NCBI GenBank assembly: GCA_951813565.1
Contig: OX638351.1
Span: forward strand, 5,344,001-5,408,000
Direction of reading: 5' to 3'
Source of the DNA: an uncultured Poribacteria bacterium
Lineage (GTDB): Bacteria > Poribacteria > WGA-4E > WGA-3G
Length of the DNA stretch: 64,000 nucleotides
Part shown: positions 1 to 64,000 of the stretch, in pieces
Layout: each line of letters starts with the position of its first letter
Numbering within the stretch: the first letter of the stretch is position 1
Position numbers and translations under genes: made by a program
Notes under the pieces: generated by a model
Database searches by the model: none
Seen by the model: the letters and a program-made list of their open reading frames with translations, nothing else
What the model was told of the DNA's origin: nothing

Positions 1-1244
1 TTCTGGCATTCTGTCTTATCTAGTTATTGTATCAGAAACCTGTCAGAAAAAGCAACTCCTAAAAAGGAGTTTTCTGATGGATTTGTTGAAAGTGATGGAA
101 CGATTCCCTGATCAAGAGAGTTGTATTGAACATTTAGAGAGTATTCGGTGGAAGGGTAAACCGAAGTGTCCACATTGTGATTGCCCAAACGCTGCAAGAC
201 GAACAGAAACGGAATTGGGACGCATCGGACGCTTGCAATGCCACGATTGCACTGCTACTTTCAAGGTTACTTGTGGCACGGTGTTTCACGGGACAAAGAT
301 AGCACTTCAGAAGTGGTTTTTGGCTATCTCGTTGATGATGAATGCTAAAAAGAGCCTTTCAAGTCATCAGTTGGCAAGAGATTTGGACTTGGATCAAAAG
401 ACTGCGTGGCGTATGGGAACATGTATCCGTGCTGAAATGGCTAAAGATAATATCCTCTTACAAGGTATCATAGAGGCTGACGAAACTTATGTCGGGGGTA
501 AACCTCGCAAAGCGAACAAAAAAGAGGACAGGGATCCTGCTAAGCGTGGGCGTGGCACTGATAAAGATGCTATCATCGGAGCGATTGAACGCGGTGGGAA
601 AGTTGTGGCAAGACTCGCAAAAGATTTGACGGGACGGACTATCTTAAATTTTATTCGCGAAGTTGTTAAAGTAGATAAATCGCAGTTGATGACTGATGAG
701 TATAAGGCTTATCTCACACTCGGTAAAGAGATGAAGCACCATATCATTGATCATCAAGAACAATTTGTTGACGGTGATGTCCATACCAATACGATTGAAG
801 GCTTCTGGTCACTTCTCAAACGTGCTTGGTATGGAAGTCATCACCACTATTGGACTGAATACACGCCCCTATATGTCGCAGAGGCGTGCTATAAATACAA
901 CTATAGGAGCATTGAGAGCATTTTTGATAAGTTTGTCAATGAGAGTATGAGATGAAGACTCACTCAACGATGGCAGAAGAACTTAAAGAATAAGGTCTTG
1001 ACAAGCTGGACCACACTAATATCACAACGGCAAAACGATTAGAAGAATTGTCTGCCGTTGCAAAGTATCTATCAAGCGCGCTCAACTTTTATACCGATGT
1101 GAGTTGGAGGGGCAGAAGTTCTCACAGATTAGAGTTAGAAATTAGTCTTCGCCGTTTAGTGCTTTTCCGAATTCTCATACCCTATTAAGTATAAATTTCC
1201 ATAACGCTTAAGGGCTTTTTGCAAGTCCAAAACTACTTATTGCG
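1..1244 (+). mobile_element. IS1595-family insertion sequence, copy 1 (left end outside window)
   Basis: Near-identical to 13628-14871; right inverted repeat TTGCAAGTCCAAAACTACTTATTGCG at 1219-1244. Confidence 0.93.
77..955 (+). CDS. IS1595-family DDE transposase
   Basis: N-terminal Zn ribbon (CPHC...CHDC), EADETYVGG, MTDEY, HTNTIEGFWSLLKR; AGGAG RBS. Confidence 0.95.
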   Translation: MDLLKVMERFPDQESCIEHLESIRWKGKPKCPHCDCPNAARRTETELGRIGRLQCHDCTATFKVTCGTVFHGTKIALQKWFLAISLMMNAKKSLSSHQLARDLDLDQKTAWRMGTCIRAEMAKDNILLQGIIEADETYVGGKPRKANKKEDRDPAKRGRGTDKDAIIGAIERGGKVVARLAKDLTGRTILNFIREVVKVDKSQLMTDEYKAYLTLGKEMKHHIIDHQEQFVDGDVHTNTIEGFWSLLKRAWYGSHHHYWTEYTPLYVAEACYKYNYRSIESIFDKFVNESMR

Positions 1245-1284
1245 TACAGTTTTTACTGATTGCTGAATGCCAATAACCATTCTC

Positions 1285-2412
1285 TTAGTTATGTCCCTTT
1301 TTATTCTTAAGCTCGCCAATGGGGCGAACTTGTACCTGTGGCATAGCGTTTTCTACCATGCCCTTTTTATTTCTTTCTAAATCCTTTGCCAATTGCAAAC
1401 CGATTATAATACCGCCAATAACGACAGCACAATAAACAGTAAAAAATCGCGTCAGTAGAACAAATGGTGTAATTGATTTTCCAGATATAAGATTTCTCAT
1501 TAATAGACTTGTTGTGCCTTCTGCAAATCCACTTGCCCCAGGCGTTGGCATAAACAGTACGACAAAGTTGAGCAGCATTCCAACAACACCGAGGTCCCAT
1601 AGGGAAACATTTCCGTTAAGTGCTTTTACTATGAAGTAGCTGCCAACAATTCGAGCGCTAAAGAATCCACAAGTGAGAACCAGACTAAGCACACAAGTCA
1701 ATTTATGGTGGCGTAAGAGCGTTGTAGCAAAAGTTTTGTGTTCGGTGATGAGTTGCTCAACTTTTGACGTCGCCCGTTTTAAAAAAGGAGCAACAGGTTT
1801 AAACCTTTGTCCCACAACATTGCAAAACCAATTAAAAATCCGCAGAACAATTGCCGGTTTGAATAGCAGCAGTAAAAATGTTGTGAATACCAAGCCAAAT
1901 ATTACAAAACCCAATAGGCTTATCAACGTTGTCTCTTCCGGTAGAGAACTCGGATCTAACAACAAGATACCACCTGCGGAAAGGATAAGGATCACCAAGG
2001 TAGAAAGAAAGGCAACGATACCAGCTGTGATGGCACCTGATAGTGGAACACCTGATCGAGCGTAAATATAGAGATGCCCTACCCCTCCTGTCTGGAACGG
2101 TGTGATGGCCGAAACACAGAGTGTTGCTAAAAGTGCCCTAAAACTATCGCGGACTCTAATTGTTGGCGTGACTATCTGCACGAAAATGTGGAATCGGAGT
2201 CCTGCGCACAACCAATCAACGAACATACACACGCACGTGCCGATGAGAAATTTATATCGCATCTGCAGAAAGACCTGTTTTAAATCTTCTGCGCCGCTTT
2301 TAATATCTTGTGTACCACTCCATACAAAACTAAGGAATAACCCAACCAGCGTAAATAAGGTAAAAAGCATAACACCGCGAATCATATTTTCGCGGCTCAT
2401 TGGGGTCTGCAT
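1285..2412 (-). CDS. Lysylphosphatidylglycerol synthase TM / flippase-like membrane protein (UPF0104)
   Basis: Multiple TM segments, ITPFQTGG and PTPGASGFAEG motifs. Confidence 0.8.
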   Translation of the reverse strand: MQTPMSRENMIRGVMLFTLFTLVGLFLSFVWSGTQDIKSGAEDLKQVFLQMRYKFLIGTCVCMFVDWLCAGLRFHIFVQIVTPTIRVRDSFRALLATLCVSAITPFQTGGVGHLYIYARSGVPLSGAITAGIVAFLSTLVILILSAGGILLLDPSSLPEETTLISLLGFVIFGLVFTTFLLLLFKPAIVLRIFNWFCNVVGQRFKPVAPFLKRATSKVEQLITEHKTFATTLLRHHKLTCVLSLVLTCGFFSARIVGSYFIVKALNGNVSLWDLGVVGMLLNFVVLFMPTPGASGFAEGTTSLLMRNLISGKSITPFVLLTRFFTVYCAVVIGGIIIGLQLAKDLERNKKGMVENAMPQVQVRPIGELKNKKGHN

Positions 2413-2431
2413 TACTATCTATTTCCTCATC

Positions 2432-3277
2432 CTACTCATCAACAAGTGTTAAACTTAGACTTATATCCATCGGCATTGCTGAATGTGTCAAAGCACCGAC
2501 AGAGATGAGCTCAACACCTGTAGCTGCTACTGCACGCACATGTTCCAGCGTTATTCCACCTGAAGCTTCTGTAACTGCACGGTTTCCAACTTGTTGAACA
2601 ACCTGCTGCATCATCTCAGTAGACATGTTGTCAAGGAGTAGGATGTCTGCTCCTGCTTCAAGTGCTTCATTAACCTGTTCAATCGTTTCGACCTCAACCT
2701 CAATTTTTGCGGTATGTGGCGCAGCCAACCTCGCGCGTTGAACGGCGTTACGTATCCCTCCAGATGCTACAATGTGGTTATCCTTGATTAGCACACCATC
2801 GTAAAGTCCAAAGCGATGGTTATGTCCACCACCGACACGTACTGCATATTTTTCAAGCGCACGCCAACCCGGGGTAGTCTTCCGTGTATCAACTATTTTT
2901 ACATCGTAGCCTGCGACTGCTTTGACAAATTGTGAGGTGAGTGTGGCTACGCCGGACAGTCGTTGAAGAAAGTTAAGAGCAGTGCGTTCGCCGATGAGAA
3001 TTGTTTTCGCGCTACCCTGAATCTTAGCAATAGGAGTGCCAGCAGTAATTGCGTCTCCATCGCTGACCAAAGCACGGAAGGTGAGTCCGGAATCCAGTTT
3101 CTTAAAGGTGCGTTCAGCGATAGGTAGACCTGCAACAACACCATCGCTTTTCGCCTGGAGTGTGCCAATGGTTTTCTGAGAAGGCGGCACTGTTGCCTCT
3201 GTGGTAATATCACCGATACCTATGTCCTCTGCAAAAGCGAGTTCAATTAAAGGATCTAATGAACGGAGGTTGACCAT
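2432..3277 (-). CDS. nadC: Nicotinate-nucleotide diphosphorylase (carboxylating)
   Basis: EDIGIGDITT, DTRKTTPG, HNHRFGL, LIKDNH, LLDNM, ISVGALTHS. Confidence 0.97.
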   Translation of the reverse strand: MVNLRSLDPLIELAFAEDIGIGDITTEATVPPSQKTIGTLQAKSDGVVAGLPIAERTFKKLDSGLTFRALVSDGDAITAGTPIAKIQGSAKTILIGERTALNFLQRLSGVATLTSQFVKAVAGYDVKIVDTRKTTPGWRALEKYAVRVGGGHNHRFGLYDGVLIKDNHIVASGGIRNAVQRARLAAPHTAKIEVEVETIEQVNEALEAGADILLLDNMSTEMMQQVVQQVGNRAVTEASGGITLEHVRAVAATGVELISVGALTHSAMPMDISLSLTLVDE

Positions 3278-3395
3278 TTTGCCTCGTCAAGAAGGAACTG
3301 GGAGAATACTACGCGTAGGCACTTGTAATTGATATCCGAGTATGAGTCGTAGAGTATTTCTAAATCGGATCAGTCAATGTTCATTTGAATTATCT

Positions 3396-3851
3396 CTAAT
3401 AGCCGATTCTTTCTCCATTGATATTTCCTGCATCGTCAATTGTAACGAATGCCAGTCCAAGTGCATTTGCCAATTCAAAACTGGCTCTCCAATATGCCTC
3501 TGAGCTTCCAATTTCTTCTATAAGTTCGCTAACAGGTTCCGAGTCATAGGTTAGAATATCAAGGTAAGAAAGTTCTTCTGGAGTTGCATCTTCATACTCA
3601 AAAATGACTTTCAAGCCGAGTTTCCATTCCCACTCCAACTCATTCCGATCTGCGTTTGACAGCGGGTACCGTTCAAGAACACTTTCATAGCATTCTCGAG
3701 TTTCTTCTTCAAGTTCCTTGAGTCGATGCAGTCTACGTTCTCGTTCCTGCCAAAGAATTTGATTGTCGCGTTCCCGTGTGAGCTTCTTTCTTATCCGTGC
3801 GCGAGATGCCGCACCTCGCTTCCGTTTTTTCGGCTTTTTTCCTTTTTTCAC
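3396..3851 (-). CDS. Hypothetical protein (basic N-terminus, acidic C-terminus)
   Basis: 151-aa ORF co-oriented with neighbours; no family recognised. Confidence 0.6.
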   Translation of the reverse strand: MKKGKKPKKRKRGAASRARIRKKLTRERDNQILWQERERRLHRLKELEEETRECYESVLERYPLSNADRNELEWEWKLGLKVIFEYEDATPEELSYLDILTYDSEPVSELIEEIGSSEAYWRASFELANALGLAFVTIDDAGNINGERIGY

Positions 3852-3868
3852 TGGGTTGCCCTAATTTT

Positions 3869-3893
3869 AGTAGGCGCGGTTTGAAACCGCGCC
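3869..3893. repeat. GTAG-type REP-like hairpin
   Basis: GTAGGCGCGGTTTGAAACCGCGCC palindrome in intergenic space. Confidence 0.6.
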
Positions 3894-3913
3894 ATTTCTG
3901 CTCTGGAAAATTC

Positions 3914-4825
3914 TTAATACCGTTCTAAATAGGGGGTAAGGAATTTTTTAGCGTCTTCTGTGACTTCCCATGCGTTTGGCCAGAAACAGAGATCAATTGA
4001 AAACCACTCGCCATCATATCCAGTTTCATCCATAATAACAGGGATAATTGCGTCAAAATCTAACACACCATCTCCGAAGGGCGCGTGTGTGCTGGTATGG
4101 TCATCGTGAAGCGAATTGTCGGAGTCAATGAGATGGAAATGACCGATTTCACCTTTGAGTTGCCGAGCAAGTTCAATGACCCCATTATCGCCAAGTGTCT
4201 CCTTTTCACCAACCTGTCGTGAACCAACAGTTGCACACATCTGTGCGTGGCATGTATCAAACATCACCTTGAAATTCGGGTGATCCACAGCCTTTGGTAA
4301 ATTAATAATGTCACTGGGTTTATTGAACATGAATCCGGGTTCAAATTCCCAAAGCATTAGCACGCCGTGGTCTTCTGCGACTTGAGCGCAGCGTCTCCAA
4401 AGGGAAACAATCCGATCCCATGCTTCCTCCCGTTCAACCCCTGGATCAGTTTCAGCATCGGTAACAGTGTCTACGCGTATTGAAGGCGATCCAAGATCAA
4501 GCGCAAGTTGGAGATTTTCTTTGAATAGCTTGTAGTATTTATCGTCTTCTTGTGCCTCGTCTGTCGCAGGACCAGGGTGCGACCAGAAATCTGCTGCTAA
4601 TCCAGAAACTTCCAATCCGTAGTAGCTAATCAAACCTTTGACAGCATCTCGGTCGCTTTTCATCGGGTAATCGTTGATGTCAATATGCGGTTTAAATGCA
4701 CCGATTTCAATTCCATCAAAATCTAATTCTCCAAGCCGTTTGACGACATCATCAAACGGAACGGGGTTATCTTCATAAGGTCCAAATGCGTAAGCCCAAC
4801 TTCCAATTGACAATTTTTTTGCCAT
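3914..4825 (-). CDS. Sugar phosphate isomerase/epimerase (xylose isomerase-like TIM barrel)
   Basis: FDGIEI, WEFEPG, MFDTCH, HFHLIDSD metal-ligand pattern. Confidence 0.85.
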   Translation of the reverse strand: MAKKLSIGSWAYAFGPYEDNPVPFDDVVKRLGELDFDGIEIGAFKPHIDINDYPMKSDRDAVKGLISYYGLEVSGLAADFWSHPGPATDEAQEDDKYYKLFKENLQLALDLGSPSIRVDTVTDAETDPGVEREEAWDRIVSLWRRCAQVAEDHGVLMLWEFEPGFMFNKPSDIINLPKAVDHPNFKVMFDTCHAQMCATVGSRQVGEKETLGDNGVIELARQLKGEIGHFHLIDSDNSLHDDHTSTHAPFGDGVLDFDAIIPVIMDETGYDGEWFSIDLCFWPNAWEVTEDAKKFLTPYLERY

Positions 4826-4953
4826 GTTTTTCCTCCTAATAGGAATAATTTAGGAAATGTACTAAAACTGGAATGTCTAAAGTTAGGAAGGGTTCTAATT
4901 CACCAAAAACTTTAGACATTTTCTAACTTTCTTTCATGAGATAAATTCTGTTC

Positions 4954-6171
4954 TTATGATAATCCGTTAACCAAATTTTGAACTTCTATCTCTAATTCAG
5001 TCGTAATCTGTTCGACTGTCTCTTTCTTTTGTGATTTATAGGTATCGTAATGCTCTAAAAGATTTTTCGGTTTGCCAGCGCGGATTGAAGCGACGCGTGG
5101 TCCCCGCATCTTTGCTGTGCCAAAAACCTCTTTTTCCAGCCTGAATATCACTTCAAGATAACGTTCGGGAGAATTTTCTTCAGCGACATACCCATCCGTA
5201 ATCGCAATGAAATTAACTAACCGATTCAAATCTGGATAGAATTGTTGGAATTTCTGAAGTTGTTCTTCATGTATTTTACGTTCATATTCCGTCATCTCAT
5301 CAACATCTCTATAGACTTCAGCATCAACAAGGTTTCTCAAAGCACGAACGCGGGTAAGAACATCGTTATCAGAATGGATACCCATAATTTTTTCAGCGTG
5401 TGATAATATCTGTTCCTTGAGTCCCTGAATTTGCTCGTTAAGAGAGGTGGTCGGTTCCACTTTGAATTGGTATTCATCTGCAAGCGTTTTCAAGATAGCA
5501 GTGCCAATGCGTCTCAGCCGTTGGTAACGTTCTGTAGGTGTGCGCGCATCGGATGGAAGAATATGCCGCTCCAATTCTGTGAGCGCTGTATCAATAACAT
5601 TCCACATGTCATGTGTATAACGATATTTGATACCGATTGGTACGACATAGAGAGGTTTGTTAATATTTGTCTTTTTTATGTCGTCCATAGCCCAAAAACA
5701 GAGTTGTGTAGCACCCCTTTCAAAGCGCATGACAGTGTCGTTCTGGTGTGATATTTCTCCCTCTCCAAATATGACGAGTGGCCATTTACCTTCACATAAG
5801 AGTTGGCGAGTCGTTCGAAAAGCGTTTCTATCCGCTGTGCCGCGTACAATTGAGTATACACCCAACCGTTGCATTACAAAACTTCGGATTCCACCAAGTT
5901 TTCCCTTGTCAAAGATTTCTCGAGCTGCCATATAGTAAAATGGCTGAGATAACCGTTTTGACAACAAAAAAACAACGGCAGGATCCTCGGATGCCGCATG
6001 GTTTGGCACTATTACCGTAGGATTTCCATGAGTCGATTTTAATTGGGTAATCGACTCTGCGTCAATGTCAATTGTTAACCCCTTCAAAAACAATCGGTTG
6101 GCAAACGGCACAAGTACGTTAGCAACCTTAATCGCGGTCATGTTTGGTTTCGGAGCTTTAAAATCTAACAT
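4954..6171 (-). CDS. 1-acyl-sn-glycerol-3-phosphate acyltransferase family protein
   Basis: NHAASED (NHxxxxD), IFGEGE, VVPIGIKY acyltransferase blocks. Confidence 0.85.
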   Translation of the reverse strand: MLDFKAPKPNMTAIKVANVLVPFANRLFLKGLTIDIDAESITQLKSTHGNPTVIVPNHAASEDPAVVFLLSKRLSQPFYYMAAREIFDKGKLGGIRSFVMQRLGVYSIVRGTADRNAFRTTRQLLCEGKWPLVIFGEGEISHQNDTVMRFERGATQLCFWAMDDIKKTNINKPLYVVPIGIKYRYTHDMWNVIDTALTELERHILPSDARTPTERYQRLRRIGTAILKTLADEYQFKVEPTTSLNEQIQGLKEQILSHAEKIMGIHSDNDVLTRVRALRNLVDAEVYRDVDEMTEYERKIHEEQLQKFQQFYPDLNRLVNFIAITDGYVAEENSPERYLEVIFRLEKEVFGTAKMRGPRVASIRAGKPKNLLEHYDTYKSQKKETVEQITTELEIEVQNLVNGLS

Positions 6172-6217
6172 TGCGAGCTACTGTTGTGTCGCGCGGTGTG
6201 CTGTTCCTACTACTTTC

Positions 6218-7324
6218 TCAAAGGCTTGGTGGATAGCAACAGATTATCTCCATCGGTGTGTCTCCAGTGCTAACAATGACGTAACTGGACAAGCATCGTG
6301 GTATAAAAACAGATTTACCGCGTTTAAGCGGGACATCTTCAAAAGCGCCACGCAAAACACCCTCGCCACCAAGTGTTACGAGCGCATAAAACCCTTTATC
6401 TGCTGGCATACTAAGCGTTGAAGTCACCGTCAAACGAGAACATCCGAAGAATTGTGATGCCTCTTCTGGCACGATACGGTCTTCACGATTATCACCTTCA
6501 GCTCTCACAAGTTCCGGTGTGCGTCGAATGTAATTGTTGAGATAGTCAAGTTCAAGTTTATCAAATTCAGCTGCATCTACTGCTAAATCCCAACCGAGAC
6601 CGAGATGTCCGTCCTCTTTATCATACGGAAATCCTTCCCACTCAGCAAGGATGTTCCAATCCGTTGGTTCCTGCGGTTCAAGGACACAAAGCCCTGTACC
6701 GAGTGAATGTACAATCGGTGTCCGTAAGAAGTATACTTCTCCAACCTTCGGTTCAACGACATGCATCAGGCTTCGCAGCGTTTCAATATCCTGTGCTTCC
6801 ATTAGGCGGCGGAATTCCGCTTTTTCAATCACCTCTTTCCAACCAATCCATGCCTTCGCACCGGGACGTGTGCCGATTAATATCCATGCTTCGTTTTTCC
6901 CGAAAGGTGAGTTAAGGTGTTCCTTTGCAAAATCCGGATTCGGATGCCAGTGGATAGGGATATGCGCCCCTTCGCCAACATCAAAAATCTTAAGAAGCAC
7001 ACCTAAATCGGTACCAAATTTTGCGACGTGCGCACTACCGAGCGTCTCTTCAGGAAATGCATCTAACAATTCTTTTAATAAAACTTCTTCTCTATTCGGT
7101 AGTTTAATTCGGCTAAAGCCTTTGTCTGGCGGATTTTCTCTGCCGGGTGTAATTGCTCTATTTGTAGAAAAAATCCATTCTTCTGAATAATAATCATCTT
7201 TCGGATCGGGTTCACCCATAAATTCAGCGCGGAGTTTCCCTCCGTTATAGAAGTGCAAGTATGTGTTCGGTGCTAACGCAATGGGTGCGTCTAACATTGA
7301 CTTTAATTCTTTTTGTGATGCCAT
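6218..7324 (-). CDS. Type I mannose-6-phosphate isomerase-like cupin
   Basis: LLKIFD, IHWHP, KNEAW, VHSLG, EPQEPTD. Confidence 0.8.
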   Translation of the reverse strand: MASQKELKSMLDAPIALAPNTYLHFYNGGKLRAEFMGEPDPKDDYYSEEWIFSTNRAITPGRENPPDKGFSRIKLPNREEVLLKELLDAFPEETLGSAHVAKFGTDLGVLLKIFDVGEGAHIPIHWHPNPDFAKEHLNSPFGKNEAWILIGTRPGAKAWIGWKEVIEKAEFRRLMEAQDIETLRSLMHVVEPKVGEVYFLRTPIVHSLGTGLCVLEPQEPTDWNILAEWEGFPYDKEDGHLGLGWDLAVDAAEFDKLELDYLNNYIRRTPELVRAEGDNREDRIVPEEASQFFGCSRLTVTSTLSMPADKGFYALVTLGGEGVLRGAFEDVPLKRGKSVFIPRCLSSYVIVSTGDTPMEIICCYPPSL

Positions 7325-7417
7325 ATTGCTATCCTCTCTTTATCTTTAGGATTAAATTCTATCATTTTTTTCTGACTTTTGTCAAGTGGCTTTTTCGGGA
7401 CAATAAAAAGAATTAAT

Positions 7418-7446
7418 TTGACATTTTTATGATAATATGTTAAAAT
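7418..7446 (+). promoter_or_regulatory. Sigma70-type promoter of tRNA cluster
   Basis: TTGACA-N17-TAAAAT with TG extension, ~55 nt upstream of tRNA-Gly. Confidence 0.75.
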
Positions 7447-7501
7447 TGATTCGCTTTTAAAATTATGTGTCAATTATTTAACACTAATCTTAATAGCGTA
7501 T

Positions 7502-7573
7502 GCGGGAGTAGCTCAGCGGTAGAGCTCCACCTTGCCAAGGTGGAGGTCGCGGGTTCAAATCCCGTCTCCCGCT
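7502..7573 (+). tRNA. tRNA-Gly(GCC)
   Basis: Cloverleaf, anticodon arm CCACC-TTGCCAA-GGTGG, GGTTCAAATCC T-arm; CCA not encoded. Confidence 0.96.
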
Positions 7574-7623
7574 TCTATACCAAATATATTTTGGTAGGCG
7601 CGCTTTGTAAGCACGCACATTTC

Positions 7624-7698
7624 GGTGGCGTAGCCAAGTGGTAAGGCACGAGTCTGCAAAACTCCTATTCGTCGGTTCGATTCCGACCGCCACCTCCA
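7624..7698 (+). tRNA. tRNA-Cys(GCA)
   Basis: Anticodon arm GAGT-CTGCAAA-ACTC, GGTTCGATTCC, encoded CCA. Confidence 0.96.
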
Positions 7699-7708
7699 TC
7701 CCCTATAT

Positions 7709-7782
7709 GGGCGGTTAGCTCAGGTGGCTAGAGCGTTTGCTTGACATGCAAGAGGTCACAGGTTCAAGTCCTGTACCGCCCA
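7709..7782 (+). tRNA. tRNA-Val(GAC)
   Basis: Anticodon arm TTGC-TTGACAT-GCAA, GGTTCAAGTCC; CCA not encoded. Confidence 0.96.
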
Positions 7783-7936
7783 TCCTTCCTAAGATTGAGA
7801 TTGAATAGTGGTGTTCTAAGACTTGTTAACTGAAGCAACAAACATTTGGAGACCCTGTTTATGAAAATCAATCAGTTTATTACAATATCCAATTTTACTG
7901 CTTTTAAGTAAAGTTACCCTTGAACTACAGCGTTTA

Positions 7937-8068
7937 TAGTAAACTTTAGAATTAACGGACATTTTGAGACGTAGGAGGGAATTCCGATTCCCTCCTATCA
8001 GTGAGGTTCGTCGCGATTCGGAGATCGCTCCTACAGAAAATGTGTATCTTTATTTTCAAATTTCACTA
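7937..8068. mobile_element. TA-flanked MITE carrying a GTAG REP dyad
   Basis: TA|TAGTAAACTTT...AAATTTCACTA|TA; inside GTAGGAGGGAATTCCGATTCCC and GCGATTCGGAGATCGCTCCTAC. Confidence 0.7.
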
Positions 8069-8090
8069 TAGTTGCAATAAGAGATGACCA

Positions 8091-8913
8091 ATGAGACCGA
8101 TATTTCTCATCATTCTATCCCTCTGTGTGCTGATATGTTTTACAGTTCAGCGTGGATATTCCGATACTTGGATTGAAGACTTCAATGGAAACCTTGATGC
8201 TTGGAAAGATTTTGGTACATTTGGAACTACTTGGCAGGTGGAAAAAGGACATCTGAAAGGGCAGTTTGAACTGCCAATGGGGCCTCTTATATTTCGATAT
8301 AAATCCTCAATTGAATTCACAGGTTTTCGACTTATAGTAAAATCCAATAATATGTTCACATTTCAATGAACAGCAATTCCCACACGCATGCGCTGGCGAG
8401 GTTTCCTAACCTCGCCAATGTAAAGGTAATTGTGAATTTTACTATAATGCTGAGCAAATTCGTGTGAAAGTTAGTGTTCTTGAAACTCATAACGGAAAAG
8501 TTGGAATATTCATTGGACAATACGATAATAATGGTTTTGTATCGAGGCGGACCTATAAATTCTTTAATAATTGGATATTAGGTCCCATAGAATTTCCAGA
8601 TCAACAACCGGATATTGAATTTGATATAAATGAAATAGAGATTCAATTTGAAAAAGGACATTTTCAGTTGTTGAGTGAAGGTAAACTCATCCTTGAGTTC
8701 GACGAGCCTAACCTACCGACAATTGATTGCCTCGGAATTATCATTTTTACGGATCAGGTCCGACATGCAAGTTTTCAATTAGACAATTTCATTATATCCG
8801 GTCCTACTGTCCCCGCGCACGGCACCCTAATTGTGCGTGTGCGTCCTAAAGGCAAAGCTGCAGTTTTGTGGGGAGAGTTAAAACGTCCCCATAGGCGTCA
8901 ATTTAGTGAGTAG
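8091..8913 (+). pseudogene. Secreted protein with C-terminal PKGK...WGELK motif, split by a 110-bp MITE
   Basis: Removing 8335-8444 plus one TA restores ...FTGFRL-NAEQIRVKVSV..., joining ORFs 8091..8369 and 8464..8913; N-terminal signal peptide. Confidence 0.85.
8335..8444 (+). mobile_element. 110-bp MITE with TA target duplication (IS630/Tc1-like ends)
   Basis: TA|TAGTAAAATCC...GAATTTTACTA|TA; internal hairpin GGCGAGGTTTCCTAACCTCGCC; inverted copy at 25676-25785. Confidence 0.9.
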
Positions 8914-9188
8914 CATTTGTGCATCTGATACACCTTTCGCCCCTCTGGGGCTTGGTAAACACAGACATCAGCTGCTATACACCTTTCGCCTCTCCGAGGC
9001 TTTGACAAATCGCATATTAGCACCCGCCAAATGCCAAAAAGCGCACTTGGCGTTGATTCCGGTGCGGAAGATGTCCAGAATACACGTGCTAAAAGAAACC
9101 AAGCACCAGCGGTGCGAAAGTGTATGGCCTAAATTTGGAATTATGAATCCTTCAATAAAAGACATGTTCTTAAATTGACGCCTATGGG
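8888..9188. mobile_element. MITE with perfect 18-bp terminal inverted repeats enclosing REP-like units
   Basis: CCCATAGGCGTCAATTTA (8888-8905) / TAAATTGACGCCTATGGG (9171-9188); internal TACACCTTTCGC-hairpin units in both orientations. Confidence 0.75.
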
Positions 9189-9347
9189 TTTCGCAACCTC
9201 TACCGGCTGAATGCCACACGCGCATTCAGCGTTGATTTGGACCTACAGATGGTTTATATGGAAATGTGAAAAATATAACAGAAAAACCGAAAACTAAATA
9301 ACCCTGCGCGTTTTGCCTCTCTACTCGATTTTTTCTGCAAGGACAGA

Positions 9348-9602
9348 TTGGGCAATTCGATCTCCAGAGACATTGTTCAAAACGACCTTGAAACGGGATA
9401 TCATCGTAACCCAACGGAGAATTTAGAATTTTTCACAGATGCATATCTTCACCGTCCCGATGAACTCCGCTCCGAATTGGTTGAAAGTTATTGGGCAGAC
9501 CCTGACCAACGCGCCATTGTTTTGGATTTCATTCGGAAGGTTGAATCAGACCCTTCAATACTCGGCATGAGTGCGCGTATCTTGGCGATAGGCACGAAGT
9601 GA
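9348..9602 (+). pseudogene. C-terminal remnant of a probable class I SAM-dependent methyltransferase
   Basis: DLETGYHRNP...FFTDAYLHRPDELRSEL...ESDPSILGMSARILAIG resembles methyltransferase C-termini; no N-terminal SAM motif, upstream is repeat DNA. Confidence 0.5.
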
Positions 9603-9725
9603 TACAAATCGTTAGTGCCTTCTTATCTGAATCCACACTTACCACCCGTGTGCTCCTTTGCAGATACGTCAGGTGTTAGTTCTGTTGCCCTCTATTTGTA
9701 AATTCGTCTTGATTAAGCAACGAAT

Positions 9726-10213
9726 GGGTGTGTAAAGTTTTTGTAGAAATCCGCCCTACAGTGGAAAACGCCGCGTAATCATTGCAAATTGAACCTATAT
9801 AAACGACTTGTGCCAGTTAACATTTTGTTTTATTGGTTTTCACATATATTTGCATTTGTGCTATAAACATATCGTCCCTACCAAATCAACGCCAAATGCG
9901 CCAAATCAAGAAATCAACGGTATGAATCATGGCGAATGCCAAAAGCGCATTCGTCTTTAGTCATTCACCGGGTATGAATGCCTTTTGGCATTCCCCGTAT
10001 GGCATTTGGCGGGACTAAAGAGTGCTCGTCCAATCATTTTCTATAAACATATCGTCCCTACCAAATCAACGCCAAATGCGATTATGGCATTTGGCGGGAC
10101 TGAAGAACATATAAATATATGATAATGACTTACGAACATTTTCTTTTGTGAAATAAAGTTCTACAAACGGTTATTTAGCACAACTCGTTATATAACCAAA
10201 TATTTACACATCC
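9726..10213. mobile_element. Non-autonomous element with ISKra4-like ends
   Basis: Left GGGTGTGTAAAGTTTT and right TATAACCAAATATTTACACATCC match the ISKra4 end at 15446-15468; flanks GCAACGAAT / GCAACAAAC (7/9). Confidence 0.7.
9861..10105. repeat. Tandem REP-like units CTATAAACATATCGTCCCTAC...GGGACT, each interrupted by CCAAATCAAC-hairpin cassettes
   Basis: Direct repeat 9861-9900 = 10041-10080; first copy holds further nested cassettes. Confidence 0.85.
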
Positions 10214-10229
10214 GCAACAAACTTAAGAT

Positions 10230-10258
10230 TTGACACTGCTATCAGTTTCCGGTATAAT
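10230..10258 (+). promoter_or_regulatory. Consensus sigma70 promoter for the R-M operon
   Basis: TTGACA-N17-TATAAT. Confidence 0.75.
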
Positions 10259-10346
10259 AAACTGTAAAACAGTTTAGATTGTTAGGTTCGTTGTTTTCAT
10301 ATTGTGTCTGCTTCAATGCAGATTCTGAAGGGACAAAGTTGAACAG

Positions 10347-11360
10347 ATGAATTTTCACAAAATGCGAAACATAGACCTGAGAAAAGAACTCAAAAAACGA
10401 GGTTTAAAAGGTTATTCCTCGTTAAAGAAGGCTCTATTAATTGAGTATCTTTCAACAGGAATCCATCCGCTGAAAAACACACAAATATCTCCAGCGATTG
10501 CAGAGAGCGAAATTCACGATCCTTCTTCTGAAGGTATAGAATATTCACCAACTATTTTAGGAGGAACAACCGAAAAACTTCCTGTTAATCAAATCCTTTC
10601 AGGCGACTGCTTAAAAATTCTCTCTTCTTTTCCAGATGGAGTCTTTGATTGTTGTATTACCGATCCGCCTTTTAATATGTCGAAAAAGAAAGGGTTAGGA
10701 TGGGCATTTAGTTCGCATGTCACAATGCAGGAACAGTGGGATATTTTTTCAAAGGACGACTATTTTCAATTCACGGCAAATTGGATTAAGGAAGTTCTGA
10801 GAGTACTGAAGACGAACGGAAATTTGTTTATTTTTGGATCTTTTCACTGTATCTTTACAATTGGTTTCATTCTTCAAAATATGTTTGACAGGAGGATTAT
10901 CTCTCAAATTGTTTGGTATAAACCTAATGCGCAGCCTAATATTACCTGTCGAATGTTCACCGAGTCTACTGAATTCATCATTTGGGCTGTTAATAATGAA
11001 AGCAAAAAAGCAAAAAACTGGACGTTCAATTATGAAACAATGAAGGCGATGAACAGTGGTAAGCAGATGCGAAACATGTGGGAAATTCCGCTTACCCCAA
11101 GATCAGAACGGAAATTTGGCAAACACCCTTCTCAAAAACCTGTAGCAGTTGTCAATCGAATTATGTTGGCAGGAACTAATGAAGGCGATCTTGTTCTTGA
11201 CCCATTTTCAGGATCTGGGACTACAGCAGTCGTTGCCGAGCAACATAACCGTAAATGGATAATGATTGAGAAAGACGAAACATATAACCAAATTGCGCAA
11301 ATGCGCCTTGATGAGTTGTCTAATAGGTTATTTGAGGATGACTCAAAAAATAGTTGGTGA
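10347..11360 (+). CDS. Beta-class N6-adenine/N4-cytosine DNA methyltransferase with N-terminal helix-extension-helix (Rho_N/SAP-like) module
   Basis: ITDPPF (motif IV) precedes HPSQKP and LDPFSGSGTT (motif I); N-term DLRKELKKRGLKGYSSLKKALLIEYL. Confidence 0.92.
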   Translation: MNFHKMRNIDLRKELKKRGLKGYSSLKKALLIEYLSTGIHPLKNTQISPAIAESEIHDPSSEGIEYSPTILGGTTEKLPVNQILSGDCLKILSSFPDGVFDCCITDPPFNMSKKKGLGWAFSSHVTMQEQWDIFSKDDYFQFTANWIKEVLRVLKTNGNLFIFGSFHCIFTIGFILQNMFDRRIISQIVWYKPNAQPNITCRMFTESTEFIIWAVNNESKKAKNWTFNYETMKAMNSGKQMRNMWEIPLTPRSERKFGKHPSQKPVAVVNRIMLAGTNEGDLVLDPFSGSGTTAVVAEQHNRKWIMIEKDETYNQIAQMRLDELSNRLFEDDSKNSW

Positions 11361-11370
11361 TAGGTATAGC

Positions 11371-11991
11371 ATGGAAAGACGAGAAGCAATCCAGAAATTA
11401 TCAACTATTGAGGGTGAGGATCTTCGAAATCTTGCCGAAAAGTATGAGGTTACAGTCCACAAAGGCAAAAAAATTAATAAAGGTTGGGCGGGGCAGGTAC
11501 TTGAAAGACATTTAGGTCTACCAATCAATTCATCACGATCTCCTAACTTCGGATCTTGGGAACTAAAAACAATTCCCTTAAAATATTTGAAAAGTGGCAA
11601 GTTGACGATTAAAGAAACAATGGCAGTAACAATGATTGATCCATATAATGTTGAACGTACCGATTTTGAAGATAGTCATTTGCTAATCAAATTAAGACGA
11701 ATGATTGTAGCTGCGAGAATTTGGGAAAGTCAAAAAGAGGAAAGATCCATTTTACACCGTGTAACGACCTTTGATTTAGATGACATTGAAGTCTACAATC
11801 AAGTAAAAGCAGATTATAACCTAGTTAGAGAGACAATTCATACTAAGGGTTTTTCTGCTCTTACAGGTAAAATGGGTGTGTACATTCAACCAAGAACCAA
11901 AGGACGTGGGCATGGATCTACCTCAAGAGCGTTTTATGCAAGGAAATCTTTCCTGAAATTCACTATAAAAAGCGAAATTAAATTCCTATGA
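11371..11991 (+). CDS. MutH/Sau3AI/MvaI-BcnI-like restriction endonuclease
   Basis: NKGWAGQVLERHLGL...SPNFGSWELKT, IQPRTKG, RAFYARK; directly after the MTase. Confidence 0.85.
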   Translation: MERREAIQKLSTIEGEDLRNLAEKYEVTVHKGKKINKGWAGQVLERHLGLPINSSRSPNFGSWELKTIPLKYLKSGKLTIKETMAVTMIDPYNVERTDFEDSHLLIKLRRMIVAARIWESQKEERSILHRVTTFDLDDIEVYNQVKADYNLVRETIHTKGFSALTGKMGVYIQPRTKGRGHGSTSRAFYARKSFLKFTIKSEIKFL

Positions 11992-12102
11992 AAGTCATGG
12001 ACACTATCGCTTAATACCTCTTTGAAAGTAGTTCGCAGGTTGAATTTATTAAGTGCGAATCGAAAACTGAGATAAAGGCAAGTAAATTATGGAGAAAGTG
12101 AA

Positions 12103-13155
12103 ATGGAGGAACTAAAAGAACTTCGCGTATCAAATGATGCCATGAACGATCCGGAAGAATTGCGCGCCCGGATGTCGGAAGCGGGGTATCTTTTCTTCAA
12201 GAAACTGCAAGACCCTGATAAACTTTGGGCATTGCGGCGAGAGATGCTAACGACAATGCAAGAAGGTGGTTGGCTCGTAGCAGGTACTGATCCGATGGAT
12301 GGCATCGCTGATATTTCTACACAGTGTACCGAAGGTGATCCTGAATACACAGATGTATACCATGAGGTGTATAAGTTAGAGGTGTTTCACCGTTCTGGTC
12401 ACTGGGATGAAGTCGTTGATATGGTAGAGAAAATTATCGGTAGAGAGGCGCTGCCCCATCCGCAGAAGATTGCGCGGCTCTGGTATCCGAAGTATACCGC
12501 TCACACGACACCGATACATCAAGATTTCGTTCACTTCCAAGGCAATTTTCAGACCTACACATGTTGGGCACCCGTTGGTGATTGCCCGATAGAATTGGGA
12601 GGCTTAGCGGTTCTACCCGGTTCACATAAAGTTAATAAGGTCATGGAGCATCACTTTTCACTTGGGGCTGGTGGTCTGTGTGTTCATACTGATGAACTGT
12701 CGGGTGAATGGCATTCCACAAACTATGAAATAGGCGACACATTGATTTTTCCTGCCTTGACTATCCACAAAGCATTGCCGAATTTGACTGAGGACCGGCT
12801 GCGTGTGTCACTTGACAACCGCTATCAGGCAGTTGATGACCCAATAGCAGAGCACATGCTTGAGCCGCACCTAAACATCTTCAATTCGCTGCAGTGGGAT
12901 GATGTTTATCGCAATTGGGAATCTGACAAACTCAAATACTACTGGAAAGATTATGATCTCACCGTTATACCGAGAGATTTCAGTTACGGTAACAAAGGGT
13001 TTGAGGAAGCGTTGGAATTAGCGAGAGAGGGCGATGATCGCGCAGTGTATCAGTTAAACCGAATAATCAAAAGGGATCCGACTGCTGATTTGGCGAAGCG
13101 AGCATCTGCTGTCTTACAAGAAGCAAATATTGAAGTATCTGTTGCTCAATCTTAG
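12103..13155 (+). CDS. Phytanoyl-CoA dioxygenase (PhyH) family protein
   Basis: TPIHQD, LAVLPGSHK, TIHKALPN, RVSLDNRY. Confidence 0.9.
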   Translation: MEELKELRVSNDAMNDPEELRARMSEAGYLFFKKLQDPDKLWALRREMLTTMQEGGWLVAGTDPMDGIADISTQCTEGDPEYTDVYHEVYKLEVFHRSGHWDEVVDMVEKIIGREALPHPQKIARLWYPKYTAHTTPIHQDFVHFQGNFQTYTCWAPVGDCPIELGGLAVLPGSHKVNKVMEHHFSLGAGGLCVHTDELSGEWHSTNYEIGDTLIFPALTIHKALPNLTEDRLRVSLDNRYQAVDDPIAEHMLEPHLNIFNSLQWDDVYRNWESDKLKYYWKDYDLTVIPRDFSYGNKGFEEALELAREGDDRAVYQLNRIIKRDPTADLAKRASAVLQEANIEVSVAQS

Positions 13156-13359
13156 CGTTGTAAAATCAAAGTTTATTTTTCTATTATGGATAAACACTAA
13201 ACAATCAACACTTGTGATTCAAATTACAAATAAACACCCCATGATTATCTGGTGCTAAACTAAAATACGTTGAACTTATCATCAGTGATATTTTCTTCAA
13301 CCGTAATTTACGTTTAGTGCCAGATTTTTTTAATACTAAAATATAAAGGAGGATTGAAA

Positions 13360-13463
13360 ATGACACACTTTGCTCCATTTCGGATGGCTTTGTTTAGTTG
13401 CATCGTCTTATTGCTGCTTATGAGTCTAAGCGCACATTCTCAGACGATAGAAGCTAAAAAATA
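13360..13463 (+). pseudogene. 5' stub of a secreted-protein gene truncated by IS1595
   Basis: AAGGAGG RBS then MTHFAPFRMALFSCIVLLLLMSLSAHSQTIEAKK (signal peptide) runs into the IS left end; remainder absent on the other side. Confidence 0.7.
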
Positions 13464-14871
13464 CGCAATAAGTAGTTTTGGACTTGCAACAAAATTTTAA
13501 AAATCGCTCTAAATCCTTGTGTAGACTACATTTTTCGATTGTTTTAATTGTGAAAATATGATACAATTTAGATAAGAAATTAGAGGGCTGTTAACCCCCT
13601 AATTGAACACAAAAAAGCGAGTTGCTTTTCTGGCATTCTGTCTTATCTAGTTATTGTATCAGAAACCTGTCAGAAAAAGCAACTCCTAAAAAGGAGTTTT
13701 CTGATGGATTTGTTGAAAGTGATGGAACGATTCCCTGATCAAGAGAGTTGTATTGAACATTTAGAGAGTATTCGGTGGAAGGGTAAACCGAAGTGTCCAC
13801 ATTGTGATTGCCCAAACGCTGCAAGACGAACAGAAACGGAATTGGGACGCATCGGACGCTTGCAATGCCACGATTGCACTGCTACTTTCAAGGTTACTTG
13901 TGGCACGGTGTTTCACGGGACAAAGATAGCACTTCAGAAGTGGTTTTTGGCTATCTCGTTGATGATGAATGCTAAAAAGAGCCTTTCAAGTCATCAGTTG
14001 GCAAGAGATTTGGACTTGGATCAAAAGACTGCGTGGCGTATGGGAACATGTATCCGTGCTGAAATGGCTAAAGATAATATCCTCTTACAAGGTATCATAG
14101 AGGCTGACGAAACTTATGTCGGGGGTAAACCTCGCAAAGCGAACAAAAAAGAGGACAGGGATCCTGCTAAGCGTGGGCGTGGCACTGATAAAGATGCTAT
14201 CATCGGAGCGATTGAACGCGGTGGGAAAGTTGTGGCAAGACTCGCAAAAGATTTGACGGGACGGACTATCTTAAATTTTATTCGCGAAGTTGTTAAAGTA
14301 GATAAATCGCAGTTGATGACTGATGAGTATAAGGCTTATCTCACACTCGGTAAAGAGATGAAGCACCATATCATTGATCATCAAGAACAATTTGTTGACG
14401 GTGATGTCCATACCAATACGATTGAAGGCTTCTGGTCACTTCTCAAACGTGCTTGGTATGGAAGTCATCACCACTATTGGACTGAATACACGCCCCTATA
14501 TGTCGCAGAGGCGTGCTATAAATACAACTATAGGAGCATTGAGAGCATTTTTGATAAGTTTGTCAATGAGAGTATGAGATGAAGACTCACTCAACGATGG
14601 CAGAAGAACTTAAAGAATAAGGTCTTGACAAGCTGGACCACACTCATATCACAACGGCAAAACGATTAGAAGAATTGTCTGCCGTTGCAAAGTATCTATC
14701 AAGCGCGCTCAACTTTTATACCGATGTGAGTTGGAGGGGCAGAAGTTCTCGCAGATTAGAGTTAGAAATTAGTCTTCGCCGTTTAGTGCTTTTCCGAATT
14801 CTCATACCCTATTAAGTATAAATTTCCATAACGCTTAAGGGCTTTTTGCAAGTCCAAAACTACTTATTGCG
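13464..14871 (+). mobile_element. IS1595-family insertion sequence, copy 2 (complete, 1408 bp)
   Basis: Perfect 26-bp terminal IRs at 13464-13489 and 14846-14871; no target-site duplication visible. Confidence 0.95.
13704..14582 (+). CDS. IS1595-family DDE transposase
   Basis: Protein identical to 77..955. Confidence 0.95.
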   Translation: MDLLKVMERFPDQESCIEHLESIRWKGKPKCPHCDCPNAARRTETELGRIGRLQCHDCTATFKVTCGTVFHGTKIALQKWFLAISLMMNAKKSLSSHQLARDLDLDQKTAWRMGTCIRAEMAKDNILLQGIIEADETYVGGKPRKANKKEDRDPAKRGRGTDKDAIIGAIERGGKVVARLAKDLTGRTILNFIREVVKVDKSQLMTDEYKAYLTLGKEMKHHIIDHQEQFVDGDVHTNTIEGFWSLLKRAWYGSHHHYWTEYTPLYVAEACYKYNYRSIESIFDKFVNESMR

Positions 14872-15468
14872 AAAAGTTATTTGCGTTAGCAACGCAAAGT
14901 GGCATTTACCGAGACGATATAGATACCCAGGATGTTGTGTTTCTTGGGGATGGTGCTGCGTGGATATGGAACTTAGCCGATGAATACTTTCCGAATGCCA
15001 TTGAGATTGTGGATTACATGCATGCGAAATCCCATTTATATGAAGTGGCAAAACAGGCATTTGGGGAACATCAGACAACAACGATTGAAAAGTGGGTAGA
15101 GGCAACAGACTTTTTTCTTTATGAGGGAGACACAGCAGAACTCGTTTTACGCATTCGGGGTTTAGGTATAGAAAATCCAGATGTTGTGAATATCTTAGAC
15201 AGGGAAGCAGGCTATTTCGAAAAGCACGCTGAACGCATGCAATATAAAATGTTTAGAGAAAAAGGGTATCAAATCGGGAGTGGCGTGATTGAGAGTGCCT
15301 GCAAACATGTCGTGGGGCAAGGTGTAAACAAGCTGCTATGAGGTGGCAGGAGAAAGGTATCAATCCAGTGCTTTCCGCACGATGTTTGATAAAAAATGGA
15401 GCGTGGGACAGATATTGGAATGAACTCAAACAGGCAGCATGAACTTATAACCAAAACTTTACACACCC
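14872..15468 (+). pseudogene. Truncated, frameshifted ISKra4-family transposase with its right end
   Basis: VVFLGDGAAWIWN, IVDYMHA, IGSGVIESACK; frameshift near 15320 then RCKQAAMRW...WDRYW stop 15442; end ...CTTTACACACCC at 15468. Confidence 0.85.
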
Positions 15469-15591
15469 GCTTTACAGAAACAATTTGCGATGCGATGTGT
15501 GTTGTGCTATACTTTTCTATGAACCCAAAAATAGAAAATAAAGTACTACAGACCACCTCCTAAATGCGATTTTGACGGAGTTTGGATATAC

Positions 15592-16064
15592 GTGTGCAAG
15601 CCGAGACCTTTAAAAATATATCTTGATACCTGTTGTTTGAGTAGGCGTTTTGACGATCAGACGCAAACTCGGATTCACCAAGAAACTGAAGCAATCAGGC
15701 AGATACTTGACTATTTTCAAGATGGACGTTGGCTTGGATATCCAGCGATGTTTTAGTTGATGAAATTGAAAACAATCCTAATGAAACAAAACGGATTCAA
15801 ATCAAAAGGTGGCTAATTCATGTTGCCCAAGATATTTCTGTTGAAACGAGTGAAATGTCAAGAGGCAGACAGTTAGAAACATTGACGTTTCAAGTAATGG
15901 ATGCTTTACATCTTGCTTGTGCTGAGAGCGGATCGGCAGATGTTTTGTTAACAACAGATGACAGGTTACTCAATAAGGCGAGAAGTGTGCAGACTCAACT
16001 TAACATTGAAGTTGATAATCCTCAGGAATGGTTACAGAAGGTGAGAAAAAATGAACATACTTGA
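15592..16064 (+). pseudogene. PIN-domain toxin with a one-base frameshift near 15730
   Basis: KIYLDTCCLSRRFDDQTQTRIHQETEAI in one frame; WISSDVL...MDALHLACAE...LLTTDDRL in the other. Confidence 0.8.
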
Positions 16065-17133
16065 GATGACAGATAAAGAACTATATGAACTCGGTCAAAA
16101 GACACTTGCGGATAAACTTGGCGCCGATCAGGTCGAGCGGTTTGTTCGCCAATGCAAACCGGGTGAGGGTGACTACTCCGTCGATCGCCATAAATTGTTA
16201 GCAAATCAGGGAGATATTGACACTATTGTTGAACGTATTCAAGAGAGACGCAAGACGAGAAAAGTAGAAGAACGTAAACGTTCGGAAAGATTCAATGCTC
16301 CTCAAAGCGAAATCCGAAAAATGACGGATATTGAAATTTTTGAAATCGGACTTAAAGTACTTGTTGATAAACTTGGATCCGCTGGGTACTGGCGGTTTTT
16401 TCAACAGTGTCAAGAGATTAAGAGAGGTTATCCTATTGAACACATTCAAAATAAAGAGGATGCCAAAAAAGAAATTGCAATTTACACGGCAGGCATAACG
16501 CTTAATCCGAAAATGGTTGAGAGTTATATCAAGCGGGGCAATGCCTATAGTTACATCGGCGAGTATGACAAAGCCATCGCAGATTACAGTGAAGCGGTAA
16601 AACTCAAACCTGATTATGCTGAAGCTTATAGCAATCGCGCAAAAGCGCACCTCAAAAAAGTTGATTTTGATAGAGCTATTGAAGACTATACCATGGTGAT
16701 AGAACTCAATCCGCAAGATGTTGATGCATATTACACTCGCGGTAAACTTTACGTTGAGGGCGGTGAGTATGACAAGGCAATCGCTGATTTTAGTATGGCA
16801 ATAAAACTTGACCCTGAGCATGCCGATGCATCTGGTTATCGTGCTACCCTTTACGGTGAAAAAGGTGAGTATGACAAGGCAATTGAAGGATTTAGCAAGG
16901 AGATAGAGCTCCGACCCTATGATGCCGAGACTTACGAAGAACGCGGAAAAATTTACGTCAAAATAGGCGAATATGACAAAGCAATTGCTGACTTTTCTGA
17001 GACGATAAAACTAATCCCAGACTTCACTGAGGCTTACTTTGAACGTGCTATGACTTACTTGCGAATGGACAATTTGAAGTCTGCAATGCAGGATTTTGAC
17101 AAAATTTCAGAGTTGAAACAGGATTCTATGTGA
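16051..17133 (+). CDS. Duplicated antitoxin-like N-terminal module fused to TPR repeats
   Basis: Two copies of MTD.E..E.G.K.L.DKLG.....RF..QC, then ~6 TPRs (GEYDKAIADYS...); overlaps the PIN gene end. Confidence 0.8.
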   Translation: MNILEMTDKELYELGQKTLADKLGADQVERFVRQCKPGEGDYSVDRHKLLANQGDIDTIVERIQERRKTRKVEERKRSERFNAPQSEIRKMTDIEIFEIGLKVLVDKLGSAGYWRFFQQCQEIKRGYPIEHIQNKEDAKKEIAIYTAGITLNPKMVESYIKRGNAYSYIGEYDKAIADYSEAVKLKPDYAEAYSNRAKAHLKKVDFDRAIEDYTMVIELNPQDVDAYYTRGKLYVEGGEYDKAIADFSMAIKLDPEHADASGYRATLYGEKGEYDKAIEGFSKEIELRPYDAETYEERGKIYVKIGEYDKAIADFSETIKLIPDFTEAYFERAMTYLRMDNLKSAMQDFDKISELKQDSM

Positions 17134-17189
17134 ATCTATATTGCTGAAGCACCATTTATGCTTCAATATATATCTAAGGATTAAATACA

Positions 17190-17807
17190 ATGAATTACGT
17201 AATTGAGGAAAGACTATATCAGTTTAAAGAAGATTTAAACGCTATGTCACCAATTCAAATCGTGAGAAAACACATTATTTCTGGCGAATGTTGTATTTTG
17301 TCTCAGCATGAATATTTTGATTTGCGGTCAGAGATTGCTGATCACTTTGGGGTACACCCCAACGAGGTTTTGGTAGTGGGATCAGCTAAACTCGGTTTTA
17401 GTGTTGCGCCTAAAAAACGATATCTTCCTTTTGGTGATAAATCAGATATTGATGTAGCGTTAGTATCTTCAAAGTTATTTGACCAAGTTTGTGAGGAGAT
17501 ATATACTTATAAGCAAGAAGCAGGCGACTGGAAAAAATACAACGAATATCTTGATTACCTTTTTCATGGGTGGATAAGACCAGATATGTTACCTAGGTCA
17601 CCAGTATTTCCATTCGGCAAAAAATGGTGGGATTTTTTCCTAGGATTAACAAGCAATCAAAGGTATGGAGATTACAAGATTCGCGGCGCGGTATATAAAT
17701 CTTATTATTTTTTAGAGAACTATCAAGAAGTCTGTGTACAGCAATGCATGGATGAAAAAAGTATAAATAACTTGGAGGAAAACAATGCAGATAGCAGCAG
17801 GTACTAG
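17190..17807 (+). CDS. Polymerase-beta-superfamily nucleotidyltransferase-like protein
   Basis: VVGSAKLGFS...SDIDVALVS (hGS..DxD). Confidence 0.7.
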   Translation: MNYVIEERLYQFKEDLNAMSPIQIVRKHIISGECCILSQHEYFDLRSEIADHFGVHPNEVLVVGSAKLGFSVAPKKRYLPFGDKSDIDVALVSSKLFDQVCEEIYTYKQEAGDWKKYNEYLDYLFHGWIRPDMLPRSPVFPFGKKWWDFFLGLTSNQRYGDYKIRGAVYKSYYFLENYQEVCVQQCMDEKSINNLEENNADSSRY

Positions 17808-18810
17808 AAGAATCCATAGTCTTTTGAATGGTCTCAGAACTGGAGCCTTAGTGCCAAATCCTGATTTCCAAAGACGCTTGGTGTGGTCGAATAAACACAA
17901 GAGCGCTTTTATTGAAACAGTATTGCGCGGATATCCTTTTCCAGAAATATATATAGCCGCTGGCGAAGTTGATCCGGATACTGGGGAAGCAACAGAAATG
18001 TTAGTAGACGGTCAACAAAGGTTGACTACGTTGAAACAGTATGTTGATGCATCTAAAGATTTGAAGTTGTCAGGTGGGGTAATGCCATTCGCTGAACTTA
18101 GTGATGAACAAAAAAGAGGTTTCTATAATTATCCAGTTGTGGTTCGAGACTTGGGACAGACAAGCATAAGCGAAATTAAGGAAATCTTTCAAAGGATTAA
18201 CTCAACAAATTATTCTCTAAATGCTATGGAGATTCACAATGCAAGATATGATGGAGAGATAAAACAATTCGCAGATGTGCTTTCAGAAGAGTCATTTTTT
18301 AAAAAACATCGAGTATTCAGTACTACTGATATTAGACGAATGAGGGATGTTTCCTTTGCTTTGTCTGTGGTAATTACGGTGATGTCAACTTATTTTAGTT
18401 CAGAGAATGAATTTGAAAATTATCTCAAACAATACAATGATGAATTTGAAGAAGAACTGACTCTGAAAATTGAGTTTCAAAAGGTATTTCGGTTCATTAA
18501 TAAGTGTGACCTACCTGAAAAAAGTCGTGCATGGAAAAAGTCAGATTTATTCACATTGCTTGTAGAGATTCATAGGGCATTATTTAAAGAAGAAAATAAC
18601 CTTAAACCAATAGAAGTAGGAAAACGACTTCTACAGTTCTATGAATTAGTAGATAAATCTGCTAAAGCAGATGAGGATTCTGGAACAGAAAATGACAGAT
18701 TGCAGGAATATTATAAGGCTGCCCTTCAGGGAACTCAAAGTAGATCGAACCGCATAAGAAGGGGAAAGATTATACAAGATGTCATTAATGGTAATTTTCA
18801 GTTTGATTAG
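17785..18810 (+). CDS. DUF262 (GmrS/ParB-like) domain protein
   Basis: PDFQRRLVW, YPFPEIY, VDGQQRLTT, IFQRINS; overlaps upstream gene. Confidence 0.9.
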   Translation: MQIAAGTRRIHSLLNGLRTGALVPNPDFQRRLVWSNKHKSAFIETVLRGYPFPEIYIAAGEVDPDTGEATEMLVDGQQRLTTLKQYVDASKDLKLSGGVMPFAELSDEQKRGFYNYPVVVRDLGQTSISEIKEIFQRINSTNYSLNAMEIHNARYDGEIKQFADVLSEESFFKKHRVFSTTDIRRMRDVSFALSVVITVMSTYFSSENEFENYLKQYNDEFEEELTLKIEFQKVFRFINKCDLPEKSRAWKKSDLFTLLVEIHRALFKEENNLKPIEVGKRLLQFYELVDKSAKADEDSGTENDRLQEYYKAALQGTQSRSNRIRRGKIIQDVINGNFQFD

Positions 18811-18868
18811 AGAGAAAAGTAGTTGGCAAAGTTACGTTTTATACTGAAGGAAGAGTAACAGATAAGAA

Positions 18869-19765
18869 ATGAAAATCGCAAATGCCCCATGTTCCTGGGG
18901 CGTCCTTGAATTCGACCTACAAGGCAAATCCCCCGACTGCACCCAAGTATTAGACGAGATGCACGCAATCGGTTATAGCGGCACGGAATTGGGAGATTGG
19001 GGATTTATGCCGACTGACCCTGCACAACTCCGTGACGAACTTGCAGCACGCGAGTTAACATTGTTAGGTGCTTTTGTGCCAGTTACGTTGGTAGATACTG
19101 GGGCACACGCAGCAGGTGAGGCAGCGGCAGTAAAGCATGCGCGACTGTTGGCAGATGTAGGCGGTGACGCTCCGTTTATCGTGCTTGCGGATGACAACGG
19201 CACTGTAGAACAACGCACGCAGAATGCCGGACGTATTCATCCCAAACACGGCTTGACACAAGAGCAGTGGGACACTTTTGTGTCGGGTGTGCATCGTATC
19301 GCGCAATCGGTACGGGACGAGACAGGACTCCGCACCGTTTTTCATCATCACTGTGCGGGATATGTGGAAACACCTGCGGAAGTGGACACATTGATGCAAC
19401 ACACCGATCCGAATCTGGTTGGGTTGTGTTTTGATACGGGACATTACCGATTCGGTGGCGGCGATCCGCTTGACATATTTGATCGGCACGTTGAACGGAT
19501 ATGGCACGTGCATTTCAAGGATTGCCACCCTGAAATCGCAGCCCGTTCTTGCACAGAGAGTTGGGATTACTTTAAGTCTGTCGGGAATGGTGTTTTTTGC
19601 GAATTGGGCAAGGGTGATATTGATTTTCCAGCGTTCATAGCGGAATTGCGAAATCGCAACTATGATGGATGGATAGTCGTTGAGCAGGATGTCTTGCCGG
19701 GCATGGGCAGTCCATATCAGAGTGCAAAACGGAATTTCCAATATCTTAAATCAATCGAAGTGTAA
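18869..19765 (+). CDS. Myo-inosose-2 dehydratase (IolE)-like TIM barrel
   Basis: APCSWGV, FHHHCAGYVET, FDTGH, HVHFKD, VVEQD. Confidence 0.8.
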   Translation: MKIANAPCSWGVLEFDLQGKSPDCTQVLDEMHAIGYSGTELGDWGFMPTDPAQLRDELAARELTLLGAFVPVTLVDTGAHAAGEAAAVKHARLLADVGGDAPFIVLADDNGTVEQRTQNAGRIHPKHGLTQEQWDTFVSGVHRIAQSVRDETGLRTVFHHHCAGYVETPAEVDTLMQHTDPNLVGLCFDTGHYRFGGGDPLDIFDRHVERIWHVHFKDCHPEIAARSCTESWDYFKSVGNGVFCELGKGDIDFPAFIAELRNRNYDGWIVVEQDVLPGMGSPYQSAKRNFQYLKSIEV

Positions 19766-19784
19766 CTGAAAATTAAATCACTTA

Positions 19785-19815
19785 TAGGTTGGGTAGAGTT
19801 TGCGAAACCAACCTA
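19785..19815. repeat. REP-like hairpin (uninterrupted sibling of the unit at 9185-9246)
   Basis: TAGGTTGGGTAGAGTTTGCGAAACCAACCTA. Confidence 0.6.
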
Positions 19816-19859
19816 AATCTACTGAAAAATTGTATGGTTCGATAAATAAGGAGTGAGAA

Positions 19860-21026
19860 GTGGCAAAAATACAACTTACAGGAAAACAGAGCGACTTTCT
19901 TAAAATCATTGTTGCTGCGGCAGGTCGTGGTGACCTTGATGCCGTTCGGCAATTTTTAGATGACAAACCTGAATGGCTTCACACTATCGGTTCGCACGGT
20001 AGGACAATGTTGTGGGAAGCCGCATATCGTGGAAAATTAGAGGTCGTTAGATTTCTGGTAGAACATGGTGCCGATATGAATCTTCCCGGTTGCCATCTCA
20101 GTCAACACGACCTTGAGATAACACCTTACTGTGTTGCACGACACGAAGGGCGCGACGAGGTGGCGGATTATCTGTTGCAGCAAGGTGCTATAGTTGATAT
20201 TCATACCGCTGCCTATCTCGGTGATTATGATACGGCACTTTCACTTCTTGATAATGATGCCAGTCTTGTTAATAGCGGATATCTTCAATCCGTGATGCTG
20301 CCATCAGGTGAACCGCACACTGTTGAGCATCGAGATGCGGAGTGGGCAACACCTCTCTGCTACGCCATCGTTGGTGGGAACATACGGATTGTTGAATTAC
20401 TTATTTCAAGAGGCGCGATAATTGAGTCGCATAGTAAACTCTTGCTGGATCATGCTGTATCAACTGATCGGGTAGATATAGTTAAGTTACTATTCGAAAA
20501 TGGTGCAGATCCGAGCAAAGCACCGCGAATTTATGATGATAATTCAGGTATGAGCGTGCTGCTCAAGTCTCATGGTGTCCCGTCCAAGGACATAAACGCC
20601 TTAGGCAAGATGGGTTGGCCTCCACTTCCTTATGCATGCCGTGGTGACAAAGGAGAACACCCTAACAAGGTTTTGAGACTTCTGAAACTGGGGGCAGATA
20701 TTGACGTCCGAAGCAGCAAAGGAAAAACAGCATTGCATTGCGCTGCGAAAGCGGGGTTTCTTAAAGTCATCGATGTGTTGATAGAAAATGGTGCGGCTAT
20801 TGATGCAACCGACAAAAACGGTGAAACACCACTATATGAGGCAATCCGATCCACAATAAAAAATCGTGAAAAGCAGCGTGCATCGTTAGAAGTGTTGCTC
20901 ACTAAAGGTGCGAACCCGAATGCTGAGAACCGTAGAGGGTTGACACCACTACAAGTTGCGCAGCAGATGCGAAGGGTAGACGCGGAAGAAGTTGTTAAGT
21001 TATTGAAAAAGTATGGTGCCGACTAA
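19860..21026 (+). CDS. Ankyrin repeat protein
   Basis: Repeated G.TPLH/TALH.AA..G....V..L...GAD units. Confidence 0.92.
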   Translation: MAKIQLTGKQSDFLKIIVAAAGRGDLDAVRQFLDDKPEWLHTIGSHGRTMLWEAAYRGKLEVVRFLVEHGADMNLPGCHLSQHDLEITPYCVARHEGRDEVADYLLQQGAIVDIHTAAYLGDYDTALSLLDNDASLVNSGYLQSVMLPSGEPHTVEHRDAEWATPLCYAIVGGNIRIVELLISRGAIIESHSKLLLDHAVSTDRVDIVKLLFENGADPSKAPRIYDDNSGMSVLLKSHGVPSKDINALGKMGWPPLPYACRGDKGEHPNKVLRLLKLGADIDVRSSKGKTALHCAAKAGFLKVIDVLIENGAAIDATDKNGETPLYEAIRSTIKNREKQRASLEVLLTKGANPNAENRRGLTPLQVAQQMRRVDAEEVVKLLKKYGAD

Positions 21027-21067
21027 CTTACCAAATTCCATTTTTGGTTTTTTAACCTTACTAATAA

Positions 21068-21802
21068 ATGAAAACTCCTTATACGCGCGAAAAACTTATC
21101 AAAGACTTTTCTGCTCTTGGCATAGAAAAGGCAGATACGCTTTTCATACATTCCTCCTTCAAGAGTTTAGGTGGTGTTGAAGGCGGTGCAGGCACAGTTA
21201 TTGCTGCGCTTGAAGCAGTTATCGGACAGGGCGGATTAATTCTGATGCCCTCGTTCAATCTATTACCGAGTCGAGAAGAACGCGTAGGATCCTGGGATAT
21301 TGAAAAGACTCCATCCACTGTTGGATGGTTAACAGAGTTTTTCCGACAGATGCCCGGTACCTATCGTTCGGATCACTATTCACACTCTGTCGCTGCTCGA
21401 GGGAAAGGTGCAAAAGCGTTTGTCGCAGATCATCTCCGATGTGATGGCTATCAATCTCCGTGGGATTACCCACCTTGGGGAAAGACTTACGGCACACATT
21501 CACCGATGTTTCGCGCTTACATGGCAGAAGCTAAACTCCTCATGATCGGCGTAGATTATCAAACCTCAACTTATATTCATCTCGTTGAGGTAATTTATTT
21601 TAATAAACTCCTTGCTGACAATGCCGAAGCAGATGTTTTTGATCTAAATCGACCAAAACTTGGTGCATTTTGGGATGGACTCGGAAATTTAAGGCGAGGT
21701 AAAGTCGGAGACTCAGACTGTCGTTTGTTTGAAATTAAGACGTATGTAGATACCCTTCTTGCAGAAGTTGAACGTAACCCGCAACTATACTCGGGTAAGT
21801 AA
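21068..21802 (+). CDS. AAC(3)-family N-acetyltransferase
   Basis: FIHSSFKSLG, LMPSFN, GWLTEFFR, RSDHYSHSVAA, TYIHLVE. Confidence 0.88.
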   Translation: MKTPYTREKLIKDFSALGIEKADTLFIHSSFKSLGGVEGGAGTVIAALEAVIGQGGLILMPSFNLLPSREERVGSWDIEKTPSTVGWLTEFFRQMPGTYRSDHYSHSVAARGKGAKAFVADHLRCDGYQSPWDYPPWGKTYGTHSPMFRAYMAEAKLLMIGVDYQTSTYIHLVEVIYFNKLLADNAEADVFDLNRPKLGAFWDGLGNLRRGKVGDSDCRLFEIKTYVDTLLAEVERNPQLYSGK

Positions 21803-21841
21803 ACAACAAAAAAGTATTGCTTGTCTCCAAAAGGATTCTTG

Positions 21842-22435
21842 ATGACAGATAAAGAGATTATTGCCCATTCACGTTCACTACGAGATGAAGCAAGCAACCT
21901 GCTTAATCATGAAGGTTTGCTGCCAATGCTAAAATCTTTTGGGACAACTCGTGTGATCGGCAGTTATACGTTGGATACGATGACATGGCGTGACATTGAC
22001 ATTAGTATGAAATTGCCTGATGAGCAGGATATAGCGCTTTTCTTTGAAATCGGCAGGAAATTCGCAACGAAGTTTCAAATAACGAAGATGTCATATTCAA
22101 ATCACTTTATCCGGAACTTTCCCGGTTTTGACCATGGACTTTACTGGGGTATTAGACTCCACTATGCAGAACAGGAATGGAAGATAGACCTATGGGGTTA
22201 CGGCGAAAAAGATTATCATAAGCACATGGCTGACTTTGATAGGTTGCACAAAGAAATTCAACACGCAGATCGTACTACAATCCTACGTATTAAACACGCT
22301 GTATCTCAACGTCCCGACTATCGGGGAGATGTCTATAATAGCATGGCGGTCTACCGCGCAGTACTTATGGGAAAGGTTACATCTTTAGAGGAGTTTAACA
22401 GATGGATCGAAAGGGATACAAATGCTAACATCTGA
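21842..22435 (+). CDS. Hypothetical nucleotidyltransferase-fold protein
   Basis: VIGSYTL...RDIDI...WKIDLW (GS, DxD, third Asp). Confidence 0.6.
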   Translation: MTDKEIIAHSRSLRDEASNLLNHEGLLPMLKSFGTTRVIGSYTLDTMTWRDIDISMKLPDEQDIALFFEIGRKFATKFQITKMSYSNHFIRNFPGFDHGLYWGIRLHYAEQEWKIDLWGYGEKDYHKHMADFDRLHKEIQHADRTTILRIKHAVSQRPDYRGDVYNSMAVYRAVLMGKVTSLEEFNRWIERDTNANI

Positions 22436-23210
22436 AGAAAAATGGTTTTTTGACCATCATGGGTTCATCATCTTGCGCAATGTCGTACCGCCCGAAGATA
22501 TTGAATTGATGATTGAATTAGGAAATCGCTGGCACGATATGACATTAGAGGAATTACCGCCACCACTGACTTCTACTTCACGTACCAGCGATTATAATTC
22601 AACAATTGCACACTGGATAAACAATGTGCAATACGGCGATGTAGTTTTCCAGCGATTGGTGCTTAATCTTGAAATTATGCGTGTTGTTATTGCGTTGACG
22701 CGAGCAGCACCTTGTCTTGTGGATTGCGCCTTGACCAAAAACTACACAACCTCCGATGACATCAGCTTTCATGCATCAGGACAAAATTACGGCGTGGAAA
22801 ATGGAGAACCGCACGCTGGATTTGTCAATGCTGGCACCTCGTTAGTTGATGTGCCAGAAGGGACAGGTTTTGTCTGCCTGCCCGGAAGCCACAAACGTAA
22901 CTTTGACCCACCCGAAAATCTGTCGATTTATGACGGCCCTCCCACAGTGATAAATGTCCCTGTCAATGCTGGTGATTGTGTAATCTTCACTGAGGCACTC
23001 TACCACGGTGCAAGACGTTGGACAGAAGATTATCCTCGCTTTACTGTTTTCAACCGATACATTGATAACGGGTCGCATGGTGCGTTGCCAAAAGAGGAAC
23101 ATAAACATTTGATTTCGGACGAGGTCTACGAACTGGAGCAGCCTGCGATTCGTGGACAACAGAAACAGGTTGTAAAACATATTTTAAAAGGCTTGAGTGT
23201 GGATGGTTAA
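22422..23210 (+). CDS. PhyH-family dioxygenase with atypical HxS iron motif
   Basis: FFDHHGFIILRNV, FHASG, CLPGSHK, GDCVIFTEALYHG. Confidence 0.82.
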   Translation: MLTSEEKWFFDHHGFIILRNVVPPEDIELMIELGNRWHDMTLEELPPPLTSTSRTSDYNSTIAHWINNVQYGDVVFQRLVLNLEIMRVVIALTRAAPCLVDCALTKNYTTSDDISFHASGQNYGVENGEPHAGFVNAGTSLVDVPEGTGFVCLPGSHKRNFDPPENLSIYDGPPTVINVPVNAGDCVIFTEALYHGARRWTEDYPRFTVFNRYIDNGSHGALPKEEHKHLISDEVYELEQPAIRGQQKQVVKHILKGLSVDG

Positions 23211-23256
23211 AGGGGCAATTCTACATGGATCAAAATATCTAAAATTTCTTCCGGTA

Positions 23257-24270
23257 TTACCGAATTCTATACCGCTCAACAGCATCCATGTCCAAACTAA
23301 TACCCAGTCCCGGTTCGTCTGACAGGTGAATCGCTCCATTAGTGAGATTCATACTACCGCCAGATAGGTCATCAACACGAATGTGGGGAAGTTCGTCAAT
23401 TGGCATCGTGCAGTTTGGAATAGTGGATACCAAGTGTGCAGCAAAGGTTGAAGCTACACAACAACCGAACGCGAAGCACTGCACCCAAATCGGTAAATCT
23501 GCCGCTTCGGCAACAGCAGCACTCTTTCGGAGTCCTGAGACATTTCCTTGTGTGTTTATGGCATCCACGGCATCTGCACGGATGTTCTTTAATATCTCTT
23601 GCTGACCCCCCACATGCCTTGCGACTGGCACATCTGTATGTTTCCTAAGTTCACGATACCAAGATAAATCCTCAAAGCGGATCGGGTCTTCGTAGACTTC
23701 AATGTTATACGGTAGCAATTCGTCTGCAAGCCGTATCCCTGTTTCCAAGTCTCCAAACTCCGTATTTGGGTCAACACGAATCTCGAAATCAGGACCACAT
23801 GCTTCTTTGATTAAACGTGCAGTTTCAACGATAGTTGCGCTCCGAGCTTTGAGTTTATGGACTCGAAATCCTAAGTTTGCAGCGCGTTCTGCTTCTGCTG
23901 CAATTGCTTCAGGAGGCATCGGAGGTGACCAATAAGCGAGTTCAACGCTATCCCTATGTTTTCGACCGATTAACTTATGTGCTGGCACACCTAATGCCTG
24001 TCCTGCTATGTCATAAAATGCACTTTGGAAGGTGAATCCTTCGTCGGCTAAATCAAAATCCCAAATATTTTTGCCGACATATCTTTCGGCAATCTGCTCT
24101 GCTTGTTCTGTAATATCACTATGAACAGCGTTGCTCTCACCCAATCCTGTTATTCCTTCATCTGTGTGCACCCAAATCAGGGTAGTTGGATAAACCATCC
24201 CTGAATGCTCTTGTATTGCTGGGATAAACGGGATGGAAACGGTGCAGTATTCTATGTTTGTAATTTTCAT
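23257..24270 (-). CDS. Mandelate racemase/muconate lactonizing enzyme family protein
   Basis: HTDEGITGLGE, KLKA, RVDPN, EDP, PGLGISLD. Confidence 0.9.
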   Translation of the reverse strand: MKITNIEYCTVSIPFIPAIQEHSGMVYPTTLIWVHTDEGITGLGESNAVHSDITEQAEQIAERYVGKNIWDFDLADEGFTFQSAFYDIAGQALGVPAHKLIGRKHRDSVELAYWSPPMPPEAIAAEAERAANLGFRVHKLKARSATIVETARLIKEACGPDFEIRVDPNTEFGDLETGIRLADELLPYNIEVYEDPIRFEDLSWYRELRKHTDVPVARHVGGQQEILKNIRADAVDAINTQGNVSGLRKSAAVAEAADLPIWVQCFAFGCCVASTFAAHLVSTIPNCTMPIDELPHIRVDDLSGGSMNLTNGAIHLSDEPGLGISLDMDAVERYRIR

Positions 24271-24328
24271 AATATCGCAGCTCCTTAAATATCCATTGAA
24301 TGTAAGTTTGCAGGGTTTATGCTCCCTA

Positions 24329-25547
24329 ATGAACTTTGACGTTCAAGTTGGGTAAAATCTAAATGGGTCTACAAGCGTTAGCTAATAGCCCATCGCCTTT
24401 CAGTCCTACATAACGGAGTAAGTCATCCGAACCGGTGGCAAATTGATCCAGAAATCTATTCACCCGGGCTCTGAACGCCTCCCACTGGCTCGCAAAACGA
24501 TGCATCTTAAACACATCAACCCGCAGCCATCTCCATAACTTCTCAATCGGGTTCAACCACGGCGCATAAGTCGGTAGCCAAACAGGCGCAATCTGTGGCA
24601 ACTCTGATAACGCATCAAGCACATCCGGATGTTTGTGGATCGACCAGTTGTCTTGAACAACATAAAGCGTTTCTGCTCGCGGATATACTTGTGTCAACTT
24701 CTGATACATTTCAATCACTTTGGCACGCCCTACAATGTAGTTATCAAGATAGCATACCTGTCCCGTCAACGCATTCAGCGCACCAATGATCCGCCATTGC
24801 TGATTATTTCCATCACAACCTGCCACCGGAATACTTCCCGGAGGTGCTTGTATCCAAACCCGTCCAGCTTCAGACCAGCGAGAATACCCCATCTCATCAA
24901 GAAATACCAGTTCTTGTTTACCACGACTGCGAACGATCTGCTGTAAACAGGAACATAGATGTGATACTTTCGCCGCATACTCAGGATCCGGACTATACTG
25001 CTGCACGTGACCTGAGCGAAGACGCAAACCACAACGAGACAGCACTCTATATACACCACTCAGCGTGTAACCTTCTAACCAATCAAGACTCGCACGCAGC
25101 GTCCGAAGCGTCCAACGACTTGGGATAGGCGCATCAGTAGAAACGCCTTTCGCTTTATCCACAACTTCATCTGGGGCTTGGCGCACATGTTCTAATAGTT
25201 CTTCTTTTTTTTTGAAAATCGCTGTCTTGCTCCGCCATGCTGCCGCTGGATTAACCCATCAAAACCTTCTTCGTCATATATATTCAACCATCTGTAAATG
25301 GTATCAGGTTTGCGGCGTTTGAGTAACCCATAGGTCGAAACCCAGTGTGCCGAAACACCTTCGGCTATTTTCAACAACGCAGCAGCTTTTTCTCTGACAT
25401 CAGGACGGTCGTGATGATCTCGATATTCAATCAGTTCTTGTTCTTCTTCTTCTGTCCGAATGAGTTCTCTTCGTTTTGCCAGGGTATACTCCTTTTATGT
25501 TGGATTATACCATCATAACATTACCCCGTTTGATTGTCAAAGTTCAT
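24329..25547 (-). mobile_element. IS630-family insertion sequence (1219 bp)
   Basis: IRs ATGAACTTTGAC / GTCAAAGTTCAT, TA duplicated within a CCTAGG target. Confidence 0.92.
24359..25482 (-). CDS. IS630 transposase, two frames joined by a probable -1 frameshift at A9G (25204-25213)
   Basis: HTH ORF 25192-25482 (CTG start after AAGGAG); catalytic ORF with FLDE, QDNWSIH, LPTYAPWLNPIEKLW. Confidence 0.88.
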
Positions 25548-25675
25548 TAGGCAGGGGGTTTGACGGGGAGTGCTAGATTAATGTGTTGATCACAAAACCG
25601 CCAATTAAAGATTTGAAATATTTGATTGGATTTACCTAAAGTTGAAATTAGCAGAAAATCTGAAGCAATTGTTTA

Positions 25676-25785
25676 TAGTAAACTTCACAATTACCTTTAC
25701 ATTGGCGAGGTTAGGAAACCTCGCCAGCGCATGCGTGTGGGAATTGCTGTTCATTGAAATGTGAACATATTATTGGATTTTACTA
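25676..25785 (-). mobile_element. 110-bp MITE, inverted copy of 8335-8444
   Basis: One mismatch seen by eye versus 8335-8444; TA on both sides. Confidence 0.9.
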
Positions 25786-25910
25786 TAAATGCGTGGTCTG
25801 TGGTTACTAATAACGCTTGTAAACGAAGTAAAATAAAAAACGTAGAAAGTTCTAACTCAGTTTACATCTTATACATAATATCACTTTTGAGACAAACTGT
25901 CAATTTATGT

Positions 25911-26401
25911 GGGTGTATAATATTATGTCACTTAGGTGCAATTTGCAAAGAGGCCGTCGCGTTTTCTACGGCAGGGCCAAATCAACACAGCATGCACGTA
26001 TGGCATGCCAGATGACTTGGCAAGATTATAGAATTTCCAAGATTGGTATTTACTCAGCTAAAGGTTTTTCTCAAGAAAGATTTAAACATTCATCAAACAG
26101 AAACGCTTGGAGAATAAAATAGCATTCATAACATAAATAATTCCGATGTTAAATATGTGCTTAAAGGTAGTCCGCACACGCCGTGGGTTTCCGTCCACAA
26201 GTTCAAAGAGGCGCAGCATGCCACACGGGGAATGCCATAAGGCATTCGGACCGTTGATTTGGCGCATGCTGCGTTGATTTGGCAATGAATTGCGCGACTA
26301 CAAACGCATTTCTATAAATCAAGCGGCACCTGGCGTCTGTCCTTGTCTGTGTTGATGCGCCAATTATTTATGCACACCCCTCAATTATTTATGCACACTC
26401 C
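25911..26401. repeat. Decayed MITE-like region with REP dyad and nested hairpin cassettes
   Basis: GGGTGTAT... left end, tandem CAATTATTTATGCACAC(C/T)CC at 26361-26401, cassettes at 25977-26011 and 26212-26282. Confidence 0.55.
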
Positions 26402-26470
26402 TGAGATAGGTAGCATAAATCGGGGTATCAAACTCCGATTATCTTTTGTAGCGTAAACTTTCAGTTTGCA

Positions 26471-29400
26471 CTACGGAGTCTTCCTATTGTGTCTATCTTC
26501 AAGCGTATGTATTGTGCCGTGCAGATAGCAATTCAGCGGTGTGCCGTCTGCGAAGTTGCCTGTGATGTCAACATGGAATTGCATTGTAGGAGTTAGGCTC
26601 GGTATTTTGAGGAAAACGGTTTTGCCATCCTCGGAAAGTGTTGCAGATTGGACAGGATGCATATCTCTGCCCTCCTCACCAGAACGTTTTAACTGTGGCG
26701 AACCGTAGCCTTCAGACCAGCGGTACTCCCAACTCTGTACCCGCCAGTTTTCTGGATTTGCTGCGGATTTTGGTGCAAGCGGTTCATAGAAATTGATGAT
26801 TAAGCCGTCGCTGACAGCGCGAAATGATTTGGGGGTACGGAGTGGTGCACCGGTCATACGTATCCGATAGAAACCTGTGTCTTCCTGTTTGTTGGAGGAC
26901 CAGCCAAACATACCTGCGAGATAGAGGTCCCCATTGATAGGGTGGAATCGGCCACGCATCACTCCTGTAGGGAACTCCACACCTAGTTCGGTGAGAGCAC
27001 CTTGTACAGTTTCTTCTATTTGGTGCTGAAGAACGGCGTACACTTTCCCAGTGCCGTAACTGACTGAAAGTAGAGAATCGCCCATTTCCCCCCAAGTGCC
27101 GATGGGAATCCAGACCAGTGCCGCTGGGGAACGGTCAACAAAAGGAGCGACCCAGCAGAGAGGTGGCTCGTAGCTATTTGGCGGATCGTCGGGCGGGTAC
27201 CAGCCCCAGAGGTTACCATAGAATTTACCGTGATCAGTGATACGATTCAGTCGGTTGGCAGGCATCCAGAACCCTTCCTGATCTGTGCCGTAGAATGTAG
27301 GACCGGGGCTAATCCCAAGCCCGTTTGATGCGCGAAATCCGTAAGCGATCACGGTAGACTTTTCCCCGCCTGGCGACACCCGGATGAGTGTGCCGTGGTG
27401 AGGGTGTTGGGCGCGAAGTGCATGTCGGGCGGCTTTCATGTAGTAGAAGTTCCCCGCTTCATCGGTCTGCAGGTCCATACTCGGTTCGTGGAAGTGTTCA
27501 CTGTTGTAGACGTCATTATTAAAATTCTCGTAGAAATCTATTTCACCGTCTGCGTTGAGATCAACGAGACGGGTGATCTGGTCGCGTCCGACAACGTAAA
27601 TCTGCTGCTTGACAATTTTAAGTCCGAGCGGTTGATTCAGACCGGTGGCGATACGTTGCCATACGAGCGTGTCCAAGGTATCATTGAGTCCGGTGACTGT
27701 CCAGACATCGCCGTTCCAAGTGGAAAGCGCGGCACGATTGCCGCCTGGAAAGAAGTCGAACCCACCGAAGCGTAGCCACGATTCCCACGGATTTTGTGTG
27801 GGCCAATCTATCTTGTCGATTGCGAACGGTTGGCTGGGGTCAAGTCCATCATTTGCCGCTAACTGTGCGAAATCTGATAGTTGTGATTCACTGCCATCCC
27901 ATGTAAGAACCGATGCGGTTGTGTCTGTAGAGAGGTGGAGGTAAACACGGTCGGAGTCGACGGTCCATTTCGCGCCCTCAATCGGTTCTACCAGAGTCGC
28001 TGCAATCAGAGGTGGCTCTTGGAAGCGTTGATAAAGCGCTTGCATCTCATCGGGAGAGAAGGCACGGTTGTACAAATGCAGGTCATCAAGTTTCCCTTCT
28101 AACCTGGGGGATTCTTCGGGGAAATTCTCTGCAGTGAATCCGAGTCGCCAAACGTCATCTTCAAGTTCATCTTCTGGCTTGAGCACACCTTCTGCTACAA
28201 TCTCCCCATCCAAAAACATCTTCATTGCACCCGTTTGATGTCGCCACGTCAGTCCGACATGATGCCAAACACCATCAATGACTGATTTTCCATCTCCTGC
28301 AGCACTGCTGACAACACCGACCCAACCGACATCAAAAGCCAATTGTCCATCTCGGATAAAAAAGGTTTTGCCGTTAGGCACCCATTCTGGCTCCTCAAGT
28401 GCTTCAGAGAAGATTGTACCATCATCCTCAGTGGCAATCCATACAGCAAAGGTTAGGTCAGTGGTGTCAAAATCAAGGGTAAAGTTTTTGTCAAAACGAG
28501 CTTCCGCATTACCATCAAATACAAGACAATTGTCGCGTCGCCCGGATTTCCACTGAACACCATCAAGGACGATTGTTGACTTTTCGGGTGTTGAACTTAT
28601 TGCGTGTAAACCGTTGTCTTCGTCAAAACGCCAATGTCCGATCAAAGCGGAATCACCCTTCTGTTCCTGTGCAGGGGTGGACTCTGAGGTTTTGGAATGA
28701 GGAAACAGGACTGCAATGTACTGGTCTGCATTGCCAACACCGCCAGGGGCAGGTAATAGATTATCCATAGAAAGCACTTTCGGTAGATACCCATCTAATT
28801 CAAGGTGCATAGTCGTTGTTCCCGCGTCTATTTTCACCGTTTCCAGCCTGAGTTTTCGCTGTATATCGGTGTGTCCGGTTGTGGTGAGTTTTTCCGACCA
28901 ACGTTGCGGTCCGCCTTGTATCAGTTTCGTCAGATCTTCAACAGGAGGAGAATTTTCAACGAATTGTGTCCAAACGTTTAATTCAAGTGTATCTTGGATC
29001 GCCGGCGTAATCAGAATTTTGGCTGAGATTGCTTGCTCAGATGGCGGGAACCGGACACGAATCTCGTCCTGCACTGTCTCCCACTGTGTGCCTTCCGGCG
29101 CGTCAATCAAAGCGGCAAAAAGACTACCTTGAGCTCCAAGTTCTGTCTCCGGTGGACACAAGGCGACCCCGGTGCCGCGTGAAAATTCAGGTAAAGCGGA
29201 TGCTTCACCATTAGCGATTGTTGCGATACGGACAAGTGTGCTTGATGCGGCAGGGCCGAGATGGAGCGTTCGAACAAAAGCGAGTCCCTTTTCTCCACTT
29301 TCAAGCGATGGTGATTCCAGCACCGAGCGAGTGCCTACCGTATACGACAAAATAACGCTGTTGTCGTGAAGATACAATCCTTTCCAATGTGCCCAATCTC

Positions 29401-30589
29401 TGGGGAGAGGACCGAAGGGAACGGTTCGTGTATCCTCAAAGCTGCCATCCTTCGCCCAACCGGGGCCCACCCGGTTTTCCCACAGCAGTTTGCCCTCAAT
29501 AGATGGAGAACTCTGATGCCATCCGTTAAAGGCAACATCGGCGTAGTCAATCAGTCCATCTATCCAACCTGCGGAGTAGCGTAACAGGTCTGTGTCGAAC
29601 ACCACTGCACCGCTTGTGAGATCCGGCGTGAGTGGTATAACAATGCCTTTGTAGGTAAGGTTATTGGGATTCGCTGCGACAGCTGTGGAGAGGAATGGAC
29701 CGTAGTCCATATCCCGCCATGGCTGTCCGGTTTTAACACGCCAACCGGGTGGATATCGGCGCGAGGCTTCGCGTTCGAGGCACCAGTAGATACCGTTGAC
29801 AATGAGGCGACGAAAGTCGCTCACCGTGAAGTCCTCCGGGTGCCCCATCGTGGTTGTGAAGACACGTCCGCCGCCGGAGTGAGTGTGCGTCCATGCGATC
29901 GGATTGACCGTCTCCGCATCGCCGCGCTCTCCTTCGGGAAATACAGGGCGCCCCTGTACTAAGATCTGAGCATCTTTAGGTGGATAGTCGGGTCGCACAT
30001 GGTAGGTCCAGGACCGGACGTGGAACTGAGGAGCTACTCCTGTAAGAATTGAGTGCTTGCCGACGGTTGTTGCATCGGTGCTTGCCCCATGTCCGTAGTG
30101 GTAAATCCACGGTGCACCGAGTTCGCGGGCACCGAAATTGTTCCACCGCGTAGCACGCTGATCCTCTTCTTCGTAGGCGAAGGCGTGCGTGGTTGTGCGG
30201 AAGGCAACTATGGGACCACCGCGATCGATGTATTTTTGTAACAGGGCAAGTTGGTCATCTGGGAGTTGACGGAATCGTAGATACATTATGAGGAGGTCTG
30301 CAGTTTCGAGTGCTTCAAGTCCGTTGATACTGTTATCCTCGCCTCCCTCGAGTTCGTTATCAATGAGAACTGTGGTGCGGAAACCGTAATGGTCAGTCAA
30401 CATCTGAGCCAACGCGGACATCGTTACTTCGGAACGATACTCATTTTCGCCTACAACGAAGACGAGATGGGGCTGCGCATGACCAATGGATGCTAATATG
30501 CCAAGCACGAGCAGAATGTGCAGTAGATAAATTGGAATCCGCATCGCCCATTGGCCCGAGGCATTGCGTAGGTAGTTTGATTTTGACAA
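26471..30589 (-). CDS. Large secreted multidomain protein: ThuA-like + DUF6797-like + LamG + sugar-dehydrogenase-like beta-propeller
   Basis: VFTTTMGHPEDF (ThuA), WRDMDYGPFL...VVFDTDLLRY, HWRFDE...WHHVGLT...LDDLHLYNRAFS (LamG), GFRASNGLG...TDQEGFW. Confidence 0.75.
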   Translation of the reverse strand: MSKSNYLRNASGQWAMRIPIYLLHILLVLGILASIGHAQPHLVFVVGENEYRSEVTMSALAQMLTDHYGFRTTVLIDNELEGGEDNSINGLEALETADLLIMYLRFRQLPDDQLALLQKYIDRGGPIVAFRTTTHAFAYEEEDQRATRWNNFGARELGAPWIYHYGHGASTDATTVGKHSILTGVAPQFHVRSWTYHVRPDYPPKDAQILVQGRPVFPEGERGDAETVNPIAWTHTHSGGGRVFTTTMGHPEDFTVSDFRRLIVNGIYWCLEREASRRYPPGWRVKTGQPWRDMDYGPFLSTAVAANPNNLTYKGIVIPLTPDLTSGAVVFDTDLLRYSAGWIDGLIDYADVAFNGWHQSSPSIEGKLLWENRVGPGWAKDGSFEDTRTVPFGPLPRDWAHWKGLYLHDNSVILSYTVGTRSVLESPSLESGEKGLAFVRTLHLGPAASSTLVRIATIANGEASALPEFSRGTGVALCPPETELGAQGSLFAALIDAPEGTQWETVQDEIRVRFPPSEQAISAKILITPAIQDTLELNVWTQFVENSPPVEDLTKLIQGGPQRWSEKLTTTGHTDIQRKLRLETVKIDAGTTTMHLELDGYLPKVLSMDNLLPAPGGVGNADQYIAVLFPHSKTSESTPAQEQKGDSALIGHWRFDEDNGLHAISSTPEKSTIVLDGVQWKSGRRDNCLVFDGNAEARFDKNFTLDFDTTDLTFAVWIATEDDGTIFSEALEEPEWVPNGKTFFIRDGQLAFDVGWVGVVSSAAGDGKSVIDGVWHHVGLTWRHQTGAMKMFLDGEIVAEGVLKPEDELEDDVWRLGFTAENFPEESPRLEGKLDDLHLYNRAFSPDEMQALYQRFQEPPLIAATLVEPIEGAKWTVDSDRVYLHLSTDTTASVLTWDGSESQLSDFAQLAANDGLDPSQPFAIDKIDWPTQNPWESWLRFGGFDFFPGGNRAALSTWNGDVWTVTGLNDTLDTLVWQRIATGLNQPLGLKIVKQQIYVVGRDQITRLVDLNADGEIDFYENFNNDVYNSEHFHEPSMDLQTDEAGNFYYMKAARHALRAQHPHHGTLIRVSPGGEKSTVIAYGFRASNGLGISPGPTFYGTDQEGFWMPANRLNRITDHGKFYGNLWGWYPPDDPPNSYEPPLCWVAPFVDRSPAALVWIPIGTWGEMGDSLLSVSYGTGKVYAVLQHQIEETVQGALTELGVEFPTGVMRGRFHPINGDLYLAGMFGWSSNKQEDTGFYRIRMTGAPLRTPKSFRAVSDGLIINFYEPLAPKSAANPENWRVQSWEYRWSEGYGSPQLKRSGEEGRDMHPVQSATLSEDGKTVFLKIPSLTPTMQFHVDITGNFADGTPLNCYLHGTIHTLEDRHNRKTP

Positions 30590-30869
30590 ATTTTGTCCCT
30601 CACGGATAGATTGGGTTTGCTATGTTGTGTTTAAATTGTGTGTACTAATGTGAAGGGTTTTCTGTTAAATTCTGTTGAAAAATGACCTCTTATAAAGCTG
30701 CTATCTGAAAATTTTTCAGTAGGAAAAGTATAATAGGTCTAAAGAAAAAAGTCAATAAAAATCAGACTGATAGCAGAAAACCGAAAACTAAATGACTATG
30801 ACAGAAAATAGCGAATGTTGACAACTACAGAATTGTATTATATAATTAGCAATAAGGGAGTAACTTCTG

Positions 30870-32840
30870 ATGAAAAAGCGAATCCATTTGTGGCTTGTCA
30901 CCTTTATAATCACATCTTGTCTATCAACGGCTTTCGGTGAAAATGAGCCTGTAACGCAGATTGGTCTACCCGAAGGTACGATCGCTCGCCTTGGTAAAAG
31001 CGCGATTAGCAAAATAGCTTACTCTCCCGATGGCACTCGGCTGGCAGTGGGGAGTTCTATTGGTGTTTGGATTTACGATATAGAAACGGGCAAGGCATTG
31101 GATCTTTTCCCGATGTATGGTGTATCTTGCTTAGCGTTTAGTCCGGATGGGAAAACCCTCGTCAGTGGGAGTAGGCGGCATAATCTTGTCTTATGGGATA
31201 TGACAACCGGTAAACCGCTGCGCACCTTTATCAATGAATATCAGGTGGGTGTTTTTAGCGTAGCGTTCAGTCCAGATGGAAAAACGATTGTCAGTGGACA
31301 TGCCGGGGGTTATCTTAGGTCGTGGGAAACAGCAACAGGCAAACATATCAGATTGCTCTCCGGTATGGGAGGTGAAGAGGGAGGTCGGTTGCCCTTCGAA
31401 CATACGGGTACGGTTCATAACATAGCGTTTAGTCCGGATGGAAAGACACTCGCCAGTGCAGGCTACTATGGCAGGGGCACCGAAGTTCGTTTGTGGGAGA
31501 CAGCAACGGGTAAGTATATACGACTCTTGGATAGTGTGGATGGCGAGGAGAATTCATACGACAGTGTGGCCTTCAGTCCGGATGGAAAGACACTCGCAAT
31601 TGGATTGGGAGCTGGAGGCATTGACTTACGGGATATGACAACAGGTGAAGGCGCCCAATACCTTAGAGGACCCGAAGGACGTTATATAAGGAAAGTTTTA
31701 GATTTAGCGTTCAGTCCAGATGGTAAGCTGCTTGCCAGTTGTGGTGAGGACAAAATTGTTGATTTATGGGATATGAAAACCAACAAGCACATCCACACTT
31801 TTACTGGACATAAAGATGATGTCTTTAGTGTGGCGTTTAGTCCGGATGGAAAGAAGGTCGCGAGTAGCAGTAAAGAATCTGTCCGTTTGTGGAGGACGCA
31901 AGGAGAAGAACATCTACGTTCTGTCATCACACATACCGCTATTTTGGATGTGGCGTTTAGTCCAGATGGAAAGACCCTTGCCAGTGGGAATGAAGACAAT
32001 ACTGTCCGTTTATGGGACGCGAAAACCGGTAAGTCCATAACTACTCTTATCGGGCATAAGGGTAAGGTGATTGACGTGGCATATAGTTCAGATGGAAAAA
32101 CCCTTGCCAGTTCGGGGGACGACGGTGTCCGTCTGTGGGATGCGAGAACAAGCGAACACCTACGCATACTCTCTGAATCTAAACATTTACATGTAGCGTA
32201 TAGTCCAGATGGAGAAACACTTTTTACGAAAAGTTGGGGTGCTTATCATTTATGGGACACAAGAACAAACGAACGCCTCCGCACGTTCACTAAACTGAAA
32301 CATTGGGTCGGTCCCATAGTGTTCAGTCAGGATGGGCAGCTGCTGGCACTGCTTAGGGATGAGGACAAAAACTATAGTGTGTGGGATATAAAAGCAAACG
32401 AACTTATATGTTCCCTTACTGTGCCGACAACTATAAGAAATCAGTGGGGCGCAGCATTCAGTCCGGATGGTAACATGCTCGCAACAGGTATGGTAGATAA
32501 AACGCCCATAGGAAAAAGGGATGATGTTGTATGGCTGTGGGACATAACTATAGGTGAACATATCCGCACCCTCACCGGACATCTTAGTATAATTACATGC
32601 TTGGCGTTTAGTCCGGATAGGCAGCTGCTTGCCAGTGGCAGTGAGGACGAGACTGTTCTTTTATGGGATTTGAAAACTGGCGATCACCCGCGTATTCTCA
32701 TTGGACACAATGATAGGGTTTTGGGTGTGGCGTTTGGTCCGGATGGGAAGACACTTGTCAGTAGGTGTAAAGATGGTACAGTGCTACTTTGGGATTTGGA
32801 AAAAGTTATCACCAATACGGAAGATAACAAGCGAAATTAG
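30870..32840 (+). CDS. Secreted WD40 repeat protein
   Basis: Signal peptide, LPEGTIARLGK, ~14 VAFSPDGKTLAS...LWD repeats. Confidence 0.95.
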   Translation: MKKRIHLWLVTFIITSCLSTAFGENEPVTQIGLPEGTIARLGKSAISKIAYSPDGTRLAVGSSIGVWIYDIETGKALDLFPMYGVSCLAFSPDGKTLVSGSRRHNLVLWDMTTGKPLRTFINEYQVGVFSVAFSPDGKTIVSGHAGGYLRSWETATGKHIRLLSGMGGEEGGRLPFEHTGTVHNIAFSPDGKTLASAGYYGRGTEVRLWETATGKYIRLLDSVDGEENSYDSVAFSPDGKTLAIGLGAGGIDLRDMTTGEGAQYLRGPEGRYIRKVLDLAFSPDGKLLASCGEDKIVDLWDMKTNKHIHTFTGHKDDVFSVAFSPDGKKVASSSKESVRLWRTQGEEHLRSVITHTAILDVAFSPDGKTLASGNEDNTVRLWDAKTGKSITTLIGHKGKVIDVAYSSDGKTLASSGDDGVRLWDARTSEHLRILSESKHLHVAYSPDGETLFTKSWGAYHLWDTRTNERLRTFTKLKHWVGPIVFSQDGQLLALLRDEDKNYSVWDIKANELICSLTVPTTIRNQWGAAFSPDGNMLATGMVDKTPIGKRDDVVWLWDITIGEHIRTLTGHLSIITCLAFSPDRQLLASGSEDETVLLWDLKTGDHPRILIGHNDRVLGVAFGPDGKTLVSRCKDGTVLLWDLEKVITNTEDNKRN

Positions 32841-33113
32841 ATGTGCGGTTATCAACACCGCTAAATGCCTTATGTGCATTTGGCGTTGATTTGAACTTTA
32901 CAGTTTGGGTCTCACAAAACGGACCTAGAAAACTCTCCTACAAGAGAAATTCAGCAATTTTCTTCTTAAGTTGACACCTAAAGTTTCAATCTACTCTACA
33001 CGTGATTTATACATAAACCGATATGATAATTTCTCACATAGAAATGGTATAATACCACGATTTTAAACTAAAAGTTAATTATTGTGTTTTAGGCTTCACA
33101 TTTTGAGAAGGTT

Positions 33114-34199
33114 TTGAATATCCGACAATCTTATATTACGTTATTCAAGAGTCTGATTCTTCAGATACGACAACTGAGCCGTAACCTTTTGCCGTCGCTG
33201 CTTGCTATCTGCGGCTTTTTTCTTTTATGCGGGATTGTGTTGATCGTGAGAGAACAGAACCCATGGGAATTTTATGCGACAATCTTTATCAGTGGGTTCT
33301 CCAGTTTTGATGAAGTCGGCAGTGTGTTGTTTAATTCAACACCTCTTATTTTCACGGGACTTGCCGTTGCTATTGCCTATAAAGGTGGACTGTTTAATAT
33401 TGGTTGCGAAGGACAACTCTATGTTGCTGCGTTTGCAGCTACGTGGGTAGGAATGCATCTGAACCTTCCTTCTGTTATGTTAGTGCCTCTCTGCATAGGT
33501 GCTGCAATGATTGCGGGGAGTATCTGGGGAGCGGTTCCTGGTTACTTAAAAGCGAAATTCGGGGCGCACGAAGTTATCAACACAATTATGATGAACTTCA
33601 TTGCGTTTGCCCTAACAAATTTCCTTGTTACGTCTGTTTATAGAGAGCCTGGACAGATGATTCCACAAACACCTCAGATCCATGAAGGGGCACGTTTACC
33701 GCGTTTAGCAGGCGTGTTACTTTTCCTACCACAGAGCAATCTTTTAAACGCCAGTTTCTTGCTTGCATGTGCTTGCGTTGTTATCTGTTACATCTTTTTA
33801 AAGTATACTCGGTGGGGATATGAACTCCGCTTAGTAGGGAACGCACCAGAAGTTGCTGAATATGGAGGGATAAACCCTCGTATAGTGATTGTGTGGGTAA
33901 TGGCACTCAGTGGCGCTATCGCTGGGTTATCGGGTGTCGCTGATGTAATGGGATATCGGTACAGGTACTTAGATAGTTTCTCATCTGGCTGGGGCTTCAC
34001 TGGAATTGCTGTTGCGCTTTTGGGTAGAAATCACCCGTTTGGTGTTTTTGCAGCAGCACTGTTATTTGGTTTACTAAATAAGGTTGCTTTGGATATTGAA
34101 CTCACCTTAGAAGTGCCGCGCGGTCTATTCCTTGCTGGTCAGGGATTACTCATTATCGGGTTGGTCTGTATGGAAGGTATTTCAAAAAGAAATAAATGA
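33114..34199 (+). CDS. Sugar/nucleoside ABC transporter permease
   Basis: TPLIFTGLAVA, LFNIGCEGQ, HEVINTIMMNF, GFTGIAVALLGRNHP. Confidence 0.9.
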   Translation: MNIRQSYITLFKSLILQIRQLSRNLLPSLLAICGFFLLCGIVLIVREQNPWEFYATIFISGFSSFDEVGSVLFNSTPLIFTGLAVAIAYKGGLFNIGCEGQLYVAAFAATWVGMHLNLPSVMLVPLCIGAAMIAGSIWGAVPGYLKAKFGAHEVINTIMMNFIAFALTNFLVTSVYREPGQMIPQTPQIHEGARLPRLAGVLLFLPQSNLLNASFLLACACVVICYIFLKYTRWGYELRLVGNAPEVAEYGGINPRIVIVWVMALSGAIAGLSGVADVMGYRYRYLDSFSSGWGFTGIAVALLGRNHPFGVFAAALLFGLLNKVALDIELTLEVPRGLFLAGQGLLIIGLVCMEGISKRNK

Positions 34200-35041
34200 T
34201 GATTTTTGACTTAATTCCAAGCACATTACGGATGACAACACCGCTTGGTTTTGCTGCGCTCGGTGGAATTTACTCTGAACGTTCTGGAGTAATTAATATC
34301 GCTTTAGAAGGGATGATGCTGATCGGAGCGTATGGTTATGTGGTTGGTGCACATGCATCAGGTTCCGCATGGGTTGGATTATCTGTTGGCATTTGTTTAG
34401 GAATTGTCTTATCAATTTTGCATGCTGTTGCCACAATTACTTTTCACGCTGAGCAAATTGTCACAGGTATTGCGATTAACATTCTGGCATTAGGTATTAC
34501 AAAGTATCTCGTACCAACCACAGAATGGGTGCCGGGATTACCTCAGTTGACGCTGCCACTTATTGGCTCTTATAGCATTCTTGTATATCTGGTGCCTATA
34601 TTGATGGTATCAAACCATATTTTGCTTTTCAAAACACCATGGGGTTTGCGGTTGCGTGCTGCGGGCGAATCTACTGAAGCGCTTAAAACGCTCAGCTTAA
34701 GTCGCGCAAAGTGGCAATATCTTGGTGTAATTTTGAGCGGCGTCTTTGCAGGAGTTGGTGGATGTTTTCTCATATCCGATGTGCATTATTTTACTGAAGG
34801 TATTATTGGTGGACGAGGATATGTTGCACTTGCAGCAGTTATCTTCGGAAATTGGCGTCCCCTCTATGGTGTTGCTGCATGCCTACTCTTCGGATTCGCT
34901 GACTCTTTAGGGCTTTCAAGTCAATGGCAAATTCCCGATCAACTTTTAAAAAGCTTCCCGTATATATTAACAATGATTATACTCGCTGGACTTGTCGGTA
35001 GATCGCGTCCCCCAGCAGCTTTGGGCAAGATGGAATCCTAA
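34196..35041 (+). CDS. Sugar/nucleoside ABC transporter permease
   Basis: SERSGVINIALEG, GLRLRAAGE, GRGYVALAAVIFGNW; ATGA overlap. Confidence 0.9.
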   Translation: MMIFDLIPSTLRMTTPLGFAALGGIYSERSGVINIALEGMMLIGAYGYVVGAHASGSAWVGLSVGICLGIVLSILHAVATITFHAEQIVTGIAINILALGITKYLVPTTEWVPGLPQLTLPLIGSYSILVYLVPILMVSNHILLFKTPWGLRLRAAGESTEALKTLSLSRAKWQYLGVILSGVFAGVGGCFLISDVHYFTEGIIGGRGYVALAAVIFGNWRPLYGVAACLLFGFADSLGLSSQWQIPDQLLKSFPYILTMIILAGLVGRSRPPAALGKMES

Positions 35042-35060
35042 ACGATTTGTTGTGAAACTC

Positions 35061-37436
35061 CTAACTTCCTTCATCTGTCAGTTCATAATAACCGGCATGT
35101 CTGTTATAGTATCCATAAGATTTGGCGTGTTTTGGATTTATCATGTTACAAAGCACCCCGATACCCTTCGCTGGTAATACCTCCTTAAGATGTTTTATCC
35201 CTGTCAATACATCAAACCGTTTGGTTTTCGTTATGTCAAACACATAAACGACAGCATCAACGACAGTTGCTAAGATAACTGGGTCCGCGACTGCACGTAC
35301 AGGTGGGGAATCAATTACTATAACATCATACTCATTTTTTGCCAGTTCCAACCATTGGGTCATCATATCTGAATTTAATAACTCAATCGGATTCGGTGGG
35401 ACTGTTCCACCCGGCACGAGATGTAAATTGGGAATACCGGTTTGCCTGACTGTCGACTGAAGAACATCATAAGCGTTTTCGGCATTAAGACGAATAAGTG
35501 CTTCGCTCAATCCGGGTTTACGCGGGTCACTGTGCGTAACTACTGAAAGATTGTCAAGCGTCTCAACCTCACCTTGGGACGTTATCTGGAGTAGTTGTTC
35601 TGTGGGGAAAAATGTGTGTTGCGACGGTCTACGCATATCTGCATCTATTAACAGGACTTTGTTTCCTTTCTGCGCGAGTGTAGCTGCGAGATTAGAAGAA
35701 ACGGTACTTTTCCCTTCTCCGCGGGTGGAACTTGTGACAAGTACAGTTTTCAGCGCGCTGCTAAGGTTAAGAAACGGTAGTTTGGCTACAAGCACTCTAA
35801 ATGCTTCCGCTGTTCTGGAGTTAGGTGCATCATTTACTATGAGCGGAATACGGTAAGCACTCCGTTTTTTCATAGATGGAATTACACCAAGAAAACTTGG
35901 GGGTTCAGGCAGCGAATCTAATTGACGGACAGAATCCTCTAATCGTAAATAGGTGTCTTTAAAATAATTTTTGGCAACTGCAAACGTAAATCCGAGTAGA
36001 CAACCAAGCATACCACCTAAAGCGAGATTTAGTTTCATGCGCGGTTTGATAGGCTCTTCTGAAAGGCGGGCATGATCTAGGACCTGAAGACTATCTGTGC
36101 GCGCTTCAGCGACAATTTGTGACTCCCGTATTTTCGCCTCTAAAGCAACGACCTGTGCTGTGTAAATTTCAACATCGCGCTTAAAACGAAACATCTTCAA
36201 CTGTTCATCTGACCAACCCCCAAGCTTTTTGATTTCTTGCTTGATTTTGGCAGAAACCTCTACTTTTTGCTTCTCAAGACTCTTAATAGCAGCTTGTGCC
36301 TCATTGACCTTTTCAGAAACCACTTGGTGTAACGGGTTAAAAGAGGATGTTGTACTGATAATTTCTTTTTCCTCTGTGGTAAGACGTGCTTTTGTTTCTT
36401 TTATTTTCTCATCAAGAGAGGTAATTTCAGGATGGGTTACATCCCCGTATTTTCCGATAAGCGCCTTTCGTTCAATTTCATATTCGTTCAAGTTGTCATT
36501 CAGTTTGGAATATGAAGGGTTTTTTGTTCTCGTTTCTGATATAAGATTTTCTTCTATTTTACTAAGTTCATCCTCATAAGCTATAAGCCTTAATTCAGCA
36601 TCAACCAATTGACTCGTCAATTGATTTTCATTCAACTGTAGTGAGACAATAAGTTGCGCTTGTGTTCCTCCTTCTGTATTTAAGGTTAACTCAGGATTTG
36701 CTTGCTGAAAATCAAAGAGCTGCTTCTCCGAATTTTTTAAGTTCTGTTTTGCTTCCTCCAACATTGCTTGTGGAAGTGGTTTTTCCCACCATCGCATATT
36801 TTCCGTTTTCTCTGCATCAACAACTTGGATGAGTACAACGGCAATTCTGTTACACAAGAGCTGCGCAGACTCTGGGTTCTGTTGTTTCACAGTAAGGGTA
36901 ATAACGTTGCCATCCTGAGACTCTTCAACCTTTAACTTTTCATCAATAAGCGTTTTGATGAAATAGTCTTTCCACTCAATATCAGTGAGTTCACCTTGTT
37001 CAGTAACGGTTGGATCTAATTCAATATTCAGAAGATTCGCCAACCACTTCACTGTGTCACCTCGGTGAATAGGTTGTGGTTTCAACAGTTCTTCATCTAT
37101 AAGTTGACTGACTGTTGGGGCAATCACTAAGTCGCGGGACTGCATCAGGGTCGCGTAAGTCCCTAAAGATGCGCCTTTGAGGAATCCCGACAGTGGAAAT
37201 TGTGAGAGTAATGAAGAGGCGGATTGGTCATCAAGGATACGAAGTGTTGTTTCGGATTGATAAACTGGGGACGTGAAATCGGTTACGAGGAATGCGCCAA
37301 AAACACAAAGTAAAAAGATGGTAAGAACACTCCATTTATTCCGGAAAAGTATCCAAAAATAGTCTGATAATCGAATTTCTGTAATTTGTTCAAGTTGTCG
37401 ATCAGTTGTATCTGGCATATTTAACCTCATGCTCAT
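35061..37436 (-). CDS. wzc: Polysaccharide co-polymerase / tyrosine autokinase (Wzc/GumC)
   Basis: Wzz N-term, coiled coil, GEGKST, IDADMRRP, IDSPP, C-terminal Tyr cluster SYGYY...GYY. Confidence 0.88.
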   Translation of the reverse strand: MSMRLNMPDTTDRQLEQITEIRLSDYFWILFRNKWSVLTIFLLCVFGAFLVTDFTSPVYQSETTLRILDDQSASSLLSQFPLSGFLKGASLGTYATLMQSRDLVIAPTVSQLIDEELLKPQPIHRGDTVKWLANLLNIELDPTVTEQGELTDIEWKDYFIKTLIDEKLKVEESQDGNVITLTVKQQNPESAQLLCNRIAVVLIQVVDAEKTENMRWWEKPLPQAMLEEAKQNLKNSEKQLFDFQQANPELTLNTEGGTQAQLIVSLQLNENQLTSQLVDAELRLIAYEDELSKIEENLISETRTKNPSYSKLNDNLNEYEIERKALIGKYGDVTHPEITSLDEKIKETKARLTTEEKEIISTTSSFNPLHQVVSEKVNEAQAAIKSLEKQKVEVSAKIKQEIKKLGGWSDEQLKMFRFKRDVEIYTAQVVALEAKIRESQIVAEARTDSLQVLDHARLSEEPIKPRMKLNLALGGMLGCLLGFTFAVAKNYFKDTYLRLEDSVRQLDSLPEPPSFLGVIPSMKKRSAYRIPLIVNDAPNSRTAEAFRVLVAKLPFLNLSSALKTVLVTSSTRGEGKSTVSSNLAATLAQKGNKVLLIDADMRRPSQHTFFPTEQLLQITSQGEVETLDNLSVVTHSDPRKPGLSEALIRLNAENAYDVLQSTVRQTGIPNLHLVPGGTVPPNPIELLNSDMMTQWLELAKNEYDVIVIDSPPVRAVADPVILATVVDAVVYVFDITKTKRFDVLTGIKHLKEVLPAKGIGVLCNMINPKHAKSYGYYNRHAGYYELTDEGS

Positions 37437-37526
37437 TTTCGCGAACGCTCGCTGTACATAAAAAGAGATAGCAAGGTAAAAATAAAAGGGATGTCTTCCG
37501 CTATTTTCTTCCTTAGTCTTAGATTT

Positions 37527-38708
37527 TTACCTGTATCTGAGCCAAACATTCACGACCAAGCTTGTCAGCGAAGCAGCAAAACTCAAAACTCGCCAATCAA
37601 TTCGTGTCCGTTCCAAAATTCGGAGTTGATCATTTGGGTAAAGATAAACTTCTGACTGAACCAAATTAAAGTTAAGTTCTTCTTGTGTTCCATTTGCCCG
37701 TGTAAGGATACATTTTTTGGTGTTGGCTTTTTCCTCGTTTAACCCGCCTGCCATTGCCACAGCATCTCTTAAAAGTGTTGGTTCAGTAATTACATATTGA
37801 GCAGGCTTATCGACAGCTCCGACAACGCTAATTTTTGCTTCAGCCAAAGGAACAAATAAAACATCCCCTGGTTTCAACATTGCGCTAACATTTTCCGAAG
37901 TGAGATCAACAGGCGTATTTTCGGTACCGGTAATAATTTCCGCGTTTTTTAAATCTGCGAAGTCTGCTCTGGAGCCTCCTGCAAGTTTCAACGCATGGTT
38001 TGCAGGAATCTGTTCATTCGTTATCGGGAAGAGGCCAGGCGAAACCACAGCACCTATTACACGAATCCGTCGCTGTTCATAAATAGAAGGAATAATGACA
38101 ATATCATAATCTCTTAAGGGAATATCAACACTATCTGATTCAATGTGTTCTTTAAAATTAATCGTTTTGAATGTCTTGCCATCGCGCCATACGGTAATTT
38201 TGGTGAGATCAGCCAATTCATAGTTGATTCCTGCCGCTGCCAAAGCATGCATTAAATAAACCTGTCCGGTTTCAAAAATATGCATGTTTCCTCTTGGTCT
38301 CTGATCGACTGCTCCGAAGACCAGAATGTGTCGTTTGGGTTGCATTAATGTGACAAACACACGGGCACTCGGAAGTTTCTTTGCAAAGGCCTGCTGCATC
38401 TGCACCTGAAGTTCAGAAACCGTTAAACCTGTTACCTTAATAAGTCCAATGAGTGGATAGGAGATATAGCCATCCGATTGAACAGGAACTGAGACACGGT
38501 CTTTGGTATATTCAGGGTACCCGTCAACAGTAACAACAATACTGTCCCCAACTTGCAATTTATAGGTAGATGTTTCTGGGGTTATTTCGCTATTTGTAGA
38601 ATTATACTCGGCTGGAGATTCTTCAGCAAAAATTTCTGTGGAAAAACTGACTTGTCCCAATATTATCAAAAGAAAAAATAGAAAATGTAAGCGTAAAAAC
38701 GTGTTCAT
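37527..38708 (-). CDS. Polysaccharide export protein with SLBB domains (Wza-like)
   Basis: YKLQVGDSI, DGYISYPLIG, three V.GAV..P SLBB repeats; start uncertain. Confidence 0.85.
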   Translation of the reverse strand: MNTFLRLHFLFFLLIILGQVSFSTEIFAEESPAEYNSTNSEITPETSTYKLQVGDSIVVTVDGYPEYTKDRVSVPVQSDGYISYPLIGLIKVTGLTVSELQVQMQQAFAKKLPSARVFVTLMQPKRHILVFGAVDQRPRGNMHIFETGQVYLMHALAAAGINYELADLTKITVWRDGKTFKTINFKEHIESDSVDIPLRDYDIVIIPSIYEQRRIRVIGAVVSPGLFPITNEQIPANHALKLAGGSRADFADLKNAEIITGTENTPVDLTSENVSAMLKPGDVLFVPLAEAKISVVGAVDKPAQYVITEPTLLRDAVAMAGGLNEEKANTKKCILTRANGTQEELNFNLVQSEVYLYPNDQLRILERTRIDWRVLSFAASLTSLVVNVWLRYR

Positions 38709-39172
38709 CAAATTTACATCGACCTTTTCGGTTGTGTGCTTAGAACACACCTTGAAAAACTATCACGAATGTTTTCAGAGATAGGTTTTTTTCTAAAGTA
38801 CTAAGGATGTATCTCGTAAATTGCCATCTTTAGTATATTTTGTAAATGTTATGTGTTTACATATTTTGAAGTAATTTTCTAAGGTATTTTAGCAGGAATA
38901 TGGCAAAAACACAAGTGAAAATAGGTGAACGACTAATACAAACAACCTTGATTAAACCTCAATTGATAAAATAGTTGAGATTTATAATACCTTGTTTTGA
39001 AATTGGTTCTAACAAACTTTTTCTTATAAAAAAATGGCATTTCATTAAACTTCGATCATCTTGTTTGTTGTAATCCGTTTTGTTTTTCTTCAAGAAATTT
39101 CGGAAATTGCAAACAAAACTTAAGTAAGAATGTTTGTTGCTTTAACCTACTAAGTTATGCTAATATAATCGT

Positions 39173-40228
39173 GTGAACTTAAAAAATGTTTTTACAAAAC
39201 TTCAAGAAAAACGGGTGATGGTAATTGGAGATATCATCGTGGATGAATACATCTGGGGTGATGTGAACCGAATTTCACCAGAGGCTCCAGTTCCCGTGTT
39301 CGAGATGACCAAAGAAAGAACCGGCTGTGGAGGTGCTGCTAACGTAGCACAAAATATCATCAGTTTGGGAGGTAAAGCAAAATTAGTCGGTGTCATCGGG
39401 AAAGACAGAGATGGTGAAAAACTGATCCAGATGCTAAATCTTATGGGTGTCGGCACTGCTGACATCTGTATGGATGTTCAGCGTCCCACGAGCAAGAAAA
39501 CCCGTGTGATTGTCCTCTCTGATACAGCAGATTTCTCACATCTAAACGTGGACAACACTGATGACCTATCTTTACACCAGGGACACCATCTGCTTCGGAT
39601 TGATAGGGAGTCTAAACAGGAAATCACTGCTATGCTGAGGGAACGTCTGTTGAGTGCTGTTATTTCTCATATAGCCGAGGTTGATGCGATTATTTTTTCT
39701 GATTACGATAAAGGTGTTGTTAGTGCAGAACTTATCAAAGCGGTGGTGATGCGTGCAGAGTCTTACGACATACCGATAATAGTTGATCCGAAGCGTAATA
39801 ATTTTTGGAAATATGAAGGTGTAACTGCCCTAACACCGAACCATAAAGAAGCAGGGGAGGCTGTACAGGAAGAAATTACTGATGTGTCACACCTAATTAC
39901 TGTTGGCGAAAAGATATTAGATCGATTATCGTTGCGATCATTGTTGATTACGCGTGAGGAAGAAGGAATGTCACTATTTCATCGGGATTCCGATGGTACT
40001 TTGCAAGTAGAACACCTACCACCCTATTCGAGAAAAGTGACAGATGTAACAGGTGCAGGAGATACTGTGGCTGCTGTTTTCACGCTTGCTCTTGCAGCAC
40101 AAATTGATTGCCGTAGTGCTGCGAAACTATCAAGTCTTGCTGGCGGAATTGTAGTTGGAAAGATGGGTTGCGCAACTGCCACACCAGAAGAACTGCATCA
40201 GGCTATTGAGACATTGCCTCAAACATAA
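39173..40228 (+). CDS. rfaE1: D-glycero-beta-D-manno-heptose-7-phosphate kinase
   Basis: RISPEAPVPV, GGAANVA, SDYDKG, VDPK, DVTGAGDT. Confidence 0.92.
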   Translation: MNLKNVFTKLQEKRVMVIGDIIVDEYIWGDVNRISPEAPVPVFEMTKERTGCGGAANVAQNIISLGGKAKLVGVIGKDRDGEKLIQMLNLMGVGTADICMDVQRPTSKKTRVIVLSDTADFSHLNVDNTDDLSLHQGHHLLRIDRESKQEITAMLRERLLSAVISHIAEVDAIIFSDYDKGVVSAELIKAVVMRAESYDIPIIVDPKRNNFWKYEGVTALTPNHKEAGEAVQEEITDVSHLITVGEKILDRLSLRSLLITREEEGMSLFHRDSDGTLQVEHLPPYSRKVTDVTGAGDTVAAVFTLALAAQIDCRSAAKLSSLAGGIVVGKMGCATATPEELHQAIETLPQT

Positions 40229-40264
40229 TTACAATCTCAATCCTTTAATTTCTCAATCTAACTA

Positions 40265-40457
40265 CAACCTATCTCATAAATTACTTGTAGGGCGAGGTCC
40301 CGGGAATGCCATAAGGCATTCGGACCGTTGATTTGGTGCCTCGCCATGTCTCAGGATCGAAACAACGGGCGGGCACAGGGACCCGCCCCTACAATACAAG
40401 TGAACTTCAGTGCAAATAACGAGTAAAACCCAAAAATCGGATTTATGAGATACACTC
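40265..40457. mobile_element. TA-flanked MITE-like element enclosing a REP dyad with an inserted hairpin cassette
   Basis: IR TATCTCATAAAT (40270-40281) / ATTTATGAGATA (40441-40452); GTAGGGCGAGG...CCTCGCC and GGGCGGG...CCCGCCCCTAC inside. Confidence 0.65.
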
Positions 40458-40482
40458 TAAATACCCACATCGGAGATATAAC

Positions 40483-41043
40483 ATGAAAACCATCTTTCTT
40501 GATAGAGATGGTGTTATCAACAGAAACCCACCAGATTGGGGTTATGTCTGCAACTGGACAGATTTTACTTTTCTTCCTAACGCCTTGGAAGCAATACGAG
40601 ACATAACCCAACGTGGTTTTCGCATTTTTGTGGCAACCAATCAAGCAGGTATCGGCAGAGGCATTTTTACAGAGCAGCAGCTCACAGATATCCATCGCAA
40701 GATGTTAAATGAAATTGAAGATGCGGGCGGACTTATAGAAAATATTTACTACTGTCCACACCATCCTGATGCTGGATGTGAATGTAGAAAACCGAAACCC
40801 GGAATGTTATTACGAGCGGTCCACGAATATGATGTAGACATGTCAAATTCATTTTTTGTTGGTGATTCAATTACAGATATTCAAGCAGCCCGAAATGCTG
40901 GTGCATCGCCGATACTTGTCTTAACAGGACACGGACGTGATTCTTATGACCACTATATCAATTCGGATTCTAACGACAAAACGCATAAGCCAGACAAAAT
41001 TTTTACAAATCTCTATACCGCTTCCCGTTGGATAATTCAATAG
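40483..41043 (+). CDS. gmhB: D-glycero-beta-D-manno-heptose 1,7-bisphosphate 7-phosphatase
   Basis: FLDRDGVIN, TNQAGI, YCPHHP...CECRKPKPGML. Confidence 0.93.
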   Translation: MKTIFLDRDGVINRNPPDWGYVCNWTDFTFLPNALEAIRDITQRGFRIFVATNQAGIGRGIFTEQQLTDIHRKMLNEIEDAGGLIENIYYCPHHPDAGCECRKPKPGMLLRAVHEYDVDMSNSFFVGDSITDIQAARNAGASPILVLTGHGRDSYDHYINSDSNDKTHKPDKIFTNLYTASRWIIQ

Positions 41044-41097
41044 TTGATCTCGCTTTGCGGTGCATTCAAACGTCCAACACATTTCTTGAGGTAATTT

Positions 41098-42768
41098 TTG
41101 AATTACAAACATAAAATCCTGATATGTGTTCCAATCTTTTTAGTGATATGTATTGTATTGATGTGGCAATTTCCGAATGTCGAATCTGAAAAGGGTGGAA
41201 CTGTATGGTGGTATAGCGTTATTCCGCCGTTGCTTGCTATCACTTTGGCAGTGATAACAACGCGTTTGTTTCTGAGCCTTGGTGTGGCAGTAGGCGCTGG
41301 GCTTTTCTTTGCGTGGGGTCAGCAAGGGTTATCATTAAACACATTTTTTTCGGAGGTCGTTTGGTTTGCACGTGCCGTAACCGTTGGCAATGACGGGATT
41401 GACCTATTTAATATCTGGGTCATTCTTTTCGTCCTTTTCATGATGTCAATGATCTCCGTAGTGATAGCATCAGGAGGAATTGCAAGTGCCATTTCGCTTC
41501 TAAGTCGCCTCGCGAAGGGACCTCGTTCTACCCAATTCATCACTGCTGTGATGGGCACAGTGATTTTTATAGGTGACTATAGCAACGCGATGCTCGTGGG
41601 TCCTACGATGCGACCTATCACTGATCGGTATAAAGTAAGTCGTGAAAAGTTAGCGTATATTGTGGATTCGACGAGTGCACCGATTGCCGGACTTGCTTTT
41701 GTTAGCACATGGATCGGTTATGAAGTGGGACTGTTTAATGGAGTTGCCGAGAATATCGGCTTAGATAGTGATGGCTATTCAATGTTCTTTGATGCGCTGC
41801 CGTTCCGCTTCTATTGCATTTTAACCATCATTTTTGTACTCATCAATACGCTTAGTGGACGAGATTATGGTTTGATGCGGCGGGCGCAAAAGCGTGCACG
41901 GAACACAGGAGATGTTTCTGCTCCTGATGCGAAAGTCATGGGAGGTATCACAGCGGACATCGGCACGGAAAGTGGCAAAACTCAAATACTTTCTGCAGTC
42001 GTTCCGCTTACACTGCTATTTAGCTTGATTCTTGGTGGATTATGGGTGGATGGTGAAGGGGCTGGATCTATTTTTTCTTTGACTGCCTGGCGTGACGCGC
42101 TTTCAAACGCGAATAACGTTAAAATACTTGCCTCTGCCGCCATAATCACGTTTGTCACAGCCATCTTATGCGCGAAATTTTTCTCTAAAATGTCTTATTC
42201 AGAAATCGGTAAAGCTGTAAAGGAAGGGCTTTCAGGTACACTATTACCGATAGGAATTATCTTGTGTGCGTGGGGTATAAAAGCGAGTTGTGATAAATTA
42301 TTGACAGGTGAGTTTATTGCTTCAATACTCAGTGATGTCGTATCGCCACTCTGGTTTCCGGCGCTTGTTTTTGTTGTTGCATCACTTACATCTTTTGCGA
42401 CTGGCACCAGTTGGGGAACAATGGCGATTCTTATCCCCACAGCAATTCCTGTTGCGTTTCTTCTTGATAATGACACTTACGGAATTACGACAATCATTTG
42501 TTTAGGTGCAGTACTGGATGGTGCTATCTTCGGTGACCACTGCTCGCCAATTTCGGACACGACCATCCTCAGTGCGATTGTCAGCAGCTGCGATCCGATG
42601 CACCATGTGAGAACGCAGATGCCTTATGCACTTACTGTTGCGGTAATTGCTTTAATGTGCGGTTATCTTCCAGCTGCACTGGGTTTGCCGTCATGGATCG
42701 GAATAGTAATCGGAATAGGAGTCATTGCTTTGTTATTTTTAGGGTTATCTCGTCTACGGACCGAATAA
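41098..42768 (+). CDS. Na+/H+ antiporter NhaC family protein
   Basis: SREKLAYIVDSTSAP, FATGTSWGT, FGDHCSPISDTT. Confidence 0.9.
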   Translation: MNYKHKILICVPIFLVICIVLMWQFPNVESEKGGTVWWYSVIPPLLAITLAVITTRLFLSLGVAVGAGLFFAWGQQGLSLNTFFSEVVWFARAVTVGNDGIDLFNIWVILFVLFMMSMISVVIASGGIASAISLLSRLAKGPRSTQFITAVMGTVIFIGDYSNAMLVGPTMRPITDRYKVSREKLAYIVDSTSAPIAGLAFVSTWIGYEVGLFNGVAENIGLDSDGYSMFFDALPFRFYCILTIIFVLINTLSGRDYGLMRRAQKRARNTGDVSAPDAKVMGGITADIGTESGKTQILSAVVPLTLLFSLILGGLWVDGEGAGSIFSLTAWRDALSNANNVKILASAAIITFVTAILCAKFFSKMSYSEIGKAVKEGLSGTLLPIGIILCAWGIKASCDKLLTGEFIASILSDVVSPLWFPALVFVVASLTSFATGTSWGTMAILIPTAIPVAFLLDNDTYGITTIICLGAVLDGAIFGDHCSPISDTTILSAIVSSCDPMHHVRTQMPYALTVAVIALMCGYLPAALGLPSWIGIVIGIGVIALLFLGLSRLRTE

Positions 42769-42792
42769 GGATCCATTTTAACCTATCAAATT

Positions 42793-43692
42793 CTACGAAT
42801 TTCTATTAGGAAACCGTAGAAATCTCTTGGCATTTCCACCCATAATGTCTGCTAACTCTGATTCTGATAGATTAGGTAGCAGTTTTTCTATAATGGTTGT
42901 AAGTTCCCCATAGCCTGGTTCTTCCAAGATCCACGGAAAATCAGTTGCCCACATCAATCGTTTAACACCAAAATCGCTCAGTAAATTCCCATGCCATCCT
43001 GCTAAATTCTGATACGGATATGCCTCTCTGCTGAACGCGTATTGTCCTGACAAATGCACCGTAACGTTTTCAAACCGCGCCATCCGATAAGTTGTGTGCA
43101 TATTGAGGTTGTAGCCTGATACTTGGATCTGTGGTCTGCCAAGTTCGTCCAAGGCGAATTTTCCTTTTCCCGGTGTCATACCGAGATGATTGAGAACCAC
43201 ACGAACCTGCGGAAACGCTTGGACTAAATACGGTAGCAGATGGGCATCAATTGAACGCGGATAAAGCCATAAAACGTAGTCTTTTTCAGCGGCACACTCC
43301 CAGATAGGATATGTTTTAAACTCTCTTGCATCCGCTGTCGCAAAAATATCCCTCGGTCCACCAAGTTCAAAGAGACGGAAACCGATTATTCCAGTTCCAT
43401 CTGCCAATTCAGCCATGTGTTTTGCGGGGTTAGGATGATCAGGTGGGACCAGTCCTATTCCAAGAAACCTGTCGGGATAACTTTTGAGACAATGCCGCAG
43501 ATAACTGTGGTGTTCAATACTTGTGCCACCGATTTGGACAAGAACTGCTTGGTCAATCTGACTTTTTTCCATTTCACCTAACAGTTTTTCGGCAGATTCC
43601 TCTCGTTCTGCCGGACAAATCGGCGTAACTTCTCGTGGGAATTCGGGTGAAGCCTTTGTAAATACGTGAACATGTGCATCAATTTTTGGCAT
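42793..43692 (-). CDS. Amidohydrolase_2 family protein
   Basis: IDAHVHV, VLNHLG, RLMWATDFPW, IMGGNA. Confidence 0.88.
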   Translation of the reverse strand: MPKIDAHVHVFTKASPEFPREVTPICPAEREESAEKLLGEMEKSQIDQAVLVQIGGTSIEHHSYLRHCLKSYPDRFLGIGLVPPDHPNPAKHMAELADGTGIIGFRLFELGGPRDIFATADAREFKTYPIWECAAEKDYVLWLYPRSIDAHLLPYLVQAFPQVRVVLNHLGMTPGKGKFALDELGRPQIQVSGYNLNMHTTYRMARFENVTVHLSGQYAFSREAYPYQNLAGWHGNLLSDFGVKRLMWATDFPWILEEPGYGELTTIIEKLLPNLSESELADIMGGNAKRFLRFPNRNS

Positions 43693-43751
43693 AAATCACT
43701 TCCTTAGTCGTAGAACTTCTAACGCTTGATGGAATTGTGGTATGTAAGGGT

Positions 43752-44468
43752 TCAGTCAGCTAAGCTAAACAATTTACGACGTTCATGTGTTGCGCAATAT
43801 TCGGAGATGGCGGCGAACTGCTCAGGTCCAATCCGTCCTGGAGTGCGCTTTTCATAAATCAGAATAATCGATTTTCGCGGTACATCCGAAGCATTATCCA
43901 TTGATGTATGCCAACCGCATGAATTGAACATAATGGCAGTTCCTGCTTTTCCTGGGAAAGTTTTATGTCCAGGCATACTCTCCTGTCGAAGCGGACGTTT
44001 ATAGGGACCGGTGTCTGGTTTGTGACTGCGCGGAACAAAACCGAATTCACCACTTCCTGCGGAGACATCGTTAACGTAGATTTGCACTTTAATATGTAGT
44101 GGATTGCTCTGTCCCACATCGGGATGCCACCCTGTATAGCTGACGGGCCACGGTGCGACTGTTCTGACTTGTGGTCCGAGCAGAATCAGATCATCGTCTG
44201 TAAATTCCATCAACGCGCCGTAGTAGCTTGGGTGATCAATGAGATCGATAAAAATTGGGTCTTTTTCAAGCGGATTTGGAATATCGTAAAAGGTGGCAGC
44301 AGCTTCACCTGCTTCAACTCTATCCAACCATTCATCCTTACATTCCGCTGCCCAAAAATCAAAGGCAGATTGTAGACGTTTCAAGTCATCACCTTGAATT
44401 GCGTTTTCAAAAACAAGGTATCCTTCCTGTTCCCATTGTGCTTTTTGCTCTGGAGTTGGTCTAATCAT
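43752..44468 (-). CDS. PhyH-family dioxygenase
   Basis: EGYLVFENA, GWHPD, VPRSH, GWHTS; TAATG overlap with upstream gene. Confidence 0.87.
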   Translation of the reverse strand: MIRPTPEQKAQWEQEGYLVFENAIQGDDLKRLQSAFDFWAAECKDEWLDRVEAGEAAATFYDIPNPLEKDPIFIDLIDHPSYYGALMEFTDDDLILLGPQVRTVAPWPVSYTGWHPDVGQSNPLHIKVQIYVNDVSAGSGEFGFVPRSHKPDTGPYKRPLRQESMPGHKTFPGKAGTAIMFNSCGWHTSMDNASDVPRKSIILIYEKRTPGRIGPEQFAAISEYCATHERRKLFSLAD

Positions 44469-45511
44469 TATTTTACCTTCCCTCTTCCTGCAATTTTCCA
44501 TATAGTTTCAACTGTATGCCCACGCACCGCTATCAATTCATCGTGAAGATTACTTGTCATTCCTTGGTGCAATGGAATTACAGAGAGTCTTTCACCGACC
44601 CTAAACCGGCGCGAACATTCGCTTACATTTACATGCCCGTGTTCAACTGACATGCCGTAAATTTTCGCGTCGGGGTATTCTATGATATACCCGTAGGGTG
44701 TCGGTGGATAACTGGTAAACGTTTTTTGTCCGCCATCAACGATTATGCGGTCGGGTGTTGGCGTACTAACAACTGTTACAAGAATGCGAAGGACACATCG
44801 GTCTGGCGATAACATTTCTGAATTACCGATACGTGTCATTCCTTCGTAAACATAAGAACCGCTGCGCGTTTCCGTGCATCCAAGTTCTTTTGATGCTGCT
44901 TCTGCACCTGTTCCACCACCGCTGATAATGTTTATAGGAATACCATCATTATTTAATAGATCCACTGTTTCAGTAATAAACGGTTTTGCGTTTGCGTTAC
45001 TTGGATAGGTCATCACACCTTGAAAATCGATTCCTGACATTTTAACAACCTTTTGTGCCAAGTGTTGTGCCTGTTGTGGTGAGCCTACCCCACATCTTCC
45101 TCCGCCTGTATCAAGTTCCAATACAACAGGAACGACACATCCATCTGTAGCTGCCTGTTGAGAAATACCTGATGCTGTTTCTTCAGAATCCAGAGCGACT
45201 ATAATCCGAGCGCGTTTTGTCAGTGCTGTTAACCGTTTCAACTTCGGTTTGCCAACGATGTTATACGGAATTAGGATATCGTTAATTCCTGTTTCTACCA
45301 TTGCCTCTGCTTCACCTAATTTCTGACACGTAATTCCTTGTGATCCAGCATCAAGTTGCAATTTGGCAATTTCTGGAACTTTATGTGTTTTGGTATGAAC
45401 GCGTAACGGAATACGGATGTTATGACAGTGGCTTGCCATTCCGCTTATATTACGCTCGAGCACATCTAAGTCGGCAATTAGGCAAGGTGTGTCTAAATCG
45501 TTGATGTGCAT
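44468..45511 (-). CDS. D-threonine aldolase/DSD1-like PLP-dependent enzyme
   Basis: LDTPCL, LRVHTKTHK, CQKLGEAE, DTGGGRCGV, SVEHG. Confidence 0.9.
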   Translation of the reverse strand: MHINDLDTPCLIADLDVLERNISGMASHCHNIRIPLRVHTKTHKVPEIAKLQLDAGSQGITCQKLGEAEAMVETGINDILIPYNIVGKPKLKRLTALTKRARIIVALDSEETASGISQQAATDGCVVPVVLELDTGGGRCGVGSPQQAQHLAQKVVKMSGIDFQGVMTYPSNANAKPFITETVDLLNNDGIPINIISGGGTGAEAASKELGCTETRSGSYVYEGMTRIGNSEMLSPDRCVLRILVTVVSTPTPDRIIVDGGQKTFTSYPPTPYGYIIEYPDAKIYGMSVEHGHVNVSECSRRFRVGERLSVIPLHQGMTSNLHDELIAVRGHTVETIWKIAGRGKVK

Positions 45512-45626
45512 ATAGGTAGTCCTCCAACAGAATTCTGTTTTTAGTTTATCTATAGAGGGATTTTATGTCAAGTATTTTGGCTATAACGAAAAATGGAGTT
45601 ATGGAATTATTTTTTCAAATTTATAT

Positions 45627-45655
45627 TTGACTTTCTCTGCAATTTTTTGTATAAT
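45627..45655 (+). promoter_or_regulatory. Sigma70-type promoter
   Basis: TTGACT-N17-TATAAT with TG extension. Confidence 0.65.
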
Positions 45656-45852
45656 ACTACTAACCGCTAAAAACAGAAGATTCAAGATGGGGCCCCTTCT
45701 CAACATTTTATGTCTGGGATCTTCTGGTTTAGCGGCCAGGGTGCCCCGTTTCTTTATTGTGCGTGTAGAAGATCTACCGAACAAGAATAGGGAACCCGCT
45801 CAACTCTCAGATATGCTCTGTGTAGCATATCAACTAAATAGGAGAAAGAAAA

Positions 45853-46806
45853 ATGATCAGATTGAAATCAATCGGTATCACAGTAGCGATAATATGTTCC
45901 TTATGTCTATTCGGACTGGTGCTAACGCCTTGTGTTTCCGCACAGTTAGCGATAGATGCCCATATAGCGACGGACATAGTGGATCCTGATGGTAACACAC
46001 TTGTTACGGCTTATGTATCTATAGATGACCTTTCTTATGATGGCTCTGATGGCGTTGTCGATCTGGATGGCACTTTCTATGTTTACAACTATGATCAAAA
46101 GAGAAGCATAACCTATAATGGCGACATCCGCCTTGAAATCTTCGACCTGAACGGTAATACTTATATCCCTGATTCCAAAAAGACGGTAAGTGGTAGTTTA
46201 GAAAAGAATGATGAGGACGCGCTTTGGTGGGAAGTCTCCGACAGTATTACTAAAAACACGAACTTACATGTTGAGTGTCTATCAACAACTGCCTTTGGTC
46301 AAGAACCCATAACAGCAGGCGCCAGGTACACGATGTCTGCTAATATAGCACTCAGGGTGACTGGTTTTCGTGATGAAGAAACTTGGGCGACCTCCTACTC
46401 AACTACTTTTCGGCACGATCCCAAAACTGATGTTGAGCAACTCGAAGGTCTCGGTCCGACAACGGATGGCGAAACCTTTTCTGACGATTGCAAAGCCGAC
46501 AGCGAAGATGAGCGGACGAATTGGCAGTCACTGATATATACAGATGGACTGTATCATGCAGTCTATTGGTATGTGAAGGCACCTGGGGATACGAGTGCCT
46601 ATGGTAGTACTGCGGGTGTATCTTGGGGGGACGGTGCTACGAGGAAAGCAACTATGACCACCAGTTTTCCTGAGGATGTCGATGATCCGGATATAGAAGG
46701 GGAAGAAAAGCGGGTTTACTATGAAATCACTGCCTATGTATACAGATGGGACCTAAGCGTCTACTCGAAATCCTACCTTGTCGATGTGTACGACGCAGGA
46801 GAATAA
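45853..46806 (+). CDS. Secreted acidic beta-rich hypothetical protein
   Basis: Signal peptide, AGGAG RBS; C-terminal VYWYVKAPGDTS...YEITAYVY segment. Confidence 0.75.
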   Translation: MIRLKSIGITVAIICSLCLFGLVLTPCVSAQLAIDAHIATDIVDPDGNTLVTAYVSIDDLSYDGSDGVVDLDGTFYVYNYDQKRSITYNGDIRLEIFDLNGNTYIPDSKKTVSGSLEKNDEDALWWEVSDSITKNTNLHVECLSTTAFGQEPITAGARYTMSANIALRVTGFRDEETWATSYSTTFRHDPKTDVEQLEGLGPTTDGETFSDDCKADSEDERTNWQSLIYTDGLYHAVYWYVKAPGDTSAYGSTAGVSWGDGATRKATMTTSFPEDVDDPDIEGEEKRVYYEITAYVYRWDLSVYSKSYLVDVYDAGE

Positions 46807-46904
46807 GAGAATGAAGTTCTTGTTGCTTTGATTTTATAGAAAACAACGATAGGCACGGGGGACCAACCGTGCCTATCGATACACCGTAAAAATGGAGGTG
46901 AATA

Positions 46905-47885
46905 ATGGTCATGCAACGTCTCACCTTATGTTGCTTGTTATTATTGTTGCCGGCACTCACGCACGCAAAGATCGTTTTCCAGTCCTATGGCTTAGGTATT
47001 TATGTGATGGACGATGACGGGCGTAACGCCAAAATATTAGTCAAAAGGGTAGACGGGAGGAGTGTCTGGTGGCCTGTTTGGTCTCCTGATGGCAAGCAAG
47101 TTGCTTTTAGTAAGAGTCTGCCAGTAGAACCGAGGCAACCACAAAAGTCAGCTATATTTATCATCAATAGCGATGGCAGCAATGAACACAGGCTCACCGA
47201 CGACAACGAGGAGAATCTTAATGGAAATCGTCTTTTTGAGGGGCATTGTTCTTGGTCGCCGGATGGGAAACACATGGTATTCACAAGCCCCCGGCTTGCC
47301 AAACCGGGAACTGCTCAGCACGATGCCTGGCGGATAAATATAGAAACAAAAGCGTTACAGCGACTGACACGCACAGTTTCATTGACAACAGCAATGGCTT
47401 GGTCCCCTGATGGTAAATATATTGCGTATCAAGACGACATCAGCGGGCGTACCACAATCCATCTGATGCGTGCCGATGGTAGCGGACAGCATGAACTTGT
47501 GCCTGGGCAGGCAAACTATACCCGTAGGTCTCCGCGTTGGTCTGTTGATAGCCAATCTGTTCTGTATAGAGAATGGAATGGTCATTCAACAAAAGTTGTC
47601 ATTCATGATATCAAGAGTAACAAACGACGAGTCGTAGATACACCCGACAAATGGATAATCCACAGTGCGTGTTTTATGGGCAGAAAATATCTGTTGATTT
47701 CAGCAAAGCCTCCGAATGCTGAGAAGCATGACCTCTACCGCTATCACCTTGTTACAGGTGAACTCGTCAACCTGACAAACACGCCTGCTGTAGATGATTA
47801 CGGACCAGATTGGATAGACGATGATGTGCTATCGGTTTCGCCAGTGGGGAAAAAAAAAGTAACGTGGGGAGAGATAAAGCAGTAA
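46905..47885 (+). CDS. TolB-like (PD40) beta-propeller with C-terminal VSPVGKKKVTWGEIK motif
   Basis: WSPDGK repeats, signal peptide, GGAGG RBS. Confidence 0.87.
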   Translation: MVMQRLTLCCLLLLLPALTHAKIVFQSYGLGIYVMDDDGRNAKILVKRVDGRSVWWPVWSPDGKQVAFSKSLPVEPRQPQKSAIFIINSDGSNEHRLTDDNEENLNGNRLFEGHCSWSPDGKHMVFTSPRLAKPGTAQHDAWRINIETKALQRLTRTVSLTTAMAWSPDGKYIAYQDDISGRTTIHLMRADGSGQHELVPGQANYTRRSPRWSVDSQSVLYREWNGHSTKVVIHDIKSNKRRVVDTPDKWIIHSACFMGRKYLLISAKPPNAEKHDLYRYHLVTGELVNLTNTPAVDDYGPDWIDDDVLSVSPVGKKKVTWGEIKQ

Positions 47886-47920
47886 GTCAGTAATCTGTAG
47901 AGACACATCAATTTTTTCAT

Positions 47921-47961
47921 AGGCAGGTATCCTTTATTGGGTATCTGCCTTTTTTCTTTTT
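47921..47961 (+). terminator. Intrinsic terminator
   Basis: AGGCAGGTATCC-loop-GGGTATCTGCCT followed by a T tract. Confidence 0.8.
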
Positions 47962-48121
47962 GAGTTATATTGAACATAGCACTAAATAGGACGCGAGGTA
48001 ACTCTCACCGAAAAAGTAGGGTACTTATAGTAGATTTTACAATCTGAAATTGAAAATTATGGTATAATTGATATTGAGATTTTAGATTTCGCTAAATCTA
48101 TAGGGAATTATGGAGGCATTT

Positions 48122-48706
48122 ATGTCATCTGCTGCAGCCCGAACCTATCTTACACCTGAAGAATATATCTCTTTTGAACGCAAGGCAACCACTAAACACG
48201 AATACCTAAAAGGACAAATAGTCGCGATGTCCGGTGCAAGTCGCGCACATAGTTTTATCACTGGAGATATTTTTGGGGAACTACGAGACCAATTGAAAGG
48301 ACAGAAGTGTGAAGTCCATTCCAGTGACATGCGCGTGAGAATTCATTCAACTAACTCATATTTTTATCCGGATGTTGTCGTTGCCTGTGAAGAACCTAGG
48401 TTTGAGGATAACGTATTTGATACACTTCTTAACCCAAGAGTTGTGATAGAAGTTCTTTCTCCTTCAACGGAAGCCTATGACAGAGGTGAGAAATTTGAAT
48501 TTTATAAGCAGCTTGATTCTTTGCAAGAATACCTCCTCGTTTCTCAAGATAAGGTTCTTGTTGAACATTACCGTTGCCAAGAGACTGAGTGGTTGAGGCG
48601 TGAGTATAAGGAACTTGGTGATGTGATGTCGCTATGTTCAATTGAATGTATGTTGCGTTTGCAGGATATTTATGCACGCACCGAATTGGTATTGAACGCG
48701 TCTTAA
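48122..48706 (+). CDS. Uma2-family endonuclease
   Basis: HEYLKGQIVAMSGAS, YPDVVV, IEVLSPSTEAYDRGEKF. Confidence 0.92.
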   Translation: MSSAAARTYLTPEEYISFERKATTKHEYLKGQIVAMSGASRAHSFITGDIFGELRDQLKGQKCEVHSSDMRVRIHSTNSYFYPDVVVACEEPRFEDNVFDTLLNPRVVIEVLSPSTEAYDRGEKFEFYKQLDSLQEYLLVSQDKVLVEHYRCQETEWLRREYKELGDVMSLCSIECMLRLQDIYARTELVLNAS

Positions 48707-48757
48707 TGACCAAAAGGATTTAGCTACAGCAATAGACACCCCAAATATGTGCTTATC

Positions 48758-49627
48758 TCATTTCACAGTGGCAAGAACTACACGTTCTATCCCAGCGTAA
48801 TCCTTGATGAACCAATAATTCTGATACGCAGGTTGTTCCTCAATCAAGGCTTTAACTGATGCTGCTTGTTTATCACCGATTTCAAAAATGAGTTTGCCTT
48901 CCGGATGGAGGTAATTTGGGGCTTCGGCAATCATGCGGCGAATGATGGATAACCCATCTTGACCAGCGAAAAGTGCAACAGTCGGTTCATGCTCCCGGAC
49001 ATCTGGACTCAAGTTATCGCGCTCTTCGGACATTATGTAAGGTGGGTTGGAGACTATCCAATTAAAACGTGAAGAGTCTAATGGTTTAATCGGTTCAAAA
49101 AGATCGCCTTGCAAAAGAGTAATGCGATCAGTGCAGTCGTGTGCATCCCTATTTTTTTCTGCAACACCCAATGCGTCTTTAGATATGTCGGTTGCAATGA
49201 TTTCATATTCTGGCATGTTGATTGCGATGGCGATTGCTATAACACCGCTTCCTGTCCCAATTTCCAATAAGCGTTGAGGCGTGCCGCCTTTCGTCTTAAG
49301 GATTGTTTCAACGATGAATTCTGTTTCCGGGCGCGGGATGAGGACTCTTTCATCAACATAGAAATCCAGCGACATAAACTCCTTACGGTTGGTGAGATAA
49401 CTGATCGGGGTGCGCGCAATTCGTTTTTTTATTAACTCTCGAAATACAGTAAGATCGTCCTGAAAAACTGGCATATCGAAATGGAGATAGAGTTGCAAAC
49501 GGCTTTTTTGAAGCAGGTGTCCGAGTAACACCTCAGCATCTAATCTTGGGTTTGGAATGTGATGCTTTTCAAAATAACCTGTTGTCCACTCAAGGAGTTC
49601 AAGTACGTGCCAGATTTTGGTAGCCAT
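48758..49627 (-). CDS. prmC: Release factor glutamine methyltransferase
   Basis: VLIPRPETE, EIGTGSG, SNPPY; follows prfA. Confidence 0.96.
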   Translation of the reverse strand: MATKIWHVLELLEWTTGYFEKHHIPNPRLDAEVLLGHLLQKSRLQLYLHFDMPVFQDDLTVFRELIKKRIARTPISYLTNRKEFMSLDFYVDERVLIPRPETEFIVETILKTKGGTPQRLLEIGTGSGVIAIAIAINMPEYEIIATDISKDALGVAEKNRDAHDCTDRITLLQGDLFEPIKPLDSSRFNWIVSNPPYIMSEERDNLSPDVREHEPTVALFAGQDGLSIIRRMIAEAPNYLHPEGKLIFEIGDKQAASVKALIEEQPAYQNYWFIKDYAGIERVVLATVK

Positions 49628-49810
49628 AAATTCTTATCTGATTTCAGGGAACTCCGTAGTGTATGACAAGGAAGGTAGAATTTGGGAGAGAAAGTGTATT
49701 CAACTCCTACGAGTTTTCAATTCATACGCGATTTAAATTGAAGTTCAATTACAGCACGTTTACAAAGCGGACCTACTCGATAGAATTTTGATGGTATGAT
49801 TAGGATTATC

Positions 49811-50884
49811 TTAGTTTTCTTCGTTTTTTAACTTTTCAGCTTGATCGGCAGTTGTTAACCGCTCAATAAATGGGTCTAATTGACCATCTAAAACAGCATC
49901 TAACTGGTGGATGCTAAACTGAATTCGGTGATCGGTAACGCGCGATTGAGGGAAGTTGTAGGTGCGAATTTTTTCGCTTCTGTCCCCACTGCCAACCATG
50001 GATCGACGGGTTTCGGCACGTTCGCTATTGAGTTCTGCCTGTTTTCTTTCTTGGAGACGAGCTCGAAGAATTTTCATCGCCTTTGAGCGATTTTTGTGCT
50101 GTGATTTTTCGTCTTGCTGGGTTACAACCAGACCTGTTGGAATGTGCGTAATACGGATAGCAGAGTCAGTTGTATTCACACTCTGCCCCCCAGGTCCTGA
50201 AGATCGATAAGTATCAATCCGTAATTCTGTTGCTTCGTCTATTTCAATGTCCACTTCTTCTGCTTCGGGTAGTACAGCGACTGTAACAGCAGAGGTGTGA
50301 ATTCGTCCGCTTGTTTCAGTGGCAGGAATTCGTTGTACACGGTGGATTCCACCCTCGTATTTGAGAAGACTATACGCTAATTTCCCTTGAACCGAAAAAA
50401 CAACTTCTTTAAATCCTTTTAACCCGGTTGCATTTGCGCTGAGCATTTCGATTTTCCAGCTTCTCCTTTCTGCGTATCGTGTGTACATGCGAAATATCTC
50501 TGCTGCAAAAAGGCTTGCTTCTTCCCCACCAGTACCTGCGCGAATTTCAATAATAACATTTTTTTCATCATTTGGGTCTTTTGGTATAAGAAGCATCTTA
50601 AGCGCTTCTGTTAACTCGTCTTTTTGTTTCTCAAGATCAGTCAATTCCTCTTGTGCTAACTCCAACATGTCGGTATCATTTTCTTCTGTCAGCAGTGTCT
50701 GTGTTTCTTCAATAGCAGTTTCCAGCTGTTGAAAATCTTTATATGCGGATACAATTGGCGAAAGTTCCGCGTGCATCTTTGAAAGTTCCTGCAGGCGTTG
50801 AGGTTTGGAAATTTGTGCAGGATCACTTAATGATTTCTCAACATCAATATATTTTTTTTGAATATCTTTGAGCTTATTGAACAT
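49811..50884 (-). CDS. prfA: Peptide chain release factor 1
   Basis: [14 protein letters not shown] tripeptide, GGQ motif. Confidence 0.97.
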
Positions 50885-51035
50885 CTCAGTTCCCTTCTCA
50901 GGGTGATTTCATAGCCGCGCAAAGAACGCGTCGTATAGATTTGGTTTTGTAGCTTTCGCTACGTCACCTGACATACAAACCTTGAGAGATAAAGCGAATG
51001 TGTAACAACAATCGTCTATGGGATTACTTGGAAAT

Positions 51036-51248
51036 TTACGATTTCTCAGTGAGTCCATAACGCCGACGGAAACTCTCAACGCGTCCAGCAGTATCAATAA
51101 AGCGGGTTTGTTGTCCAGTGTAAAATGGATGGCATTTTGCACAAACGTCTACACGCATCTCTGATTGGATTGTAACCGTTTGATACGTAGCACCGCACAC
51201 ACAGTTGATAGTGCATTCGGTTGTTTCTGGATGGATTTCAGGTTTCAT
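51036..51248 (-). CDS. rpmE: 50S ribosomal protein L31 (four-Cys, Zn-binding type)
   Basis: [30 protein letters not shown]. Confidence 0.96.
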
Positions 51249-51407
51249 ATAATCACTCCTTTGCTTTAGGCATTTAGGTCGTTAGTATTGATGATAAACA
51301 AACTTCAGTTCATTCTAAGTTTTGCCCTATGTTATATCATAATTTTAATTTTTATCTCTGTTAAGATCCGGTAAAGAGTTCTAATAACGTATGTCACATT
51401 ATAATTC

Positions 51408-52733
51408 TCATTTTCCGGTTCTGGATTGAAAGCGCTGTTTTCCTGTTTGTGTAACATCTTCAGCCATTTTTTCAAGAAATTCTTCATTCGATTTGGTCTG
51501 ACTAAGATGTTTAATCAAAAATTGCATTGAATCAGCGATGCTCATTTGGCTGGTCAATTTCCGTAAAATCCAAACTTTGTTAAGCACTTCCGGTTTTAAC
51601 AATAGTTCTTCACGACGTGTTTTTGATTTATCAATGTTGATAGTCGGGAAAATCCGCAGTTCTAACAGCGTGCGATCCATGTGGATTTCCATGTTGGCTG
51701 TGCCTTTGAATTCTTCATATATATACGTGTCGGAACGACTTTCAGTGTCAACAAGAACAGAAGCGATAATTGTTAAACTGCCGCCCTCTTCAAATTTACG
51801 TGCGGCACCACAGAATTTGCGAGGCTCCACAATCGCCATTGCATCTAACCCACCCGAAAGAGTTCTCCCGCTATGTGGTGCTGTCATATTGTGTGCCCTT
51901 GCGAGACGAGTCATACTGTCAAGTAGAATCACAACATCTTTTCCACATTCAACCATGCGCTTTGCTTTTTCGATCGCCATTTCTGCAACTTGGATGTGTC
52001 GTTCTGGATGTTCGTCAAAGGTAGAACTAATGACTTCACCTTTAACCGTTCGGATGACATCGGTAACCTCTTCTGGACGTTCATCAATTAACAAAAAGAT
52101 AAGTGAAACTTCTGGGTGATTTGCTTCAATACCGCAGGCGATGTTTTTGAGAAGGGTTGTCTTTCCGCTAAAAGGTGGAGCAACAATTAAGCCTCGCTGG
52201 CCTTTACCAATAGGTGCCATGAGGTCAATGATACGCGTTCCAAATTCAGATGTATTATGTTCCAGTTTCAACTGTTCATAGGGAAAAACTGGCATGGGAG
52301 TATCAAAAGGGATTCTTGCCTTGACAGATTCAGGTGGCTCACCGTTGACTTTCTCTATCTGTAACAAAGCATAGTAGCGCTCTGTTTTGTTTTCCGATTT
52401 TTTAGGAGGACGGATCAAACCTTCAACTACATGTCCGGTCTGCAAACCAAACAAACGTATTTGTGAAGGAGAAACATAAATATCTTCATCACTCTGCAAA
52501 TAATTAGAACGAGGAGACCGAAGAAAACCGATGTTCTGATCTCTGTCATCTAAGATTTGCAACACTCCTCTTCCAAAAAGGGGAATATTTTGTTCAGCGG
52601 CCTCTCCAAGAATGCGAGTAATGAGTTCATCTTTACGCAATCCATTACTGTCTTCAATACCGAAGGATTGTGCCACGGTATTTAGGGCCGAAATCTCCAT
52701 ATCCTGGAGCTTGCCTATGTCCAAGCTCTCCAT
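51408..52733 (-). CDS. rho: Transcription termination factor Rho
   Basis: DIYVSPSQIR, PIGKGQRGLIVAPP, LIDERPEEVTD, EEFKGTANME. Confidence 0.98.
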   Translation of the reverse strand: MESLDIGKLQDMEISALNTVAQSFGIEDSNGLRKDELITRILGEAAEQNIPLFGRGVLQILDDRDQNIGFLRSPRSNYLQSDEDIYVSPSQIRLFGLQTGHVVEGLIRPPKKSENKTERYYALLQIEKVNGEPPESVKARIPFDTPMPVFPYEQLKLEHNTSEFGTRIIDLMAPIGKGQRGLIVAPPFSGKTTLLKNIACGIEANHPEVSLIFLLIDERPEEVTDVIRTVKGEVISSTFDEHPERHIQVAEMAIEKAKRMVECGKDVVILLDSMTRLARAHNMTAPHSGRTLSGGLDAMAIVEPRKFCGAARKFEEGGSLTIIASVLVDTESRSDTYIYEEFKGTANMEIHMDRTLLELRIFPTINIDKSKTRREELLLKPEVLNKVWILRKLTSQMSIADSMQFLIKHLSQTKSNEEFLEKMAEDVTQTGKQRFQSRTGK

Positions 52734-53168
52734 AGTTTTAATACTCCTCAGTAATACCTATTTTGATTTAACTGTGTTTAGGAACGCGGATATTGTAAGT
52801 CTACGCGAAATTGTTAAATCGAATCAGGTCAATACTTATGAATTCGACAGAATCTGCAAGATACTGCAGAACTATCTTTGGTGTGCTAAATAAATATATA
52901 CCGGACTATGATGCCGGAGTGAATATAGAATTTGAATAGTAAATGTATTATTAGAACGTTTTATACGTCGCAAGACGAATTTGATCATGTCCCGCGGGTA
53001 ACAAAGCCAGCAATCGCACCCAATTTGTATTCTGGAGGGTACTGTCTGGCAAAATGTAGAATTTAGATTATTATTGGGGTCCGTATGAAAGCGTTGGCAG
53101 GAATTTCATATCCTTTTTGTGTTGGGACCGAATGCTTGATCCATTGATTCTGAATCATATCAATGTAT

Positions 53169-53197
53169 ATTATACATAATTTATTATCAAACGTCAA
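53169..53197 (-). promoter_or_regulatory. Sigma70-type promoter of rho operon
   Basis: TTGACG-N17-TATAAT (TG-extended) on the minus strand. Confidence 0.7.
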
Positions 53198-53266
53198 GTT
53201 TTTTTTGAAAATAACATTAAGTGTATAATTCTTAGATAGTGCTACGATATAGGATATTATACAGTA

Positions 53267-53303
53267 CCCATGTTAAGTGCGTTTCAAGCGTACTTAACAT
53301 GGG
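53267..53303. terminator. Stem-loop downstream of the TPR gene, possible terminator
   Basis: CCCATGTTAAGTGCG-loop-CGTACTTAACATGGG; weak U tract. Confidence 0.5.
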
Positions 53304-53377
53304 AATAGTTGTTTTCGTTACAGATTACCGTTTGTGACAAAATTTATAGTGTTCACTAAGATAATCAAATAAGTTTT

Positions 53378-55315
53378 CTACTCACCATTTTTTTGTAGAG
53401 GTTTTAGCCTGCGTAGCACTTTAGCATTGTATCTATCCTTTTCCAAGTAGCTCTGCCAGAGTGCAATTGCTTCATCATTGTATCCTTTAGATACATAATA
53501 ATCCCCAAGTGCTATCACAGGAATGTCAACGCGTGGGTCTTTTTCTATAGCTTCTTTGAAGGCATCCACAGCAACTTTTTCGTCTCCTTTAAGTAAGGCG
53601 ATCTCACCTTTTGCGTAAGGGAGCAATGAGTGCTCAGGATATTCAGTAGCCAGAGTGTCAAGCAAGGTCTGCGCGTCCGCTTCTCTACCTTTTTTGAAAC
53701 TTGAAAGTGCAGTAAGGATAGTTCCATAAACGTATTCATGTGTGAGTGTCCGTTTTTCTACTGGATTTTCTGTGTTTTCCAAGAGACGTTTTGCGATTCT
53801 GGTAGCGGATTTATACTTGATCTGTGCTTTATTATATTCCCCGTGTTTGAAACACACGTCTCCAAGAGTTTTCATTGCAATAAAAGAATCCCTCTTCTGT
53901 TCAACGAGGTCTTGGAAAATCGCAGCGGTTTTTCTGTCATTCAAACGGTAGTGTAGTACTTCTGCAAGGCTTTGCAACGCATCGGTATCCTCAGGATTTT
54001 TTGCGACAGCCTGTTCAAAGGCATCTTTCTCTTTTTCGTAATCTCCAAGTTTTTCATGCGTCTTGCCGATTAACCAATATAATTCTGCATCTTTGTTGCG
54101 ATTTAAACCGACAACAGAGTTGAATGATTCAAGTGCTTTCTCGTACTCCGCATTCGTGTATTGAGTTTCTCCGGTAGTTATTACCGCATCAATTACTTTA
54201 CTATTTTTGCTTGCAGCTTTTTTCAGTACTGCTGATGCCTTTTGATGCATACCTAATTTTCGGTAGCAAATTGAGAGTCGTAGATAGCTATAGGGATCAA
54301 TTTTTGCTTTTTCAGCTTCAGCGCGTGCTATAGCATCAAAGTATAACGCCCCTGCATTACGATAGTCCTCATCACCGTAAAAGAATCCTGCAATCATCAG
54401 TTCTGCGTCGTGATAGCTGCCTTGTTCATCTCCCGCAATAGCGGCTTGTCCGCCAAAGTTTCTCATGACCTCATCTGCGGTAATTCCGAAACCGGAGTTC
54501 TCTAAAACAACTTTAGATTTCACAATCGGACTTTTTTCAACACCTCGTGGACGATCTCTTTCACGGCGTGCTTCTTGCCTCGCGATGGCCCGCCCAATTT
54601 GTGTATCTTCCGGGTTATCTGGCTTAGGAATGGAAGCGTTGAGTTCGGTCAGTTCTTCTTTTGCTTTTTCAATGTGCGATTGCGCTGCATCAATTCTGCC
54701 ATATTTCTTGACGGTATATTGAAGGGTGCGTTTTGCCTCATCATCATCTTTGATCAATTCACGCTGTATTCGCGCTTTATTAACAAGGGCTTGTACAGCT
54801 CGTTCGCTTTGCGGGTTACGGTTAGCAAAACTATCGAAAGCTTCCACAGCTTGTTCAAACTTTTGACCTTCTTCATAACTTTTTGCTAACATCAGATGAG
54901 CATCATGGCTTAAATCCAAATGAGGGAATTTGTTAACAATCGTATCAAATTGGGTTTGCGCTGCACCAAAATCTTTCTGCCTATAGTAATAGTGCTTTCC
55001 GAGGCGATAGTGTGCCTCTGCAGCTTCATCACTTTCGGGCGCTTCAGCAATAATTGCTTCATAAGCTTTAACACCCTGTGAAGGTTGATTCATTTTCTCA
55101 ATTTGGAGTTTGCCGATGGCAAGTTGTGCTTTACGCGCATCAGCTGTCCCGGGCTCGGTATCAACGACACTTTGGTAAACTTCTATCGCAGCACGGTAAT
55201 CTTTCGCTTCAACTAAATTCTCTGCTGTCCCCATAGCACCACCGGATAAACAACCGGTTTGCACTAATGTTACAAGCATCAGAATAGCAAGTAAGCTGTA
55301 GTTGACAAATTTCAT
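53378..55315 (-). CDS. TPR-repeat lipoprotein
   Basis: AGGAG RBS before MKFVNYS, lipobox-like QTGC, many TPRs. Confidence 0.85.
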   Translation of the reverse strand: MKFVNYSLLAILMLVTLVQTGCLSGGAMGTAENLVEAKDYRAAIEVYQSVVDTEPGTADARKAQLAIGKLQIEKMNQPSQGVKAYEAIIAEAPESDEAAEAHYRLGKHYYYRQKDFGAAQTQFDTIVNKFPHLDLSHDAHLMLAKSYEEGQKFEQAVEAFDSFANRNPQSERAVQALVNKARIQRELIKDDDEAKRTLQYTVKKYGRIDAAQSHIEKAKEELTELNASIPKPDNPEDTQIGRAIARQEARRERDRPRGVEKSPIVKSKVVLENSGFGITADEVMRNFGGQAAIAGDEQGSYHDAELMIAGFFYGDEDYRNAGALYFDAIARAEAEKAKIDPYSYLRLSICYRKLGMHQKASAVLKKAASKNSKVIDAVITTGETQYTNAEYEKALESFNSVVGLNRNKDAELYWLIGKTHEKLGDYEKEKDAFEQAVAKNPEDTDALQSLAEVLHYRLNDRKTAAIFQDLVEQKRDSFIAMKTLGDVCFKHGEYNKAQIKYKSATRIAKRLLENTENPVEKRTLTHEYVYGTILTALSSFKKGREADAQTLLDTLATEYPEHSLLPYAKGEIALLKGDEKVAVDAFKEAIEKDPRVDIPVIALGDYYVSKGYNDEAIALWQSYLEKDRYNAKVLRRLKPLQKNGE

Positions 55316-55426
55316 GATTTTTCTCCTTGCTAAATAGGTATAAACAGACCGTTGAGAATCTAACTCACAAAACTGAATAAACGTGCTTTGCAAGTAGGTG
55401 TTATTATATAACAAGAAATTTCTGCT

Positions 55427-56560
55427 CTAATACATCTGTTTTGACATGCATTGGTCAATTAGGGATAAAACTTCTTGACGACTATACCCTTCTTTTTCAA
55501 TAAGTTTGTCGCAATCTACTCTGTTCTTTTCGTCAGGTCCCTTACCAGCTTCAAGAATAGAGTTTGTTAACCAACTGGTTCGTACGCCATTAACACCGGA
55601 TGTGTAGTTTGCCTCGTATTCACCTTTCACAAGACCGACAAGTTGGTCAACTTTACTGCGTGGATATCCTTCGGGACGTGGGTATGAAAGTGGCTGGGCT
55701 TCGCCGCCCTTGGGTATATAACGGATACCTTTTTTGATTTCGATCGTGCCTTCGTCACCTTCAAGAATGACCCATTCTTCAAATCCGATCCGTGTGTTTC
55801 CAAGAATAGTGATTGTACCTTCCGCGCCGTTGTTAAGTTTTACGTCAGAGTAGGAATTAATCTCAACGAACTTCGGCACAAGATTTCCGTCATCATCTTC
55901 AAATTTCATGTCGGTTGTGCCGTAGACCTCAGCGGGTAACACGTTAGTCATCCAAAGGAAAATATCTTGCAAATGGCTACCTGAATCGTTTGGTTGCCCA
56001 CCACCAGAAAAGCGAGGGTCGCCGCGCCATCCACCTGCTCCCCAACGTTGTGCCATGTAGACCTCAAACTTTTTCAGGTTACCGATGAGTCCTTCGGCGA
56101 TTGCACGTCTGCCAGTAATGTAGGTGTCTTCGTAATGGCGCTGATAGCCACCGACAAGGTGTAAGCCGCTGCCAATAGCGAGTTTGGTTATTGTAATCGC
56201 ATCACCAACGATATTTGCCATCGGTTTTTCAACGATTACATGACATCCCGCGCGGAGCGCGTATTTCACGTGAATATCATGCAGAGAATGCGGTGAGAAA
56301 ACCCCTACAATGTCTAAGTCTTCATGATTGAGCATCTCAACAAATTCATATTCACCGAGGTAACGTGTCATACTATTGGGTTTGTAATCTTCAACTCTTT
56401 GCTGAAGTGCGTTTTCTAAAGCGTCTAAACTGGACTCATACGCGTCTGCAGCAGCGACGACTTGGCAATCCGGACGTGTTGCAAATCCAAGTGTATTCCC
56501 ACGTCCTGCACCGCCAGGCCCAATCACACCAACTCTTAAAATATCGTTCTTACTTGCCAT
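55427..56560 (-). CDS. Gfo/Idh/MocA family oxidoreductase
   Basis: VGVIGPGG, HVIVEKPM, DSGSHLQD. Confidence 0.9.
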   Translation of the reverse strand: MASKNDILRVGVIGPGGAGRGNTLGFATRPDCQVVAAADAYESSLDALENALQQRVEDYKPNSMTRYLGEYEFVEMLNHEDLDIVGVFSPHSLHDIHVKYALRAGCHVIVEKPMANIVGDAITITKLAIGSGLHLVGGYQRHYEDTYITGRRAIAEGLIGNLKKFEVYMAQRWGAGGWRGDPRFSGGGQPNDSGSHLQDIFLWMTNVLPAEVYGTTDMKFEDDDGNLVPKFVEINSYSDVKLNNGAEGTITILGNTRIGFEEWVILEGDEGTIEIKKGIRYIPKGGEAQPLSYPRPEGYPRSKVDQLVGLVKGEYEANYTSGVNGVRTSWLTNSILEAGKGPDEKNRVDCDKLIEKEGYSRQEVLSLIDQCMSKQMY

Positions 56561-56933
56561 TATTTTAACATCTCCAAGGTAACTCAAAAGGAATTATAGG
56601 TATCATAATGTCAATTTGTGTACTCATACACAGGAGCGTAACAGTTCTAACGGGTTGCTGCTGGTTCCACAAAATTTGTTGCAAACGGTCAACAGTTCTT
56701 GGAAAAAGAATTGTTCTCCTGTTTCGACATTGACTCGGGCGGGGACACTTTCAATTAAGAAAAACTTTCCATTCATCTCAAGCGTGTACGTAATCTTCTG
56801 GTCAAGTAGGTTTTATCAATAAGGGTCATAAAGTTTTCACGGTAGTTCTCAAAGGTAAGTAAAGTTTATCACAAATTTTGAAGTGCGTCAATTTATTTGT
56901 GGTTGATCTATTAGATAAATCCAAAAAGTATGC

Positions 56934-57674
56934 TTATCCACTAAAAATGCGGAAGAGTTTTTTAATTGGATCGTAAAACTCATCAACAACTCGTTCTTTC
57001 AGCGGAATAATTGCATTATCTGTAATCGTGATATGTTCAGGACAAACTTTCGTACAGCATTTGGTGATGTTACAGTACCCGATACCGTCCTCATTTTTTA
57101 ATTCTTCTAACCGATTTTCGGTATCAATAGGATGCATTTCCAAAGATGCTGCGTATACAAAGAACCTGGGTCCTATAAACTCATCATGAAGATCATGCTC
57201 ACGCAAGACGTGGCAAACATCTTGACAGAGAAAGCATTCAATGCATTTTCGGAATTCTTGGACATGGTCAATGTCTTCTTGTTCCATGCGCCATGTGCCA
57301 TCTTCTGCATCAGGCGGTCGTGGCGTAAAAGGTTTCATCTTTTTTTTGACTTTAAAGTTCCACGACACGTCAGTAACCAAGTCTTTTATGATCGGAAAGG
57401 CGCGCATTGGCTCAACGGTAACGGGTTGGTCAAGTGGTAAATCGTTGAGGCGCGTCATACACATCAATTTAGGGTTGCCATTCACTTCTGCTGAACAGGA
57501 TCCGCATTTGCCAGCCTTGCAGTTCCATCGCACAGCGAGGTCATTTGCCTGATCCGCTTGAATACGGTGAACAGCGTCTAAAACGACCATTCCTTCGGAA
57601 ACTTCTGTTTCGTAATCAACGAATTGTGCTTCGCTGGCATCTCCACGCCAGATTCTAAAAGTTGCTTTTGCCAT
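56934..57674 (-). CDS. sdhB: Succinate dehydrogenase/fumarate reductase Fe-S subunit
   Basis: CKAGKCGSC, CIECFLCQDVC, CNITKCCTKVCP. Confidence 0.93.
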   Translation of the reverse strand: MAKATFRIWRGDASEAQFVDYETEVSEGMVVLDAVHRIQADQANDLAVRWNCKAGKCGSCSAEVNGNPKLMCMTRLNDLPLDQPVTVEPMRAFPIIKDLVTDVSWNFKVKKKMKPFTPRPPDAEDGTWRMEQEDIDHVQEFRKCIECFLCQDVCHVLREHDLHDEFIGPRFFVYAASLEMHPIDTENRLEELKNEDGIGYCNITKCCTKVCPEHITITDNAIIPLKERVVDEFYDPIKKLFRIFSG

Positions 57675-57700
57675 TTTGGATTCCTTCCAGTGTGTCGTGC

Positions 57701-59518
57701 CTATCCCATTTCCTCTATAATTTGCTGATACTCTTCAGTCAATTCATGAACAAGTTCACGGCGAATAGCCATTGTGCCATCGTCAGCTTTTTGGAGAATA
57801 GTGTTATATTTTTCTGCTCCCGGTTCTTCTTTTTCTGGATAATCATCACGAGAATGCGCGCCGATACTTGCTCTGCGTTCAAGCGCTGCAAGTGCAATCG
57901 CCTCTGAAACCGTGAGCAGACAGTCGAGGTCAAGTGCAGTATGCCACCCCGCATTATATTCTCGATTGCCGATAGCATGTACATTATCCGATTTTTCACG
58001 CAAACCTTGGATTTCCGCCAATGCTTGTGTTAAGTTTTCTTGACTACGCGCGATACCCACTAATTCCTGCATCTTCTCTTGAAGTTGTGCTTGAATTTCG
58101 TAAGGGTTATCACCATCCTCTGGATTATCAAAAGGTTTTAGAACATGCTGAGCAATTTCATCTATTGCACTTTCCTCAAGCACAACTGCTCCGTTTTCTT
58201 GAGCAAATTGTGCAGCGTATTCACCCGCCCGTTTCCCGAAGACAAGGAGGTCGGATAAAGAGTTACCACCAAGACGATTCGCACCGTGTAAACCAGCGGC
58301 GCATTCACCTGCTGCGAAGAGACCTGGAACACAAGTCATTTGAGAATCGGCATCTACACGGATACCGCCCATAATATAATGTGTCGTAGGACCGACTTCC
58401 ATCGGTTCTTCAGTGATGTCAATATCAGCAAGTTCCTTGAATTGATGATACATACTCGGCAGTTTTCTGCGGATATGTTCGGCAGCGTTCGGGATTTTCT
58501 CTTTTATCCAAGCGATGTCTAAGAACACACCACCGTGTGGACTGCCTCTACCTTCGTGAACTTCCCGCACGATGCAACGTGCAATATGGTCACGGGTTAA
58601 CAATTCCGGGGGTCTACGCGCGTCACGATCACCTTGTGTATAACGCCACCCTTCTTCAGGGTTGTCTGCTGTCTGGTTCACATAGAGGTCAGGAATATCG
58701 TCAAACATGAAACGATTACCTTCGCTATTTGTAAGAATTCCACCTTCACCTCTAACCCCCTCGGTAACTAAGATGCCTCTAACGCTGGGGGGCCAGACCA
58801 TACCAGTTGGGTGAAATTGGACGAATTCCATGTCAATCAGCTCAGCACCCGCATGGTATGCAAGAGAATGTCCATCGCCGGTATATTCCCAACTGTTGCT
58901 TGTGATTTTGTAAGCCTTTCCAACGCCCCCTGTTGCCAAGACGACAGCTTTTGCCGAAAAGATTTTAAATCGTCCTTTTTCGCGCTCGTAACCGAAAGCA
59001 CCTGAGACCCTATCCCCTGTCTTGAGAAGTGAAACGATGGTATTCTCCATGTGTACTTCGATGCCTTGGTGGATACCGTGATCCTGCAAGGCACGAATCA
59101 TCTCTAAACCGGTTCGGTCGCCAACGTGAGCAAGCCGTGGATACTGATGTCCGCCGAAGTTTCGTTGTAAAATACTACCTTCTTTTGTCCGATCAAAGAG
59201 TGCTCCCCAAGCTTCAAGTTCACGCACGCGGTCAGGCGATTCTTTGGCGTGAAGTTCTGCCATCCGTGCGTTAGAGAGGTATTGCCCACCCTTCATTGTG
59301 TCAGCAAAATGAGCTCTCCAACTATCTCTCTCATCAACATTTGCTAATGCGGCAGCGACACCGCCTTCCGCCATCACAGTATGTGCTTTACCAAGGAGAG
59401 ATTTACAAACCAATCCAACTTTCAGATCGCCTGTAGATGCTTCAATTGCAGCGCGTAATCCTGCGCCTCCAGCTCCGATTATTAGTACGTCATATTCAAA
59501 AGTTTCGTAAGATGCCAA
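57701..59518 (-). CDS. sdhA: Succinate dehydrogenase/fumarate reductase flavoprotein subunit
   Basis: GAGGAG, AHTVMAEGG, QFHPT, HYIMGG, HGANRLGGNSL. Confidence 0.95.
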   Translation of the reverse strand: MASYETFEYDVLIIGAGGAGLRAAIEASTGDLKVGLVCKSLLGKAHTVMAEGGVAAALANVDERDSWRAHFADTMKGGQYLSNARMAELHAKESPDRVRELEAWGALFDRTKEGSILQRNFGGHQYPRLAHVGDRTGLEMIRALQDHGIHQGIEVHMENTIVSLLKTGDRVSGAFGYEREKGRFKIFSAKAVVLATGGVGKAYKITSNSWEYTGDGHSLAYHAGAELIDMEFVQFHPTGMVWPPSVRGILVTEGVRGEGGILTNSEGNRFMFDDIPDLYVNQTADNPEEGWRYTQGDRDARRPPELLTRDHIARCIVREVHEGRGSPHGGVFLDIAWIKEKIPNAAEHIRRKLPSMYHQFKELADIDITEEPMEVGPTTHYIMGGIRVDADSQMTCVPGLFAAGECAAGLHGANRLGGNSLSDLLVFGKRAGEYAAQFAQENGAVVLEESAIDEIAQHVLKPFDNPEDGDNPYEIQAQLQEKMQELVGIARSQENLTQALAEIQGLREKSDNVHAIGNREYNAGWHTALDLDCLLTVSEAIALAALERRASIGAHSRDDYPEKEEPGAEKYNTILQKADDGTMAIRRELVHELTEEYQQIIEEMG

Positions 59519-59546
59519 GCTAAAATTTCCTCTCTATAGACATTGC

Positions 59547-60359
59547 TTAAAACGTAATCCAGTCCTGCCATCCGGTAATGGCAATTGTACGAACATAAAG
59601 ATCAGAAAAACCGACCCAAAAAAGACTCATCCACGCCCAGAGCATGTGTCTACGGTTTAGACAACTGACACAGTTATACACATTTCGGCGTACGGGTGCT
59701 TTAGAAAGTAGATTCACTGTGCCACCCACAAGATGGCGTAATGAATGACACCCAAAAATATACCCAGCTAATAGGACTATATTTACTGTTAAGATGACAG
59801 TTCCTATGCCGATTCCGAAAGTTTTACCACCGTTTCCATCATCAAACCAAAGAGCAAGCCATACATCATAGGATAGAATACCCAAAAAAATAATCGCAAT
59901 GTACATAAAATACCTATGAATGTTCTGAATTATCAATGGGAAAGAATGTTCACCTCTATACCCTTTACGCGGTTCTGATACTGAACATGAAGGAGGGTCT
60001 GCCCAAAAGGCTTTGTAATATGCTCCGCGATAGTAGTAACATGTAAACCGAAATCCGAGTGGTGACCACAAAATTAGGACTGCAGGTGTAATAAATGCTG
60101 GCATCCATTCAGGCATTGCACCAAACCAACTATGTGCATTGGTATGCTCGTTAAGTCCAAAAAGAAGTGGTGAATAGAAAGGTGTTAAATAAGGTGCATG
60201 TTCTGGCAGAAAATGTGCACCTTCAAAAACACGATATGTCGTGTAAACAACAAATATACCGAACCCGATAAATACAACTAAAGGTTGTACCCACCAAGTA
60301 TCTTTGCGTTGGGTTTGAAAGGGGCGATGTTCAGTTAATGTTAGTTCTGGGTGCGACAT
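59547..60359 (-). CDS. Single membrane-anchor subunit, mycobacterial Sdh1 (Rv0249c)-like
   Basis: YLTPFYSP, FRFTCYYYRGAYY, QNIHRYF, GCHSLRH; first gene of the sdh operon. Confidence 0.8.
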   Translation of the reverse strand: MSHPELTLTEHRPFQTQRKDTWWVQPLVVFIGFGIFVVYTTYRVFEGAHFLPEHAPYLTPFYSPLLFGLNEHTNAHSWFGAMPEWMPAFITPAVLILWSPLGFRFTCYYYRGAYYKAFWADPPSCSVSEPRKGYRGEHSFPLIIQNIHRYFMYIAIIFLGILSYDVWLALWFDDGNGGKTFGIGIGTVILTVNIVLLAGYIFGCHSLRHLVGGTVNLLSKAPVRRNVYNCVSCLNRRHMLWAWMSLFWVGFSDLYVRTIAITGWQDWITF

Positions 60360-60439
60360 AAAGACAATTTTCCTTTATATATCTAACAGAATACCACATT
60401 TGAAAAATAAGTGCAAGCAGGATAAAATCTGTTTGGATA

Positions 60440-60645
60440 TCAAGTTTCTTTTTCACTTGAATCTTCCTTAATTCGGGGTGGTGGAAGTGGCAGATATTTC
60501 CAACCCAAGGCTTTAAATTTTTTTGCTCTGCTTTTAGATAATCGTGGAGTTCCTGCGCCGAATTGAATTTTGCAGCAAATGCTTCTTTCATTCGATAACA
60601 TTCTTCAAGGACAGGATCCGTGCGAGTATCCGGTTTCTCTTTCAC
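60440..60645 (-). pseudogene. Small hypothetical protein, apparent frameshift in an A7 run
   Basis: GGAGG + GTG start, DPVLEECYRMKEAF...; adding one A at 60518-60524 gives KKFKALGWKYLPLPPP and a stop that avoids overlap with the sdh anchor gene. Confidence 0.5.
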
Positions 60646-60817
60646 GTGAATTTCCTCCATTAACTCTGTTGGTGTGCAGAGAATTGTCGGTACAAACCCC
60701 GCATTCTGACATACCTCTGTCGTTTCAACGTAAACCCTCGACTTTATCTTTAAGTATATTGTAGCATGAAGTAACATCTATGTCAAATTAACAGAAAACT
60801 AAAATTTAAATGCATGT

Positions 60818-61558
60818 TCACAACGCCAGCGTATGCGTCAACGGTTCCCAACCTAACAATCGTTTTGCTTTTGAAAGATTGATCTCCTCCTGTTCATAGT
60901 CTCCTGCAATAAACACAGCATCAAAGCCTTCGTGTTCAACCGAGATGGCGGCGAGGTATGCACGTGCCAAATCTTCCTCATCTGTCCACCAGATATGGAC
61001 TGACGAGTCTTTCGGTTGGTTGCGGCGTTCTAACCACTGTTCCCGTGTTGATGGACCTGTAATTCGCAAAGCGATGAGGGACATGTCATGTTCGCGAGTG
61101 AAGTACTCACAGACCTGTTCACCAAAACTTTTGGTCAAACCGTAAACACCTGGATTATCTCGTGGGACAAGGTCCTCATAAGGATAACTATTTCGGGTGC
61201 GTTCATGGACGGTGAAAGTGCTGGTGTAGACACCATGGGGTATTCCTGCTTCCTTCGCAGCATGAAGTAGGATATGGAGTCCCTTTGCGTTCACATCGTA
61301 GTTTGCCACAATGTCTGGGAAATCTGCGACAGATGAGCGGTCACTTGTGGGACGTAACATCACCATGTAGACAAAAGTATCCATCCCTTTCAACGCTTCT
61401 TGTACGATGTCTACATTGGTAACTGACCCTTGGATGTATTCTATGGATTCGTCCTTTGGTGGGGCAAGGTCAAGCACGCGAAAATTGTGATGTTCCTTCA
61501 TGTAAGGAAGTGTCATCGTTCCGACGTGTCCCGAACCGCCTACAAGTAGAACATTCAT
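60818..61558 (-). CDS. NAD-dependent epimerase/dehydratase (extended SDR)
   Basis: VGGSGHVG, YGLTK, AKRLLGWEP. Confidence 0.88.
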   Translation of the reverse strand: MNVLLVGGSGHVGTMTLPYMKEHHNFRVLDLAPPKDESIEYIQGSVTNVDIVQEALKGMDTFVYMVMLRPTSDRSSVADFPDIVANYDVNAKGLHILLHAAKEAGIPHGVYTSTFTVHERTRNSYPYEDLVPRDNPGVYGLTKSFGEQVCEYFTREHDMSLIALRITGPSTREQWLERRNQPKDSSVHIWWTDEEDLARAYLAAISVEHEGFDAVFIAGDYEQEEINLSKAKRLLGWEPLTHTLAL

Positions 61559-61580
61559 TCCCCAATTCTCCTGTTTTCAG

Positions 61581-62441
61581 CTATCCCTTATAGGCATGAG
61601 TGCGGTGCTGAATCCGCAAATCGAAGTTATCATCTGGGTTCCACGTTGGCATATCAACCGGCACTTCGTAAGCAAACTGCTCTGTATCTGATGGATATGG
61701 GTTAGTGCGGCGTTCATGCAGCGCACGTTGATACATTTTGCACCGTTGCGTCAGGAATTCGGTTTGCCACCACTTGTAAAGCGTATTCCATCTCGGTGTC
61801 CGTTGATCAAAGTAAATGACTCTGCGGAGTGTATCGCTTGTATTTATTTTACTACCGTGCAAAACTTTGGTATGGTGCAGTAAGATATCACCCGGTTCAA
61901 CCTCTGCAGGCACAGCATCTGGACGATCAAAATTGACTACGCCTTTATCAATGATTTCCTGTGCTTCTTCAATTCCCCACAGATGACTTTTCGGAATGAC
62001 CCAAACACATCCGTTGTCAACGGTAGAATGATCAATGTATATGTCAACATTGAAGATAGGATGATTTTCTCGGATTGCATTGCCATCACGGTGCCATCTG
62101 ACAGAAGAACCGTGTTTTGGTAATTTAAAGACGAGAGATTCGTAGCATGGAATAAAATCGGGTCCGATGATCCTGTGCAGCAGATCGCCAATAGAGGGAT
62201 GTCCGAGCAGCTTCAGTGAAAATTCGTTCGGGTGTGAATGGAGATAGGTGAGATAGTAAGGGATGCCTTCGGGCCCACGCATGCACCATTCATCTGCGGG
62301 TCCTCCTGCCAAAATCTCATCAATGAGTCTCTGACTCTCCTGTTGTATGACAGCAAGCTCATCTGGTTGGATAACTCCTTTAAGAATAAGGTATCCATTA
62401 TCGTTGAAGAATTGAATTTCGTTATCGGTAATTTTTTGCAT
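61581..62441 (-). CDS. PhyH-family dioxygenase
   Basis: FNDNGYL, WHRD, VIPKSH, VLHGS. Confidence 0.9.
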   Translation of the reverse strand: MQKITDNEIQFFNDNGYLILKGVIQPDELAVIQQESQRLIDEILAGGPADEWCMRGPEGIPYYLTYLHSHPNEFSLKLLGHPSIGDLLHRIIGPDFIPCYESLVFKLPKHGSSVRWHRDGNAIRENHPIFNVDIYIDHSTVDNGCVWVIPKSHLWGIEEAQEIIDKGVVNFDRPDAVPAEVEPGDILLHHTKVLHGSKINTSDTLRRVIYFDQRTPRWNTLYKWWQTEFLTQRCKMYQRALHERRTNPYPSDTEQFAYEVPVDMPTWNPDDNFDLRIQHRTHAYKG

Positions 62442-62507
62442 ATTTGTATAGCAAGTTTTGGCTTGCAAGCTGTGCCAAAATCCTTTCCCTATTTTGCCCA
62501 AACCGTG

Positions 62508-63341
62508 TTAGGCGCTTGGAATTTTGTTTGTCTCTATTGCGGTGTGCCATGCTGACACAAATTCTTGGACAGATTGGTATCGCAACTGTTTGTCCACATT
62601 CGTTGCTTTTTTCGCGACGTTCCACATAGCATCGTTTCCCTTCCAGTCGTCTCGTGAATTGCTGTTGTTAGTAAGCAACACGAATGCTGTGCGCCCCAAC
62701 ATAAAAACGTTTGTTCTTTCATCGATTCGCTCCCCTTTCTGAAATTCCTCTGGTGCCATAAAGCGTCGTGAACCAGACAACCTTCCGCGGTCATTTATGA
62801 AAGGTTTCGGATGGTAGTGGTCGAAATCGTACAGATGGACCTGCTTTTTTTCAAAGTTGTAGATAATGCATCCATCGTAAAAATCTTCAGCGATGAAACC
62901 TCTTTTTTCGATGAGGATGTGGACATCATAGATAACGTTGAGTGCCGCAACTATCTCAACTGTTGGCAAGGCACAAAACCTGTCCAGCGGATGTAATTCA
63001 CCAGCACTAAGTTCCCTTTCGGGGCGCAACCCCTCGCCATCTACCCAATCGTAGACGAGTACGAATCCATCGGGAGTCGTGAAGGTGTTATGCAATCGGG
63101 GGAGTGCCTCATGCTGGACAGCAGCATGAAAGCGCACGGCTTGCTTGAGCCATGTGATAGGTTGCGGTGTATCGGCATATTTGACGAACCAATGTTGATT
63201 GTCCACTACTGTCCGAAAGGATTGACACCCTGAGTCGTGTTCTGGAAATCGATATGTCATTTCACCAATTTGCTTCAGGTATGTTTCAATATTTGTGTCA
63301 ATTTCCGTAACGTCCAAAAGTGGGTGCCGGATGGGCATTTC
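62508..63341 (-). CDS. Ser/Thr protein kinase-like protein
   Basis: WFVKY, LVYDWVDGE, IAEDFYDG, YDFD, FMAPEEF, TNVFMLG. Confidence 0.82.
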   Translation of the reverse strand, partial: EMPIRHPLLDVTEIDTNIETYLKQIGEMTYRFPEHDSGCQSFRTVVDNQHWFVKYADTPQPITWLKQAVRFHAAVQHEALPRLHNTFTTPDGFVLVYDWVDGEGLRPERELSAGELHPLDRFCALPTVEIVAALNVIYDVHILIEKRGFIAEDFYDGCIIYNFEKKQVHLYDFDHYHPKPFINDRGRLSGSRRFMAPEEFQKGERIDERTNVFMLGRTAFVLLTNNSNSRDDWKGNDAMWNVAKKATNVDKQLRYQSVQEFVSAWHTAIETNKIPSA

Positions 63342-63491
63342 ACTTATCCTCAGGTGTGGCAAAACTGTTTCTTAACCGTTTTGCGTGGGTTTTATAGGTT
63401 GATAATAGTATACACCGAAACGACAAAAAAGTCACATTTTGTTTATTGTTTGCTGGAGGGCATTTTATAGCATATAACATTCTTGAATATA

Positions 63492-64000
63492 CTACAGATA
63501 AGGTGTCAGATCCCAGAGAAGGATGGAACCGTCAAAACTTGCACTTACCAAAAGTTCATTGTTTGGCGAAAAAGCAAGTCCCTGTATATCTGTTGGATGC
63601 CCCAAAAATGTGGTGATCAGCTTACCTGTCTTAGCCTCCCACAAATAGATGGGAATTTTCTTAAAACCTTGCTGCCACCACATACCACCGGCCAAGTACT
63701 TTCCACATGAGGAAAATGTTAACGCCATCATATTATTACATTCCTCTGGTAGAGGTATCCGCTTATGGATTTGATCTTGTTTTATGTCCCATAGCAGGAG
63801 TTCTGGTTGTCTTAATTCTCCGCCACATGCTAAATATGAACCGCAGGGAGAAAAGGCGAATTTAAAATATATCCCATCCACTGGTGGTGTTTCCCCACTT
63901 TGTATTACTGCAGAAACTTCACGGCGGCTAACATCCCATAACATGTAATCTGGTGCTTCCTCTCCGCCACAAGCCACATACAAACCGCAGGGAGAAAACC
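63492..64000 (-). CDS. WD40 repeat protein (partial, start outside window)
   Basis: FSPCG repeats, GHPTDIQGLAFSP...SFDGSILLWDL. Confidence 0.88.
   Translation of the reverse strand, partial: FSPCGLYVACGGEEAPDYMLWDVSRREVSAVIQSGETPPVDGIYFKFAFSPCGSYLACGGELRQPELLLWDIKQDQIHKRIPLPEECNNMMALTFSSCGKYLAGGMWWQQGFKKIPIYLWEAKTGKLITTFLGHPTDIQGLAFSPNNELLVSASFDGSILLWDLTPYL

Follow-up and report, generated by a model that had tools for sequence, protein, structure and literature searches.

How repeats too small to encode anything spread through a genome is an old question for REPs and for the small dispersed repeats (SDRs) of cyanobacteria. The same question is raised by the window analysed here, a 64,000-nt stretch of a poribacterial sponge-symbiont genome, in which a repeat of 32-36 bases, comprising a small hairpin and then GTTGATT, lies within other repeats and within its own copies. 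We count 11-12 units at eight places, laid out as a 9-bp stem, a 7-nt loop and C-GTTGATT. The initial annotation had placed hairpin-and-tail units at these eight places, and at all of them a hairpin followed by GTTGATT is indeed present; the places were right, but the boundaries needed a shift of 1-2 nt. In the following list each unit starts at its G, and the outer and D-type units of the nested stack are delimited from sequence.

9026..9060, plus strand: unit with arms GCCAA/TTGGC (one mismatch) and tail GTTGATT plus CC, in the loop of a GCACC..GGTGC REP hairpin
9206..9239, plus strand: unit with arms GCTGA/TCAGC and tail GTTGATT plus TG, between two other repeats
9803..10188, plus strand: 386-bp MITE with terminal inverted repeat ACGACTTGTGC.. 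and 7-bp target duplication TATATAA (9796-9802, 10189-10195)
9882..10010, minus strand: nested stack within the GTCCC..GGGAC hairpin of the 386-bp MITE
9882-9901 plus 9997-10010, minus strand: outer unit of the stack
9902-9909 plus ~9970-9996, minus strand: D-type unit in the loop of the stack's outer unit
~9910-9969, minus strand: further ~60-nt composite inside the tail of the stack's D-type unit
10062..10095, minus strand: unit with arms GCCAA/TTGGC, in GTCCC^GTAGGGAC, the second hairpin of the 386-bp MITE
25976..26010, minus strand: decayed unit with arms GGCATGC/GCATGCT, solitary, the surrounding DNA otherwise unique
26213..26281 (26213-26226 plus 26262-26281), plus strand: outer unit with arms GCAGC/GCTGC, at GAGGC^GCAATGAATTGCGC
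26227..26261, plus strand: inner D-type unit in the loop of outer unit 26213-26281, at CCACAC^GCGCATGC
32860..32893, plus strand: unit with arms GCTAA/TTGGC including a T.G pair, tail GTTGATT plus TG then A, within a ~130-nt repeat
40302..40335, plus strand: D-type unit (GGGAATGCC..GGCATTCGGACC) in the loop of a GTAGGGCGAGG..CCTCGCC REP

Exact copies of GTTGATTTGG occur seven times in the window (9231+, 9881-, 10061-, 25977-, 26253+, 26273+, 40327+). Allowing at most one mismatch gives 15 window matches, compared with 6.8 ± 2.2 in shuffled sequences, and none of 100 shuffles reached 15. Extending the search to the whole genome, as the initial annotation had suggested, yields 562 exact copies against 12.4 expected from composition, and a looser signature matches 709 times against 9 for a reversed-pattern control. 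The association with a hairpin is specific to GTTGATT: a hairpin scoring at least 9 precedes 338 of its 2358 sites, whereas six control 7-mers have such hairpins at 8-14 of 682-2358 sites. Almost all units (97%) lie outside long ORFs, with 18 of 709 inside, although long ORFs make up 79% of the genome. Single units account for 238 of the 397 clusters, both orientations are found together in 63, and in head-to-tail arrays as many as nine identical 35-nt units follow one another. Units occupy divergent, convergent and tandem spacers roughly according to spacer length and with no preference for gene ends, and slightly more units are co-oriented with flanking genes than not (241 vs 189). There is no strand bias across the genome (338 forward vs 371 reverse units), and neither GC skew nor gene-strand skew marks out the replichores clearly. 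Lagging-strand targeting would predict a bias, and its absence may speak against such targeting.

The unit is a discrete non-coding block of ~34 nt found in REP-type hairpins and in its own copies. Its fixed core is 32 nt long (G, 8-nt arm, 6-8-nt loop, 8-nt arm, C, GTTGATT), to which 0-3 junction bases are added. These vary by host (TG, CA, CG, CC or none), the last 2-3 bases tracking the right flank of the host, and the tail of unit 32860-32893 reads TGA, not TGG. The earlier description of a ~35-nt cassette with a fixed tail thus holds as regards a discrete unit of ~34 nt, but the core is 32 nt and GTTGATTTGG as a whole is not invariant, only its GTTGATT being fixed. This 7-mer is strictly conserved while the hairpin arms vary. 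Read on the opposite strand, the tag is AATCAAC, 5' of the stem, and no GTAG is present. Host-dependent junction bases are not predicted by simple cut-and-paste with fixed ends.

The hairpin is conserved in structure through compensatory changes, in agreement with the claim of structure conserved over sequence, and we take it to be under selection. At least four arm types are fully compensated, and the paired fraction of the arms is 0.758 compared with 0.665 ± 0.017 in 1000 shuffles (maximum 0.717). On the strand that reads hairpin then GTTGATT, G.T pairs exceed A.C pairs by 99 to 65 among 229 distinct units. Folded as single-stranded DNA, five of seven window units have z-scores of -2.9 to -3.8, with a 7-9-bp stem and an unpaired tail; these include 9206-9239 (-9.3 kcal/mol, z -3.4), 10062-10095 (-9.5 kcal/mol, z -3.8) and the inner unit 26227-26261 (-7.2 kcal/mol, z -2.9). 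Two decayed units reach only z -1.0 and -1.5; unit 9026-9060 folds at -6.0 kcal/mol (z -1.5).

Removal of a unit can restore its host exactly, as had been claimed. Deletion re-creates a 24-mer found elsewhere in the genome at 362 of the 2358 GTTGATT sites. The restoring deletions cluster sharply at lengths of 34 nt (145 sites) and 35 nt (154); these 299 sites cover 40 distinct hosts, and 214 of them are not in tandem. Two window units are among the 362: a 34-nt deletion at 10062-10095 (register -25,9 or -24,10) and removal of the inner unit 26227-26261 each give a 24-mer known elsewhere. No duplicated target bases are left at the restored sites, which bear out the proposed insertion into REP hairpins and into the unit itself without target duplication. 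Around unit 9206-9239 the portion that recurs elsewhere is 9203/9205-9240/9241, and for unit 25976-26010 only some 33-34 nt of a 151-nt query match 25 other places in the genome.

Across the 40 distinct hosts (6+6 nt), position -1 is C in 34, mostly as CCC, and position +1 is G in 27. The usual tail ..TTTG|G leaves the register ambiguous by one base. In the abundant and unambiguous host GAAAACCC^CTCCCAC, however, there are 30 empty copies and 0 of the tested G-carrying variants, from which we conclude that the G belongs to the unit; the initial placement of the insertion 3' of CG was therefore off by one, the cut falling after C. When empty hosts are folded, the insertion sites lie at the stem edges of other hairpin repeats. 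The same 32-nt core is present in at least 15 unrelated host sequences and once in unique DNA. The host sites GTCCC^GTAGGG, GAGGC^GCAATG and AAAACC(C)^CTCCCA are each occupied by 2-4 different arm types in different copies of the host, which we read as independent hits. The subtypes differ in preference: the bulged D-type is found preferentially in loops, either those of other units or that of one REP, and the non-D types at the 3' foot of a GGGGTT..AACCCC hairpin.

Many of the present copies have spread passively within larger repeats. The window units at 9882-10095 ride in the 386-bp MITE and are duplicated with it as a block, the six aligned genomic copies being 81-97% identical and each having its own 7-bp duplication. 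From the MITE copies at 4,156,668 and 260,066 precisely the 60-nt composite is missing, and the copy at 3,670,340 has one more insert of ~35 nt; we count such near-identical copies differing by 60-nt and 35-nt inserts as independent insertions. Since many copies are block copies, 700 copies represent far fewer than 700 events. The ~130-nt repeat around unit 32860-32893 has copies of the same length in relative G006, another species. The GTAGGGCGAGG..CCTCGCC REP hosting unit 40302-40335 forms half of an inverted REP pair (~40286-40400). The whole intergenic cluster at ~40264-40470 is missing from five of five relatives examined, in which the spacers between the same two genes are ~4-75 nt.

The family is present in all 24 genomes of the genus at 32 to 709 copies each, a ~20-fold range, and the same arm types are found in five other species of the genus; in 16 genomes of three sister families the signature is at background level. 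Taken with the scarcity of units in long ORFs and the use of all spacer types, this is a profile of selfish DNA. Units 25976-26010 and 32860-32893 are unchanged, and bridged without a gap, in read-derived contigs from four runs of four studies, and the contigs bridging 25976-26010 have single-copy depth. Because the units are recovered in contigs of four studies, they are not the assembly artefact that the initial annotation had allowed for. The filled and empty alleles that it had looked to in relatives or reads were not seen: contigs of four samples (2016-2025) all carry these two units, with no difference between strains, and the relatives, ~80% identical in genes, are too diverged for comparison at the level of units.

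We favour, with a probability of about 0.45, the reading that the units are non-autonomous mobile DNA. The folded single strand of a unit would be excised and rejoined by an enzyme acting in trans, landing after C (mostly CCC) and usually before G at the stem edge of a hairpin repeat, with no target duplication. Insertion after CCC re-creates CCC^G, and hence a new target, which would explain the head-to-tail arrays with their period of 34-35 nt. Movement as single-stranded DNA is what we infer, and by analogy the mover would most likely be a Y1 (HUH) transposase, either RAYT-like or of the IS200/IS605 type.

It is also conceivable, if rather unlikely, that the units have no mobility of their own and are BIME-like mosaic modules, shuffled by slippage, unequal crossing-over and gene conversion and spread passively with MITEs and REP clusters. 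The carriage of units 9882-10095 in a six-copy MITE, the position of unit 32860-32893 within a 130-nt repeat common to another species, the arrays of up to nine identical units and junction bases that follow the host all fit such a history. It sits less easily with a 32-nt core found in at least 15 unrelated hosts and once in unique DNA, with 214 non-tandem sites at which the host is restored exactly, or with one host site holding different arm types; moreover, conversion between repeats requires flanking homology, which is absent from these hosts. Spread through an RNA copy and reverse transcription has been proposed for the cyanobacterial SDRs. We think this route improbable here: a conserved hairpin with G.T favoured on one strand would fit RNA structure too, there is the slight excess of co-orientation with genes (241 vs 189), and the genome contains two reverse-transcriptase genes, but no poly-A or priming signature is seen at the units and divergent, convergent and tandem spacers are occupied alike. 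Of the two genes, one adjoins Cas1 and so probably serves a CRISPR system, the other has RVT_1 only, with no second Pfam family (E <= 0.001), and the units show no pattern near either. There is equally little chance, in our view, that the unit is mainly a functional site, such as a protein-binding motif beside a transcript-stabilising or nucleoid-organising hairpin, and owes its abundance to selection. The strict conservation of the 7-mer beside variable arms and the persistence of the family and its arm types across species of the genus speak for function, and AATCAAC includes the WATCAA core of IHF sites. Yet the sequences seen do not match the remainder of the IHF consensus, a TTR four bases further along, copy number differs 20-fold between species, units are nested in one another and in other repeats, neither gene ends nor any spacer type is preferred, and function leaves the arrival of the copies unexplained.

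Returning to mobile single-stranded DNA, the units might, more speculatively, form a class of ~32-nt micro-transposons, in which a hairpin and a 7-nt tag suffice for excision and insertion at a stem-edge C^G, different subtypes pick different targets, and the enzyme in trans is unrelated to cognate RAYT/REP pairs and possibly of a new kind. We hold this possible but doubtful; if true, no smaller substrate of a DNA transposon would be known, and the unit would be parasitic on other selfish repeats. Hundreds of copies are available in which the 32-nt core, the invariant tag and the covarying arms are sharply defined, the target rule can be read, targets differ by subtype and the target is regenerated. 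With dozens of related genomes differing 20-fold in copy number, the mover should be findable by comparative genomics or by biochemistry on the genome's short set of Y1 proteins. So small a hairpin substrate might also serve as a tool.

Among known repeats, SDR1-8 of Nostoc punctiforme and its relatives, reportedly described by Elhai et al. in Genome Res in 2008, behave similarly: they are very small, have a compensated hairpin, nest in themselves, are embedded in other repeats and are restricted to one clade. The likeness is one of behaviour. SDR1-8 are 21-27 nt long and occur in another phylum, in heterocyst-forming cyanobacteria, whereas the poribacterial units are 32-36 nt, have a fixed 7-mer beside a variable stem and are hosted by REP-type hairpins. 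Insertion sequences that target REP hairpins include IS1397 and ISPpu9/ISPpu10; these share the landing sites but are full-length and protein-coding, in contrast to a non-coding invader of 34 nt. Classical MITEs have terminal inverted repeats and target-site duplications, as does the element at 9803-10188, and the units lack the duplication. PMC3116915 counts the cyanobacterial small dispersed repeats among the classes of short interspersed palindromic repeats. Judged by the same source, the units resemble REPs and REPINs in being extragenic 20-40-nt hairpins with a short fixed tag by the stem, hundreds of copies, clusters and tandem arrays (PMC3116915), and the 709 signature copies are short, extragenic, imperfect palindromes that are highly repeated. 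They differ from REPs as characterised there in that the REP tag is GTAG (or CGTC) 5' of the hairpin and theirs is GTTGATT 3' of the stem, that a cognate single-copy RAYT gene is flanked by its repeats while the units flank none, and that REPINs are mainly inverted doublets while the units are mostly single or head-to-tail (PMC3116915). The units, furthermore, sit inside REPs as parasites. With the IS200/IS605 family (ISDra2, PMC2806898; also IS608) and its non-autonomous derivatives, they have in common insertion at a short motif without target duplication and dependence on a hairpin, and their layout resembles a right end, the cut falling 9-10 nt beyond the stem foot on its 3' side. However, the unit has one hairpin and no distinct left and right ends. 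Members of that family insert 3' of a fixed tetra- or pentanucleotide; the motif of the units is only 1-3 nt long, and their junction bases vary. The parallel drawn earlier with TTGAT is correct in that this is the ISDra2 target, lying outside the element and 5' of its left end (PMC2806898), but here TTGAT is inside the 3' tail of the unit, so that the likeness is superficial.

Elsewhere in the genome there are ten Y1 loci, made up of tnpA genes of IS605 and of RAYT-like genes, along with 51 TnpB genes and the two reverse transcriptases. The window, which starts at genome position 5,344,001, contains no Y1 gene, as initially annotated, the nearest match being at 5,070,893. The suggestion that the cassette might flank Y1 or RAYT genes fails: none of the ten Y1 loci is flanked by units, and the hairpins at their ends and flanks are unrelated. 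The lack of an enzyme link at any of these loci counts against the favoured reading. Of 19 loci in other genomes with a homologue of the RAYT-like Y1_10, 4 have a unit within 1.5 kb, its position varying, and no such homologue was found in 11 of 40 genomes that do carry units, three of these being single-contig genomes. Units lie within 450-500 nt of 5 of the 51 TnpB genes, with no association over the 51 loci. The left and right ends of the resident IS605 copies (4-5) are unrelated to the unit, their end hairpins being CCCCTACCTTTAGGTAGTGGG. RAYT-like genes with their own GTAG-type REPs do occur in this genome, and the RAYT-like Y1_6, Y1_8 and Y1_10 are flanked by REPs other than the units. 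The GCACC..GGTGC REP type that hosts unit 9026-9060 also flanks Y1_6.

At each of the eight places in the window where the unit lies, inspection of the sequence finds a hairpin with an ATGC..GCAT core, then C, then GTTGATT, and the coordinates proposed in the initial annotation are correct to within 1-2 nt.

Units in the window and the larger repeats that hold some of them
9026-9060, forward strand: unit
9206-9239, forward strand: unit
9803-10188: 386-bp MITE with terminal inverted repeats ACGACTTGTGC..GCACAACTCGT and a 7-bp target duplication TATATAA, carrying the units at 9882-10095
9882-10010, reverse strand: units
10062-10095, reverse strand: unit
25976-26010, reverse strand: unit
26213-26281, forward strand: unit, with an inner unit at 26227-26261, forward strand
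32860-32893, forward strand: unit
40286-40400: inverted pair of GTAG-type REP hairpins (REPIN-like) with a unit in one arm
40302-40335, forward strand: unit

The common tail sequence GTTGATTTGG, with at most one mismatch, occurs 15 times in the window (7 exact), where shuffles give 6.8 ± 2.2. In single-stranded DNA folds, a 7-9-bp stem with an unpaired tail forms in five of seven window units (-6.3 to -9.5 kcal/mol, z -2.9 to -3.8), and two decayed units give z-scores of -1.0 and -1.5. An Rfam search of the window matched three tRNAs and nothing else; these are consecutive genes at 7502-7782 (RF00005, 65-73 bits).

Across the genome, a single contig of 5.43 Mb, exact GTTGATTTGG occurs 562 times against 12 expected from composition, and a hairpin scoring at least 9 lies upstream of 338 of the 2358 GTTGATT sites, compared with 8-14 cases for each of six control 7-mers. 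The signature GCAT-N5-7-GTTGATT has 709 matches, its reversed control pattern 9. The 709 matches group into 397 clusters, and in 238 cases the cluster is a single unit; just 18 matches fall inside ORFs of at least 150 codons, which make up 79% of the genome, and divergent, convergent and tandem spacers are used about in proportion to their length. Double-tailed AATCAAC-hairpin-GTTGATT palindromes are rare (9 matches, one strand searched). The counts on the two strands (338 forward, 371 reverse) show no strand bias as such; GC and gene-strand skews offer no usable origin or terminus against which a replication-strand bias could be read. Cumulatively, these skews lack the usual two-arm pattern and have a minimum at ~0.5-0.8 Mb and a maximum at ~4.5-5.05 Mb.

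Deletion of the unit often restores a host sequence that exists elsewhere in the genome. For every GTTGATT site we removed each segment whose left end lay 11-45 nt upstream and whose right end lay 4-15 nt downstream, and sought the joined 12+12-mer elsewhere. This test was positive at 362 of the 2358 sites, 214 of which are left when tandem-array cases are set aside, and the restoring deletion lengths peak sharply at 34 nt (145) and 35 nt (154), followed by 36 (23), 28 (22) and 20 (19). The restored hosts comprise 63 distinct 8+8-nt sequences, or 40 distinct 6+6-nt sequences with arrays excluded. The window units at 10062-10095 and 26227-26261 are among the positives. The solitary unit at 25976-26010 lies in DNA that is otherwise unique, and the part of a 151-nt query that matches elsewhere is confined to the unit's 33-34 nt. 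The classical MITE features tested are absent from the unit.

C precedes the insert in 34 of the 40 hosts and G follows it in 27, with mostly C at -2 and -3. Since most units end ..GTTGATTTG with G next, the junction can be read in two ways, C^G or CG^, that differ by one base. Two abundant hosts decide between them. For GAAAACCC^CTCCCAC there are 30 empty copies (hosts without the unit) and none of the variants tested with G at the junction, so the G is part of the unit; for ACACC^TATGGG there are 73 empty copies, and the insert is C+G..GTTGATT with no base beyond the 7-mer. The proposed insertion 3' of CG therefore holds for the C, while the G belongs to the unit itself. The bases beyond GTTGATT track the right flank of the host, and no link to the left flank was found.

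Tail bases following GTTGATT and the host sequence to their right
TG: before G (443 of 709)
CA or CG: before CTCCCAC
CC: before CTACGGGA or GGTGCGG
TC: before TTGATTTGG

The constant part is thus a 32-nt core, and GTTGATTTGG, which had been taken as the shared tail, is just its commonest form: the GTTGATT portion is shared and the following bases go with the host. In folded empty hosts the insertion sites lie at a stem edge, namely the 3' foot of GGGGTT..AACCCC, the 5'-arm/loop edge of GTCCC..GGGAC (giving, for example, GTCCC-unit-GTAGGGAC), the loop/3'-arm edge of other units and the 5' foot of GCAAT..ATTGC.

The hairpin arms vary widely while tending to remain complementary. For a census we took the conserved ATGC/GCAT core and the tail as the sole selection criteria, and read the distal 5+5 arm bases.

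Commonest arm types in the genome
GCAGC/GCTGC: 113 copies
GCCAA/TTGGC: 73 copies
GACAA/TTGGC: 49 copies, one A.G mismatch
ACCGA/TCGGT: 23 copies
GATGA/TCAGC: 21 copies
GCTGA/TCAGC: 14 copies

The share of paired positions over 53 different arm pairs is 75.8%; 1000 shuffles gave 66.5 ± 1.7% and never more than 71.7%. When 229 distinct units are read on the strand with GTTGATT after the hairpin, they contain 99 G.T against 65 A.C pairs, which hints modestly that the structure belongs to this strand. Target use also varies by subtype. For the bulged D-type units (GGGGAATGCC..GGCATTC-NNN-CC), the main targets are two loops, CCAYAC^GCGCAT of other units and that of GTAGGGCGGGG-type REPs. This is judged from ratios, which alone are meaningful here as the pattern overlaps and one D unit can be counted as many as three times; genome-wide pattern counts show no D-type unit at the GGGGTT..AACCCC foot. 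The 328 non-D units include 185 after CCC, 100 after TTG of a preceding unit, 18 after GGC and 11 after AAC.

Independent insertion and block copying both occur. Between two and four arm types are found at each of the hosts GTCCC^GTAGGG, GAGGC^GCAATG and AAAACC(C)^CTCCCA, a pattern that speaks for repeated hits at the same kind of site. The units at 9882-10095, on the other hand, have clearly been block-copied with the 386-bp MITE: at least six copies of this element are present in the genome at 81-97% identity, each with its own 7-bp duplication, and within a set of six, a 60-nt composite is missing from two and an additional ~35-nt insert is present in one. Insertion after CCC would re-create CCC^G and so allow repeated hits at one site, which would build the head-to-tail arrays with a 34-35-nt period that are indeed present beside such hosts. 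For runs of identical units, slippage is an equally good explanation.

The possibility raised at the outset that the units are an assembly artefact is excluded by public sequencing runs. Gap-free contigs at single-copy depth bridge the units at 25976-26010 and 32860-32893 in four runs from four studies (2016-2025), and no empty allele was seen at either place in these contigs. The data are de Bruijn contigs broken at all other units, limiting a strain-level reading to these two. Contig joints that skip 34-36 nt (10060>10095, 26225>26262) were rejected as empty alleles, since their 18-23-nt sides and multi-copy depth indicate that they derive from other copies.

The family extends well beyond this genome. 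The signature is present in all 24 genomes drawn from the genus (32-709 copies; controls 1-13), while 16 genomes of three sister families are at background level (8-27 copies; controls 0-10). A stricter pattern finds the units in five other species as well (5-208 copies; control 0), where the same arm types recur together with the species' own types and with arrays of 34-nt period. In the nearest species, genes around the window are ~77-90% identical, and intergenic clusters are present or absent as wholes; the two genes flanking the cluster at ~40264-40470 have no such cluster between them in any of the five relatives examined. Two other repeat families of the window also recur in relatives: a ~550-nt family at 25000-25552 (at least 7 copies, ~90% identity, in G006) and a ~117-nt family at 25672-25790, with another near 8332-8450 (dozens of copies in G006 and G017).

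Literature searches (Poribacteria repetitive extragenic palindromic/MITE; AATCAAC hairpin repeats) found no published description of this unit family among the papers listed. In behaviour its nearest likeness is with the small dispersed repeats of Nostoc, compared by description only. The analogy with HUH substrates lies in the lack of target duplication, the hairpin and the short target, and a HUH enzyme would cut at C^G and after GTTGATTNN, on a single strand only. The right end of IS608 is cut 9-10 nt 3' of its stem, a spacing that a cut at the end of the unit would share. In anatomy, the closest system is REP/REPIN with RAYT (PMC3116915); the tag, cognate gene and predominance of inverted doublets typical of REP/RAYT were not found for the units, nor were the matching ends of an IS200/IS605 derivative. 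The parallel drawn with the TTGAT motif of ISDra2 proved superficial: in ISDra2 this motif is the flanking target (PMC2806898), whereas here it lies inside the unit. New aspects are the 32-nt core with host-linked junction bases, the settled register, the subtype-specific targets, the regenerated-target reading of arrays, the read-based support, and the negative tests of Y1, TnpB and reverse-transcriptase candidates.

Ten Y1 loci are present in the genome: IS605 contributes four copies with both tnpA and tnpB, and the rest are one more tnpA, three RAYT-like genes that are intact (at genome positions 3,097,970, 5,070,803 and 242,023) and two pseudogenes. IS605 TnpA was rejected as the mover, the IS605 ends bearing unrelated hairpins. 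Every RAYT-like gene has a GTAG-type REP of its own at its flanks. At the loci Y1_8, Y1_9 and Y1_10 a unit lies within ~170 nt upstream in two and a decayed unit-like stretch at the third, a proximity that other genomes do not keep: of 19 homologous loci there, only 4 have a unit within 1.5 kb, in varying places. The RAYT-like query has no match at E <= 1e-10 in 11 of 40 genomes, and the six of these that were counted carry 32-251 units; all five unit-richest genomes carry the gene, and genomes with 154-251 units exist without it. We regard these three loci as a weak lead, not as support. A tandem array of ~ten REP copies (GTCGCGAGCTGGAG..CTCCTACAGG) at ~40-nt spacing lies directly downstream of Y1_10 (genome 242496-242900). 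TnpB elements were rejected (unit nearby at 5 of 51 TnpB genes), as were the two reverse transcriptases, one of which adjoins Cas1. A genome search for multi-copy or transposase-like genes beside units returned only ordinary gene families and spurious repeat-made ORFs; 73 ORFs lie between unit clusters. These negative searches tie no enzyme to the units, so that the proposed HUH mobilisation in trans would rest on analogy. Genome-wide, the 51 TnpB-type matches (Cas12f1-like_TNB) against ~five IS605 tnpA genes imply a large population of TnpB-only elements. The reverse-transcriptase gene (465 aa) and the adjoining Cas1 gene (357 aa), at G000:C1:3988992-3992062 of this genome, suggest an RT-associated CRISPR adaptation module.
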